Assembly: GCA_965202585.1 (NCBI GenBank)
Contig: OZ241828.1
Coordinates: forward strand, 25,668,001-25,732,000
Reading direction: 5' to 3'
Source: Thalia democratica
Lineage: Eukaryota
DNA length: 64,000 nt
Position 1 is the stretch's first letter, and each line of letters opens with the position of its first letter. A program made the translations under genes and the position numbers. The notes beneath the pieces are model-generated. The model saw only the letters and a program-made list of their open reading frames with translations, searched no databases and was not told the DNA's origin. Below are positions 1-64,000 of the stretch, in pieces.

Positions 1-559
1 CCTGAAATTTTCGTTGTAATACTGTTTTACTTATAAAACAGATTTTTGAATAATTAGCAAAATAAAAATCGATTTAAAACTTTTAGTTTTCAAAATGATA
101 ATGTGTTAATGTCATATATATATATAAAGAGTATGGAAACGTAAAACTCTTCGAAAGTAACTTCTAGTATAGCGAATAAAAGTAGCATAAGCAATAGTTA
201 AAAAGAAAAACTTAACCAGTTATAAAGCAATAAATTTGTTGAGTAACCGAAATAAGGGCCAAAATTTCGTTCAAGTAGGGTAAAAGCTAAAAGAAAACTT
301 TAAAAAAGATGCTAGTTCAAGCAAGGTCAAGCTTGATAAAACTCAGAACAACAAATCGGTGGTTTATTATGAAAACTTTTTTTTAGCCTCAAAAGATTTC
401 ATTATGCATTTTTGTGTTATACTTGGAACACGGATCACGACTTGTAGCATTAATTTGAAACAAATACGTTTGAAGGCTAAAATATTTTTTTAATCTGCAA
501 GAAAAGAGTGGCAAAACAAAAGTTTTAGCTTGTTTTTTGCCTTCGAAGCGTTCTTTAAA

Positions 560-1330
560 AAACATAAAAATTTGCAACGTGAAACTTAAACAAAATTCGT
601 TTGAAAACGGTTTAAAACATTTGTCCTCAAAATAACCCGGGGTTTCGATGAAATTTTTGCAACAACTTCCGCGGCTTCTTTTCAAAGCAAGAAAAACGCA
701 ATCAAAATGCAAAAAAAAAATATTTTTCTTAAAGCGTGGCTGAAAAGAGCTATAACAAAATTTTTGAAATAATTTCTGCGATTACAAAGAGCTTTTTGCT
801 TTTTCAAAGCAGCAAAATCGAAACGCAGCAGTTGCAAATCACGCGCGATTCTTGAAAAAAAAAAACCAGCTGAAAGTTTGAACAAAAAAAAAACGAAACC
901 CGGATCTGAGCGTACGGAATACGAAACAAAAAAATCGATAATCATTTTCGTTGCAGCCTCTCGCGCGATTCGAGTCTTTGTAAAAAAACGACGCAAAAAA
1001 TAAAATCGCAAAAAATAAAACGCAGACGCGATGGATTGAAAGCGCGATCACGGTACGAACTGGAATGGTGCAACAAACAAAAAACAATGAAACATGAATA
1101 ATTCAATTAGAGCTTTGTATGCGACGGCGCATTGATTTTTTCGCGCAACTTTTATTTTTCGTTTTGAGCGCGCGCGCGCGTTTTGAAAGATGAATTTCCA
1201 AGACTGAAGGCCACCTAAGTTTGCAAAATAATAAAAGCAACAAAACTCTTTTTCAGTTAATGTTCGTGCAAAAATCTTAAAGTTACGGACCAATGACCTA
1301 TTTCATGAAAATCGTGGATTCGACCACCTC
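560..1330. promoter_or_regulatory. CpG-rich island (promoter or long 5' UTR-like) including a (GC)6 run at 1168-1180
   Basis: Dense cgcg/acgcg/tcgcg words in AT-rich surroundings; no credible ORF. Confidence 0.45.
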
Positions 1331-1430
1331 GTACTTTAGTATTTATTTTTCAACCCCGTACGTTTGAAAAGGTTGAAGGCCACCTAAGCTGGCCTAAACA
1401 ACAAACAATTTTGATTACAAAATAATTAAC

Positions 1431-1680
1431 CTGATTGGTGCTTTGTAGCTAACGACTTATTATATGATTTTTCCCACTTTGCATTCTTGATACACAGAAA
1501 AAAATCATTTAAACACTAAGGTTGGTTAGTATAACTTTCAACAAGTAATTTTCAAATTGTGATTGGTGCTGTGTAGCTAATGACTTATTTCTGATTTTTC
1601 CCACCTACTTCCGTGATATCAAAAAAAAAATATTTTAAATATCAAAGTTGATTAGTATAACTTTCAACAGTTATTCTTAT
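1431..1680 (+). repeat. tandem duplication, unit about 128 bp
   Basis: tgattggtgctKtgtagctaaYgacttatt...ttagtataactttcaaca twice. Confidence 0.85.
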
Positions 1681-3741
1681 AAAGTTAAACAAAAACTAAT
1701 TACGTCTATTTCTGACTTAAAGCCAAAGTTATAAACACTAATTCAAAATAGACTTTTATTTTGGAGCTTGTAACGCACTAATTTAATTTTTTGTTAAAGA
1801 ACGCGAAACCAAACAATACAAATAAAGAATCCAAATACAGACAAATCAAGAGTTATAAACCAATTAAAAAGAAAAGAAAAAAAAAACTAATTAATTAACT
1901 TAAAAATTAGTGAGCAATTTACGTCATAACTAGAAAATTCCAAGTTTTTTGCTCTTGAATACAAAAGTTAGTTTATTTCAGTTGAGTTGTATACTAACAA
2001 ATTTAACTCTGAACTTAAATTTATATGGGTTTTTTTACTGCTGAACAAGACTAATACTTGTTTAAAACATTGAATTTCTGAACATTCAACTAACTATAAT
2101 ATAAATCACCCTAACGATTGTTCAAATGGTTAATTTACTGAATTTACTGAACATGAACACAATTATTTTAGCTTTAAATGGTCTCAAGTGGATGAAATTA
2201 TTCGCGCTAAAAATTTTTAGAAACAGTTCAAACTTGAACTTGATTTTCTGTATTTTTTACCGCTAAACAAGCCTAATCCTTGCACAAAACACGAAATTTC
2301 TTCTTATCTCATTCTAATGGGATTCATGAAAATAACAAGACAATTTTACTTGCATTACCAGTCTGCTAATTACATTAGCTAATTAGGCTTGCATTTAAAC
2401 ATTTAATTTTTAAGTTTTTCTGTTAAACAACTTGTAATTGCCTTAAGCCAGCTTGAAAAAGTCTCACATCAACTTGTTTTTATAGTAATTAAATTACAGT
2501 TTGTTTGTTGGGTAATTAAGTAAAACAACGTTTAAAATGTTTAATACGCTTGGAACTTTCGTAACACACTAATAGAATATTAAAAAAAATATTCACAGTT
2601 CTCTCTTAATTGTAAATAAATTTGAAGGGGAACACCAAACTAAACAACTCGAAATCCTGACTCTAAAATTTTCTTTGTTCTCTAAAACTAAATCAATTAA
2701 AAACTTAAGTTTTTAGGAACTCCCTTACAATGATTTCAACAACATACCAACAAATAAATTTTTTAATTAAAAACAGTTTTTGTAGTTTTAGTTTAGTAAA
2801 AAAGTAGGTTTTGTTTGTTGGGCTAGTTCCATAAAAACGTCGTTTGTGAGTTATTTGCTGAGTGATTTTTCACAAAAGAGCTCATTTCGCATAACAGGTC
2901 GATTTGCGCATAAAAAGCAGCAAAAAGTTAATCGAATTTTTATTGCTGCAATTTGGTTAAAATCACCGAATGAGCCAATATGTTTAAATTTTTTTCAAGC
3001 TCTTTGTGTACAGAGTTTAACATTTTTTTCGTAGAGTGATTTGATAAAAAATTTTAAGGTTTTATCATGATATAGTTAGTCCAAACACAATTAAGTTAGT
3101 TTACATATCAAAATTAGTTTACACGTTAAAGTCTGAATTAAATTAAATATTGGTTTATTTAATTTAGGTTAATATCTAAGCACAGTTCTAACTTATAACA
3201 AAACGTTATTTAGTCTTTTTTTAAGTTCTTACTTTAATGTACATCACTGATTTTTCGCTAGTACAATGGTAGTTTGAAGGTTCTTTTGAAAAAATTACAA
3301 GCAATTACCAATCTCAGTTTCAATCATGACATTTACAGAGAAACAAAACTAAAGGTTGTGCGGAAAACTTAGAAACATGATCTTTTCAATTATCTTAATT
3401 ATTACGCTACGCAAAAGGACAATTTATGGTACAAACAGATATCAAGATCAAACTTAAGCTTTGACATTTAACAGCAAAAGTAAAACCACACTGAAAATAG
3501 CTAGTTTGGTGAAAAAAGTCATAAACCTTTACTACTTAATTTCCTCATTTTTCCTCTAAAGTAATTACTTCCCATTATCAGCAAGAATCAGTACTTACAA
3601 GAGCCTTTTATTGAAAATAAGAAAAAAATACCGCATCTACTAAGCTTAAATTTAAATAAAGACATTTAAAGAACTTAAAAATTTTTTTTTTGAAAAACTT
3701 TTGTTTTGACGAAAACACTCACAAATTTAACTACTTAATTA

Positions 3742-5820
3742 TTATGACGTCATAAAATTTACCTCTTTCTCCTGGTTAGTCATGCCGTCGTTTTCAAGCA
3801 CCTCGCTTGCCACATTCACTGTGAACTCCAGCTGCGAGATGATGTCGTCCACGTAAATGAAGTCTTTTTTCTTTCTCCTTTCAAAACTGGAAGACTGGGA
3901 CATTTGCCCGTTGTAGTTGTTTTCCATTTCTTCTGCTTTTCCTTGAGAGCCGTCGTTTATTTCAACTTCATTTGCCTCGCCCTGAGAGACAGTGTCTGAT
4001 GCCCCGTCTTGGAACTTAACTTCTTCGGCCTCGATTTCTTTCATCACTTTTTCCACTTGCGCCATCTGTTCTGCAGTGACCCCATGTTCACCTTTGCGCA
4101 CGTGTTTCTTCTTCTCCCGACCAATGTCAGCTTTACTTTCAGTCATGCCAATGCACACTTCTTTGGGTGCTGTTTCCTGCGCATTGTTTTCTTCAACGGT
4201 TTCTTGTTTCACTACAGTTGCGTCTGCAGAACATTCTTTGCTTTCAGCATCAACTTGAGCTGTATCGTTATTTTCTACTTCATCTTGTGAGACTTTAACT
4301 GCATCGTCTGTAACTTCGACTTTGTTTTCTTCGGCCAGGCATTTTTCTTCGGCCTCGATTTCTTTCATCACTTCTTCCACTTGCGCCATCTGTTCCGCGG
4401 TCACCCCGTGGTGCTCGCCGTTGAGCACGTGCTTCTTCCTCTCCCGGCCAATGTCGGCTTCGCTCTCAGTCATGCCGATGCAAACCGTGCTCTCAACAAA
4501 CTTGACTTTAGAGTCGAATATCGACTGCTTCAGCGTGGAAGCCAGGTTGCCCGCTTCGGTGCTCTGAACAATGGTGGCGTCTGAGTCGACGAGGAGATTA
4601 GATTTCTTGTCCTGATCGTCTTCAACTACCGACTCTACCAGCAGTTTGGACTCTGCATTCAAACTCTCGTGGACTTCTACCACAGGGGAGCTTACTGACG
4701 AGCTGCCGGCTTTGTTGTTTTCCGCAAAGTCTGAGAGGCTTGATTCCAGAACTATTTGCTCGCTTGCTGCCTTTACTGCGTCCACTGCAAGAGCTTCCGG
4801 TTCGGTTTCGGTCTTTTCCTCCAAGCTGTCCGTTTCGACTTTAGTTTCGTCTTCCACTGAGCTTTCAGAAGAGATTTGGATTTCCGGAGTTGCAACTTCT
4901 TCATTGGTTTCAGGAGCAACATCGTTGTTCTCAACAGCTTCGGTAACAGGTTCTTTTTCCTCTACGGCCTCAGTTGTAACCTCATTTTCTTCAGGAACTT
5001 CAGGAGCTTCTTTTACTTCATCGCAAGTTTCGTCAACTGTTTCATCTGCTGGCGCAACAAGGCTTTCCACCGTCACGTCGGCAGGAACCTCTTGGTTATC
5101 AACGGCTTCGGGGCTGACCACAACCTGCACGGGTGACTCTCGAGCATCAGCAGCTTTATCATCAGATACTTCTGTGGTTTCAGAGGAGGCTTCGTTCACT
5201 TTGTCGGAAGATGATTCAGCAGCGTCGTCAGTTGAAACTTCATCCACATTCTCCTTGATCTCGGCATCAAAGTTCTCCAACACCTCGTTGACCTCTTCTG
5301 ATTGGTCGTTGGTGATCGTGACGTCACTGTTCACGCTCGACCGATCGCCGCTCGACGGCGTCGGAACTTCCATTGTGACGTCACCGCAGACGGTCGACGC
5401 GACCTCCGACTCGGCTACCACGACGTCATCATTTACGCCCTCAGATTGTGGAGCGTCTCCTTCCTTTGGACAGTTTCCGTTCGTCTCTACGATTATGACG
5501 TCACCGTCGTCAACTTTCTCCTCGACCTGAGGGGAGTTTTCCCCCTTGTTGTTGCCGAGGGTGACCTCGGAAGGAGAGGTGATTACGATCCTGGGAGGTT
5601 CGAGGTTGTTTCCCTCTTTGTTTTCTCCTTTCTTGCTCCCCTGCTTCTTCTTCTTTTTGCTCCCCTTGAAAGATCCCCTTTTGACCGACCTGAACCCTTT
5701 CAGAAGCCCCTTCTTTTTCGGTTTTTCCCCTTGAGCGGGGTAGGCCTCCCCGTTTTCGATCGCGGGGCTTTCCTGGGGTTTCACCTCCTTTTTACTCTCA
5801 GATGAAGATTTGTTTCCCAT
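3742..5820 (-). CDS. 692-aa acidic, likely disordered protein with MGNKSS myristoylation motif and polybasic segment (MARCKS/AKAP12-like architecture); may instead be a giant exon ending at the donor after 3763
   Basis: Long GC-richer ORF; ATG in aaaATGG context at 5820; strong acceptor ctttttacAG 37 nt upstream (exon start 5857); KKKGLLKGFRSVKRGSFKGSKKKKK; E/D/V/S-rich body; GAG|gtaaat donor 7 codons before the stop; AATAAA about 130 nt after the stop. Confidence 0.88.
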   Translation of the reverse strand: MGNKSSSESKKEVKPQESPAIENGEAYPAQGEKPKKKGLLKGFRSVKRGSFKGSKKKKKQGSKKGENKEGNNLEPPRIVITSPSEVTLGNNKGENSPQVEEKVDDGDVIIVETNGNCPKEGDAPQSEGVNDDVVVAESEVASTVCGDVTMEVPTPSSGDRSSVNSDVTITNDQSEEVNEVLENFDAEIKENVDEVSTDDAAESSSDKVNEASSETTEVSDDKAADARESPVQVVVSPEAVDNQEVPADVTVESLVAPADETVDETCDEVKEAPEVPEENEVTTEAVEEKEPVTEAVENNDVAPETNEEVATPEIQISSESSVEDETKVETDSLEEKTETEPEALAVDAVKAASEQIVLESSLSDFAENNKAGSSSVSSPVVEVHESLNAESKLLVESVVEDDQDKKSNLLVDSDATIVQSTEAGNLASTLKQSIFDSKVKFVESTVCIGMTESEADIGRERKKHVLNGEHHGVTAEQMAQVEEVMKEIEAEEKCLAEENKVEVTDDAVKVSQDEVENNDTAQVDAESKECSADATVVKQETVEENNAQETAPKEVCIGMTESKADIGREKKKHVRKGEHGVTAEQMAQVEKVMKEIEAEEVKFQDGASDTVSQGEANEVEINDGSQGKAEEMENNYNGQMSQSSSFERRKKKDFIYVDDIISQLEFTVNVASEVLENDGMTNQEKEVNFMTS

Positions 5821-7894
5821 TTTTGTGATTTTAATAAAACAACTAATTAATAATAAACTGTAAAAAGGTTTACAGTAAATATGAATTCTTTGATAATTTT
5901 TAAAATACAATATAAGCTTAACTAACCAAAGTAGCTTAGGGCACGAATTAATCGATAAGTAGATCAATTGATCAAAACAAGAGTCTTGTAGGCAAGCTGC
6001 CAAAACAACTCACTGAACAGATTACAAGGATATATGATCATTTAATAAAACAAACAAGTTAATCTAATAACAAGTGATAGTTTATAATTAGCTTGGCTGG
6101 GATACCAAATTACAAAAAGAAACAAACAAGTTGGTGTAGTAACAAACTTAACAAGTGTACGATTGTTGACTTGGCAGCATTCGAACAAAGTAAGACTTTT
6201 AATTAAATGCACAAGTCATAAAAGCACTGTGGTTGAGTTACAACAATACTTGTTTAAACAAAGCGAGCATTCAGCTTAATTAATGCCATGAGAGCTGGTC
6301 TTGAACAACAATTGTCAAGTTAGTTATCTCATCTTAAGTTAGAGTTAATTTACTAAGTCATGTTCAAATTGTATGAACATATAAAAACTCTTATTCAACA
6401 AAAACCATCCTAGCTAAACTTAAATGTAAAGTTAGCACTCAATGACGTTTTAATGGAATATAAGTCTAATTTCGTACACAAAGCTTTAAACAATCATCTT
6501 CAATTTACTTAGTTAGTTTATCATATACTTTTATAAATATAACAACATGTAAAAACTGTCAAAGTATGAAATTCCAAAAACAGTTTATTAAAACTTCCTA
6601 TCAACAAAATTATTATATCAATATAAAGTACAAGCTAGTGTTGTCCAAAATTTATTAACGGTTTAAAATTTTCAAGCCGCTTTTAAAACAATAAAACAAG
6701 TTCTGTACACTTAATCTCTATCAATCTATGTAAAAATCTCATATTGTGTGTATATATTTAAAAACTCAATTGCAACATAGTATATGTGGTTTCCGCTCCG
6801 TTTCACTACACAAAAAAGCTCATTTATTTCAATAATGAAAACCCAAACCGCTCAAACTTCCTCGGTTAACCGAAAACTTTCAGCCTTTTTTATTGTCTTA
6901 TCTGCCTAATCTTTTTTTTGCTCTACTGTCGTGTATTCCGAAAATAACTTTTTGAAGCGAGCAGTGTTTAAGCGTATCGATTTATGAGGCGCATATACGT
7001 GAGTGCGTGTATATTGAAACAATTAAAACTTTTGCTGTGTCTAGCTCGGATCACAGCTTGTATGTTAAAGTAATTTTACGCAGTGAGTCTTACGTGAACA
7101 AAGAGCATTAAATGCAAATTGAAGTACTATTTTTTGTCAATTACGCATGAAAATATTCTTTTTTTGTCATAATATAGGTAGTTTTTGTTCCACTTACGTA
7201 AAAATGTTTCTAAAGTATAACAAAAACAAAATCAATAAAGTTTAGCATACTTTTTAGTTATTGTTTAACCTCGCTTTGTACTGTAAAACAGTAAACCTTA
7301 TCGTATTGCTTCAAAAAAAAAACAACAACTAAATACATAAAAATTCTAATTTTTTAGCTTTTATTAAACTTTAGCAGCAACTAAAGGTTGCCTTAAACAA
7401 GTAACATTTACAAACGCTGATGATAAAATCAAGCCCTGAGAGAATGACCTTTAACAAGATATAATTCACTTTGAAAATATCATTGCAGTTAACTTTCAAA
7501 ACCTAACTTTTACCCAGTTTGATATGTGTTTATTATTTATTCATGGCTAAACAAGTACTGTCCTCGCATATTCCAAGTAAATAAATGTCAAAGTTTTTTT
7601 TTAACTTCTAAAATCAATATTTTATACTCCTTAGTAACGTAAAACCACAAATAAACAATAGTTTATTTTTTCTTTATCAAAAACTTTTGTTTACGGTTTT
7701 AAATCTAACCTACAAGCTAAAATCTATAATCTAACAATGAAAATAAAAACTATTTTCTTTAAAAATAACACTTTATTTAAGCGAATAATTTTCCAGTCGG
7801 CTTAAAGTTATTACCCTGTCTGCACATTCAACATAAAATTTATTCGATGTCCTCAAGGAAAATAATCGTGTTGCCGGCTGAAGTTAAGACTTAC

Positions 7895-8050
7895 TCTAGT
7901 GACGTCATAATGAAAAGTACCGCGTGACGTCATAATAAGGGAAGACAATGAAGTTCGAGGCTTGTTTGTTGGGGCGCAGCAGCTTTTTGCTACCGCTGCT
8001 GCGAAAACACTTGTTGCCGTTCAAGTTGTGATAAGGGATAGTGGAAAGAA
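7895..8050 (-). promoter_or_regulatory. promoter-like island/candidate non-coding exon with paired TGACGTCA sites and a 9-bp hairpin
   Basis: TGACGTCA at 7900 and 7925; IR cgcagcagc/gctgctgcg at 7975-8003; AGA|gtaagt donor at 7894. Confidence 0.4.
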
Positions 8051-9602
8051 AAATTCATTTGTTGTTTGGTGGTTATTCTTAAGGAAAATGTGAGCCAGCT
8101 GTCAAAACTCTTACTTATCGGTTTTAATGAAGTTTTTTAATGAACTAGTTAGTAAAATTTTCACATTATCTTTAGTTATTATTACATAGATTTGTACACT
8201 AAAACAAAAACTATATTACTTGTAAAAGTTGTAGCTTATTACTTACAAAAATCATTAAAGAGCTAGTTTGTAAGTGTTTCACATGATCTTTAAGTGGTTT
8301 TAACCTGGTTTGTATTGCAAAAAGTTGAGTAAGAACTTTATCACGTATATGAACTTGGGATAACAAGCTGCTATTCGAGTTTCTATTGCAAGTTTGCTAT
8401 AAAAAATTTTACTTTTAAGAATGTTTAAGTGTTGTCGGCTGTCATAACTATAACACATTCAAAAACTTCTAAAAATTCTCAATAAAGATAATTAACAACT
8501 TGTTTCAGTTCATAACCTTAAATTTTATAGTTCTAGAGTTGTAGTAATTATGTCTTTACAACTTTTCATAACATATGTACAACTCCAATCACAGGTTTAC
8601 ATTATAAAATTTTCCATTGTCATTAGTGTTGTTACTTTTTAAAATATAATTTAAAGACGAAACAAAGGCTAGTAAGTAAATATGTACAATGTTGTATTTG
8701 AAACATAGTACTTGAATAAAACAAGTTAAGCAATAAAGCTTTCATCGTAACGTCAATAAAAAGTATATTAAAGCTGTCAAAACTGAACTTAAAAGTGGCA
8801 ATTAAACATTGAACCGTGAAAAAAAGGGTCGTTAGTTTAAGTGATTAGTGGTCAGTTTTTTGCTAGTTTAAAAATTGCTGTAAAATTTTTGTTTTAAAGT
8901 TTAGAAGGTTTTAAAATTCATAAGAAAATTCAAATATGTCAATAAAAAATGCGAACAGCTGCTATGTAATTTTTCATTCTAAAATATAAATTTCACGTGT
9001 GAAATAAATAACCTAACTAGTCATAAAAAACTAGAACGCAGTAAAATTTTATGAGAATAATGTCTTCAGTTACAGTATTTCGTTCATAAAAGAAAGCTGC
9101 GATATAAGTGTCATGTTTTAAGAAAATATAAAATTATAACTAATATTTATTGTAGAAATATAAACCAGACACTAGAATTTTTATCTCTTTACACTTCTGT
9201 TTTTAATTTTTAAAAGGTTTTATAAATAAAAACTAATCTGACTAAAACAAAACTTCAAATAAGTCTGTGAGTTTTTTATTAAAAATGTGACTACCTAAAG
9301 TACAAAACTAACAGTAAGACAAACTTAAAAAACACAATAGATCATTGTTACTTCTAATTATATATTTTGCTAAAGGTTTTCTGAGACTTAAACAAAAACA
9401 TTAGAAACTTTCTACATTAAAGTTACCAAACAGCCATAAACAAACTAGTACTTGTGAACGTGACTCTAACTTGCCGAAATTAAATTAATTTAAAATAATC
9501 TTTCTTTATATACTTTATTTTACATTATATAAATTAAATTTAGAAATATAATGTAAAAAAACTATAATAAAACTAGCTGACACAAAGCTTTCAAACAGTT
9601 AC

Positions 9603-9676
9603 CTAGACAAATTAATACTTGTGAACGAGAATCTTGCCAAACTAGCTCTCTCAACTATCTCGCGCCTTCCTCGCAT
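9603..9676 (-). CDS. candidate upstream exon MRGRREIVERASLARFSFTSINLS (phase 2), in frame with the 5857 acceptor
   Basis: GC-rich island after two TGACGTCA sites; TAG|gtaact donor with an echo copy at about 9421-9480; phase matches the giant exon. Confidence 0.3.
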
Positions 9677-9694
9677 GATTCCCAGCTTGTCTTG

Positions 9695-9727
9695 TGACGT
9701 CACAGTTAGAAGTGCGCTATGACGTCA
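9695..9727. promoter_or_regulatory. paired CRE-type palindromes, 25 bp apart
   Basis: TGACGTCA at 9695-9702 and 9720-9727; same 25-bp spacing as the 7900/7925 pair. Confidence 0.5.
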
Positions 9728-12700
9728 CAATGCGAAAATAACCGCGAAATGATTAAACTATGTCTTGTCTGCTGTCTGAAGAATCTGTTCTTTTATTATC
9801 TCATGATTCAGTTGTTTTTATTTGTTGTGTTTTTGAAAAAAAGTTGTTATGATTAATTTAAATTAAAGATTTTTTAATTGATTGCAAAGCATCTTCAAGA
9901 TCTTTGTTTTTATTAATCTAGCAAAATATCAAATAAAAATAACAGAATGTTCAAAATTTTGTGAAATTGTGTTTGAACGACACATGCAAAATTAATTATG
10001 TTTTTTGTGAGCATATGTTTATTTTTTCTTAACAAAAAATGCTTTTTTTTTTTTTAAACTTTAATTATTTTTTGATGGCAAATTAATTACAAACGTTTTG
10101 TGCAATCTTTAATAGTTCTCATTGTTTTATTCAAAAAAGATTGCACGTAAATCGATTAACAGTTAGATATAACCATGTTTTAAACTTTCATTTGAGCTTC
10201 TTAACAGTAAAATTTAAAAAAAAAACCTTTAATAGGTTGAAATTTTCTTTATGAATGTCAGTTAATAGTATTCTAATTAAAAAAGACTAACACTGATATT
10301 TGTTTAATTAGTTTAATTAAACAACAAAGTAAATCAATATAGTAGCTTTTTTTAGGTTAACTAGTAGGGTCAACAAATAATTACATAACTTTGTTGCATT
10401 TGTTTAAATATATAAAGCAAACGAGTTTACGACACAAGTTCAATTAAAAGTAGCCAAAAGTAAAAGCTTATGTCAGTTACAAAACACAAAGCTTGTATAT
10501 ATATTTTTAAACTAAATAAAACTAAAACATATAAGGAAGCTATGCAGTAATTTTTGACCCTGTAATTTAGCTAAGTAATGGCTGTGTGTTTTTATTAAAT
10601 CAAACAGAAATTTTGTTATTGAACTGTTTTTTTTTCTGCTTTGTATAGTTTTACTACAAAACACTTCACACACTTCAAATTTAAACATTCAAAGTTTTAA
10701 TAAAAAAAATTATACTACTCACATATGAAACAAACTTAGTACAACTTTAGGCATTCACAAAAAGACCTAAAAATAGCGTTTAGCATTTAACAAACAATTA
10801 CATGGACTACTTCATTGTAGTGCAACCATTTAGAATAATAACTGACCACACACGCAACATAAAACTTATTGAAAGTTACTTGAGCACAACTTTTCTACGA
10901 AAACTTTGGTGACAACTGTGATAAAGTAAAGAGAAAAGCGAAGAGTTTAGAAAGATTATTTTTTCCCAAAATATGGAAGTATCTTGTTAACTTTTCAAGT
11001 ATTTTCACGGTTTATAAGTGATCATTGTCATAAAAGGAAAAAAGTTCATTCAAAACAAGCTTCTTCGAAGTAATTTTTTAGCTGAGCTATTTAAAGTATT
11101 TGTTTAAAATAGTTAGTGTAATTAAAAAGAAGAAGTTTATAACTAAAAAATTTGTATTTTGTTATTTGACCTCTTTTGAATCTCAAAGCATTATTTTTTG
11201 CTTACCTAGATTATTTATTTTTGATACAACCGCATAAAGTTAAATGAAGACTAATATGCTTTCTTTAAATTTCTACTCAGCATTAAGATGTTTCAAATGA
11301 CCTATTTTATCTTCAACCTAATTTGCATACTAAATTTTAATTCACATTTCATTTAAAACCAATCTCGCTAAACACCAGGCCTGTTTATGACTCTAACAAA
11401 AAACAAAAATAAAGTCTAGAAACGTTTAACAGAAGGCCTGAAACAATTTTGTTTTAATATAGCATATTACGAAAATTTAAATCTAAACAGTGGTTACATA
11501 TTAGTTTTTGAAGATACTTTCATACCAATTTGGCTAAAAAAATTGTATCTAAATAATATACACAAGCAAATGTTACTTTGAAAAGATAACATCATATAAA
11601 ATATGCATTAAGCCAAAGATATTGATCAATATGTTTTATAATATGCACATTAAAATTACTACATTTGATAATGAATTTCTTAATTAATAATATCAGACCT
11701 CTATAAAATTTTGTACCCTAAAGTAAATTTTTTGCATATAACGAAAAAAGCTTTGCAGAAAAGTCATTTCAATAACTAATTCAAACGCAAAACCACATGA
11801 AAATACATGACACAAAATCATTAGTCTGATGGTGGCCAGGTCATCTTGGCAACAAGCTCATTGTGTTGCAACTTGATTAATTATTCAGATATTTTGATAG
11901 ATTTTACATGAAATTTGTTGTGTGCGGTGAAAGTTTATCGATTTGGTTTTTGTTGATTTTTGTAAAGTTTGTCCGTCATAACTAATTCATTTAAATTTTG
12001 TTAAGTTTGTAATTTTGTTTTTTTATTTTTATAAACTGTGAAGTTTTTGGCTGAAATTGGACTGCATACATTAAACAACTGTTGTAATACTAACTTTATT
12101 GTTTTTTAATGTATTATACTTTATCGCTGACTGGTTTCTTTAAGATACTTAAGTTATTTTACTACAAGTGTACAAAAAATGCTAACAAAGAGATATTTTT
12201 AATAAAGTTTAAAGTCTTAAGTTATAAATAAGATAGTTAAGTAATAAGTAGATGTGTTTTTGAACTTTTAATTTATTTTGGTATAAGCTTGTTATAAAAC
12301 TTTTTATTCATTAAGTAAAGGTGTAGTTTTTATTTTCATAAACTTATAAGAACTTATCATAGTTTTGTTTAAAACAGATTATAAATATATCATTTTACAT
12401 AGAGTAATGTTTATGTTAATACTTTTACTTAACACAATGGTTCTAGCCATTGTTTAAACAAACATAAAAAATTAAAATTTTTAAAACAAAAGTACTATAC
12501 ACATTCATAAAAATAAAATATTTTAAAATATAATACATATCTGTCACTTGTATTATTTTTTACCAACGTAACACTAGAGTATTATATTGTATACACAAGC
12601 GGTTTGCCGTGAATAGAAAGAAAATGTTTTAAAATAACAAAGCTGTAGATGGCCATTGTAATTTTTGGTAATTTCTGTTTACATTAAAATTTAAAACTTA

Positions 12701-14230
12701 TATCTCTACTTACATCAGTATTAGGGCTGAAGCTACTCTAATAATCAATCTATTCTCTAACAACTCATTTTTTATAGTTAGTACCAAATTAGAACAAAAG
12801 TATACTTTTATAAGCTGTAATAAAATACTAAAAACATTTTAGAACATTTATTTTTTAATTTTATTGTCAAGCAAAATACACCCATTAACTCATTATCTTA
12901 CAGAACTAATAAAAAGGTGAAACAAAAAAGAATGTTTATAGTAAATTATTTTCTTATAAGTATTCAAGTAAGTTATAGGCCTAGTTTCAAACAATACACC
13001 ATAATTTCATTTTAAACAAAATAACATTAGAAAATAATTCAATTTTTTCAAAATTATATCTCAAATTACATCAAGTTTGTGGTAAAAGTTTTGTTGTAGC
13101 CTAAGTTTTTTTCCCATAACGAAAAAAAGCTTCTTTTTTTAGTTTTCGACAAACCACAGTCAAATATTACATGGAAATAAAATCTGAATACAGCTTAATA
13201 TTAATTTACTTGTAAGTATTTTTAAATTAATATTGACAATTTAAAACTCTTAAAGAATATATCAGCAAAATTCTAGTTAATCTTTAAGAAACAAAAACAG
13301 TTAAACATGCTCAGTTAAACAACTTCAAAAAATAACAACACAGAAACATTTCTGCTTTATTAAACTTAACTTTCAAAATAAAAACTATACAAAGCTTTCA
13401 GCTTTTAATCTTTATAAACTAACAGTCTAAATCTTTTGTTTTTCTTATATAGTATTGTTTTTGTGTTCAGTATAAACACAGTGTTTTAATCATTATGCAA
13501 CTTTAGTAGAGCACATATTTAAACTGACGCAAGTTTGAAAAAGTATTATCTAACTAACTTCAAAGAAAAGATTGCATGTTTCAAATATCATTGTGATTAA
13601 TTTGTGTTTAAAATTTAAACTATAACCTATAAGCTGGTTATATTCAACTGTTGCAAGGCTTTAACACAAACTAATTGTTTTATAGCTAATTAGCAATTTT
13701 TAAAAAAGCTTATTCTGCTAATTTGTGTAAAACTGTAAAGTGTGAAATTAACAAAATTTCTGCAAACTCAAAAAGCTAAGATTGTATAATCCCAAGTTTA
13801 TTTTTATTAAGTTGGCATACCAAATATAGTAAATAAAACACTAGAAACTTTTTGACTTAAGAAATCATAAACTTAGTGTTTTTAATATTTTGATTTTTTA
13901 ATTAAACAACATAGTTTTAAAATAAATTTTTATAAACTGAAACTTAAGTTTTATAAAAATAAACGAAACTGTTTTAATAAACCTTATATAAACTTGTTTC
14001 ATAAAGCTAACAAATTACCAAGACTTATTTTTTCAATTTTCTTTTAAAACTCAAAATATAACTCTTTTAGTACAAAATGTTTTTAAATGCATTACAACTA
14101 ACTTTAATAACTTTTCTATTTAACAAATCTAATTTACAACTACCTATTTTTCAACAAAAAGATCCACTATAAAATTTTACCAGTTTAAAACTAAAAAATG
14201 AGACAAACGAAAGAGTCGTCTCACTCTTAC

Positions 14231-14345
14231 GCGTTCGTTTCAAACTAAAAAAAAATATTGCAGCGCGCACCAATTTTTTACAAACTTTTTTCCTTTTCCA
14301 CCGCGCGCTTTTTTCTTGTTATTACAACTTTTCATACTGAAACGT
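14231..14345 (-). promoter_or_regulatory. candidate non-coding first exon
   Basis: Initiator-like TCAGT near 14338, two gcgcgc words, GC|gtaaga donor at 14230. Confidence 0.3.
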
Positions 14346-15275
14346 AAAACCTCGAGTCTTGGGTTACGGAACAAAAGAAAAAGCAAGTCGCTTCAAGTGT
14401 GTTTGTAAATAAATGTTTTTTTTTTTGGTGAACGCTTTTAAAATGTTATTTTTCTTTTGATATTTTCCCTCATTTTGACAGGATGCAATTTTTAAACAAG
14501 TTGTAAAAAAACTGGCATTTTTTAAATGTATTTTTGGTATTGAGTTTTTTTGGAAGGCTTGTTTCGACTAACTTTTGACTATCTATTTTAAATTGACATT
14601 GACTTTTGCACATTTTCCTTTTTTATAAAGTTTCATTTTTAAACAAGGTCAAACTTTATTTTTGGCATAAAAGATATAAATAATCTTGACATTCGATTAT
14701 TTTAATTATTGCCAGAAAAAGCTTTTATTTAATAAAAAATACTAAACTTGAGCATAGTAACTTCTGGAAACTTAACAAGGTTAAAAAAGTTTTCAAAACA
14801 TAAAAACAACTACTGTTTGAAATTATATATAGTTTTTTATACACTTGGAAGACTTAAAGTTTCTCATAAAGACAAAAAGTCACAAAAAAGCTATTGTATC
14901 TAAAATAATTTTTGGTGGTAAAAAACTGAAAAGTAATTTTATTTAACAAGATTTTGATATTAAACAAATATTTCAGTTTTATTCAATGTTTCAAACGAAA
15001 TTAAATAAAGTAAAATTTTTGACTAAACTAAATATTTTTTAAAACAAAAGCTTAGTTTATAAGTACTCCAGTAAATACATAAATATAACTTAAAATAGTT
15101 TTTTGCCAATTATTTTTGTACATTTATATGTTTAGATAAAATAAGGATACGACAAATATTTTAATCAAACGGAATATTTAACTTAAAGTTATGCAATATT
15201 TAAGCAAGCACTTTTTGTAACGAAATTAGTAAGTTATACAACGCTTCCAAAACTTTGATGTACTTTGAAGCGTTG

Positions 15276-15515
15276 TTAACTTTAAAGTACAAGTTATATG
15301 ACAAGTTTTTTTCTTTTGGCCTTTTCGTAGCTTAACTTTTGAGTTTTAACAAATAACTGAAATAGTTAATAAGCAAGTATTTATAGAAAAGTTTATAGAG
15401 TCTAAAGACTTGCACTTTGTTTAATAAGTTTAAATCACAAAGGAAGTAACTAAAAGTAAAATGACAAGTTATTCTTCCTTGGCTTTTCAGGGGCTTAACT
15501 TTTAAGATTTTTACA
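15276..15515 (+). repeat. degenerate tandem duplication, unit about 170 bp
   Basis: atgacaagtt..tct..ttggc.ttt..g..gcttaactttt twice. Confidence 0.7.
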
Positions 15516-18500
15516 TTTTTTTAAGTATTGCTACATTAGGGTAATTACTGTGATGTACATTTCCTTTGTTTTAAGTTTTTATCAATTTTTAAACAAAACT
15601 ACTCAAAAAATGTCTTTTATTAGAACTGTTAAGTAAGTAAAGTTAGAATAAACTAAAAGATGGTATTTCTAATTAAACTAGTTAGTTTTAAAGTTATGAA
15701 CCACCTTATCGAAAAACTTATTCATCTAACTTTTTTTAAACTTAAAACCAAATGAGAACACAAGTAGTCATCAAACAGTGAGAAACTTGCTTTACAGCAC
15801 TTAAAAGACGTGGGACTTTTTATTAACTTGAAACGACAATAGGAAGCTTGTCAGATGAAGTGACAAGCAGTTATCAAGTTCACACACTACTTGCATTTGT
15901 ATAAGTACATATGAGCGCTCATTTATTACTGCCATGACATGCTCATTACTATCTCATGCATATGTTGTTTACGGTGGTGAGTATTATAAAATTTTAAGTG
16001 TTTTGATAGTGTGAAAGTTTTGTAACTTTTTAGTTGCTGATAGTAAATTAACTAATTAAAAATATTTTGATCGCTCCTGAAAATGACAACAGGTTAGTAA
16101 ACTGAACATGTATCTAAGGGTTTTATTGTTGCAATTTTTAAAGAGTTTTATAGTTTTGAAAGTAAAAGTACATGTAAACGTGCAAAAATTTAGTTATTAA
16201 AAAAACTTAGTAAACTAATTATACCAGTTTGAATTTGTTCAAACAAAAGGTTTAATTAGTTTTTTAGTTTATGATATGATTAATTCTTGTTTTTTTCAGT
16301 ACAAGCTTAATTCATCTTGCAAATTAATACAATTCACTCATCAATTATCTCATAAAGTTATGATAATGATAGGGGTATTGTATGGGAGAGGCTTCATTTT
16401 TATGACAGTGAGTTTAAACTCGGTAAAGTTGATTATTTATGAGAAATGAAAATTTTAGATAAATGTATTAAACTTGTCTTTTTTTATGTATAGATATAAT
16501 ATGTAGCTTTTGTGGTTAAAAGTATTTTTTATTTCAACTTTAATGAATTGTTAGCTAAAAGTATTTAAAAAACAACTCTGTAAGTGTTTGCACATACTTG
16601 AAGTTCTTAAATTTTACTAAATAATGAATAAATTTGCTAGCAAATAGAAAACTAATTGCAATTAATTAACTTATAAGGTGTGTGAAAAACAAACACAAAT
16701 GTTTTGAGTATTTTGACAAATATAAACAAACTCTGCTGATTATTTTACGTAAATGTAGTGATTGAGTGTAAAATCGTTACTAGTTAAATTCTTAACTTTA
16801 AATAAGTGTTTAAATATTGTCTACTAAACTTAAATTATTTGAAAAAAATATTGTTTAATTTATTTTTCATTTTCTTGTATATGTAAAAACAAATCAGTTT
16901 ATTTTTCTTTTTTAAACAAACTTAACTATGTTTTCGTTCTTAACCCATTTTTCTGTGAACCTCAAAAAAGAATTAAATTTTTTTAAAATAAATCTAAAAA
17001 TAGATTAATTTGTTTATATTCTTAACCAAATATTAACTTTTGCTTCAAATGATAAAGTAAAAATACTTTAGCTTTATTCTGTTTTAATTTTTGTCACACA
17101 TCCTGCATTTAAAATACAGCTGAAATAAACTAAATAAAACTTGAACCTAAAATAACTCTAGACTATTTTTCGTTATCTGCTTTTCTTCCTTGATAAAAAA
17201 CAATAAAAATAAATTTAAAAACTTTTTATCTAAGTAGCTGTCTGAAGCACATGCTTTTACCAGTTGTTGCTTTCTAATATTAGACGAATCTATTTGCAAC
17301 AGTTACTTATGTACTTCTAAATAAATTCAAAGAATTCAAGGAGAATGGCATTATAAGTTTCTACCACCATATTTAATTTGATTATTATTCAATATGAGAG
17401 AGTTTTAACCTAAACTATGCAGTGATAGTGAATTAACTGAATTACAAAGTGTTTTTAGGAGTATAGCTTGCTTACTAGTATACCTTAAAATAGTTTCTAA
17501 TCAAAATTAGATATAAATTAATAAAAGTTTAAATGCATTTAAAAAAAGCATGTTACCGTATTTTATACTTATTAATTTTAAAACATTGTTGTAGTATAAT
17601 AAATTTGTAGTGTTCGAAACGAAAAAAGAAACTTTACCCGAGTTGAAATTATTAAGCTTAAAAATTTAAATTAACAAATTTGAATAATTGTCAGGCTGGA
17701 AACACAATCTAAAGACGTAAAAATCCTAACAGCTGAAAATAGATAATTTTTACGCCAACTTTCAAGTTAACAACTACGCATTCAGTATAGATTTACCTAT
17801 AAGCTCTTGGCTCAACTTTGCAAAAATAATTGCCTATTCTGCCTAACAAAACAACATTTACAGTCGCTTTAAAAAGAAATAATTTGACTAGTATTTTCCT
17901 TCTTTTATTATTTATCTAAATGTTTTTTGTACCACTACTTAATACCACAATGAACTTATGTTCTGTGGCTACATGATTGGACTTTTAAACATCTCATGAT
18001 GTTTGTAAACAAAATAAGAAAAATGTATGCTTTGTACACTAAATTAACCTTTGAACTTTAGAACAAAGGTCTTTCGACTGGTATACTTGAGTAATTAAGA
18101 AAATTATTAGATAACAACAAACCGTTTATTTATATAATGAACGAGTTTATTTTATTTTAGATAAGTAAGTATTTGTGCTTATTTTGTTTGAAAGTTAGTT
18201 AAGGATAAATTCTTGTTTAACTTATTGATTATACAAGATTAAAAAACTGTTATCTGAAAAATTTAATCCGAGCAATCCTAAAAAACCTAACAACTACTTT
18301 TATGGGTTAAATCAAAATATTTAGATTGTAAATAATAAACAAAGGGTTTTTGAAGTCAAACTGTATTATAAAGAAGTTTTATATACAATTAGTTATAAAA
18401 CATAAAAGTTTTACATTTCTTTGTATCTTACTAATGTTGCAAAATATTTCAAGTATAATAAAATAATCCTGTATAACACAATAATGTCACGTATATTGAA

Positions 18501-21500
18501 CAAATGTCATTTAGATATTCATATAAACCACGTATGAAATGCATTTGTTTTAGATTAACCTTAAGCTTGAAGAACACACATCTACCGCAGTAATCTCAAA
18601 AACATTTAAGCAATATAAAGTAGCTTAATTCCTTACAGCTATAGACATAACATACTAACAAAAGTTTTTGAATAAGTTTGCTTTTCAAGATGCATTATTA
18701 TTAAATTTTAAATAGTATTGACTTTAATTAGTTTGGGTTTTAATTTAATAAAAATTTAAAGTCACATGTTGTTTAGTTAAAAGATAGAATAAAACACTTC
18801 AAGTTAATATAACTTCGAGTACTTAGAATAAAACTAATTTAAGAAAATGTATATATAACTGCTTAAAATAAAATCTTCAATTAAAGCAGGATAAAATGCT
18901 TAAACAATTTAGTAAACAAAACTAAAACGTAACGAAAAAGCAAATACCGTACGCTCTCAATTTTCTTTGGAAATAACAAAAACAAATTAATCCTAACAAC
19001 AAACAAATATTACTCAAACAGGCCACTTACACAAAAAGGTCCCTCTTTTACGAAAAAAAAAACGCAGGTTAAAAGGAAAGCTTTTCAAGTGAGCTATAAA
19101 TAGAACGTGTATCGATTTTTCACTTTTCCTTTGTAAAATCACGTCTGAATTGCAAATTAGCTGCGGTTTATCTGATTTTCCAATGCGAAAATTAACCTAG
19201 CTGATTCTTTAGTATAATAACGTTTTGAAATTTTGTAATTTTTATTACGTTTTTCTACTAAACCTTTACTTACAACAAGTTAGGTTTTTTATTTGTAGCT
19301 GTTTTAGACTCTTTGAATGCTGATACTTTGGTCTATACGCGATTAGACTTGATAGATTAAGTGAAAAAAATTGTATGTTAAGTGAGTGATTTGAAATTCT
19401 AACCAACTGCGGTCAAAAGACATATTTTCCTGAACTTAATTCGAAAGTTCTTCAGTCAATTTGATTTAATTTTGTCAAAGCATGGATAAAAGTTTTACTT
19501 TAGTAGAAATTAAGGTCAGATGTTTATAATAGCAAACTTTTAGTAATCCAAAGATAACGTTTTGTGTGTTGTAAGTAAACTTCGTTAAAGTATTAAAAAG
19601 TTTTAAATTTTTAAAATTAGAACTATAAAGTTTTGAAAATCAATCACGTTTATTTTTTATTTTAAATTTTTTTTATGCTAAATTTTGTTTCATTTTAAAC
19701 TAGGATAAAGTAAACAAATTTGATTAAAATGCTCTTATACTTTGTATATATAAAAGCTTCATTTTACTCATTAGTCATCTACTAATAACACAATTTTTAA
19801 CATGAATAAAACAAAGTGTATACTCAATTTTTTTACGATTAAAGTACTAAACATTTCAAAAAAAAGATAACAAATTCAGTATTTTGATATTACTCAAATC
19901 AATAAAGTTTACTGTTTTATAACTTTAAACTAAACACTTCAAAGAAATACTTTTGAAACCACTAAAACTCATTAGGAACATATGGTGGAATATTTTGTAA
20001 ACTAATTAGTCAACTTTATCAAGGAAAAATAAAATTTTCGATCAATAAACTTGAATGTTTCAAATCATGAGCAAATTCTAAACGAGCGACAACAATTATA
20101 ATTCAATCAAGCCCGTATGTTGGGCTAATTTGTAGGTTAATAATTTAATTTAAACTCATGAACAAATAGATTTGCAGCGATATTTAAGAGTGAGTTAAAG
20201 TGAACTGTAGTACTATTAAATAAAACACATATTCATGGTTTAATAAAGACAATTTAAAGCATAAATGATCTTAAAATGTCATAATATAGAATAAATCCTA
20301 TAAAAAATTTTATGTTTTGTAGTATACTTTGAAAAAAAAAAGTTTATAAAAAAGTTTTTTTCATATTAAAATACTACTACTTAACCTATACTTTAAGATA
20401 TTGCTTATAAAAAAATATCAAGAACAAAAGTATAACAAGAGCAAAAATAATGATTGCTCATTAATATCCTATGCTTGGTAGATTTTAAGTTGAATCAGAC
20501 ATATTAATCACAATATTTTTATCTACCTAAATCACATAAAAATAAATCAAAAAATAAATAAAAGTTTTGATAAAAATAAAAGCCCTGGTGTATTAGATAA
20601 AGCATGGTGAATATAGACATAAAAAATTACTTTAATTTACTGTTTTTTTCATTAACCTTTGTCTAAAACTAACTTGATAAAAAAACAAATAAATATTAGT
20701 GTTTTATAAGTAATCCATTTTGTTTTCAATTATCATATGTTGTTAAAGACTAACAACATTTAAATTTTAAAAAAGACAACAAGCAAAAAAGACTTGAGAT
20801 ATTTTTCACTAATTTAGAACAAACAAACTATTTTAAATTTGTAAAGTATTACGTTCTAATAAAAACATATTGGTAAATAACTAATGTATTCGCTACATAT
20901 GGATGAATTTACAAGTTAACAAGTAATCTATCTCTAAAAAAAACACAAAAAAACGAGTCTTTTTTTTTATCCTTAGTTTATTTCATCCATAATTAATTTT
21001 GCGTTTCTTTGACGTAGGTAACAAATGACATTCAAATAAGTAAATCCTTTATAACAAAATAAAAAAAGCAATGTAATTGAAATCAATAAAACAAACTTTA
21101 ATAGTCAAATCATAGTTGTATATTAAGTATTAGGAAAATGTTTATTGATTTAAAGAAACAGCATGATAATTTTCAGCTATAATACTAATGTGATTCTGAA
21201 AACAGTAAAATGGGAATATTTTATGTTTCATCAATAATTTACGTTCCAATGTGCACATATGCGCGTGCTATGACGTATATTCGAAATATCATTTTAATGA
21301 CTCAACCTCAAAAAGCTTTTGTTCTTTCATTAAGACGAATTGATGCATTGTGACTAACAATAACGTTTTGTTTTATTTGCTTAAACTTGAAAGCATTAGC
21401 TTATTAGGAAATTGTCTCTTGGGGGATTAAAAAAGTCTGTTAATTTATTTTAATCATTATATTCTCTGTGATGAATTAAAATATTTTCCTATTGTTTTGA

Positions 21501-22155
21501 GTTTATGATGGGTCTAAATCAATTTATGTTCTTCTTAGTTTATACAATAAGTTTTTCAAGACACACAATTTCAAAAAAGCTAGATATATTTCGAGCATAA
21601 CCGTTTGATTTAAAACTAACATAACTAAAGAACAAAATGCTCAAGTAATAACGAAATTACTTAAATCTGTTTGCTTCTAGCAAAATTAATAGACTTTTAC
21701 AGTTTTTTTTTTAGTATACGAATTATCATATGAAGCTTAACACGCGCTTTGTACTTTTTCGACTGAGGAAAAAAGCAGAAGTAGAATAAGTAAGTTCATA
21801 TTTTAAATTATTTATAAGCCGTAGTAGAAAATCGCTTTGAAAAAGCCACAAGTTTTGAATTTATGCCTAGGTTTCAGTTTAGCATCAGCTTTTAACAGTT
21901 GCTTTAGCGGCTTTTCATCTCACTACAACTGAGCGTACAAAAGTAATAAAAACTTGTTTTCAAAGCTTAAATAAATCATTAGCAATAATGAGAACCAGTT
22001 TATAAAATAACTTGGTGTCTTTAACCGGTAACAAAGGTACTTTAAACTTTTTGAAAATGTTCTATGTAACTAAAATTGGTTCTTTTTAATCAAATTATCA
22101 AAGCTAGGAACAAAAAAATTAAAACAGTAAGTTTATATATTTAGTAATTCATAAA

Positions 22156-22720
22156 GCCGTACTACAAAACCGCGCACAAAAAAAAAACTTTAATTTCCAC
22201 CAGTTTCATTTCAAACTTCACCGCTGCATTTAGCTATACTAAAATTCATAAGATTATTTAATTTTTTAAACTAGTAACAATACAAACAAAATATATATAT
22301 CAAATATTTCATACTACAAAACCAATATCAAAAGCAACAGTTTACAGTACCATTTCAAGTTTGACTATTACTTTTAATTTTATTAAAGTTTATTTGTTTA
22401 TTGAAATTTTTCAATCTACCAATAAATACACAACAAAAATAATAAGTTTATATATTAAACATTTTATACTACAAAACAACTATCAAAACAAAAATTTTAT
22501 TTATTTTTCGTCATTTAAATTTTAATCATTACTTTTAGTCAAACGAAAATAAAGTAAAGTGGATACAAAAGTACATAATAAAAATTATAACAAAATAAAA
22601 CTAAAACTACAAAAAAAAAATATTTAACATTCGTATATTCTACAACAAAACTAGTAGTAACTTTTGTTTCAAACAGTATCATTTCAATTTTGACCATTAC
22701 TTTTAGTTTTTATTGATTAA
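22156..22720 (+). repeat. degenerate tandem array, 4 units of about 160 bp
   Basis: Repeated tactacaaaac..., catttcaa.tttgac.attactttta blocks. Confidence 0.7.
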
Positions 22721-23824
22721 GGCCATCTGGTACACAGAGAAACTAGTTTCCTTTTGTCTGCTTGACTTGTACTTTTGTTTGACATACAAGCTACTTTCGT
22801 GTTTTCTTTACTAAAAACTTACCTTGGACGAAAATCTCATGTTGTTTTTATATGAAATAATGGATTGAAAGAAGTATTGACAGCTTAGTAAATACAATGT
22901 GTTCCATTATGGAACGTAGATAAATCTATAAGTTGTGTTTTTGTAATGATAAGTATTACAACAAAAAATATTAGTAATAGATATGTAACATAAATAAAAT
23001 GTTGTTATAACTAGTTTTATCAAAATAAAAAAGTCTTTTCTAACAAATTAACGCATTTTCAGTAAAAATACAATGCACTTTAAATATGTTTTCATTCGAG
23101 TAGTATTGTTATACTTTTTTATTAACTAACTTGACAAAAATAAGTTATCTAATAATAAAAAAAGCAATTTTTTGTGTAAACAATCAAAGTCTTTGTTAAA
23201 ATTAAATTTAGAGTTCATACTACAAACCAAACAAAGAATAAACCATAAAGCGACAAACTTCATTTAAAAATACCTACTTTTAGCGTATTATAAGCCCTTA
23301 CAAAGACTTTAAAAAGAAAAAACTACATAATAAAAAGTTATAAAACTATAAGCTTACAAACACTAACAATAAAATTAGAGCTGACAAACTCAACAATGAA
23401 ACTTTCATTTTGTACATACATATCAACATTAAACTACAAAAGCAAAAGTATAAAAACATACAAACAAAAGTACATGTACTTGCAAATGTAAACACCAGTA
23501 AAAGTAATTATCTAAATAATAGAACAAATTATATTTAAAATTTAAACAAACAAAAACTGCTACAAATTAATACCTGATGCAACATATAAACATCTACAAC
23601 AACATTTTTGCTTCAATATTAAAACTTCTGCTGTCTAAACACACTTAACAAAAGTACAAGTGGCACTTGTACACTTCTAAACAAACTTTTCTCTCTATAT
23701 ATCTACATTCACACATTCACAAATGAATGATAACAAAAACCGGAATCTTGCAAAGTGTAAAAACTTCAATCAAAAGAGAAGCGATGTACCAAAAAAAAAA
23801 AGCGAGAAAAAAAGAAAAAGTCAC

Positions 23825-23956
23825 CTCACAAATTCCAAGCTTCTCATTGGTCCATTTTCCAGGGTCCACACTTGACTCCTGACTATCAAGGTTCCTGAAC
23901 AAGTAATCAGGAAAGTTTCTGTCGGGGTGACGGGTCCTGGTCGAGATGTTTCCCAT
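23825..23956 (-). CDS. ATG-initiated 44-codon exon MGNISTRTRHPDRNFPDYLFRNLDSQESSVDPGKWTNEKLGICE, probable alternative first coding exon
   Basis: GC rises abruptly at the ATG (gtcATGG), third codon positions are GC-rich in this frame, and GC drops at a GAG|gtgact phase-0 donor followed by T-rich sequence. Confidence 0.6.
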
Positions 23957-26149
23957 GACAACGTTGTTGTGGTGACGCAATAGCAAAAAAGAATTGTTGC
24001 TAAGCAAATCGTGATAGATGGAAGAGAAGTTTTGAATGAAGTAGTAATTACTATGATGTCATAAGCAGTCTTGTGTATGACCTTCGAAATCGATAAATAT
24101 ATATATATATATGCATACTTGCGAATATACTGACTGTACTGCAATAATGGAAGCGCATATCAAAGTCTGTAGTCTTTTCAGACTGATTTAGACAAATTAC
24201 TTTGCTATGAACATTTTAAAGCTCGAACTTTTTTTTTAAACAAAAGTTGTGAAGTAGTATAAAAAATGTCATTTAAGTATATATATGAAGTAGTAAAGTA
24301 TTTATACTTTTATAATATTTCTACGTTTACTCTGTATTTAACAAAAGTTTGAGGATTTCGTATAAAAATTTTTTTAAACTTGTCAAGCTTAAAATCCAAA
24401 ATGTATTTTGATTAGTTTTCTGAAGTCATATGTATATAATAAAGGTAAATATAAAAATCTGAGTGTTTACATGCCGATAAAGTCAGTGTTTTAACACAGA
24501 TTTATACAGATGACTTTATACTTTCGAACTATCAACTAAAACTTGAACTTTCGATATTTCTAAGCTATTTTCATTTAAATAGCAGTTTTGCATATTGCTT
24601 TTGAAGTGTCCTTATGTGTTGTACTCTACTGAGTAATTATAAAAAACATAGTGTCGATATTTCCACTATAAATTGTTTATATACTGTCAGTTTCAATTTG
24701 AGCTTTACATACTCAAAAACTATTCTTGCAAACAAATCTGACCTAAAAATTTCATTTAGTCTACTTGAATATATTTACTTATACACTATACTTGGCAAAC
24801 CTGGCACAAAATAAAATCAATACACGTTTGTTAGAGGTGTCAGTGTTTTCACACTTAACTTAACAACGTTTTACGCATGAACTGCTTGAACTTTTCAACT
24901 TTGCAAATTGAATCGCTACGTCATTATGTGTATCCTGTTCTTGTTAGCTAGCTGCATGGCGTTTAAAAAACTCTTTGTTGTTTTTACGCAAATAAACTTA
25001 CCAACTGAGCTGTACCTTATGAACACATTTACTTTGTAGTAGTTAAACTCATAACTTGAACTATAGTTGTTTCTGATTGGAACTTTTCCGTTTTTTCAAT
25101 TTTTTAATTCTTAAGTATTATTTGTTTACATGTTTATCTTGATAAAAATGTTTAGCTAGTTATTTAAAAATTGCTAAAAGGTTAAAAATTTTACGTGTTG
25201 ATAGTATTTTGTTTGTACAATAGATAAGAAAGTTTCATAGTTAATCTTTAACATGTTATAATCGGTTCAACTACTCACGAACAACCTTTAATAGCCAATT
25301 TTGTTAGAAAATCGCAAAAAAATCACTTTGAATTAAAAATGCTTTGAGTTTCTACATAAACAATTTTTTTGAGTGTATAGCTTTATTTATCTATAGTAAT
25401 TGTAAACTCATTCTTTACTGATTGTATCTTTTTGTTAGTTATGATAAAGCTGTTTGATAACAAATTAAAATGTTTTCAAAGCTTTTGTGGAGCACGATTT
25501 TTTTTCGACAAAGCCTTAAATGTTTGCATTTGATAAAGTTTATTTACAAAATTTTATCAACATTTTCATCACGTTTTTACCAAAAGCTGCAAATAAGCTG
25601 GGTTTATAACACAACATTGAAGAAAATAATGTTTTATCAAAAAGATCATTCTAAAGCTTATCAATTTTTTTTTAAGCGAGTAAAAGTTTAATAAAACTCA
25701 TTACCTTAGTATAACTAAACAAAGCAACAAAAAAGCATAACCCCAAATTAAATTCACATCATAAAAGATAAAATAGAACCGCAAAGCTATAAACATCAAA
25801 TAAAACAAAAAAGTAAATGAAAAATAAACCAACAGGCTGACCGTAAGAGTTGTAAATGGTCAAGAAGAAAATTTCTGAAAAAAAAGTAATCAGATTAATA
25901 AGAATTATTTATTCTACGCTATTCATACTTAGTACTTACTTGTTCTACTTTTTGTACAAATATAGTGATACATTTTGCGTGTATACCTAAGAGGGTTCAA
26001 TCTAAGTGAGCAGAATTTTTCAACTAAACTTTACTACAAAGCGTTTAAAAGTTATTGACTAGCTTTGGCACGACTTCAAAAGCTGCTAAAGTCTAGCGAA
26101 GTTTAGCCGATTTAAAAGTGCAATATTGAAGTTTTACGTTAAAAAGAGA

Positions 26150-27100
26150 GCATGTAGGTACGAAACACCAACGTAAAAAGTGCTGGATCGTAAAGCGCGT
26201 GAAATTTCCTTATAAAATATTGATGAAGTTTTGAATATAATCTATAAATAGCATGAGTGCGTACGCCGTTGTATAACTATAAAAGGTATGCTGTAGACTT
26301 TTTACAGATTGTATTTTAAAAAATAAACTATAGACTTTTATTAAATATTTATTGAAAGACGTGTCTACTAAACGTAAACGGATTTGAAACAGATTTTGCT
26401 GCTTTAAACTTCTATAGTGTAGTAAATAGTACAATCTACATAAAAGAGAAGAGTTATACCTGTACTCACTGCTTAACTCTGATATGTAAATTAGTAAAAC
26501 TTTTTTGTTGTTTTTAGTCGTTATCAAAAATAGTAACACCGTTTATAATATGTCGCCAACATTAAGAGATTTCAATAAAACACTATTTTGAAAGTTTAGT
26601 GACGTATTGAATGTTTCACAGCGTAAGTTCTTGCTCATTAAATATTGTTAAATACTTCCAAAAACTATCAGTTACATGGAGTAAAGGTAAATTGCATGAT
26701 AGTTTATGCCGTTGTATAAGTCTTAAAGGTATGCTATAGACTTTTATACACTATTTATAAAATATATACTGTAGACTTTTATGAAATATTAATTACATGG
26801 CACGTCTTCAAGAGTAAAAGCTTTTGTAAAACGGTTTATTACAGCATTATATGTACACAATGAAGTAATAGACATATATTTCACATAAAACAGTGTTACC
26901 TTTAATTTGCATGTGGCTTTTTTACATAAGTCGGTGATACTCTGGTATTGCTTTTAGTTATCTATCAAAATAAAACTTTATATTCTTCCGCCAACAAATG
27001 GGGATTAAATAAAACGCTACTTTGGAAGTTTAATGGCACTGTATGAATATTTTAGAACGTAAACGGCATGAAATTTTTATTATCAAATATTGATGAAAAT
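26150..27100 (+). repeat. degenerate tandem duplication, unit about 440-500 bp
   Basis: gccgttgtataa....aaaggtatgctRtagactttt and cgccaaca....aataaaacRcta blocks each twice. Confidence 0.7.
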
Positions 27101-27197
27101 ATTATTGCTAAAATAAGCTGGGAAACTTTGGTATTGTAGACTGATGATCTCCTAAATACAGTCTTTTTTGGTGAGAGTTTTTTTTGGTGAACTAATA

Positions 27198-28481
27198 CAG
27201 GGTTCGTGCGCGAAATTTTTTTCATTTAGCCTGACTGAGACCAATTTAGCCTGACATTTTTTCAAAGTAAGAAAAATCCCCTTTAGAAGTCATTTTAGGT
27301 ATTGGGGGTCTTGATTAGTATTATTGTAGTCTCTAACTTCAACCAGCTTTATCTCAAAAATATTTTAAGCTTAAAAAACTGCAAAAAGCAACTCATAGCC
27401 TAGTTACAACTCAATAAAATAAGACTAAATTGTGAAAAAGGTGATTGACCTCCCTATGACCTTAACATAACAAATTCAGTGATAAGTTTTAAAATAAGTG
27501 TTATATCTAATCTATTACTAGTGTAAAAATTCAGTGTATTTTACTAAACACAATTTTTCAATTTAATTAAGCACTAAGTAAAAACATTATAACCAGAAGA
27601 TTTATAATAAAACAACGTGCATTGTGGTGTTTTAATAAAATTTAAAATAAAACGGATACACGAGTGTTAAAGTAAGTAAAAAATGTTTATAATAGTATTT
27701 TGACTAATAGTTATAATTGATACATAATTATAAATCCTAAACTCTAAATTAATACAGTGATTGTTGATGTCGTATCAAATTTAAAAAGGTTACACTTAAG
27801 TTAAAAAAAACCTTTAATATTTTGTTCTTGTAAAGAAAAATGATTTATACCTAAAACTTGTACTCCCACAAAACTTAGTACTTATGTCTTAAAGCTAAGT
27901 TTTAGTGTTGTGAATATCTCTAATAACTTTAAATAAACAGTAAAATATATATGAATAAACTGCTAAGAGTTTTAATCTAAAAAGTGTTTGGTATAAAGCC
28001 TTTAAATTAGAAATTAAAACAGTTCAACCAACTAAGCTCTGAAAAACATAGCTGATGTAAACAAATTCAAACAAACAGTTAAGTTGTTGAACTAAGCTGT
28101 AATGTTTAAACTGTTTTTTTTTTTTTTTGGAATTTTCATAACTATGATGTATATAATCTACTCAAAACAAAATAATGAAAATTCTTATTAATTTAAAGAG
28201 ATTCAACAAAAGGTTTTAAGCATTTATTTTTACAAATACTGACTGATTTTGTCTTTGATAACTAAATCTTTATTTAGAAATAAATTCACATCTCAATTTA
28301 ATCTTAAAAAGATTTCTCAACTTTTTTCAATCAAAATTTTTCAAGCATTTGAACTGAGAAAAACTGAGATTTTCAAATTTTTAAATAAAAAAACTGATTT
28401 AGCCTGACGTTTTTCAACTTTTTTCAAAAAAACTTATTTAGCCTGACTTAGCCTGATTTAGCCTGACGCGCACGAACCCTG
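27198..28481. mobile_element. non-autonomous TA-flanked DNA transposon (Tc1/mariner-type), 1284 bp
   Basis: 15-bp TIR cagggttcgtgcgcg / cgcgcacgaaccctg flanked by TA on both sides; subterminal ttagcctga(c) repeats at both ends; no transposase ORF. Confidence 0.85.
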
Positions 28482-29035
28482 TAAAAACAAAAGCATATTT
28501 AAAAAGCAGTAAAGTTTTTAAAATGTTACTCATAGAAAAACAAAATTTGAAATTTCACAAACCTTATAAAGGTATTTCCTCGGTAGCATTAAATTAAATG
28601 TTTACAAAAAAAAATAATTGAATTAACGAATTTTACTGAGTATGGTAACATTTACAGAAGGTGTCTTTGGTTTACCAAATTAAATAAACAAAAAAAATTG
28701 TATAAATTGCAAAACATCACGAGTTAATGTTTTTTTTTGCGGTGTACCTTCAGATAAGCTTCAAAAAGGATAATAAAGTTTAGATAAATTGTTTTCGAAA
28801 AAATTTTCAATATATATTTTCTTTTTTTTATTCTTATTTTTTTCTTTTCTTTCTTCTTGGTCCAATCAGCTCAGGTTTTGAAGCATCCAAAACCAAAGTA
28901 CAATAAACACGATAAGTATTAATTGTTCACAAACTCAAGAAATTTTTTTTGCAACACGAAGATAGAAAAAATAAAATTCAAAATTAAATAAAGTACAGTA
29001 ATTTAAATTTATAGTACAACAAAACATCAACAAAC

Positions 29036-29166
29036 CTTGTTGTCTTGAAGTTTCTTCGCATCCGGTGATTCCCCTTCAGCAGTGACGTCATAACCCCGGC
29101 AAACGACAAACGTGACGTCACTCTTCACCCCCCTCAAAACGTTGACCGCTTCCCTGTGGCTTAGTC
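29036..29166 (-). CDS. scrib: scribble exon T: PDZ4 end (GLSHREAVNVLRGVKSDVTFVVCRGYDVTAEGESPDAKKLQDNK)
   Basis: tgtcAG / GTttgt, phase 1->0; last scribble exon recognisable in the window. Confidence 0.92.
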
Positions 29167-29390
29167 CTGACATTTAACAATAGATTGTTGGTTTGTTATG
29201 TATTTGTTATACAAATTAGTGTATGTTGTAACATAAACAATAAAAACATCAAAAAAAAAATTAATAAAAAAAATAAATTTTGGGTTTTAAATTAAATGCA
29301 GAGTTATATATATTAATTCAAATCAATATTAAGTTTTTCATTCATAAACTTATACTAGTATAACAGTTATTATTGTTCTTAAAAGCTCAC

Positions 29391-29475
29391 CCAATAATGA
29401 TTTGTTGTCAACTTCCAAGATTCGGTTTCCAACTTTTAATTGTTGCGACTTGTACGCAGCCCCTTCCGGTTTCAA
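29391..29475 (-). CDS. scrib: scribble exon S: PDZ4 middle (LKPEGAAYKSQQLKVGNRILEVDNKSLL)
   Basis: gtacAG / GTgagc, phase 0->1. Confidence 0.93.
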
Positions 29476-32400
29476 CTGTACAAAATTATTACTTGTTTTG
29501 TATTTAGTTTTTCTATGACAACTTTTAGAATAGGTAAAATAGATTTTGAATTCAAATTGTTTTTTCCTTTTTATTTGACATTTACAATATTTGACGTTCA
29601 CTTTTCTGTTAAACTGGGTAATATTGTTTTTTTTTCTCTTAGTTCAAATAATTTTACTTGAGTAAATGTCATAAAAATTTTACTTGTAATTAGAAAAATA
29701 ATAAATTATATAATGTTAGACAACTATAAAAGTATTATTTTTTAAATGCTTTTTCAGGTATGTTTTTTTATTTTAACATTATAATTGTTTTACAGTATTA
29801 TTTGATGAAGTAAAGTCAATACTCAAATAATAAGCTAATATGTTGAAGAGTAAGAAATAGTTATAAATTACCTGTAGAAAATATAAAACTTTTATTATAC
29901 TTTTAAGTTAACACATAAACTTTTTAATTATTCACAGTTTAAGTTTCTTTAACGTTAAAGAATTTAAACAGAATGCTACTAACAAAACTTTCAAAATTTC
30001 AATATATGACACAAGAAAAAGAATAAGTAAATTTTAAAATGTGTTTTATTTACATTTACCAAAATAACCCATTTTGTTTTATGAAATCGTGCGATGAAAA
30101 ATGTCTATAATGTTTATTAGATTTTTGAGTTTACTCAAACCTACTATAACGCACATTATAAATAATTTTAAATTTCCAAAATAAATAGCTAAAATAAAGC
30201 TTTCAAAAAACAATTTGGTTGAAAGCTTGTAAAATAAATTAAATTAAACTGTAAGTACTTTTAAGCGTTGTTTTATTTCCATTATACACAATCAAAATTT
30301 AATTTAAATCACGTTTGAACTTTATATCGTTTCTCAGTTCACTTGAACCTATTTCCGTTAAGAAAAACTTACACGAGCCAAAACCGATAGAAGTTGACGG
30401 AAAAATTGTATAAAGTTTAGCCCATCGCGTAAATTAAAACTAAGGTGTTTTTGAATACGCCTCCGAAAATTTAGTTTGTTTTATTTAATAATGTAAGTAC
30501 TAAATAAGAAAATAATTAACAGTAGTGAAAACTGATTAGGAAAACCTATCTTAGTTTGAATATCCAATAAAAGTTTAAATCAGTTAAAGTAAGAATACTT
30601 GACGAAAATTATTTATCAATAACTATTTAAACAGTTTAATTTTTTATAAGTATATAAAAATTCTACATACGTACATTAAGACTTGATCGTCATAAAAATT
30701 TCATAGAAAAATAAACAAAAGAGCATTAAAATTGTGATTTAAAACAGTTTGTTCGACGTTTTATTAAGTAGTTTAAAACAGTTTGAAAATTTACCACGTT
30801 TCTTATAAAAACTTTTTTTTCTTAGTGTACATTTGTAATTTTTTTTTATTTAAAGCTTGTGTAAAATAAAAACTAGGTATTTTTTCTCTAAACAGATTTA
30901 GATGTGTTTACAGTTATATTTAAAAATCTTTAACTATTAATGCCATATAACTTTTTATGAATCATTATTTTTTGTTTGTATCAAATTCACTAAAAGAATA
31001 AAAAAATGCTATTACTTTATTAAATAAATTTCAATTTGCTGTTTTCTGTGGCTGATTAGTTTAAATATTTAAAGTGTAATCATCAAACTTGATAATTAGT
31101 GCAGACTTATTATGTGGGACTTAATAAAGTTTGGTAATTTTGAAAACGGATAAAAAGTTTGTAAAGATTTAAATGAAACATTTTTCTTCAGCTATACAAA
31201 CAAACACAGTTTGTAAAAAAAAACACAACATTTGCATTAAATAAAACGTCAGCCAATTAAAGTGCAACTTTAAACTCTGCATAAAGCTAATGACATGTTA
31301 TTACGGTCTGTGCTTGCAATAAAAAACTTCAAATTAAATGTTTGTCAACAAAATGGCAAAAACGTCACAATTAGATATTACAATCTGTAATTTACTTGCA
31401 ATTTAATATCAATTACATTAAAAAGGCCTCTGTTTCGAATATAACATAAGCTCGTTTGTTTATTTAAATGACCATAAAACCAAACAAATTGGTTCATACA
31501 TCGCGATATATAAAAATATGCACGTTTCCGCTTGAATTTTGATCAATAAACGTTATTTAATTTGTCCGGAACATGTTTTTGTTTTATTACTTCATTAGAT
31601 CATAAATGTATTTTGATACAAAATTATTTTGACAAAGTGAGCTCAGTATGTTCCTGCAAAATTCCGTAAAACGAAACAAATTGTCATAGGATAATAAAAA
31701 TAAACAATATTATGTTCGGGTAAATTGTTTTTAAAAAATTTTATTTAAAACTTCTAAACTGTACTTTTGTTTCATTGTGTGACGTACAATTTCTTTTTTC
31801 TTGCTTTATTTTTAACCGTAAAACTTACAACTTTACATAAAACGTAAAATAAAAACACATAAACTTCTCTGATAAAAATTGCCACCACTTTTTGGAATTT
31901 TTTAAAACAAAACTTAAAGACAACCGTGAAATCATTGAACATTTAAATATAAATAAAAGTCTTCCGTTACATATTTTGATCATTAAAACAATTAAATTTA
32001 GCGTAAAACCTCAAAATCTAATTTACGTTATGAAAATGTTTAATATTAGCTATGTATTGAAGTTTGTAGAACATTTTTTAGCTGATAAAAAATTAAAGTC
32101 GTACCTAGTTAGTTTTTCTAACTATTATGTATACTTCTTTAAAAATACTGAGTCCTATTTTTTTAAAAAAAGTATAAACAAATAGTAAACACCTATTTAA
32201 CTTAGTTTTAGATTTTCAATTTATTTAATGCTTAGTTTTTATTTTTAGTAAGGTTTTTGCAAGGTAGGCATGTTCAAATACATTTTCGCTCGTATTCTGA
32301 ATTTCTGTTTCGTTTTGTTTACAAAACCTTACAAAATTGAAAAAAGTAAGGTAAATTTAGTCTTAAATTCATTCTGACAAATACTGATAACAATATAAAA

Positions 32401-32929
32401 TATAACCCTTTTTTTAGCTCAAAATTATTATATATAAATTATTGTGCTTGTAGTTGTTTTTTTCATAAGCATATATTACCATAACAAAAAATCGTGACAT
32501 GTATACATTTTTAAAATAAAGATTCAAAAGAGTTAAAAATTATAGTTATAAAGTTAAATAAATGTATCTCATTAAAATAAAAACAACAAAAATTCTTACA
32601 CGAAATGAATTGATTTTATAAAACTTTTATGTTACTCTATTTACTTACTTCAGTAAAGATTAACATACGAATTTTTAAGTAGCTTCGTTTTTGTAAATAC
32701 TTTTGTGTTGTACATAGTTTATTAAACAATAATAAGACCTCAAAACATTTGATTTCTAGGACTATAGTTACTTAAAGAAACTTAATTCTTTTAAAATTCG
32801 GGTAAACTTTCATAAAACAGTCGTAAACTGCAGAGCAAAAATTTTTATATTTTGCTGTTAGTTTAAAAATCGAGATTTTGTATTTTAGTAGTAAAGATAA
32901 TATTTAAGATACACAAATAATAAACTAAC

Positions 32930-33046
32930 GTTAGAGATGAATATTCCCATGTCTTTACTGTTGTCAGGGTTACCGGGAAATCCCCCCAAACCTCCCCTGA
33001 TGCTGAGACCCAATTTCTCACCAGGTTCGCGAACAATGTGCACTTC
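32930..33046 (-). CDS. scrib: scribble exon R: PDZ4 start (EVHIVREPGEKLGLSIRGGLGGFPGNPDNSKDMGIFISN)
   Basis: atacAG / GTtagt, phase 0->0. Confidence 0.95.
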
Positions 33047-33382
33047 CTGTATGAATTACTTAAAGATAAGATAAAGTTTAGATGTAAAATTTACAAAATT
33101 TACAGTTCAGCCTTGAAACTAACTTAATTTTTTTTTACTACGAATTTGTGTTACCAACAAAAAAATTGTTTAATTCAGAAGTACTTCTATACATTTTTAA
33201 ATACAAAAAAATTACTTTTTTTTTTTTAAATGAGTTAATTTAAACCAAATAAGAAAACATTTCAAAATTATTTAATTTTTTTTAGAATAAGACTACGTTT
33301 TAGTTCAACCATCGTATCAAATTTAAAATACAAAAAAACGTTTATTAAACCCTACAGAATAAAAACGCAAATACAACCAAAC

Positions 33383-33562
33383 CTTCATGTCGGGGGGCGG
33401 GGGGTCGTGGCGGACCAGCATGACCATGTTGTCGTTGTTACCGCTCAGCAGCGCCTCCACCGCAACGTGGTGGGTCGCGTGCCTGAGGTCCACGTTGTCG
33501 CACGTGAGGATCCGGTCGCCCACCCGCAGGTTTGAGCTCGATGCTGCTCCGTGCGGTTGGAT
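33383..33562 (-). CDS. scrib: scribble exon Q: PDZ3 C-terminal part (IQPHGAASSSNLRVGDRIL...RHDPPPPDMK)
   Basis: attcAG / GTttgg, phase 0->0, 60 codons. Confidence 0.96.
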
Positions 33563-34860
33563 CTGAATAAATTTGTTAAAAATTTAAAGTTGTTTTTAAA
33601 CTAAAATAAACAATTAAAAAATGTAAAAAAATTAACTTATTTCTTAGATATAAATTAATCATGTTTTTATTTTCTATTTAACATTCTGTCTCCTCAGGAA
33701 AGAATATCTGAAGTATTATTTTTTAAATAATTGAAATTTAAAAGTTTTTATTAACATCAACATTTAAATATTAAAAATTAACTTGATTCCGAGATATAAA
33801 CTGTTAATGTTTTCTTTTTTTATTTGAATCTGGATCTGAGTGTATCATATTTTTTGAAAAAGTTTAAAAATAATCGTTGTGTATTTGTTTATAAAACTGT
33901 TGTTTAACTTATTTATTGACTTTATACAATTTATAAGTACATGATTTTGTATTTATTTATTAGTCTGCCGCCTACGCGAAGGTCGGAATTTGATTCTGCA
34001 CTGTGCGGTTGAAATTGTTGGTAATATGAGAAACAACTAGATATGTTAGTTAAACTATTCATAAAGTACTTTGTGTGTCGAGTTAGCTGTTAGTGTGTGT
34101 TAATGATGTGTTCGATTTGTTTGTTTTATCTGCTTCTTAATTGCTGGGTTTAATAAAAACATTTTAATACACATTAGAAACAGTCGCGGGAAGCAAACTT
34201 AATTTGAAATGTGTCATTAATATTTCTTTTTACTTTCACAAATTGTTATACAACCCAATGCTATAAAAAACAGTGTTGGGTAACAGAGTCAAGAAAGCAG
34301 TATAATGGTGATAAAAACTTTATAAAATAAACATTAAAATCTTCTAAAACTTCCCACGTCAATATAACTACGTTTTACTGCCCCATAAAAACTTTAAACA
34401 TTTTTACCGAATAAAACTTCATGCATTTAACGTAAAAACATATTAATTTCCCCTAACTAGATGGATCCATAAAGTTCATTTAATTATGTTGCAGCTAATT
34501 AATTTTGATTACTAAACTGTTTAAATTTTCAACTTTGTATATTGTTTATAAACTAATACAAATAAAACTTATAATTTTAACTTTATATACTTCCAAAAGT
34601 TTTAAAAATTTTACTCTACCACATGCTAAGTATTATAATTTCAATTTTATTAAAGTTTTTAAAATTGATAAGTTGAATTATATTAATGGTTTTATGATTT
34701 ACTATTGTAAAAGTATATATTCTAATTTTATTACAAAACACTTTAAGACAAAAATTATATTATTACGATTTTATACAGCAATAAAAATCACTTATATAAT
34801 GTGAGAATTAATTTTCATGTTTTATAGACTACATTTTACAATATTTAAATTTTTATTAGA

Positions 34861-35340
34861 TATTTATTCAATCAATTTATTGCTTTATAAACTGATTTAT
34901 CGTTTTATTATTTAAGTTCTACTTTGCATGTAGCTTTGAAATAGATAAAAGAATATCAGCCGAAAACTTAAAAAATAAAAGATTTTTTTGTTATAAACAT
35001 AAACCAAACTTAGTTGAAAATGTTATTTCGTTTCTATAAAAGTATTAACTACAAAATATGTTTCAAACGGCTATATCAATAATACAAAAAAGTTAAATTA
35101 AAATTTTTAAAGAATCTTAAGAAATTCATGTTATAAAACTATACAAAGTTTGGTGCTAATGTTTAAAATGTTTTTTTTAATTTTAATTTAATTTAATTGA
35201 CTTATTACTTTACAGACTAAGTTATCGATTTTTTATTTAAATTACATGTAGCTTTATTGTAGATAATAATAAATCTGCTTTCGACTTAATAAACAAGTGA
35301 TTTTCAAAAACATAAACCAACTTAGTTAAAAACTGTAAAA
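34861..35340 (+). repeat. degenerate tandem duplication, unit about 330 bp
   Basis: catgtagcttt...tagata and aacataaacca(a)acttagtt each twice. Confidence 0.65.
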
Positions 35341-36046
35341 AACTAAACACACTTTAAACCGTATTATCAATAACACAAATGATATAATTTTGAGTTTCAA
35401 TTTTTTATTTCTCGTCTTATAACTATAGAAAGTTTAAAACTAGTATTTTGAAAACTTGTTTAAATTTAAACATGTTTTCTATGACATGTTTAAATTTAAA
35501 TAAATTAGGTCAAAGTTTATAATTATATATGTTTCCGATGTACAAGAATAGTCTGAATATTATTAAATTCAAAAAATCTATATCTTTCGAATCTAGGGCA
35601 AAAGTGAAACTTGTAGGAATAGACAACTAAAGTTTAAATTTATGTCTTGATAACAGTCATGGTAAAATAAAAATGACTGCTACTAAAACAAATTAAAATA
35701 AAATAATACAACTTAATCTAATTACTTTGAATTTTTCTTTGAAGTATGCACCTGTAATCAATTAGTTTGCACAACTTTTGTTTACTGTAAACAAAAGTTA
35801 ATTAAATTATAGTTTATTTAATAGATTTTTAAATGGGTACAGTTCAATTAACATTTATTTAAAAAACTTCGGAAATTTCGGCTTTAGTAAACCAAATTAA
35901 TGGTTATTTGCTTCAGAAATGTTTTAAAATTGATCTAATTCATGAGCTTAGTAAAGAAGTAAAGTGTACGATTTTCAAAAATTTATCCATTAACAATATT
36001 ATAAAGTATACATTAGTACTTTATACTTGTATTAAGCTCATACCAA

Positions 36047-36397
36047 GTTTGTTGCCTTGGAAACAATGATTGCGGATTCACCAAAGGGGTGACAATCGTG
36101 TTAATAAAATTATAATTAACTAATATTTACTTAAACATATTAATTATACGTTGATATTTTTTCTAATATAATATTACACAAATGAAACTGAGTGTTAAAT
36201 TTATAATTTGTAGTCACCTTGGAAACGATAATTCAGGGTTCATTAGGACCAAAGGGGTGACAATCGTGTTCATAATACCAAAATTAATTAATATTTACTT
36301 AAAGATGTTAGTTTTATGTTGTTTTTTTTTACTTTTAATAACAAAAAAGCCAATCTAACCGAATACAAATGAAACTGAGTGTTAAATTTATAGTTAC
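36047..36397 (-). pseudogene. two echoes of exon P (PDZ3) 3' end in a tandem unit of about 170-185 bp
   Basis: ccaaaggggtgacaRtcgtg present three times; shared intronic aatgaaactgagtgttaaatttata; nearer echo has an in-frame TGA, farther echo has donor GT changed to GC. Confidence 0.9.
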
Positions 36398-36508
36398 CTT
36401 AGAAACGATGATTCCGGGTTCGTTAGCGCCAAAGGGGTGACAGTCGTGGTCCGACCCCCCAACAATGGACATTCCGAGCTGACCCACCGTCCTGTCCAAG
36501 ATGACCTC
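36398..36508 (-). CDS. scrib: scribble exon P: PDZ3 N-terminal part (EVILDRTVGQLGMSIVGGSDHDCHPFGANEPGIIVSK)
   Basis: aaacAG / GTaact, phase 0->0, Scribble PDZ3 signature. Confidence 0.96.
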
Positions 36509-38631
36509 CTGTTTGGAAAAATTAATTTATTATTAAAAAATAATTTGAATCGACCAAAACTTTCAAGTAATAGATATACAAATATATTTTAAGATTATTT
36601 GTTCTGTCTAACATAACCTTCCGCTTGAAAAGATTTTGTTAACAAAGTTTGTCAGTTTTTCTGATTGATAATAGGATTACGTTATTTGTTCTGTTTATAA
36701 CGACCTCCTTTTTAGAAAAATATTTTAATTTAAACAGTATACTTTAAGTTGCAAACATAAACAAAAAGCAAAAGACTTTTGTGAGTAAACTTATAAATAG
36801 TTAAGTGCTTTTGTGCTTACTAGTTTGAAAACTGTAAAAATCCCTTGTTGTATGCAGTAATTCTAAAACTAAAATAACAACCTATTAAGATTATTTTTGA
36901 AACATTTTATTTATTATTAGTCATTAAGGTTGTATTCTAAAACAACATTTCCTTATTTTTTTATTTATTTAATTTTTAAACTTTAGTTGTTTTTTGCCTT
37001 TTTGTCTGTTTGGAAATTTTATACTTTTTTAGTCACGTATTTTAGAATGAAATATTTGTTTCAAAACAAAAAGTAACAGCTTTTTAGAAATTTGTTTTTT
37101 AATTTAACAACTAGTAATTAAGTTAATATCGGTAATTTTTGTTTTAAGGTTATAAAAATAACACTTATTTTTGGTATGAAATTATTTAGTTTTGCATTTA
37201 GTATAAAGAAAGTTGTTTCCCATATTTTTGATTACTGTTGATTTACTCGAAATCTAAGTATGTAAACACTTTTGGTAAGTAGATTTATTTTAGTACTGAA
37301 TTAATATGTAAGTTACAATATTTTTACATTACAATGAGTCTTTATAATAATTTAAAACAATACTACTTTTCTCAGCATTTTGTTAAGTATTATTTTATAC
37401 AGAAGTTTTAAAAATTACGAAAAGTACAGTGAAACAATTTAAGTGATGAAATTAAAAGATATTTTCATTCAGGTACTTTTTAAATGAAACAAATTTCATC
37501 TAACGAAATGAATAAGTTTCAATTTTTTACTTTGTTTTTTGTTAAAGATTGCTTTAAACGTTTACTTAAGTTTTAGTTTTTACAGCTCACTACCAATGTT
37601 TTAGTCTGGCGTTTTAAGAAGTTAAATATATTAAGTGTTAGTAATCTTTCATAGGTTTCTTTGTAAAAGGTTTAATGGTGCTTAAAATATTCTCATGCTC
37701 TTGTAAAATTTAATGCAAAAACTTTTTTTAAGAAAGTCTTTTTTACAAAAAAAAAACACAAATACGTATTTACCAAAAATTTAAAATTTATCTTAAAACT
37801 TTACACAAAATTAAGCCAACATAACTAATGGGCGCATAGTTACAACTAAGAATTAATATAGTTGCTTGTTTTATTAGCTAATAACCTTTTCTAAGCTATA
37901 TAAAGTTTGATATAAAATATTGGTGCGAATAAATTAAACAAAGTAAAAACTGGAAATAACGTTTTAAATTCAGCAAAGCTTGGTTAAAAAAATCGATTAT
38001 AAACTTGCATATTGTCAGTTTATCAACAAAAAACTTTCAACAGTTTTTATATAACGTTTTGTGACACAAATGTAGGTTCAAGTGTATTTTCAAAAAAATT
38101 CGAAATACTTTTGTAATTCCACTTGTGTCTAGCGGTAAAGTATTTATTATTCTACCATTTATGGATTATATTCAATCCGTTTTGGTGAAACTGTATAAAG
38201 TTTCAAATCATATATGAGACTAAGTTATTATAGTTGATACTGTTATAGTTGATACTGTTATAGTTTTTTTAAGATAAAAACACAGCCATTGTAGACATAA
38301 CATGTTGTAAAGTTTTTTTTTTTTTTTTGCATGTGTATATTATACAGTATTAGCCCGTTGAAATTAAAGTAAACATAAAGTTAGGTTGTGACTGGTTTCG
38401 AGTTGTACGTTACGTTTATCAGTTTTATGCTATTATACCGGTAGATTGTTTTTTAGTTCAGATTTTTTAAATCAGTCAATAATACTAAAAACTTACAAAA
38501 CTTTTATTAAACATCATGTAATGATGAGTTGATATATTTTTTCTTATTTATCTAATGTACGTAAAATTTAGCGTGATTCTGTTGATACCTCCTACATTAA
38601 CAGCTCAAAAATTAAAATTGTCAAAGTTGTT

Positions 38632-38945
38632 AAAACTACAACAAATTTCGGATCAGCCAATGTTAACACACACTTCATGTTTATAAAAGTTTGGAAAAGT
38701 TTCATAACACCTCTCACTCTAACGTATATGTAATTATAAGTTAATAATGAACTATTGCAGAAAATGTTAAATATAAGATTTGTTCATATTATTTCTAGTT
38801 CATATTATCACATATTACTAATACTACTTGTTTGAAAATATTTTGAATTAAGTTTCAAAATTAGTGTCTGTCAAAAATGAGAAAAACTACAAAGTTCATT
38901 ATGAACTACATAAAAGTTTGGAAGAGTTTCATAATTCTCTCATTC
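38632..38945 (+). repeat. degenerate duplication, unit about 230 bp
   Basis: ataaaagtttggaaRagtttcataa..ctctca.tc twice. Confidence 0.6.
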
Positions 38946-40267
38946 ATGTCTGGGTAATAATCATGTCTGGAATCACCTATAGACGGCAGCTATCGATTTT
39001 ATAATCTTTTTACAAAACAATGAACAACTTGACTCAACGCACGCGTCTAAGGGTTTGGAATGAAAATATTTTGTGTAAAAAGTCAGTTTAACACATGTAT
39101 GTGTAACGAAATTTAAATACTGAGTTCAGAATTTTTGAGCTAAAACTTGGTATTCTATAACTGTTGGTAGATTTTACAAGTAAGCTCTTTGTTTTAAGGA
39201 AATATAATTTCGTGAATAATTTGTTAGATAAAAATAAAATTCCGCAGTGAACCTCAAATAAATCTCGTAAATTTGTAACGAAAATTTACATATTATGCCA
39301 GGTGAAATAAGTTTTCCGGTTTATGATTATGGATTAAATAAAACTTTTTGAAAATCTCTCGATATATCAAAAGATAATTTACAAGCTAAACATATTTTTG
39401 ATGATACAAGCGCGGTAAAAGCTTTAGCAGAATAACTGCTTTGAGAAACTGCTGAGCAAGATGATCATCACACATATAAGATTATGAAAAGTATAGCTTA
39501 TTTTAAGATTCAACATAAGTTGTATGTGTCGTTATTCAGGAAAAGAAAACTGTTCTTGCGAATTAAATCGATATTATTTACATACTAAATATGGTTCTTC
39601 TGCTAGAAGTTTATGAGCACTAAGACAAAAATTCACTTTTCCAGGTGAAAGGTGTCACAGAAAACTTTTACACCACGTTTTCAAAATCAATTTACATGCA
39701 AACATTATTTTTCCATACTTGTGTGATTGTACGTTATAACTGCTTGTTTTCCTACAGCTTAAAAAATGACTTGTTTGAAAGGTTTAAAACGTTATGTATG
39801 TCAGTAAGGCAAAATAAATTGTAAGTTGAAATTAAATACAGACAGTTTGTAAAACAACTCGCATAACCAAGTGGAAACTTTAATTTCTAGTTTTCTTTAG
39901 CTGCTTTATAACTTAAAGACAAGAATTCTGCTTGGTTTGTAGTTTATTTTTGTCGGGTTATTTAAAGTTTTCAGTATTTACTTGACAAAACACGCAGTTG
40001 TTTGTATGGTTAAAGTAAGTATTTAAAACGTTTTCTTACCTGTAGATATATATGTGTGTACAGCAGCTTACTCAGAAACTTTCTATTTAGTTTTGATAGT
40101 TCAGTTTAATGTATTTTGCTTTAATATACACAAAAAAAAAATCTCACACACACTTAGAATATATTTGTCAATAAAAACTTAGCTTAATTAAAGATGTTTC
40201 TGTTTTGAGTAATGTAAAATTTTCCTGAGAACATCAAGTACGATTTGTTTTTAAACAAATGACAAAC

Positions 40268-40565
40268 CTCCAACATTCCGCACCCACTCGGGCTCACCAA
40301 TCTGGGGTTTTCCAGCAACAAGGAACCCCCTTGGAAACTTGAACCCCTCGATACCGAGTTTGAGTTGTTGCAGTTTCCCGATTGGCTGATCAATGAGGTC
40401 CTCTTTTCCGGTTGGCTGATTATCAGAGAGTTTCTGTTGTCCGATTGGCTTATAATGGAGGTCCTCTTTGCCGCCACCGGTGGCGATTCAAGTGCGGTTT
40501 TAACGGGACATTTGGGTGCCGGTTGGTCGGGTTCATCTTGCGACGGATCTTCGAGTTTGACGTCG
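40268..40565 (-). CDS. scrib: scribble exon O: Ser/Pro-rich PDZ2-PDZ3 linker with 3 internal repeats
   Basis: tcttacAG / GTttgt, phase 2->0; in-frame alternative donor GTgagc would end the exon at 40298. Confidence 0.8.
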
Positions 40566-40746
40566 CTGTAAGATGGTGTTATAATAGTTTTACTCATAGC
40601 TCTTTTTCGATTTCAATATTTTTTACCAGTCTATGCTCACAGGTAAACTAATTTATTAAATTCTTACATTTTTAAATTTTAAAAAGTATTTAACTATGTT
40701 TTCAAACAATGTTTGTTGAAGTTTCACAAAACATGCTAACACCAAC

Positions 40747-40901
40747 CTCGGTTTGACCGGACTTTCAGGCTTGCCGGGACTCTCTTCTTCGTCAGGTCGA
40801 TTGTGACGTCTGACGACAATGACGATTTCTCCTTCAATGTGACGCAGGAAGGTGGCCGCTTCCTCGTGCGTCAGCGATGACGTCATGTCTACTCCGTTGA
40901 T
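40747..40901 (-). CDS. scrib: scribble exon N: PDZ2 C-terminal half (INGVDMTSSLTHEEAATFLRHIEGEIVIVVRR...)
   Basis: ctacAG / GTtggt, phase 0->2. Confidence 0.9.
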
Positions 40902-41254
40902 CTGTAGAAGTTGTGATTAAAATATATATAGTATAATATAAGTTGTTTAAATGCATCCCTTAGATGACAGTTTTTAAATAAAAACCAAAGTCAGTTTTGT
41001 ATATATTGAAGTGTTTTTCTTACGCTGTGTATTTGAATAACTAAATATATTTATGTCTTCTTTTTTGACTGATTAGTTAATTTATGCTTTCTCCTAAATT
41101 TTTACGACAACTTTTCTGATAAAAGTCTTCTATGACTTCTTTTATGTGAGAACAAATTGAGAAGCTTGAACTCACATTAAAAAATCTCAAGCAGATTTAA
41201 CAAACGAAGCTGTAAAAATTTCAAGTTGATCTAAAAGTTAAAAATTAAACGAAC

Positions 41255-41428
41255 CGACAAAAGCTCATCCTTCACCCTCAGCCCGCTCACTTCGGCCATC
41301 CCTCCTTCCACGACCCTGCTGACGAAAATGGCCTCGCAGTTGTTCGGATTGAGGGGGTTTCCCTTTCCGCCCGCCACGCTGAGACCCAGGTCCTCGTCAT
41401 CGCGCTTCGTCATGTTGCACGTGAGGAT
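41255..41428 (-). CDS. scrib: scribble exon M: PDZ2 N-terminal half (ILTCNMTKRDDEDLGLSVAGGKG...KDELLS)
   Basis: ctctcAG / GTtcgt, phase 0->0, 58 codons. Confidence 0.95.
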
Positions 41429-43656
41429 CTGAGAGGATGTTGAATCAGTTGAATTAATGATTAGATTGTAACTAATTTTGTTGATGTACGTATTTTATTT
41501 TAAACAGCGTGATTTTTTTCGTGTTTTTTTTTCGCCTCTTTTTCATGTGTGTTTTAGAATAAGTTTCCCAGGTCAGTGTGGGACGACAAACTTGCAGTAA
41601 TAATAATTATTAAATAAATTGTTCTCAGAACGCAAATCGCTAGTTTTTGGTGTCAGTTTCTTTTTTTTACTTATGACTTTTTTCAGTGCACAACGTAAGA
41701 TTTTGTCTTTTTTTTTACTTTTTGGTCCATGATTTTTATTTCGAATAAATACAAGTATTACAATTATTAACTTATTTTTTTACTTGACTTTTTAGTACAG
41801 TTCTATTTGCAGATGTTCAATTTTTTTTCCTATCTGAAATTACCAAAATTAAGAATTTATTAATTACAATAAAATATATTATAGTAGACAATTTTTTTAG
41901 TTTTTGTAGTGTTCTAGTTAGTCAGAGTAGTTAAAGTATTTTATTGAAAAAGCTTTCAGTGCTTTACGTTAAGCTTTAGTTTTTATATTTTAATATTAAT
42001 TTTCTTATGAAAGCAGTGTTTTTTCAGCTCATCCAGTTAATAAAATTTTTCTTAATCTTAAATAATAAATAAAAACTTTAAAAACTGAAAATATATATAT
42101 ATGTAGGTATAAAATTATTTAATTTTCTAATTTAAATTTTTTACACCAAACCAAAGCTTAATTCGTGTTACAAACAAATAAAAAACCTTGTAAAGTTAAT
42201 AATTCAAGTTTCAAGGTAGTGCAAAAAATACATATTTTAAGTTTAATAAAGATAAAATGAAAGTAGAATTTACAAACGATAAATAAAAACTGAAATTTCG
42301 ACAAAAGTTTTCAAAGTAAAATGAGTTTTTCAAAACCCAAGTTTTGCTTAAAGATAACAAAAAAAAATATTCAAAATTAAAAAAGGTCTGTTTATTTACC
42401 AACAAAACTAATTTATTTTTTGAATATTTTAGAAAGTTCGTTTGAATACAAGTTTGAAAAATACTATTAAAATCTTAGTTTACATAGAATCTACAAAAAT
42501 AATTATTTACGGTAGAACTCCAGTTTAACTTAAAGATTAAAAAATATTTAATTAAAAAACTTTTTTTTTTCTTTATTATTTAACACACCACATTTTTTTA
42601 ATTTTTGTTTTTGAAGAAAAACTTTTGTTAAAAAGAGTTCTTATCAAACTTTATTAGTTATTTATTTTTTTTTTTAATTTGTAAAAATAATTTAAATAAA
42701 AAAACGGTGTGTATTTATCCAGATTCAGAAAGCTTGAAATTTTAATTAGATTAATACTTATATTGTATTTTAAAAGAGACTAAAATAAAACCACCGTAAA
42801 CCAGACCAGTAAACAAAAGAATGAAGAAAAGTTTATACATTCTAAAAACAGTTACACCAATGTTAATTAAGTTACGAAAAAATCGAAACACTAATTCAAT
42901 TTCAATATGTTTGTATTTCTACTTTTTTGCGAAATACAGCTTGAAACTTCTAATGGCCAAATGAAAGCTCGACAGCATCTTTATGCGGAAAAAGCTTTAA
43001 GACTTTCTTGATGATTTTTTTTATTTTAACTATTTTTCTAATAATTTACCAGCTTAACTATACTTGCTTTATTTTGTATAACTTTTTATTTAAAAGTTAT
43101 TTTTACTAAACATTAAATAACAATATTTTTTTAAAGTTTATTTAAAATAATTTTAAATACTGACTATACATATTTTTCTGGTACACTTTTTTCAGTAGTC
43201 TAAGAAACTGCGATAATTTTAGCTATAACTTTTTCTAATGAACTACAAAGTAAGTTGGTTGATATTATAAATTTTACCTTTGGTTAAGTCATATTTTTTA
43301 GTTTATTTCTATCAATTTATGTATATTTTATTGGTAAAAAAGGCTTTAGTTTTTCTTGCTCTTGAAAACACTTTTAAACTATCTACTAGATTTTTTCTCC
43401 TAGTATACAAGTTTATAAATACTTATACAATTAATATTAATATTAAGGTTAGAATTTCTTTTTTTATTTAACTTAGCAGATCTAGTTGGTTGAGTTACAG
43501 TAAATTCATATAGTTATTACATATAACATTATTTTTTTTTAATGTTAGTTTATTGTTTTAGTTTTGAATGATTAAACTTTAAACAAGGGACGGTTTTCTC
43601 TGACTTTAAATAAGAAGTTTTACACAGTTCTTACTGTTAGACTTAATTGCATCATC

Positions 43657-44207
43657 AACCAACTCTAGTGGTGGGCTCAAGTAATGAGAACACGTATTTT
43701 TATTTATTGCCTACTTACTTTCATTTGTCTATAAGTTAATAAGTGTTGTTTTCATTATTTTGATGTTTAGTTTTACATGTTTGTCACTAACACCTTTTAA
43801 TTCAAAAACGCTATTGTACAAAATTTGCAAACCTTATTTCCGGTATCACTTCACTATTAATTCACTATTAATTACTTACTTTTACTCGGTAAACTACTAC
43901 TCTTTACTGTTATTTTCAATTACGTCACCAACCTTTCCTCTAGTGCAGGGTTACCTAAAAACTTTTTAAATGGCCCCCTTTAAAAAAATTAAAGCTGTGG
44001 CCCCCTTCAAAAGGATTGCTCAAAAAACTACTATCAAAAACACCCAGGACCTTTTTTGCTTTTCATCAAAAACTCAAGAATACATAGTGTAAGTTTCAAA
44101 TTATGACCTCATGGCCCTCCTGTGGCTCCTTTACTGCCCATTGGCCCACTTTGGGAAGCCCTGCTCTAGTGTCACTGCTAGGTTCAGGTGATGAATACAC
44201 GTTTTTT
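43657..44207 (-). pseudogene. two echoes of exon L 3' end (one split by a MITE)
   Basis: tacgtcaccaacctttcctctagtg + tcactgctaggttcaggtgatgaatacacg; older copy at 43657-43700. Confidence 0.85.
43946..44163. mobile_element. hAT-type MITE (218 bp) inserted in an echo copy of exon L
   Basis: CAGGG...CCCTG termini; perfect 8-bp TSD ctctagtg (43938-43945, 44164-44171), close to the NTCTAGAN target preference of hAT-Charlie elements. Confidence 0.9.
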
Positions 44208-44332
44208 GTATTTAATACTCTTATATACTTAATTTAACATGTTTAACTAATATACTACAGTTATATTTCACAAGGCTGTTTACAAGACTTTCAATACTGT
44301 TAATTACTAAAACAACTTGTTACGTCACCCAC

Positions 44333-44494
44333 CTTCCCTCTAGTGTCGCTGCTGGGTTCGGGTGACGAGAACACGTCTTTCTGCTTGGCTTCGCTCGCGT
44401 GTTCTGCTTGGCTGACCTCGTTCGTCACTGATGACGCCACCGATGACGTCACCGACTCCCCCACCGAGTTCTCCATACCTTCTTCGTTGGTTTG
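44333..44494 (-). CDS. scrib: scribble exon L: PDZ1-PDZ2 linker (QTNEEGMENSVGESVTSS...SSDTRGK)
   Basis: taacAG / GTgggt, phase 0->0, GC-rich open frame; donor could also lie 9 nt further in frame. Confidence 0.85.
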
Positions 44495-45760
44495 CTGTTA
44501 AAATGTATATTCGACCATTGACTTAAAAACAAATTTGACAGAGTGATCTATCCAAGAGGGATAATAAAAATTAAAGTTTTATTATTTTAAGAAACACAAT
44601 GTTTCACTGAACAGCGGATTTTCCTTTTTTTTTTTCGTTGGTTTTCTATTATTTGTATATTGAAATTTTTTTGTTAGTTTAATGAAAAGTTTACAGTTTC
44701 GACTTCGATACTTGTTTGCTGTAAATTTTTAACTAGAATAATTAAAAAAAAACAAGTATATTGGTTTACTTGTTAAGTTTACACATTAAGCAACTTTTAG
44801 AGCAACTTTAAAAAGTAACAGCCCACAGAGTCTTTATTAATTTGCTGCATGTTGTTTACAACTTAATACTTGTCTAGAAAATAAATAAAATTTTCAATGT
44901 TTTTGAATTTGACACTAGTTTTGTTCATGTAAACCACGTATACACGTTGATGCTGGCAAGTTTTTTGAAAATTAGTGCAAATTTAAACAACCTTACTTGT
45001 TCTAAATTGATTGTATAATAATTTCAAAACTTTTGTGTTTGTTATTTTTAAGTTTAATTACGTTGAAACTTTAGTAAACTATTTTGTTTTGAGTTTTGAG
45101 ATAATTGCTTTATGTTACTTGGTTTTTAATCGACCAATGACATTAACATAATACAAAAATATTCAAAAAAAAAAAAATTTACTTATTTGCTTCAGTTAAC
45201 TTTAAAAAATATATATATTTGCTAAAAACAATTAGCTTTAATATACGTTTGTTCCAAGTTTGTTTACTTTGAATGTTAATTATGTAATTATAAACCTTGA
45301 AACAGTTTTTAATTTTTTATATACCAAAAAGTTAAACAAAATTACAGAAACCAATCTAGCTTCAAAAACACTTTGAACTTTACAGAGTGTAAACAAAAGT
45401 ACAAGTATAAAAGTACAAGTGCTCTTATCTCTGCTCGTTTGAGATTGTTCCCAACATTGCACACTTATCTGCTGCAAACAATTGGAGCTTACAACCTATA
45501 TCAATGTTCGAAAAAGATGCAAGATATTTTTTTGAAAAAAATCTAAGCACTATGAGCCCTAACCCGGTCTGAGCTATGACGTCAGATGACGACAGAAACT
45601 TCTAATCTTATAGTTTTAATGCCTTGATATTATTTGTTTAATTATAATTATACAACAAGTAGTTATTATATTTGAACCATCACATCTTGTTGATTGATCA
45701 GTTATTTTTTAAATACTTAGTTTATTATATTTACTTTATTGATTTCATTTCTACAAAAAA

Positions 45761-45950
45761 TTACCTATTCTTCAACACCCCTCCTACTCAACCTTTTAAT
45801 CAACAATTTGATTATTATGTTAATATCATTGCTATAACTATATATTTTACACTTTTATAATTTATTATACTATTATTTTTATCATAAATACGTCACCTAT
45901 TCTTCAATAACCCTCCTACTCAACATTTTAATCGTCAATTTGGCCACAGT
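45761..45950 (-). pseudogene. two echoes of exon K 3' end
   Basis: cacctattcttcaa..ccctcctactcaac copies at about 45761 and 45891, period about 130 bp. Confidence 0.8.
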
Positions 45951-46025
45951 GTTATAAATATAAATTTTACACTGTTATGTTTTATTATACTCATACTATT
46001 ATTTATACTTTTATTATTACGTCAC

Positions 46026-46145
46026 CTCTCCTTCGATTTCCCTCCTACTCCACCTCTCGACCATCAGCTTCACCACGTCACCGCTCCTCTTCAGAACTTC
46101 CACCGCGAACGAGTGCATCGCTCCTTCCATGATGACGTCATCGAC
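46026..46145 (-). CDS. scrib: scribble exon K: PDZ1 C-terminal half (VDDVIMEGAMHSFAVEVLKRSGDVVKLMVERWSRREIEGE)
   Basis: caacAG / GTgacg, phase 0->0, HxxAV helix. Confidence 0.92.
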
Positions 46146-49100
46146 CTGTTGTGACGTCATGGTAAACTTATGATATTTAAATGATTTGAAAAATTATTTT
46201 TATTACTAGTTAACAGTTTTTAAATGCTGTGATGTCATAAGTAGTTTTGTAACTAAATATAACATAAACTCATTCCACGCCTACGGTCTACTTCGTTAAC
46301 ATTTAAGCTGTCACCATATACTTGGGTAATTTGTACGCTATGACGTCATAAACATGTTAACGTTAATTTTTTATGAGTCCCGCTTATAACATCCGCTTTT
46401 TAGCATCTTTTTTGTCATGTGCCACTGATTTTTAGGCTTTTGTAACTAAATAACTGTAAGCTTTTCAACGCGCAAAAAAAAATACAATCAAGCATAAACG
46501 ATCGGAAAACATTAACACCAAAACAACCACAAAATAAAGTTTTATTTTTGTGTATGTTTTTGTGGTCGTACGAAGTAGTAGTAATGTTTACGGTACACTG
46601 GTCTGTAAAAATACAGCTGCTGTTGTATGGACAATGTTTTAAAATTTGGTTTTCTGTTGGCATTAAAATCTTTTTGTACTGTTTAAAGTGTTTTCGTGTT
46701 TGCAAACGTGTTAATATTAAGGCTTGTATTGTATCTGTATTTACTTTTTAAAACTTAAGTATTTTAACTTATGTTTAAATATGTAAGTTTACGGTATTCG
46801 ACATAAATATACAGTATAATAAAATATATTGTATGGACAAAGCTATAAAAGTTAGTCGTAAACATTTGTAAAACTTAAGGTATTTTCGTGTTTCTAAACT
46901 TATTAATAATTGGTAAATATTATGTTTTAGTTAACATTAAACTATTCATAGGTAAAACTGAGTTGTTGTTGTTATAATTCAAAAATTTAAACTTACGGTT
47001 TCGAAGTGTTTTAAAAACTGTTTTAAGTCATAAGACAAAAAGCAAAAGAACAAGATATACACGATTCAAAGTTTAGCATTACGTTTTATAAACTAACATT
47101 TGCTTGTAAAACTATGCAGTTTTAATGTTATTACAAAAAGATATAAGATAAAGTTAAAGCTTAGCTTTTGGTAGTTTTGTGTAAAAATGTAAAAAAATTT
47201 ATTAGTAAGAGTTTTATGTTAGAAACACACTAAATTACTTTTAAAAAGTCAATCTTAAAAATATTTCAGTCTTTATAATCAGATAACTTTCTGTTTATTT
47301 AATGAGCTGTTTTTTTTTCTCAGTAAAGAAAGTATTTGCTATTTGTCGATTGTTTCAGTTCAGTTTATAGCATTAAACTTGAGTTAACATGGCGTTAATA
47401 TACATACAAGTTTTTACTAATCAGGTGATTAAATTTATAAATTAATTTAAAAATTGTAACTAGTATATGTTTGGTTAGCATCTTTGTACTTTTTTATCAA
47501 ATTGTATCAGAATACTTGAGTTTCGTAAAATATTAACATATAACAGATATATATAAGCTATAAAAAGTAATACAAGCAAATAATAACTCGATTTATTTAA
47601 TGACCTGAGGTTCAAATAACTAACTTTAAAATAAGATAAGTTTTTTGTAGTCATACTTAAAAACACTTACTCCAATTTGAAAAATCTTTAAAATATTTTT
47701 CTAATTTCGTTTAGCTTAATTTTATTTATCTTGATTTTAAAGGTTTACTTATTGTTATAAATAACGCGTTTTTTGCAAACAAATGACTTTGATTTCTTGT
47801 TTAATTACGCTTGTCTTAGTATAAACAATATCTTTATTTTTAACTTTTAAATAAAAGCTTCAAATAAGCATGTAAGTAAGGTACTGCTCTTCTTTTGATA
47901 GAATCTTTAGTACCTTTAACTTGTCTTTTTATTCTGATTTTTCGTTATTGCAACATCTTAGATAGAAAAGATATTTCACTTTTATTCAAGTAAATTTACT
48001 ATCACTTTGGGCATTTTCATAATAAAAAAGCTTAAACTAACCCAACGTACTAAACTTCTTTTTTTAATAAATTTCATATGGTTTTTATTTGTTTTTTGTT
48101 TAGTAATATTTATAATTGCTTTCCTGGAAAGAAAACTAAAAGCATTTAGAACAACTTGCAAAAACAATGCTGTTTTTGTTTGTTTTTATTTTTGTTCAAA
48201 TAAATTTTTACATTTAGTCCGTAAAGTGAAAGCTGCAAACATTTAGAAATACATAGAACAGTTAGAAACATGTAACCAGTGTACTTTTAATTTAAATATT
48301 TATTTTTACTACTTCATTGGTAGTAAAATACAAACAATCGGATCCGCGTGAGATGTTGCGACTTTAAAATGTATTTAAATTATATATTCTACTCAGGTCC
48401 TAGACCGACCCAAAATCGTTCTTTTATAATGTTTAATTGTTATTTGAACAAGAAAGTTGATATATATATATATATATATTAGCGCTTTTTATTATATACT
48501 GATTCAGCTGAAGTTAAAGACAAACTTTTTTTTGTCTTTATGAAACGTATGTTCTGGAATTTTTAAAATCGTTTTTTCCTAATAAACTATTTAAAAGCCC
48601 TTCAAGTCGGCTCTTTAGAAAGTGATCAAGTTTAAATAATCACCTTGTGTTCTACATACACATATAAAATATAAACACTTCCTTGACAGGAAGTTAAAAA
48701 TACAGATCAGTATGTATGCGAGTTGGATGTTGCTGGAACAACTAAAAAGCAGAACTACTGTATTTATCTTAGTCACGTCTGAAAACATTTCTAATTGTTT
48801 GTATTACGTCACAGTGGATTGCAGAGTAAAAAACGCCAAAAGCAAAATTACGACTTCGGGCGCCTTAATTTTTTAGTCAACAAACTTTTTTGTAGTTGTA
48901 CCAACAAAAAAAATTAAACTAACTTAAACTGCTTTTAGTTTTTAATATTTGGAAGTGTATCAATATTTTAAATTATTAAAATAGTGTTTTATTTGTTATC
49001 AACTTTTAAATTTGACTACGCGTAACTAATTAAGCCAGTTGAGTTTACTATCAGCCAAATTTTAATGTTTTAAAGTTGTTGATTATATTTTTTTACAGTT

Positions 49101-49390
49101 TTAAATACTTAAAACCTTGTTAATAATTAAATTAACAGTTTAAACTAGCAAGCTAGTCTAACACGTCATAAAATCAGTCTAATTTTATCTTTTAGTACAA
49201 ACCCATCATTATAATCTTTAGTTATCGAACGCTTTATTTAGAAATATAGATATATTTTTCAATGCTCGAATCAATTACCAAGGCATCAATCGTTTTATTT
49301 AAGCCGTCATCAACAAAGTTGAGATGTTTCGCGCGATCAATAACAAATAATGAGCTTTACCACGAGACCATAAAAACAGCATTTGATACA

Positions 49391-49434
49391 ACCTACGACC
49401 GGTTTCGTCCTTAAAGTGGACGCTTCAGCACATA
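49391..49434 (-). ncRNA. second, inverted degenerate hammerhead motif
   Basis: CTGAAGc-GTCC(actttaa)GGAC-GAAACCGGTC-gtaggt; A9 replaced by C and stem I 5' strand not complementary. Confidence 0.55.
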
Positions 49435-49484
49435 TGTACTTATGCTGGCTTGATTAGATCTCAACAGCGGTTTCTCGCGACTAT

Positions 49485-49527
49485 GCCTGCCTGATGAGTC
49501 ATAATAAGGACGAATCCGGTCGCAGGT
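49485..49527 (+). ncRNA. minimal type I hammerhead ribozyme motif (one core mismatch)
   Basis: gcctgc-CTGATGA-gtc(ataataag)gac-GAAt-ccg-GTC-gcaggt: stem I 6 bp, stem II 3 bp, near-palindromic stem III loop; A15.1 replaced by T. Confidence 0.7.
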
Positions 49528-50220
49528 TGCCTCGGATGCTGTTGTTGTTGGTCGTGTTGTGAAGTTTTTAATTACAATTGTTTTTATCCAAACAAAAATT
49601 GTTAGGTGTAAACACTTCCTTGGCAGGAAGTTAAAAATACAGATCAGTATGTATGCGAATTGGATGTTGCTGGAACAACTAAAGTGCAGAAGAAAACTAC
49701 TGTATTTATCTTTGTCACGTCTGTAAATTATTATAATCTTTTTTGGATTACGTCACAATAGAGCTTAGAAGCGCGCGAAACCAAAGCTTTTTTTGAGGTA
49801 CAAAATGTGTTTTAGTAATTTTAAACAGCAGCTTTCTACGTCTTGAGGTTTTTAAATTCTTTTAGTTAAATAGTTTATATTAGAGCTCGCTACGAAATCG
49901 CATGCTTGGGGAAAACTGTTCGCAGTTATCCTGCAATTACTTAAGGGTTATTTAGTTATATGTGTTATCAATTTTAAAACATGGCAATAATTTCAAACAA
50001 ATCGTTACAATTAGCTTTATGTTAACAACATACTTAATAAAACTTAGGCGATATGTGAAGGAAAAACCTCAATAACTTTAAAATAACAATTTATCTTGTA
50101 AAAGTCGTCAATGTATGCTATAATTGAAAAATTAAACTTTTAAGTATTAACGAATCAATTGCAAGCAATTTTAAAAGTACAATGATACCCAACGCCTAAA
50201 CTCACAGTTTTACAAATTTC

Positions 50221-50770
50221 AAACCAACCGCAAGCATCATGTCAAATTCTAACCGACTTGTGTGAGTTTGTACTCGACTACTGTTTACGTTTGATTTCGA
50301 ATATTTTTAAAATCTCACTTACAACTGTATTGTATTGTATTTACTGTAAACATTTAAGCTTAGGTACTATAAATTTTCTTATTTTTAAACTAACCAATCT
50401 CGAGCAACTTGTTCCAACCTTACTCGTATTAAATAACAATAATCGACTGTTTCAACTTTGGTGACATAAATTATCAAAGTTTTGTATGCAAAGTGTCAAC
50501 AAACCAACGTTTAACTTATAGTACATTTCAATTCTTTAAACATACAGTTTTTTTTTTAAAACTAACCGTTAATAATTTGTCCCCCAATCTCAAACAATTA
50601 AAAACTTTACTATACAGTTTCAACTGTGGTGACATAAATTATCAAAGTTTCGTATACAAAAATCTCAAACAAACCGCAAGTAGCTTATCAATATTTAAAC
50701 ATATACTTCTTTAGACATTTCAACTAACTTTACTGAACGGAAACAATTAAAAACTTTAAACAGAACTAAC
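50221..50770 (-). repeat. tandem units of about 170 bp with echoes of the exon J donor (50221-50243, 50671-50690)
   Basis: Repeated tcaactKtggtgacataaattatcaaagttt, aaacaattaaaaacttta and accgcaag blocks. Confidence 0.8.
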
Positions 50771-50941
50771 CGCAAGTAGCTTGTCCCCGACCCTCAACCC
50801 GACTTGGGCGGCGGCACCGTCCTTGGTGACCCTGGATATGAATATTGAGGGGTCGTCCGTGACGAACGGTTTGGACCCGGACCCTCCCGCGATCGAGAGT
50901 CCCATGCCCACTCCTTGCTCCTTCTCCAGTACGACCTCTAG
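50771..50941 (-). CDS. scrib: scribble exon J: PDZ1 N-terminal half (LEVVLEKEQGVGMGLSIAGG...GDKLLA)
   Basis: tcacAG / GTtagt, phase 0->0, 57 codons, PDZ carboxylate loop GMGL. Confidence 0.95.
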
Positions 50942-51031
50942 CTGTGAGATTTTTTTAATTTCAATAAGACGCAATATTTTTTGTTAATAACACTAGTTAT
51001 ATGTATATTTAAATTGTAAATATTTAACTTT

Positions 51032-51084
51032 ATTAAGAGACCCATTCCTACGCTCTTTACTTTATCTAGTACGACCTCTAGCTG
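51032..51084 (-). pseudogene. echo of exon J (PDZ1) 5' end with intact acceptor
   Basis: Translates LEVVLDKVKSVGMGL vs LEVVLEKEQGVGMGL; 140 nt upstream, out of frame. Confidence 0.85.
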
Positions 51085-51753
51085 TTAAGAACATACATTT
51101 TTATTACCAATTTTTTTAATACAGAATACCTAGCCGAAAGGAGATTACGCTTCAGCTAAACTTTTACATAAATCTTTAGTAAGTTTATTGAATTTTGCCG
51201 TTAAAAGTTAAAAACTAGAAAAAATAAATAAATATATATTTGTATATATATACATTATATAAGTTTATATAATCTTTATATTTAGCTATTTTACATTTTT
51301 GTCTTTATAAATTACTTTTAAAGTTCTCGCAAACTGGTTAACTTTATTTTATAATGGACAAAAAATTTGTACTATAAGAGAATAAGTATATCAGTAATTA
51401 ATTCTGATTTTTTTTATTAACTTTTTTTTCATTTAATTTTCTAGTGTGCAGACAAATAAAATGGTATGTAAATATTTGTTTTAATCAAAAAGTAAAAGTA
51501 TTTAAAGTTACATTTGCTTAGATACCACAGTAATTTTTTTTTTCTCTTTATTTGCATTTACCTACTTTTGCTACAATTATGATTGAGTTTTCCTAAGGAT
51601 TTTTTTCTCTCAAAGCTATTTCGTATTTAGCAAAATAAAGTTTTAGCTCTTATCAATACAACAAAAGAAAACAATAATTTGATTACTCTAAGTCGTACAT
51701 TTTTTGTTTTTTATAATGTTTGTTTTGTAAAACATCGCGTAAACTTGTTAAAG

Positions 51754-52099
51754 CAGCGGTTCTTAACCTTTTTTTCATGTCTTACCTCTTTTTGGGTGAT
51801 TAAAATCAAATTTACCCCTTTTTAGAATGTAATTACCCAATTTACCCAAATATACAACTTAATGTTTAATTTGAGGGAAAAAAACTATATTTTTAGAATA
51901 TTAAGCTTATTAAATATAAAAAATCGTAAAATTCAAAGAGTTTGTTTAACTTTAGAAAAATACAGTAAAATACTAACTTACGCACTAAAATGACAATTAG
52001 TAAACATTAGTTTACATAACCTTTAATAAAGAAAATTTACCCCCTTAAACAAGGGAATTTACCCCCAGGGGTTAAGTTATTCCTGATTAAGAATCGCTG
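51754..52099. mobile_element. hAT-type MITE (346 bp)
   Basis: TIRs cagcggttcttaacc / gattaagaatcgctg; perfect 8-bp TSD tgttaaag (51746-51753, 52100-52107); no ORF. Confidence 0.92.
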
Positions 52100-52686
52100 T
52101 GTTAAAGCAACTTAAGCAACTTTACAATTTAAATTATTCTCGTAAACAAATAAAGTACGCGATTAAAATGTTAGAGAATAATTTATATTAAAATTTTATC
52201 TAATCAAACACAAGTTTTGAAAAACTCATATCTAATTGATACTTAAACAATCAAGTAACTACTTTTGTAATTTTTTTTTTCCTTGCGTACAAAGTAATAA
52301 CTGGGTGTTTAAAACAATTTTTCGAGTAAAATTTTAATTAAAACAACTTAAACTGTACAAGTAAAAACTTATTAGTTTAACATAAATGTGACAAGAAAAT
52401 AATAAATTAAAATCTCAGTGCGTAGAGGCTCTTTAAACAAAAATTTTAAAAATATAAATGTTGCAAAATTTTGAATACTTGTGTGATTCTACGTATGTGA
52501 ACTTTAAAACAAATGTAATCCATTGAAGCAATTAATTCAACGATTTATATTCCTATGTATTGGATCAATGTACGCACAAAAACTTAAATTAAATGCAAGT
52601 TAATCGATTAGGGTGTCAAAATGTTACAGTTTTATATCAAAAATCACCGATAACTGCGTCAGGATGTAGAAATATTACGTCACGAC

Positions 52687-52708
52687 AAAAAACTAACTTA
52701 ACCAAAAG
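52687..52708 (-). pseudogene. short echo of the exon I donor
   Basis: aaaaactaactta-accaaaa vs aaaaactaacttgatccaaaa. Confidence 0.5.
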
Positions 52709-52847
52709 TAAGTAAATAAATTAAAAATTTAAATTTTGAAAATTTAGTTTAACTACATTTAAAACACAAAACAGTCAACTAAGGTGGCAAAACTACAATT
52801 TTGTATCAAAAAAGTAAAATAAAATATAAAATACAAAAAAAACTAAC

Positions 52848-52888
52848 TTGATCCAAAAACATCTCGGTAGGCTTGCTTCCTCCGTTTT
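52848..52888 (-). CDS. scrib: scribble exon I (41 nt): (Q)NGGSKPTEMFLDQ
   Basis: tttatcAG / GTtagt, phase 1->0 bridges exon H to PDZ1. Confidence 0.75.
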
Positions 52889-53365
52889 CTGATAAAATAA
52901 AAAAATTATCGCAACAACGTAAAAAATTTTCGAAGTTTGTGAATTTACTCTTATTTGAAAAAACATTACAAGTTAAAGCAAAATTTTGATAAAAATAGTA
53001 AATATAAAAGTTAGTTTATCTAAAAGAAACCAAAAAGCACGTTCTTGTTTTAGCTGCAAAATTATAGCAGCCGAAGTTTAAAGAAAAAGAAAAAATATCG
53101 CAAAAACGTAAAGGATGTTTAAAAAATTTTAAACAGTACTTACTTTTATTATACAATAAACAATACAAATTAAAACAAAATTTTTATAAAAACAGAAAAT
53201 ATTAAAAGTAACTTTATTTAATAAAAAGCAAAAACCACGTTTTTTGCAAAACAGACGCAACCGAGTTCTTTACTTTAGTTTTTTTACCGTTTAAGTTAGA
53301 CTAAAACAAAAACTTGTTCAAAATCTTTTTTTTTAAACTGACTTGTTTAAAAATTCTCATTTTCT

Positions 53366-53750
53366 AACAGGATCAAACACAAAAGTGTTTTTGTTTGCAA
53401 TTTAATCAAAGTCAAGGATAATCAATAGAAAGAAGCGGTTTATTTGGCTAACGAGATTTCGTAGACAAGTGCAACAAAAATTTTAAATCTATTTCTTTTA
53501 CTTTTTATCAAAACATTTCAATACTTTAAATAATTTTTTATACTCTTTTAATTTATAATTGAAACTCATTTGAATTTGTAACAAACGTCAACATTTAGAT
53601 TTGCAATAGAGTGCAGTTCAACTGATGAATTATGTTTCAATAATTATGTAGCCGTTCTAAGCTTTAGATAATTTTAAAGATTCTAGTTTTTTTAGACTCT
53701 TTTTCTCGAACAGGATCAAAAAAAATCATTTTGTTTACAATTTAATCAAA
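53366..53750 (+). repeat. direct repeat pair about 343 bp apart
   Basis: aacaggatcaaa...ttttgtttRcaatttaatcaaa twice. Confidence 0.7.
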
Positions 53751-54206
53751 TTCACTGCCAAATCAATACGGTACTCCCTCACGAACTTTTACAACTCAAA
53801 AAGATTGATTGTCAGAAAAGTTTAAAAAACTTAATTTGACCTAAGTGTTTTTTTTTGGAATAAAAGCCTGTCTTTTGTTGTTACCTATTTGAGTTTTAGA
53901 AAGGTAATAAACTTTTATAAAACAACATCACGAATGTGTAAAAAAAAAATTAGTACTTTAAATATCTTTTTCAAAAAACAACCTTTGATGACTTTATTTT
54001 TCTTCAAAAAAGAATAGTAACATCATTTTTCAAGCATAACAAAAAAGTACTGAACTTGTTGTTAATTTTAAACTTATGTTTTAACTTCGGTAAAAACTTT
54101 AACTTTTGTACACACTTTACCAAAGACTGTAAGGTTTTAGTTGCTTTTAATTTATATATTGTTAACAGAAATAACTATTAAAAAATACATTGTTATTAAA
54201 ACTCAC

Positions 54207-54277
54207 GTTCGATCCTCTTGGTTTCATTCTTCTTCAGCAACTTTATAATCGCATCTGGTTTGTTCGTGTCGTTCAAC
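54207..54277 (-). CDS. scrib: scribble exon H: (R)LNDTNKPDAIIKLLKKNETKRIE
   Basis: ttaAG / GTgagt, phase 2->1. Confidence 0.8.
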
Positions 54278-54380
54278 CTTAATGATTTATTTGTTCATAA
54301 CATGTTTTTAGTTTATAAATTTCTAAACCTTTGACCTTATTATTTTTCTTGTTTCTTCTTTACAAGATTGTTTTTTTTTA

Positions 54381-54530
54381 TATACCAACCTTATTTGACT
54401 TGTTTTACTTTTTTTTTAATATTTATTATATATTTTTCGTTCAGCCTAATTAGTTTTATAACATAGATACATTTATTAATATATGTTTATACATTAATAC
54501 CAACCTAGTACCCCTCTTCTAACGAGTTGT
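54381..54530 (-). pseudogene. two echoes of the exon G donor
   Basis: ataccaacct motif with partial exon similarity at 54381-54395 and 54496-54530. Confidence 0.65.
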
Positions 54531-54575
54531 TCTGGTTGTACATAAAATTTACTTTAATTTATAATTTTTTTTAAC

Positions 54576-54855
54576 TAGGGTTTCTCTTTTTTTTTCAAAA
54601 ATTCCCTTTAAATAAATTTAAAAAACTATGGCCCTCTCCAACAAGATTACTCAAAAAAAACCTTTTAAGAACTTTTTTATATTTGCTCTTCATATTCAAC
54701 TCCAAAAACTCTAGTGTAAATTTCAAATTATGTGCTCATGGCCCCCTGTGGCTCCTATACTAAGCATACCCCCGCTTAGCCCCTTTGCTGCTGATGGTCC
54801 CTGAATATCTGTCATGACCCCCAAGGGGCCACTTAGTCCGCTTTGGGAAACCCTG
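54576..54855. mobile_element. second, more diverged member of the 43946 MITE family
   Basis: Shared internal blocks (tggcccyct, tagtgtaaRtttcaaattatg, catggccc..tgtggctcct, tttgggaaRccctg); TIR tagggtttctc/gggaaaccctg; degenerate TSD tttttaac/ctttaaac. Confidence 0.8.
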
Positions 54856-54873
54856 CTTTAAACGCATACCAAC

Positions 54874-54995
54874 CTTATGTCCCTCTTGTAGTGTGGAGTG
54901 TCTTTCCTGTGCAGTCTAAGCTGATCGCTCCAGTCGTGTGAGGGTGTTTGTTCAGACGCTGAAGGATGAAAAGATACTCCTTTTTCCTCGTAGTA
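54874..54995 (-). CDS. scrib: scribble exon G: YYEEKGVSFHPSASEQTPSHDWSDQLRLHRKDTPHYKRDI
   Basis: ttttAG / GTtggt, phase 0->2; RKDTPHYK resembles vertebrate SCRIB; donor fixed by phase match to exon H. Confidence 0.85.
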
Positions 54996-55460
54996 CTAAA
55001 AGAGTATTGTAGCTTTTATAAGTTAAGATATTCCCTTTCTATATTACTTTTAATTGATGTAACGAAATAAAGGTGGAAAAAATACTAAAAATTTATTGAT
55101 TAGTTTGAAAAATACATGTTTAGATTAGTTTTAAATTATTACAATAAATATACTTCCTCATTCGGTTTTTTTATTAGTATTTTTTTTTAAAGATATGAAA
55201 ATATAAATAAATGCATAGAATTTTTTGTTTCAGCTTTTAGTTGTTTTACAAACTTGGTATAATTTTTTTTTAAACACTGTTAGTTATTAAAACATGGCGA
55301 GCAGATTCTATCTATATAAATCTTACTCTTTTTTGATTTCTCTATAAAATATTCTATTTTCATTATTTTACACATAGTTTTTAACTAAAAGAAAAATAAA
55401 TTACAAAAAATAGCATACCAATTTCTCAAAAATATCAATTAATTTTTTTAAAGAAGTTCT

Positions 55461-55495
55461 GCTAACCTCTGCAATATAATCTTCAAATATTTTTG
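55461..55495 (-). pseudogene. in-frame echo of the exon F donor
   Basis: AAAATATTTGAAGATTATATTGCAGAG|gttagc vs GAAATGTTTGAAAATTATATTGAGGAG|gttatt. Confidence 0.75.
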
Positions 55496-55568
55496 ATAGT
55501 ATGTCTTTTAACATAGTTTTTAATAAAAAAAGGGAAACATTGAATATTTTCTCAAAAAACTTAATAAC

Positions 55569-55675
55569 CTCCTCAATATAATTTTCAAACATTTCCCCCT
55601 CCACTTCGCCTAATTCGTCTTCATTAGGTGATTCTTCTATTAGGGGATTTTTTTCTTCACAGCTCTCATTTGCTT
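55569..55675 (-). CDS. scrib: scribble exon F (acidic linker): EANESCEEKNPLIEESPNEDELGEVEGEMFENYIEE
   Basis: ttacAG / GTtatt, phase 1->0; a second in-frame donor would end the exon at 55467. Confidence 0.8.
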
Positions 55676-56791
55676 CTGTAAAGTATCGAAAGTAAAATTA
55701 AAGTTTTAAATATATCAAAATTATCATATTATATTTATAAAGTAACATTTTGTAACATTTGTTTTTTTAATACTTTCGTTTTCTTCTTTATATATTGTAT
55801 TTAATTAGCATCATCTAATTAATGAAAATTTTTATATGTTGACTTTGGTAAAGTATTTGCTTTTGTTAAATATAAGAAATAAAGGTTATAAAGGTAAAAC
55901 TTGAAACTATCAAAAAAACTTAAATTTAGAAACATTAAACTCGATAAAAAACAACCGGAAGAAAACTGTTTACATAGACTTTGTTTAGACTGGAGTTTTC
56001 TCATTACTTTTTTATGTTACTTATGTATATCATGTAAAGCAGCACTTTGTGGAAATTGACTGAAACAACGGTTTACATAAACCATTTTTTTAATTTGAAG
56101 TTGAAGTTTCTTAACTACATCTCACAATTTTTACCTCATCAAGTTTAAATCAAAGTTAAAATAAGCTGCGACTTGGCTGCAGTTTTCAACTAGTTTTTGG
56201 AGCCAATTTTAAGTTATAATTGAATTTTCATTTACGGTTAGTTTAAACTTGCTTATAATTGTCAATTCGTAACAGTTCAAGGAAATTTAGTCTAGCTTTT
56301 GGATGCACAATATCACAAAAACACAACTAATCAATACAAGCGTCGGCTTAATAAGTTTTTAAGTAATTATCACAAAATTAATCAATTTCACACAGTGATT
56401 AGCGGTACATTGTCATTTTTTACGTAAGATGTAATGAGGAAAACAAATTTTTTGTGCGAAATTCTTGAACTTTTTTATAAATTTCAATCTATGATGGCCT
56501 GGTAAAAATAGTTTTTTTAAAGAAACTTAGCTAATTTATTTACAAAAATAAATGTTATAATAATTTGACATAAGAAACTACTTATTTTAATTTTCTATTG
56601 GTTACATACCAGTATTCTAACTTTTTCCATGACTTTTAAGTATATCTTTTCAGAATGTAGTTTAAATGAAACACTGTTAACTATAAAAAGTTTAGAAAAA
56701 CTAAACTGTGTTATAATTTACTTGTTAAATGTTCAGAACAATAAGTTTTAATTGCCACTTATTTATACTATTTATAAATTTAACAAAATAC

Positions 56792-56938
56792 CTTCTTGCA
56801 CTTCAGCGAATGCGACTCTCGATCGTTCTTCTTCTCTATCATCCGTATTGTTATCCGCATCCCGATTATCCGGCATCAACCTCGATTCTTCGTTTGTTTC
56901 TTCTTCGTCTGATGGTTCCGATATGTTTTTCAGGTTTT
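56792..56938 (-). CDS. scrib: scribble exon E (acidic linker): ENLKNISEPSDEEETNEESRLMPDNRDADNNTDDREEERSRVAFAEVQE
   Basis: ttccAG / GTattt, phase 1->1, open and compatible with neighbours. Confidence 0.85.
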
Positions 56939-57395
56939 CTGGAATAAAACATAGTAGTTATTAAACTGTTCTGTTTACCAATTAAACTAATGTTTGTTTT
57001 TTTTTTAATCTCACGTTAATAAACAATATTTTCTGTAATTAATCAGATTATAAAGTCTTACATTCAAACTTAGTTTAGAAATATAAAGTAAGTAATATCT
57101 AGTCAAGTAAATACGCAAGAGTATTAAAAAGTTTCCCAAACAAAAGGCAGCAACTGAACTCAAGTTGATGTTTTTTTTTTGAGGTATAACCACGGAAACA
57201 TTTTTAGAAAATTTAACTATCATGTGGCCGATCAAAAAATAAAACAATAAAGTTATTAAATCATTTTACACTAACTGAACGGGTTTTTTTATTAACTTTC
57301 TCTGGTTATGATTATAATTCAAAACTAAAAAATCTTTAATAAACTATAAAATATCATAAATACTCATAACATTGATTAAAAAAGTTTACACTCAC

Positions 57396-57519
57396 CGGAT
57401 GGTTGTTTTTTGAACAGTTTGCTCTGTGCCGCCATCTGACGGTGTTTTTGCACGATTGAGGATTGTTGGTGTCTTTTCGAATCTTTTGGGTGAGGTGTTA
57501 GGTGGCGTTGTAGGCTAGA
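57396..57519 (-). CDS. scrib: scribble exon D (LAPSD-b): SSLQRHLTPHPKDSKRHQQSSIVQKHRQMAAQSKLFKKQPS
   Basis: ttacAG / GTgagt, phase 0->1, LQRxxTPHP motif. Confidence 0.9.
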
Positions 57520-57715
57520 CTGTAAATAAAATTGATATTATTTTTAAATTTTATGGTTAGTTTAAGTTTTTAGGGTAGGGACTTAAAATGGTTAATTAGC
57601 TATTAGTTATAGGGTAATATGAGTGGTGTTAAGGTTAAACCGTAGAAAATAAGTAGCTAATTTTACATATGAAAGTTTGTAGAAGTTTTTGGTTAACGTT
57701 TGAATCTCGAGATGA

Positions 57716-58200
57716 GGCGTCGTAGGCTGGACTATAAAAATCAAATACATTGCTATATAATATTTCAAAACAATTAATACAATATAGTATGATAAAATAC
57801 AGGATGGGGCAAATATGTAGACTAGACTGTAAAAATGGTTAATGATTACTAAGACTTAGTTAATGACTCATTGAATACTTAGGGATATGGCGTTAGTTGG
57901 CGTTCTAGGCTGGACTGTAAACTTAAACAATGTTAATAGTAAAAAACATTTTTTGATACTGACTGAAATAAAGTTTTGACTAAGGAATAAGTGGTGTTTT
58001 GTACTTTGTTGGTAAAAATATATAATAATATAATTTAAAGTATCAATTTTAAACGGACTGTAAAACTTTTTACAAGTTAAAACTATGAAACGTAAGTAGA
58101 AATGGTTTAAGAAGGCGCTGTGTAGTTTGTTTGGGATGTTTACTCAAAATAAATAGTTTTTTACAACTAAAAATGGGCGTTAGGTAGGCTTGACTTTTGT
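57716..58200 (-). pseudogene. 4-5 echoes of the exon D acceptor and first codons
   Basis: AG-TCY-AGY-CTA copies at about 57732, 57827 and 57915, a shorter AG-TCC copy at 58058, and a weaker copy near 58190. Confidence 0.8.
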
Positions 58201-58629
58201 TACAAAAACAAACAAGTAAACAGTTGAGACTTTTAAGTTTACAAGGCTTGATAAATAATTTGAAAAATTGTACTTATTTTTGAAACTAGTCTGTAGTAAA
58301 GTGTGCAAATAGGAGGATGTTAGCTTGCATTATAGTAGCAACAAATAAATCAAAATCAAACTAATAATTTGCCTTACCACGAAAACCCTCTTTTTCATAC
58401 AGTTATATTGATTAAATTTAAATTTAAAAAAAAATTGATAACCTATTTAAAAACTTTTCTGGCCTTTTAATCAAACTATTGCACATGTGTATACTTGTGT
58501 TGTGTGAATTAAGCAAAGAAATAATTTTATACTCGGCAATAACTAATAAGATTATAAGCTAAACCAAAGGTACAAATAGTATGATCTAAACTTATGTTGT
58601 AATAGGAGCAACAAAAACTAAAAGTTGTA

Positions 58630-58712
58630 CTAAGTCCACTCCAAAACATTAATTCTCAAGCTCTGTGAGCTGATCTTCTTTGAATAAAGACTGGGAGATT
58701 TATAATAAACAA
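58630..58712 (-). pseudogene. echo of exon C 3' end
   Basis: gaagatcagctc..gagcttgagaa repeated; donor GT changed to CT; in-frame TAA. Confidence 0.8.
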
Positions 58713-58750
58713 ATTAATTAGAAACAACAAATGTATAACTGAAAACTAAC

Positions 58751-58887
58751 TCCACCACCAAGACCCTCTTTCTCAAGCTCTTCGAGCTGATCTTCGTGGA
58801 AGGTGATCCTCTTGGACGAGGGATTGGGAGTGTGGATCTCGCTCAGGTCTTCTTTCGTTTCGCTCGCTTGTCCGCTCCACATATTTG
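58751..58887 (-). CDS. scrib: scribble exon C: ANMWSGQASETKEDLSEIHTPNPSSKRITFHEDQLEELEKEGLGGG
   Basis: caccAG / GTtagt, phase 1->0, GC-rich island, open frame. Confidence 0.85.
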
Positions 58888-59135
58888 CTGGTGATCATTT
58901 TATTTGATTAGTTTTTTTAAAACGTTGAGTTTTTTAATTGTTTTTTTTTTTTGCAACATGAATACTTACAGGACACTAATAGTGATTTGTCAAGACTTTT
59001 TATCTTTGTGGTTTTTGTGATAAACACTTTTAATACAATAAATATTATTTAAAATATTTTTTTAATTAGACTGTCACAGCTACTATGAAGACTTGTTAAG
59101 AGTCTTGTACTTTTTTACTGTTTTAGTTTAAACTA

Positions 59136-59348
<213 letters not shown>

Positions 59349-62047
59349 CTAATAGTTAAATTAAAACATTTTGAAGCTGTTTTTTTTTAATAAGGGTAAT
59401 TTAAATAACAGTTTGTACCCAGTTTTTACTAGAAGTTTTGTAAACTAATAAGGTACTTTTCTTTAAAACCCTGCCTTTTGATTTTTTTTTGATAAATATT
59501 TAAAACTGACTTTCGGCAAAAACTACGATGCAAGGCATTACAAGGAGTTATGTTTTACTAATGATATTGCCTTATTTTTCAAATGTTTCTACAACTTATG
59601 TGATAAGCAATGGTAAGTTCAAAAAATATTTTTTGTATCATTTTTTCATATATTTTCATATTTTAGTTTAAAAACCAACACTCTGCAAGTGTGTTTAATT
59701 TAAAACAAAAATTTAAATAATCGAATCATAGTTTAGTATAAATTCTTTTTAATTACTCTCAAATTTAAAACAACTTTTTTTTTGTATTGATTTTTGTAAA
59801 TTAGTCTTTTATAACAAATTTTATAAATTAAAATCCTATACTCATACATTATAGTCATTATCCTTATTCTTTTAACTCTTTACTTACCAAAAGTTTGAAA
59901 TTGTTTTAATATTTATTACTCGAAAATAAAGCTCTGTGTAGATTTAAAAACGTCTGTGTAATAAAAATAGAATGAATAGTACATAAATAAATTTAATAAC
60001 CTTTTATTTCATTACAAATAAGTTTTTATTAGCATAAGTTTTTATTATTTGTATGATATTTTTTAAAACATTTTGTCGTTGTTATGACTAACTTTATCAC
60101 TATAGATTTACAATCGCAGACAGTAATTGAATTTAACTCAATAATCTTTATTTACTTTTAATTTTACGACGATAAATATTTAGTAGTGTTATTACAAAAT
60201 ATTTTGTTTACTACTAATTTTACGACTTAAAATGTTTGAGAGTGTTATTACAACAATTTTTGTTTGTATTTTTTGTAATAACACTACCAATTTAGTCTTG
60301 GTAAGCTATCAACTAGTATAGGTAAGTGTTAATTCTAAACGCTTCTCCTTACTTGTATAGTAAGTTTAAGTTGTAGTAACATTGGACAAAACATAAAGCT
60401 AAGCAAAAAATGCTGGATTGACAGTTTTAAATGTTTATAAATTTATTTTGGCATATCTTACTAGTTTGTTTACACAAAAAAGTGTTATATAACACTACAG
60501 GTCGTAAAACTTCTACTATACATGTATGTAAGCAAACAAATAAAACCCTGCTTTGTTAGTAAAAAAATTTCCAGTGTCAAAAAGATTTTTTTTCAAATTT
60601 TTTGTTTTATTAAAACTTTTATAAAAACTATATTTCAGGTTACACAGGCTAAAATAATAGTTGTATAAAGGTTTATTTGAAAAATGACTTGTGTTTTTGT
60701 ACTAAACTGTGTACAAATTTTACAACTTTAGATATAAAGTTTTCATATTGTTATATTTTGTAAACATTTTTAAAAATATTTTTAACTTTAAGTAAATACG
60801 AAATAAGCTTTTGTAAACCTTAATAAATATAGTTCTGATAAAAGTTTACTTTTATAAAATTAAGTATTAATACCAAGTAACTTTAATTTTAAAAATGATC
60901 TAATATTATACGTAAACAATATATAAACTACATCTTATTTTCTCACATAATAAGTTCTAAAAACTGTTATCATTCACACATTTAGAAGTATTTGGACGAT
61001 AATTACCGTATAAATTGAATAAATAAACACTTTTGTTTACAGATATATTGTTTACTTGGTCAAACACTTTGAACTTATTCTTTACAAAATATAGGCTAAA
61101 ATTATTACAAAAAACTTTTTCAATTTACGAAAAAACTTTTTGTACTACTTTATTGAACTAGTTTAAAAAACTTAAATGTACAGTTTTGATAGTAATTGAT
61201 TATAAATCATTATGGAAATACAAACAATTGATAATTAAAGTTTTAGGACTAGGTTTGATGTGTATATTTTTAGATGATGTTTAATACTTTTAACGTACTT
61301 TGTATTTTTAAAACTGTAAATTAAATGATAAAGCGGTGATAAATCTATTTCATTAAATTCTTTTTAAAGTTAGAGTATCATATTTGCTTATTTCGCCGTT
61401 TTTATATCACCTAAATACGTAGATGGTTTCTATTGTTACTAAAACCTAAATGGATTTCTTTTTTTTAAGATAATTTTATTTAAATTTTAGATATACTTTA
61501 ATAATAAAAAGTTTTGTTTTGCTTCTGTTTTTAATATTTTTTTGAGCTTTTAGATGTCTTTAGCAAAACATATTTAAAAAAAAAACATAGCCTTAATATC
61601 CTTGTCATAAGTCATTTAAGTTTTAAAACTGTTGTTTCCTTAATCTTAAACTATTTTTTACAAACGCTGCATATTTGTATAAAAGTATATACATTGTTTA
61701 ATAAGTATTTTAACAAAAAAGACTTAAACTTTTTATCTTTTTGTTATAGTTTGTAAGAAGCAATAGAAAACTCTTCAGTGGTAAAGCTACTAATCTTATA
61801 ACTACTTTTGGTACGTTATCCCTCTTAAAATAATAAAAACAAAGGTAATACGACGCATAACTCGGTAGCAAATTACTCAAACACTACTATTACTTATATT
61901 GAAGTGATTTTTTTTTTACTTTTCAACTTAAGAACAGCGAGTGATAATAGCAGACGGCCAAATGATGATTAGGGAACATAATCGATTTGATATTTTTGAA
62001 TACTAAGTTATAAAACGTCAAATGTTTTAAACTACTATTTTGTATAC

Positions 62048-62207
62048 CTTTCAGTTTAAGAACGGCTAGTGATATGGGCAGGTGGTTCAATCTGTTCCCC
62101 TTCACGTCGAGAACGTGCAAGCTCTCGCAATCGCCCAGCTCGTCAGGAACGTGTTCTAATTGGTTCTCCCGCACGCTCAGTATCGTCAGTTTCTTGCACT
62201 GGCCGAT
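62048..62207 (-). CDS. scrib: scribble exon A (LRR end): IGQCKKLTILSVRENQLEHVPDELGDCESLHVLDVKGNRLNHLPISLAVLKLK
   Basis: ttcccAG acceptor, GTatac donor, phase 0->1, LRR consensus LxxLxVxxNxL. Confidence 0.95.
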
Positions 62208-62306
62208 CTGGGAAAATAAATTATTTTGCTTTAAATACGGATATAAAAACTATAACGCTAATTATTGACAATGAAAATATTTGAAAACTGTCCACAGTGC
62301 ATTTAT

Positions 62307-62345
62307 CACGCTGAGTATCGTCAATTTCTTGCACTGACCGATCTG
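62307..62345 (-). pseudogene. echo of exon A 5' end with intact acceptor
   Basis: 36/39 identity to 62172-62210; ttcttacAG. Confidence 0.9.
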
Positions 62346-64000
62346 TAAGAAGTGTTGTACTTAAAACTATAATTTACAGTATATAGTACATGACACTCGA
62401 AATACTAGTAAAATGTGCAGAGTGGGTAGTATAAGTTCGGTTTAATGATATGCTGGATACTATATCCGGATCTGGTAGATCACTAGCGAAAATATGGTCT
62501 CAAATAATTTAACAAATACAAAAAATCAAAAAAAAAAACAAAAAATAAATTTGTCAGTTTTTTAATCAATCAAACTTAAAGTTGCTTGTTCAGCAAAAGC
62601 GTTTTTGTTGTTTCAAAAACATAATATGTACAAAATAACAACTGATTTGCTAATTGTACATAAAAATGTTTTAAGAGTATTGAGTAATTTCAGCATTCAA
62701 CACATCATTGAACTTTCTATTTATACTAAAAACAATATAGAATTGATTAATTTAACTCGATAAACTAAATATATCCAGACTATATACATCATATTTTATA
62801 AGTTTTATGCATAGATGTAGAAGTTGATTTTTTTATTACAGAAGTTTAATTATTTTTTCTTGATTTGCAGCGGTTATGTTAGATTTTGTTTTTATACTTT
62901 TCACCTAATAACTTTTAAATTTGTTTTATGCTAACTCGCTTTTGTAGTTTATAGTTACTCTACAAAATACAAAAAACAAACATGTTCAAAAACATAAACT
63001 AATAAAAAAAATTATAAAAACCTAAAAACTAGTTTAATACATCAAAACTAGTATGTTATCAATAGTGTTATATTGTCTTATAGAATTCCGATTACTTATT
63101 ATCAGCTAAAAACAAGACTTTTTAAGAACTCAAAGAAGACATTTTGTCAAATCAATTAAATTAAAGTTGCCACTGTCTAACATATGTTATTTGTTTAGCA
63201 GGAAAATGACGTATTGAAAAATAAATTAAATATTAATCAGTAAGTAAGCTAATACCTGGTGCTTGACAGATAATATTTTAAACAAGTATTTTATTTAAGA
63301 AGAACAAAAAATGCACATATTAAAAGTTGTTCTTTATATTTATTAGATCATACAGATTTATCTTTGAATAAAAGAAATAAATATGTTTTAGTTTTTGTAT
63401 AATTAGTAATATAGCTTAATGTTTGATATATAAAAATTTATTAGTTCTGACTTTCAAAATAATAAAGTACTGTTATTGTGTAAAATTTAAATCCTAAATC
63501 AAACACCAAGTTCGTTTTTTTTTTAATAAAATTTTTAATTTTTTATAACTTTATTTACAGGTATTTAAGATCAAAAAACTTAAAATCGAACTTGCTGTAA
63601 AATTATAACTATCTTAAACTCCTAAAGTATTTTAACAACTTTTAGATCAGATTATTTTCTTTGAAGTTTTCAAACATTTAGCCTAATTGTTTTAAACTTT
63701 ATCAAGTTTGTGGTACACCTTACTTTTGTGGTTACTTCTCAATGTTGTGGTAAAAATCTAAATAAAGAAATTTACAGCAGCTTTATAGTAGACTTAAACT
63801 TTTACAAAATACCTAGAGATTTGTTTGTAAAATTATACTTTTAAACTTTTCAAATCTTTTACCTTTTTAGCATTTACAAAGTCATAACTTGAAAAGCTAA
63901 GCCTTTTTTCTAAGAGATCAAAGAGAAGTTGAATTGCATTAATATTATTTTTATACTAAGTATTATTGTATATAAAAAATTTTGTAGTAAAGTATTTCTT

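Follow-up and report, generated by a model that had tools for sequence, protein, structure and literature searches.

In PSD-95/DLG, the palmitoylated alpha and the L27-containing beta isoforms are produced from alternative first exons, and the same applies to the myristoylated alpha and the beta/gamma isoforms of AKAP12. MARCKS, MARCKS-like, BASP1 and GAP43 are proteins of the myristoyl-electrostatic switch type, and PKM-zeta is an internal-start product of PRKCZ that keeps the catalytic domain.

For Scribble itself, the C-terminal region of vertebrate SCRIB contains three spectrin-binding SADH motifs; this motif is common to SCRIB, ABLIM and DMTN, has the consensus Y-[KR]-x-[FL]-A-A-[ILV]-P and was reported as vertebrate-specific (PMC4350421). 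The WRAAR box, a Shroom-binding sequence of 29 aa, is said to occur in all metazoan SCRIB, and Drosophila scrib has 18 alternative transcripts, with the WRAAR motif carried by alternative exon 24 (PMC10626209).

We have analysed a stretch of 64,000 nt from Thalia democratica (GCA_965202585.1, OZ241828.1:25668001-25732000; the window), and all feature coordinates (Table 1) refer to the minus strand. The following sources have been used: an RNA run of this organism (X2), an independent marine metatranscriptome (X1), DNA runs X4 and X5 as the source of variants in the MGNIST exon, MERC transcript fragments P0002 and P0004 (Tara metatranscriptome) from a close relative, and P0001 from a GC-rich distant relative. 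Identity between the close relative and this organism is 91% over the overlap and reaches 100% in the final 47 aa of the giant exon. X2 behaves as RNA from this organism: unique non-coding DNA has zero X2 depth, and introns are absent from the X2 contigs. Logan contigs lose rare variants, and therefore minor forms, e.g. exon T joined to the 5857 acceptor, could be missed.

We consider it likely that the interval following PDZ4 is the start of a very long Scribble intron and that the giant exon inside it is an expressed alternative first coding exon spliced to a common tail, with two protein classes as the products. Exon T and the two MGN-starting exons, which an earlier note had described in this interval, were confirmed in their coordinates, donors and ORFs, and all three phase-0 donors are present in the sequence. 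One boundary had to be corrected: position 3742, given there as a feature end, marks the end of the read-through ORF, while the giant exon itself ends at 3763.

Table 1. Features of the Scribble locus in the window; a slash marks an exon boundary.
Feature	Coordinates	Strand	Basis or characteristics
Scribble preceding PDZ4 exon	32888-33043	-	peptide end SKDMGIFISN
Scribble PDZ4 middle exon	29391..29475	-	covered in X2 and X1
Exon T, last PDZ4 exon, phase-0 donor AAG/gt at 29036/29035	29036..29166	-	phmmer and RNA
MGNIST exon, 44-aa ORF from ATG to phase-0 donor GAG/gt, candidate second alternative first exon	23825..23956	-	sequence
Promoter/leader-like island A, two TGACGTCA sites (9720/9695) 25 nt apart, then donor AG/gtaact at 9603/9602	9603..9727	-	sequence
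Promoter/leader-like island B, paralogue of A, two TGACGTCA sites (7925/7900) 25 nt apart	7815..7932	-	sequence
Acceptor ttttacAG (AG at 5859-5858) and 37-nt leader before the ATG of the giant exon	5821..5859	-	sequence
Giant alternative first coding exon (likely), 686 aa, phase-0 donor GAG/gt at 3763/3762	3763..5820	-	RNA and metatranscriptome
N-terminal module: MGNKSSS, polybasic Ser/Phe cluster (KKKGLLKGFRSVKRGSFKGSKKKKK) and LEPPRIVITSPSEVTLG	5596..5820	-	charge, conservation
Two copies of a ~47-aa unit (VCIGMTES.ADIGRE.KKHV..GEH.GVTAEQMAQVE.VMKEIEAEE)	4021..4485	-	direct repeats
Conserved last 47 aa of the giant exon (MSQSSSFERRKKKDFIYVDDIISQLEFTVNVASEVLENDGMTNQEKE)	3763..3903	-	identity in relatives
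Intron, first 3.7 kb between giant exon and common tail exon	1..3762	-	without match to tail fragments or junction sequence

Scribble exons and the continuation from exon T

Scribble lies on the minus strand of the window, where four split PDZ units are found in the ORF list and the first exons of PDZ1 and PDZ2 have Pfam PDZ matches. In phmmer searches, the matches of PDZ1 included many Scribble PDZ1 chains of human and fly (E about 1e-16), with DLG4 tandem PDZs at the top, and the best matches of the exon T peptide were human Scribble PDZ3-4 and the end of PDZ4 (4wyt, 1uju). Judged by these similarities, the gene has the four PDZs of a Scribble / LAP4 protein, which appear closest to Scribble PDZ1-4. 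For the LRR part, one exon (61926-62174) gave sub-threshold LRR_8 and LRR_14 matches only (E 0.002-0.008); most Scribble LRR exons are located past the right end of the window. The upstream Scribble introns, as estimated from GC islands and ORFs, are ~0.13-4.5 kb long with a mean near 2 kb, which is close to, but slightly higher than, the 1.6 kb reported earlier. The intron after exon T is longer than 29 kb, over six times the length of the longest of the other Scribble introns in the window.

The loose end of the X2 contig behind 29475 translates as the peptide end of the preceding PDZ4 exon, and thus the contig represents correctly spliced Scribble mRNA. Exon T ends with ...CAA GAC AAC AAG/gtttgt in phase 0; in both X2 and X1 contigs the match stops exactly at 29036 and is followed in frame by PAEENDVS (X2) or PVEDNDVSV (X1), the only continuation from exon T in the two data sets. 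The suggestion that this donor can serve a downstream exon is therefore borne out by RNA of this organism and by the marine metatranscriptome, in which it joins the PAEENDVS exon outside the window. RNA depth just beyond exon T (28600-28999) is zero in X2 and X1, showing that there is no read-through terminal exon and no 3' end of Scribble near 28800, i.e. the ending that the earlier note had named as contrary to its proposal. On the upstream side the X2 contig covers over 255 nt of Scribble exons, but it enters the tail exon by only 24 nt, and the X1 contig by only 28 nt. Both lengths are below k=31, and we infer that the breaks reflect a de Bruijn branch point, as expected if the tail exon has more than one upstream partner.

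When the window was searched with the tail fragments by tblastn, nothing was found, the 24-nt junction sequence had no match there at up to 3 mismatches, and no WRAAR-like or SADH-like motif occurred in its six frames. These blank scans agree with the earlier observation that the interval lacks C-terminal Scribble exons, and the common tail exon is located left of position 1, outside the window. About 200 aa of the tail have been recovered from the close relative, in fragments that end early. This portion contains VKPLTYKQLSATP and ends with ...GIGYKDFAAA, in which YKDFAA, placed at the very end of P0005 and P0006, is the SADH core Y-[KR]-x-[FL]-A-A; the core was found in 1.25e-4 of tail shuffles. 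The fragments end before the remaining [ILV]-P is complete, with A where [ILV] is expected, and a looser SADH copy, YKQLSATP, is also present. The WRAAR box is absent from the ~200 aa recovered, which stop before the full tail. On the basis of these motifs, the common tail appears to carry SADH-type motifs and is predicted to be spectrin-binding.

The giant exon and its predicted product

The giant exon starts with the ATG at 5820 and ends with GAG/gtaaat at 3763 in phase 0. It is expressed: X2 contains 95% of its sampled words, and it has matches in metatranscriptome fragments P0002, P0003 and P0004. In P0002 and P0004 its end is joined to the tail exon (...VLENDGMTNQEKE/PAEDNDVSI...), and in P0005, P0006 and P0007 (...EKE/ELDEKLAKAEKE...) the PAEDNDVSI exon is skipped as a cassette and the next tail exon is joined. 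Exon T and the giant exon are thus spliced to the same downstream exon, the junction of the giant exon having been observed in the close relative only. The proposal of one downstream exon for all donors holds for exon T (X2, X1) and for the giant exon (P0002 and P0004, the relative), but the MGNIST exon is without RNA in X1 and X2.

No family was found for the giant exon in Pfam, PDB and Atlas; its sole Pfam match, Aida_N (E 0.059), is below passing. Net charge is +12 in residues 1-75 versus -106 in the remainder. The N-terminal module is conserved, being kept in P0001 with 51% identity and 17 consecutive identical residues. The exon of this distant relative likewise ends in a phase-0 donor, and an in-frame stop 3 codons upstream of MGNK fixes the start codon there. 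Identity to P0002 and P0004 is 100% in the last 47 aa of the giant exon, where DFIYV...ASEV is predicted to form a helix; in the acidic middle, identity to P0003 is only ~53%. The direct repeats (4021-4158 and 4345-4485) have 82-92% DNA identity, and each ~47-aa unit is predicted to form a lone helix (pLDDT about 80) in a model that is otherwise disordered. The RII-binding amphipathic helix of A-kinase anchoring proteins has the motif [AVLISE]xx[AVLIF][AVLI]xx[AVLI][AVLIF]xx[AVLISE]. A regex scan of the 686-aa exon for this motif gave no match; the conserved helix DFIYVDDIISQLEFTVNVASEV only resembles it.

Since both MGN starts match G-{EDRKHPFYW}-x(2)-[STAGCN]-{P}, a permissive PROSITE pattern, their products are predicted to be N-myristoylated. 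The start of the giant exon also has the features that would be expected of a MARCKS-like protein, namely Met-Gly, a small residue or Ser/Thr at position 6 and an adjacent polybasic cluster. The locus probably makes, besides Scribble, an LRR/PDZ-less protein composed of a fatty-acid/basic anchor, a long acidic arm and the Scribble tail. Class 1 would then be canonical Scribble with LRR, four PDZ domains and tail, and class 2, without LRR and PDZ, would begin with a Met-Gly myristoylation signal and a polybasic Ser/Phe cluster, followed by an acidic, disordered stretch of ~600 aa in which three helices are conserved, and finally by the tail. By a MARCKS-style myristoyl-electrostatic switch, myristate and basic cluster may keep the tail-only form attached to the plasma membrane, and this anchor may take over the role that the LRRs have in targeting full-length Scribble to the membrane. 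The tail-only form could then bind the cortical partners of the tail, or compete for them, independently of PDZ ligands, spectrin binding by the tail being a prediction from its motifs.

Origin of the 5' end and alternative readings

The promoter-like islands noted earlier in the interval are present in the sequence, and two of them (A and B) are paralogous, with paired CRE sites and a GT donor. When the two are aligned, CRE pairs and distal donors are in register; the donors of island B are at 7895/7894 (gtaagt) and 7815/7814 (gtaata). The islands, together with the acceptor 37 nt before the ATG, are compatible with internal promoters or with the spliced-leader trans-splicing of tunicates. 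As far as the sequence allows a choice, we lean slightly towards the paired-CRE islands as the place where transcription starts, a non-coding leader then being spliced on, and regard spliced-leader trans-splicing as nearly as likely. By the latter route, to which we give a tentative second place, the tail-only product would need no internal promoter: a long Scribble pre-mRNA, or an outron, would be trans-spliced at this acceptor, and isoform choice would be a splicing decision, not a transcriptional one. The good ttttacAG acceptor, the pyrimidine-rich acceptor 56 nt before the ATG of the distant relative and the fact that spliced-leader trans-splicing is established in tunicates (PMC1488885) would all suit this route. 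The two islands, however, are correctly oriented at distances of 2 and 4 kb upstream, have paired CRE sites and GT donors, and resemble promoters with non-coding first exons able to use the same acceptor in cis.

The MGNIST exon (ATG at 23956, end GAG/gtgact at 23825) is a candidate for, and probably is, a second first exon of the same kind as the giant exon, which would be used rarely or tissue-specifically. RNA depth over 23800-23999 is zero in X2 and X1, as would be the case if it were a chance ORF with a GT behind it and not a used exon, the locus then having one alternative first coding exon. This is a possible reading to which we do not incline, since GC rises to 52% in a 25% GC background as in the real exons here, at least four variants are listed in X4 and X5 and those four are all synonymous third-position changes, and an MGN start as in the giant exon is combined with a phase-0 donor.

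As an unlikely but conceivable history, the locus may still show an intermediate stage in how the Scribble tail of chordates arose: the SADH-bearing tail would at first have been the body of a separate gene, coding for a myristoylated, acidic cortical protein and located downstream of Scribble, and would have been captured by Scribble in the tunicate-vertebrate ancestor. Scribble would formerly have ended after PDZ4, capture would have occurred by splicing across the intergenic region, and the MGN first exons would be the original starts of the captured gene, still used. Such a history would explain the confinement of SADH to this lineage and a tail that works without LRR and PDZ domains.

That the MGN exons and tail exons form an independent gene today was the alternative raised in the earlier note, and it is disfavoured by the finding that exon T and the giant exon go to the same tail, with its SADH core. 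According to this improbable reading, the downstream gene encodes an acidic myristoylated cortical protein, Scribble ends after PDZ4, and the exon T-tail join is a read-through or conjoined product. For the giant exon and known tail, indeed, no homology to a named family was detected, the recovered tail (~200 aa) has no WRAAR box, the intron is of the length given above, and SADH motifs occur also in the non-Scribble proteins ABLIM and dematin (PMC4350421). Against this, the tail exon is the sole continuation from exon T in two independent RNA sets; no coverage after exon T is usable as 3' UTR, so that without the tail Scribble would be left without an observed stop or 3' end; and vertebrate SCRIB has SADH motifs in exactly this place, after PDZ4. 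A reading in which translation runs on from PDZ4 through the giant exon, making it an internal cassette of a giant Scribble isoform, is in our view very improbable. In its favour, ~61 codons before the ATG are open in DNA of 26% GC (estimated chance about 0.5%). Against it, the peptide encoded there is hydrophobic AT-rich noise, the sole good acceptor (5858) is out of frame with the exon T donor and reads TTT ATT ATT AAT TAG, a stop after four codons that excludes an in-frame internal exon via this site, and the pyrimidine tracts at the in-frame AG sites 5934 and 5916 are poor. In addition, the distant relative has its in-frame stop before the conserved MGNK, and X2 and X1 show exon T spliced straight to the tail exon.

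Comparison with known systems

With the giant exon taken as an alternative first coding exon of Scribble, the tail-only form would represent a membrane-anchor switch by alternative first exons; in the literature searched, such an isoform was not described for Scribble. As in the vertebrate SCRIB C-terminal region, a disordered tail with short linear motifs follows PDZ4, and YKDFAA of the tunicate tail corresponds to the SADH core, with YKQLSATP as a looser copy (PMC4350421). Differences from vertebrate SCRIB are that a separate start for the tail is not described there in the literature found, and that the WRAAR box is not in the tunicate tail fragments, which end too early. In Drosophila scrib, by contrast, the variety cited concerns the WRAAR-bearing exon 24 (PMC10626209).

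The likeness to PKM-zeta is an internal start in a large gene, giving a product without the N-terminal regulatory or targeting domains; here, however, nothing but the motif-bearing tail remains, and it receives a new N-terminal targeting module. With PSD-95/DLG and AKAP12 the locus shares alternative 5' exons of one gene, one of which would give a lipid-anchor signal to a common body. Unlike these, the tunicate exon takes the place of every folded domain (16 LRRs, 4 PDZs) and contributes 686 aa itself, and only the disordered tail is common. N-terminal Met-Gly, a Lys/Ser/Phe-rich basic cluster and a long acidic disordered remainder are features of the MARCKS/BASP1/GAP43 type. The giant exon differs from MARCKS in having no sequence homology and no Pfam MARCKS match, in the position of its basic cluster near the N-terminus and not mid-protein, and in that the protein runs on into the Scribble tail. 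The giant-exon protein may therefore be regarded, by analogy, as resembling a MARCKS-like switch in its working, and not as a member of that family.

The Scribble gene in the window and its course after PDZ4

The Scribble gene occupies the minus strand, entering the window from beyond 64000 and extending to about 29000; the window is AT-rich (GC about 26%) and exons are visible in it as GC islands. The genome is also represented in marine metagenomes and metatranscriptomes, in keeping with a tunicate. An LRR exon is found near 62000, and there are four PDZ domains, each distributed across two or three exons. Pfam recognised PDZ in the opening exon of both PDZ1 and PDZ2 and gave a weak LRR signal, and phmmer searches against PDB sequences matched the PDZ1 exon to many Scribble PDZ1 chains and exon T, the last PDZ4 exon, to the end of human Scribble PDZ4. 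The earlier note had described exon T and two exons starting with MGN (the giant exon and the MGNIST exon), and these exons, with their phase-0 donors and MGN starts, are confirmed.

Features of the Scribble locus considered here (a slash marks the splice site)
Feature	Position	Strand	Boundaries	Length
Exon T	29166-29036	minus	donor AAG/gtttgt, phase 0	
MGNIST exon	23956-23825	minus	ATG to GAG/gt	44 aa
Giant exon	5820-3763	minus	ATG to GAG/gt	686 aa
Shared tail exon	left of position 1, off-window		starts CCCGCCGAGGAAAATGACGTCAGC	

The exons of the Scribble tail are missing from the window, as had been supposed: tblastn using fragments of the tail, a search with the junction 24-mer of the tail exon, and scanning of all six frames for WRAAR and SADH motifs each returned nothing. 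No Rfam match was obtained for 1-30000.

Sequencing runs were aligned to 23600-29599. X2, the run of this organism, is RNA, because unique non-coding DNA has no depth in it and introns are skipped by its contigs; X4 and X5 cover everything in this interval and are DNA. Exon T and the preceding exon are covered in X2 and in an independent marine metatranscriptome, X1, and the matches in both break off exactly at 29036. Beyond this position, the X2 and X1 contigs continue in frame with 24 letters encoding PAEENDVS and 28 letters encoding PVEDNDVSV. The other end of the X2 contig runs into SKDMGIFISN of the preceding PDZ4 exon, and therefore the contig represents properly spliced Scribble mRNA. 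Since the contigs jump from 29036 to the tail exon, Scribble does not end near 28800; its splice after exon T spans more than 29 kb and leads to an off-window exon. An end by unspliced read-through of exon T, which would add just VC before a stop (..NKVC*), is ruled out by an RNA depth of zero over 28600-28999 in both X2 and X1. For annotation, the 29-kb "gap" after PDZ4 should be taken as an intron with alternative first exons and not as the gene end. The Scribble contigs halt 24 to 28 nt inside the shared exon, just below the assembler k=31, from which we infer a branch point with two upstream partners.

The intron after exon T contains a very high-copy repeat at 27200-28600 (DNA word depth about 2-6 x 10^5 vs about 100 for unique sequence), copies of which are present also in both RNA runs and which shows many rearranged internal joints in DNA contigs. 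A faint depth of 0.6-3.3 is seen at 25600-26400, in X2 only, in intron sequence otherwise silent.

Junction, start and protein features of the giant exon

Only three relatives of the giant exon were found among 1.84 billion proteins by an exhaustive HMMER search. The Tara metatranscriptome (MERC) fragment P0002, from a close relative, agrees with the giant exon at every one of its final 47 residues and then reads ...MTNQEKE/PAEDNDVSIVSQQDD..., which is the same exon as that following exon T; P0004, found by walking on, has the same junction. Three further fragments of the close relative (P0005, P0006 and P0007) are without the shared exon and join directly to ELDEKLAKAEKE..., and therefore the shared exon behaves as a cassette exon. 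The earlier note had proposed that all three donors could join one downstream exon, and this holds for exon T (X2, X1) and the giant exon (P0002, P0004); for the MGNIST exon no RNA was found in X2 or X1. The refuting outcome named in the earlier note, with Scribble transcripts ending near 28800 and the MGN exons spliced to non-Scribble exons or not at all, was not observed. Variants of the MGNIST exon were obtained from DNA of the other haplotype of this organism and of a sister species, and the four among those listed are all synonymous third-position changes, which at most suggests that the exon is genuinely coding and used selectively.

In X2, 95% of the sampled words of the giant exon are present, compared with 10% for the mostly intronic 28300-29500, and therefore the giant exon is expressed in this organism. 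The junction to the tail was observed in fragments of the close relative and is presumed for this organism, and the MGNIST exon is a candidate exon.

The sole good acceptor before the giant exon is the AG at 5859-5858, 37 nt from the ATG; it does not keep the frame of exon T, and when the two are joined a stop follows after four codons. A clearly more distant, GC-rich relative (P0001, from Tara metagenome contigs L001-L003) has the same N-terminal module, namely MGNK, a basic Ser/Phe cluster and 17 identical residues LEPPRIVITSPSEVTLG, and the exon there likewise has a body that is acidic and a donor in phase 0; L002 shows a TAA in the frame of MGNK, three codons upstream of it. Since the acceptor is out of frame and the relative has this upstream stop, an in-frame internal Scribble exon is rejected and the giant exon is a first coding exon. 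In the window, the frame stays open for about 61 codons before the ATG (5821-6003, minus strand) in DNA of 26% GC, for which we roughly estimate a chance of about 0.5%, and the peptide of this part looks non-coding.

Both MGN starts match the myristoylation pattern, which is a permissive one, and the giant-exon product would presumably be lipid-modified. The net charge is +12 for its first 75 residues (KKKGLLKGFRSVKRGSFKGSKKKKK) and -106 for the remainder. A 47-aa unit is present in two copies with DNA identity of 82-92%, and the last 47 residues of the exon are fully conserved. When the last 243 aa were modelled by AlphaFold from the single sequence (pLDDT 51), isolated helices were predicted in these copies and in the last 47 residues, and disorder for most of the remaining chain. 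The acidic middle is only about 53% identical in the fragment P0003, and conservation of the helices compared with this middle suggests that they are putative binding sites. Searches of Pfam, PDB sequences and ESM Atlas gave nothing usable for the giant exon, including no PDB relative, and an AKAP-type RII-binding helix was rejected because the motif does not fit. In the intron downstream of the exon, 789-1417 is a CG-rich low-complexity island with cgcgcgcg runs and repeated ttttttgcg and no coding frame on either strand, possibly a repeat element or a further regulatory island.

Origin of the 5' end and the TGACGTCA islands

The acceptor near the ATG is present in both the window organism and the distant relative, and this implies that some sort of leader is spliced on. 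Cis leaders could come from two islands that are paralogues of each other, at about 9.7 and 7.9 kb, each having two TGACGTCA sites 25 nt apart and then a GT donor, with the two donors at an aligned position; such leaders would go with an internal promoter as proposed in the earlier note. The acceptor may instead receive the spliced leader of tunicates (PMC1488885), and if trans-splicing is used, an internal promoter is not strictly required.

The palindrome TGACGTCA occurs 16 times in the window vs 0.37 expected from shuffles, including sites at 3745, 5319, 5376, 5496, 7900, 7925, 9695, 9720, 29083, 29113, 46133 and 46152. Within coding exons it encodes D-V-T or D-D-V, in non-coding islands it is paired 25 nt apart, and it is found also in the off-window tail exon junction.

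The shared tail and known systems

The tail is known for about 200 aa, all from the relative, and is acidic and disordered; it contains VKPLTYKQLSATP and ends in KLGIGYKDFAAA. No family match was obtained in Pfam, PDB sequence search or ESM Atlas, and a Paralemmin match on P0004 (23.5 bits, under the 27.3 cut-off, in E/K-rich sequence) was set aside. The spectrin-binding SADH motif, Y-[KR]-x-[FL]-A-A-[ILV]-P, is found in vertebrate SCRIB, ABLIM and dematin and was published as vertebrate-specific, tunicates not being among the species tested there (PMC4350421). SADH-type motifs YKQLSATP (104-112) and YKDFAA (192-198) are seen in P0005/P0006, from the close relative's tail. The six-residue core occurs in only 1.25e-4 of tail shuffles, and the fragments stop before [ILV]-P. 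According to PMC10626209, every metazoan SCRIB gene has a WRAAR box, and the tail fragments end before any such box. Because of the SADH core and the exon T junction, a Scribble tail is the best reading of the shared tail.

Further tail was sought by word search with P0005 residues 110-198, which returned P0005 alone, and in JGI metagenome scans, which found none; members of the P0005 cluster stop at the same residue as P0005, and no record was found of contigs encoding the MERC fragments. The tail itself is alternatively spliced, the PAEDNDVS...DTDQ exon being a cassette (P0004 vs P0005/P0006 vs P0007). In P0007, ...PSRASQ is followed by a divergent EEPVTHVSAIKISII, apparently a retained intron or a different exon.

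The Scribble tail holds a large share of mouse and human disease mutations and has so far been studied solely as an add-on to the LRR-PDZ scaffold (PMC4350421, PMC10626209). No Scribble isoform that is myristoylated or consists of the tail only turned up in the literature searched. A natural isoform that gives the tail a membrane anchor of its own would demonstrate that the tail works autonomously as a cortical module, and a tail-only isoform would be a built-in competitor or partner of full-length Scribble. SADH-like motifs in a tunicate tail would date the origin of the motif back to the ancestor that tunicates share with vertebrates. In its would-be working, the giant exon resembles the two closest systems known, the anchor switches by alternative first exons of PSD-95 alpha/beta and AKAP12 alpha and the myristoyl-electrostatic switches of the MARCKS type, a likeness without homology in either case.

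Follow-up and report, generated by a model that had tools for sequence, protein, structure and literature searches.

A large minus-strand exon within the scribble locus of Thalia democratica can be read, with moderate confidence, as the first coding exon in an abundant message arising inside the gene, upstream of the exons for the Scribble C-terminus, and giving its product a putative myristoyl/polybasic/calcineurin head. The window, i.e., the whole stretch of DNA that was analysed, is 64,000 nucleotides long, and the features are collected in Table 1. By sequence reading, the head exon opens at an ATG (5820-5818) and runs for 686 codons (2058 nt) up to a GAG ending at 3763, which is followed by GT at 3762-3761 (GAG/gtaaat, phase 0); no stop interrupts this reading frame between 6009 and the TAA at 3744-3742. 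The exon is single-copy within the 802-Mb genome and has a G+C content of 42-53%, versus 27-30% in its surroundings. Its product (16.8% E, 7.1% D, pI 4.27) exhibits a net charge of +11 over residues 1-100 and of about -105 over residues 101-686, the ~590-residue acidic part. All the elements described in the original prediction, namely the MGNKSS start, the polybasic serine stretch, the acidic low-complexity region and the splice signals, were found on the minus strand. The location given there, downstream of scribble PDZ4, is likewise correct, the last PDZ4 exon lying on the same strand.

Table 1. Features of the head exon and its neighbourhood (window positions; the slash marks an exon/intron boundary).
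Feature	Position	Strand	Basis
Last PDZ4 exon of scribble	29036..29166	-	AAG/gtttgt donor, phase 0; 23 kb upstream of the head exon
Further candidate head exon starting with MGN (MGNIST..., 44 codons)	23825..23956	-	sequence only; GAG/gtgact, phase 0
Putative outron / 5' flank of the transcription unit	5858..6380	-	inferred; X1 depth, ~30% G+C
37-nt leader, candidate spliced-leader trans-splice site	5821..5857	-	AG at 5859-5858; no ATG inside
Start codon and N-myristoylation consensus MGNKSSS	5800..5820	-	PROSITE PS00008 match; conserved in P0001
Polybasic effector-like stretch, residues 33-64	5629..5724	-	KRGSFK, several S-x-K sites; VKR-x-SFK kept in P0001
Composite calcineurin-docking candidate LEPPRIVITSPS, residues 73-84	5569..5604	-	regex matches; conserved block
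Acidic disordered region, residues 101-445	4486..5520	-	charge profile, recurring s-D-V-[TI]-[IVM] patches
Repeat 1 (47 aa, VCIGMTES...KEIEAEE), residues 446-492	4345..4485	-	comparison with repeat 2, AlphaFold2 helix
Repeat 2 (46 aa), residues 555-600	4021..4158	-	comparison with repeat 1, AlphaFold2
Second basic patch RRKKK and predicted helix (DFIYVDDIISQLEFTVNVASEVLEN), residues 648-677	3790..3879	-	model; relatives' transcripts
Used splice donor, phase 0	3761..3763	-	two X1 contigs; P0002, P0004-P0007
TAA met only on intron retention	3742..3744	-	sequence

Expression, splicing and start of the message

The exon is strongly covered in the RNA-like run X1, with a depth of 140-370x over 3792-5781 versus 0-7x in the flanks. 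X1 is not recorded as RNA, but its exon/intron depth contrast and intron-less contigs suggest that it is. Two X1 contigs depart from the genome at 3763 and 3762, and the letters left over at their ends match exon starts flanked by AG (L007 8937 and 8522, i.e., window -1063 and -1478) located 4.8 and 5.2 kb downstream of 3763, each junction being supported by one contig. Junctions at 3763 are also bridged by five Tara metatranscriptome ORFs of near relatives (P0002 and P0004-P0007; 89-100% identical), in which the end of exon 1 is followed by exon 2 and/or 3, then exon 4, then exon 5 or 6. The donor at 3763 is thus used, and the exon belongs to a longer transcript, as had been proposed. The case set against that proposal, in which all transcripts read through 3763 and are polyadenylated near 3600, disagrees with these spliced contigs and ORFs.

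X1 depth is 3.6-6.8 in the downstream intron and 2.9-5.4, a similar value, in the upstream segment 5858-6380, beyond which it falls to 0-1.7. The high-depth X1 contigs reach only to about 5789, which is 31 nt within the ORF, and neither a spliced-leader junction nor an mRNA 5' end was found among the X1 loose ends listed. The strong acceptor predicted at 5857 is present in the sequence (ttttacag/TTTATT), its use in splicing being a candidate assignment; the mRNA 5' end is probably produced by spliced-leader trans-splicing at this position, with an internal promoter nearby. The locus of the distant homologue P0001 (L002) harbors an in-frame TAA two codons before its conserved MGNK ATG, which places the MGN-start consensus at the true translation start. 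The donors of the PDZ4 and MGNIST exons are both in phase 0 and, if joined at 5857, would yield four codons (FIIN) and then a TAG. Because the head exon is out of frame with these donors and the homologue carries a stop two codons upstream, it is the first coding exon and not an internal one, which narrows the choice that the original prediction had left between the two.

Two other gene structures have to be weighed against these data. A stand-alone one-exon gene would ignore the donor at 3763, end at the TAA at 3742, seven codons further on, and be polyadenylated near 3600; an AATAAA-like signal near 3610 and a certain X1 coverage of the 3593-3791 bin speak for it. That depth, however, is inflated by an AT-rich repeat (3665-3702) that is over-covered 3-4x in the DNA runs too, X1 depth in 3394-3592 is 1.2, and no clear read-through past 3763 was seen in X1. 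Together with the two contigs and five ORFs that are spliced there, this largely refutes the one-exon gene, which we regard as extremely improbable. Nearly as improbable is an internal cassette exon of the LRR-PDZ Scribble, entered through the acceptor at 5857, with MGNKSS as an internal, unlipidated methionine. The good acceptor and a frame that stays open over the 63 codons preceding the ATG (starting at 6009) would allow it, but 5857 needs a phase-2 donor whereas PDZ4 and MGNIST offer phase 0, X1 depth drops ~50-fold upstream of the exon and to ~0 beyond 6380, the 5821-6009 segment has ~30% G+C, unlike coding sequence, and the homologue stop precedes its ATG.

The probable membrane-anchor head

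The N-terminus, MGNKSSSE, fits the PROSITE pattern PS00008, the Gly2 consensus of N-myristoyltransferase, and P0001 has the same MGNK and the same Ser6, and also keeps the VKR-x-SFK of the polybasic stretch. This stretch contains 16 Lys/Arg by our own count and only 2 Phe. Cysteine is absent from residues 1-100, hence there are no S-acylation cysteines adjoining Gly2. On these motifs, the head is probably a membrane anchor of the MARCKS type, combining a fatty acid with positive charge. The myristoyl/polybasic layout noted originally is therefore real as far as the consensus and the Ser/Phe basic stretch are concerned, both being kept in one distant homologue, but membership of the MARCKS/AKAP12 families is not supported. 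Neither the MARCKS model nor the WSK motif, the polybasic motif of AKAP12/AKAP5, was matched when the 692-aa ORF was compared with Pfam-A by hmmscan (E up to 10). The amphipathic RII-binding helix pattern of the literature, [AVLISE]xx[AVLIF][AVLI]xx[AVLI][AVLIF]xx[AVLISE], has 0 matches in the 686 residues.

A calcineurin-docking candidate missed by the first reading follows, between the basic stretch and the acidic low-complexity region, in a segment devoid of Pfam domains and judged disordered from its composition. Its PxIxIT core, PRIVIT (residues 76-81, identified by regex), lies in a 17-residue block (LEPPRIVITSPSEVTLG) that is 17/17 identical in P0001, while the two proteins are otherwise ~29% identical. 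PRIVIT is PVIVIT with a V2R substitution, which enhances calcineurin binding, and a phospho-residue at position 9 helps as well (PMC6728138). The composite, LEPP-PRIVIT-SPS, associates an LxVP-like half, the PxIxIT half and a Ser at motif position 9, and P-x-I-x-I-T is expected by chance ~0.005 times in 690 residues (own estimate). The LxVP half has a Pro in the usual place of Val and agrees with a permissive pattern in the style of ELM, L.[LIVAPM]P. With the same Pro-for-Val difference, the spacing of LEPP-RIVIT-SPS is that of LDVP-DIIIT-PPT in calcimembrin, a myristoylated protein that recruits calcineurin to membranes through an LxVPxIxITxxpT motif (LDVPDIIITPPpT) (PMC12612047). The matches and their conservation identify a new, near-optimal predicted site for calcineurin docking.

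The acidic region, the repeats and the terminal helix

Beyond the head, the net charge ranges from -3 to -17 per 50 residues over residues 101-445, and patches such as GDVIIVETNG and SDVTIT are seen again in P0001 and P0003. Two conserved repeats of 46/47 residues had gone unnoticed in the first reading. They share 41 of 46 aligned residues, and their DNA is identical at 120 of 141 positions; 13 changes are synonymous and 5 are not. Organism B has an in-frame 3-nt deletion at 5002, and its indels in the head exon are all in frame. Since the changes between repeats are mostly synonymous and these indels keep the frame, the exon appears to be constrained at the protein level. The AlphaFold2 model of the exon product is mostly disordered, with helical repeats (pLDDT 64-81 in repeat 1) and another helix after RRKKK (pLDDT about 50-56). 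The latter segment, DFIYVDDIISQLEFTVNVASEVLEN, is identical in the relatives' transcripts P0002 and P0004 and departs from the RII-binding pattern of AKAPs.

The Scribble tail

The LRR and the four PDZ domains are encoded upstream of the head exon on the same strand, and solved PDZ structures of Scribble and DLG are matched by the upstream PDZ exons. The head-exon transcript, which opens with a separate ATG and in a frame that the PDZ4 donor does not share, contains neither the LRR nor PDZ1-4. Its exon 6 carries YKDFAAVP (residue 932 of the model), an exact fit to the SADH spectrin-binding motif Y-[KR]-x-[FL]-A-A-[ILV]-P (PMC4350421), and P0005 and P0006 tie this exon to the head exon. The complete model frame comprises 12 exons and 1303 aa, with AG/GT sites only and consistent phases; by this frame logic, exons 7-12 would be the continuation of the transcript. 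The predicted product of exons 11-12, ...EAEKRKQQRMAKFKSLEAEALQAQMVI..., would align in register with the human SCRIB WRAAR box. The WRAAR box is the Shroom ASD2-binding helix near the Scribble C-terminus. To note, the box-like segment of exons 11-12 is split by an intron, as is the human box (PMC10626209). The "lineage-specific membrane scaffold" proposed originally is thus not simply that, its downstream exons being the C-terminal motif region of Scribble.

Two further readings bear on what the locus produces and on what the head does. No PDZ4-to-tail junction was seen, and word searches with P0002 (candidates of 83-264 aa) and P0005 (109-346 aa) returned head-to-tail ORFs only; moreover, read-through of the PDZ4 donor meets a stop after two codons (Val-Cys-stop). 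A gene fission would account for this, the LRR-PDZ message ending after PDZ4 and the tail exons, expressed only behind new myristoylated heads, forming a separate gene. Against it, the donor hexamer of the PDZ4 exon, GTTTGT, is a proven functional donor at exon 4 of the head transcript, the phase 0 of the PDZ4 exon suits all of exons 2 through 8, an intron of 27% G+C should by chance contain a stop shortly beyond its donor, and the WRAAR box is reported in all metazoan SCRIB genes (PMC10626209). Fission is possible, if somewhat unlikely. The other reading holds the head motifs to be idle, the exon being an acidic spacer that evolves fast and in which neither the MG start nor the basic run nor PRIVIT has a role in lipidation, switching or docking. 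Most of the exon indeed has no detectable homologue in 1.84 billion representative proteins, it has no Pfam or PDB match and its model is mostly disordered, but the head is the one part kept in the distant homologue (MGNK, VKR-x-SFK and the 17 residues around PRIVIT), and PRIVIT is hardly expected by chance. We consider an idle head quite improbable.

Proposed function and significance

Under the preferred reading of a separately started Scribble-tail mRNA, translation would begin at the ATG at 5820, and the Gly2 end, which fits the N-myristoyltransferase consensus, would act with the Ser/Phe polybasic stretch as a MARCKS-type membrane anchor. The phase-0 donor at 3763 joins this head in frame to small phase-0 exons leading to the Scribble C-terminal region, with its exact SADH motif and then a predicted WRAAR-like Shroom-binding box. 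The product would be a Scribble-tail protein devoid of LRR and PDZ domains, targeted to the cortex by the myristoyl/polybasic head rather than by the LRR domain. It may leave the membrane once the basic stretch is phosphorylated and return when Ca2+ rises, through calcineurin docked beside that stretch, while the tail would link the complex with spectrin and Shroom. A wider reading for this planktonic tunicate lineage is tentative and rather unlikely: the SADH/WRAAR cassette would have become autonomous, driven by interchangeable, separately initiated myristoylated heads, including MGNIST, and the large head would work as a self-resetting Ca2+ switch, kinases stripping the lipid/polybasic anchor off the membrane and the calcineurin dock re-attaching it. 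Ca2+ signalling would then have a direct coupling to the cortex of spectrin and Shroom.

The polarity scaffold Scribble is conserved and is a tumour suppressor; its cortical localisation is attributed to its LRR domain, and its C-terminus was only lately understood to be a series of short motifs that bind the cytoskeleton. No link between SCRIB and myristoylated isoforms or calcineurin was found in the literature searched. If true, the proposal would provide a natural case of separation of function, in which the Scribble tail acts without LRR and PDZ domains, and would connect the polarity machinery to Ca2+/calcineurin signalling, a link absent from that literature. It would also constitute a second natural design combining myristoylation with LxVPxIxIT, after calcimembrin (2025). 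The exact SADH in a tunicate would also move the origin of this motif, published as vertebrate-specific, before the tunicate-vertebrate split.

Comparison with known systems

MARCKS and MARCKS-like proteins share with the head exon the Gly2 consensus, a KR-x-S-F-K serine in a basic stretch with hydrophobic residues, and an acidic, disordered remainder rich in Glu, Ala and Ser. The head exon differs from MARCKS by the lack of a MARCKS Pfam match and of an MH2 region, by 2 Phe in its basic stretch instead of 5, and by the position of this stretch, ~30 residues from the N-terminus and not mid-protein; the whole protein is also four times longer and fused to the tail of Scribble. AKAP12 (gravin/SSeCKS) and AKAP5 (AKAP79/150) are likewise large, acidic, disordered scaffolds held at the membrane by lipid and polybasic segments, and AKAP5 possesses its own PxIxIT-type calcineurin anchor (PIAIIIT). 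The head exon, however, has no WSK motif, RII-pattern helix or sequence similarity to them, and PKA anchoring is unsupported.

Calcimembrin (C16orf74) is a 76-aa microprotein. Like the head, it is disordered, with a myristoylation consensus, contiguous LxVP (LxVP-like in the head) and PxIxIT motifs sharing a proline, and a phosphorylatable residue at position 9 (PMC12612047). Whereas calcimembrin requires S-acylated Cys7/Cys14, the cysteine-free head would use its polybasic stretch in that role; its LxVP half has Pro for Val, and the module heads a protein of 1300 aa in the model, no homology being implied.

Canonical Scribble (LAP4/SCRIB) shares the locus and the strand; the head-exon transcript runs into the exact SADH exon, and its predicted C-terminus would resemble the WRAAR box region of human SCRIB. 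The head-exon product, in contrast, lacks the LRR, the LAPSD and the four PDZ domains, would be targeted by lipid and charge, and carries ~690 new N-terminal residues that have no counterpart in described Scribble proteins. Internal-start isoforms of the Cronos titin type also use a private ATG exon within a large gene, spliced onto distal exons; here, the private exon is large and has its own targeting and docking motifs, and the 5' end is probably formed by spliced-leader trans-splicing.

Sequence and composition of the head exon

The head exon (exon 1) lies on the minus strand within the scribble locus, downstream of PDZ4. All of the letters described in the original prediction are found there on reading the sequence, its polybasic stretch being residues 33-64. 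Translation begins MGNKSSSE at the ATG at 5820, and the reading frame has no stop between 6009 and the TAA at 3744-3742. The AG at 5859-5858 sets a candidate exon start at 5857, and the exon, exactly 686 codons long, ends at 3763 at GAG/gtaaat. Its product is rich in Glu (16.8%) and Asp (7.1%), with a pI of 4.27, and is strongly polarized: the net charge is +11 over residues 1-100 versus about -105 over residues 101-686. The exon is present once in the 802-Mb genome, as an island of 42-53% G+C amid DNA of 27-30% G+C.

Expression and splicing

Four public sequencing runs contain the stretch, and their reads were placed on window positions 2200-8150. Runs X2-X4 exhibit a DNA-like, even coverage throughout this interval. 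Run X1 (47 M letters) behaves as RNA, since its depth is 140-370 over 3792-5781 and 0-7 in the flanks. In two X1 contigs, matching ends at 3763 and 3762; the loose letters of each occur once in the next 40 kb, at -1086 to -1063 and -1488 to -1479 (negative positions lie beyond the low-coordinate end of the window), and an AG acceptor precedes both sites on the minus strand. Support independent of X1 comes from near-relative ORFs of the Tara Oceans metatranscriptome (P0002 and P0004-P0007, source 'merc'), which display 89-100% identity over the end of the head exon and map in tblastn as spliced pieces from the exon 1 end at 3763. Because the X1 contigs and the Tara ORFs cross these junctions, the 3763 donor is used and exons 2 and 5 are optional. 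Both datasets thus bear out the proposal that this phase-0 donor leads into a longer transcript, and refute the reading of a one-exon gene.

Just inside the intron lies an AT-rich segment (3665-3702) at which contigs from each of the three DNA runs break off, with loose ends of many kinds. It is covered in excess (3-4x) in these runs and is either a repeat of dispersed type or a site of polymorphic insertion. The apparent X1 depth just below 3763 coincides with this over-covered segment.

Exons downstream of the head exon, in the flanking genomic pieces L007 and L005 past window position 1 (L007 8937 is window -1063)
Feature	Location	Strand	Basis and remarks
Exon 2	L007 8857-8937	minus	tblastn of Tara ORFs; skipped in P0005-P0007
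Exon 3	L007 8442-8522	minus	tblastn of Tara ORFs
Exon 4	L007 7282-7488	minus	tblastn of Tara ORFs
Exon 5	L007 6386-6523	minus	present in P0007 after exon 4
Exon 6	L007 2992-3246 (window -6754 to -7008)	minus	in P0004-P0006 after exon 4
Predicted exon 7	L007 2167-2673	minus	AG/GT borders and phase; three tandem repeats, DQFESVKEKS..YI.H..KP.SEPEKQ
Predicted exon 8	L007 1018-1176	minus	AG/GT borders and phase
Predicted exon 9	L007 543-648	minus	AG/GT borders and phase
Predicted exon 10	L007 49-136	minus	AG/GT borders and phase
Predicted exon 11	L005 9373-9483	minus	AG/GT borders and phase
Predicted exon 12, with stop	L005 7579-7699	minus	AG/GT borders and phase

A first exon with its own start

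The head exon had been proposed to be an internal or a first coding exon; the frame, a stop codon in a homologue and the X1 depth favor the latter and speak against the former. An internal exon would receive an upstream donor, and two are at hand in phase 0, both on the minus strand: that of the last PDZ4 exon (29166-29036, ending AAG/gtttgt) and that of the MGNIST exon (23956-23825, ending GAG/gtgact). Spliced to 5857, either one yields four codons and then a TAG. The distant homologue P0001, a protein of 406 amino acids found on three Tara metagenome contigs, begins with MGNK, carries an in-frame TAA two codons 5' of its ATG, and its exon also closes at a phase-0 donor. Above the head exon, X1 depth falls ~50-fold, to 3-5 up to about 6380 and about 0 past that, and is zero at a candidate island at 7.8-8.1 kb. 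Such a pattern is consistent with an internal promoter close by, a discarded outron and putative trans-splicing at 5857. The high-depth X1 contigs reach no further than about 5789, and the X1 loose ends listed for reads over 2200-8150 include no leader junction.

A pyrimidine-rich AG lies 17 nt before the P0001 ATG (L002 1-70 and L003 200-265, on two Tara contigs), which fits leader trans-splicing there too. The MGNIST exon is itself a candidate head exon by sequence: its 44 codons match the myristoylation consensus and its donor phase is compatible with exons 2-8, without a basic stretch or a PxIxIT motif.

The scribble locus and the tail

Upstream of the head exon and on the same strand are LRR exons near 62.2 kb, followed by four PDZ domains of two exons each (51.0/46.2, 41.5/40.9, 36.5/33.6 and 33.1/29.2 kb). 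Those PDZ exons that were tested match Scribble and DLG PDZ domains of solved structure, and for the LRR exon the matches are other LRR proteins; the domains thus follow one another as in LAP4/Scribble.

Exon 6 terminates in YKDFAAVP, an exact fit to Y-[KR]-x-[FL]-A-A-[ILV]-P, the SADH spectrin-CH1-binding motif defined for SCRIB, ABLIM1-3 and dematin (PMC4350421); by our estimate, 600 residues would contain about 1e-5 such matches by chance. The motif has been described as vertebrate-specific (PMC4350421), whereas here it occurs exactly in the Scribble tail of Thalia democratica. With the predicted further exons, which have consistent phases, the frame would close at 1303 amino acids. The predicted C-terminal end reads ...ERALSPSERRAMEAEKRKQQRMAKFKSLEAEALQAQMVI..., which would align in register with the WRAAR box of human SCRIB. 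This box, the Shroom-binding helix, is reported for every metazoan SCRIB gene and, like the predicted end here, is divided between two exons (PMC10626209). A Pfam search of eight downstream exons gave no meaningful match, and a literature search for the human WRAAR peptide returned no relevant paper.

Several local features accompany these exons. The three exon 7 repeats, ~30 amino acids each and of the form DQF(E/A)SVKEKS..YI.H..KP.SEPEKQ, are without a known family. At exon 9 the donor region GGTAATTCCCTCAACAGAAA is present as a head-to-tail duplication (L007 543-660, minus) that provides two donors in phase 1 and one in phase 0, and ~150 nt upstream of the exon 6 acceptor region there is a second, decayed version of it (L007 3240-3400, minus). 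The neighboring gene, on the plus strand and so opposite to the tail exons, from about -15.2 kb (L005 about 2670-4800, window -17331 to -15196), encodes a transmembrane-like segment and, behind it, five E-x-Y-A-x-[VI] tyrosine motifs in a tail that resembles immunoreceptor-type signaling tails.

Putative membrane anchor and calcineurin dock

The head matches PS00008, the N-myristoylation consensus, which makes it a candidate lipid anchor. The basic stretch contains KRGSFK, conserved in P0001 as VKR-x-SFK, and is followed by LEPPRIVITSPSEVTLG, identical at 17/17 positions in P0001 while the proteins are ~29% identical overall. PRIVIT in the head is a canonical PxIxIT candidate calcineurin-docking core. 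An ESM Atlas search with residues 1-100 returned SPATA33, a PxIxIT calcineurin tether, as sole match, its score of 0.77 making it a lead only. PRIVIT equals PVIVIT, a selected high-affinity calcineurin peptide, with the V2R change reported to enhance binding (PMC6728138). A phospho-residue at motif position 9 enhances binding as well (PMC6728138), and Ser84 sits there in the head exon. Together with the preceding L-E-P-P, PRIVIT (both within LEPPRIVITSPSEV) has the spacing of LxVPxIxITxxpT, Pro replacing the usual Val; that is the composite motif of calcimembrin, an N-myristoylated, disordered protein carrying calcineurin to membranes (PMC12612047).

The acidic region and its relatives

Patches of the form s-D-V-[TI]-[IVM] recur in the acidic region, are common to P0001 and P0003 (a further database relative), and one more is located at the extreme C-terminus of the predicted 1303-residue model. 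Two repeats of 46/47 amino acids (4345-4485 and 4021-4158) are identical at 41 of 46 aligned residues; their DNA differs by 13 synonymous and 5 non-synonymous changes, so the peptide is under constraint. Organism B in the reads carries in-frame indels: a 3-nt one at 5002 and, in one low-depth contig, a net change of 135 nt spanning repeat 2. For residues 420-692, AlphaFold2 predicts helices in disorder (mean pLDDT 48.5) and no globular fold, and the ESM Atlas gave no usable match. The repeats were wrongly considered as SADH motifs, SADH being in a downstream exon, and neither they nor the terminal helix passed the AKAP RII-binding pattern test for PKA RII-binding helices.

Searched as a whole, the ORF had no sequence match in Pfam or PDB. 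A word-indexed search of 5.8 billion proteins returned one homologue, P0001, and exhaustive phmmer against 1.84 billion representatives P0001-P0003 as the only three matches; JGI metagenomes scanned with the head alignment gave no relatives, and no contig records were found for P0002 and P0003.

The CRE/ATF-type palindrome TGACGTCA occurs 16 times in the window versus 0.37 expected. Its octamer is also frequent within exons, encoding D-V-T or D-V-I, and intronic GC islands at 7900-7932 and 9695-9727 hold one TGACGTCA pair each, 25 nt apart. These islands were rejected as exons: the 7.9-kb one has zero RNA depth, the 9.7-kb one no good frame by sequence. Genome-wide there are 52 TATGACGTCAC-N10-20-TATGACGTCAC pairs, and the reversed control gives 0; the spacers are unrelated, and the pairs resemble a regulatory element rather than a transposon.

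Comparison with known systems

Along the protein, a lipid and charge anchor would be followed by a phosphatase dock, an acidic spacer, and spectrin and Shroom motifs. This order suggests a cortical scaffold with a switch. In MARCKS, phosphorylation of the basic domain breaks membrane attachment; phosphorylation of the basic stretch would do the same here, and attachment would be restored by calcineurin docked about a dozen residues away. Through the tail, the complex would be linked to spectrin and the actomyosin cortex in a protein lacking both LRR and PDZ domains. In the literature searched, no relevant paper connects Scribble with myristoylated isoforms or SCRIB with calcineurin. Membership of the MARCKS or AKAP12 family, whose layout the original prediction saw in the head exon, is not supported, there being no Pfam match and no AKAP RII-binding pattern. 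The head-exon product can be likened to MARCKS, AKAP12, AKAP5 and calcimembrin, and passes the family tests of none of them in full: it is Scribble by its locus and its tail, not by its domains.
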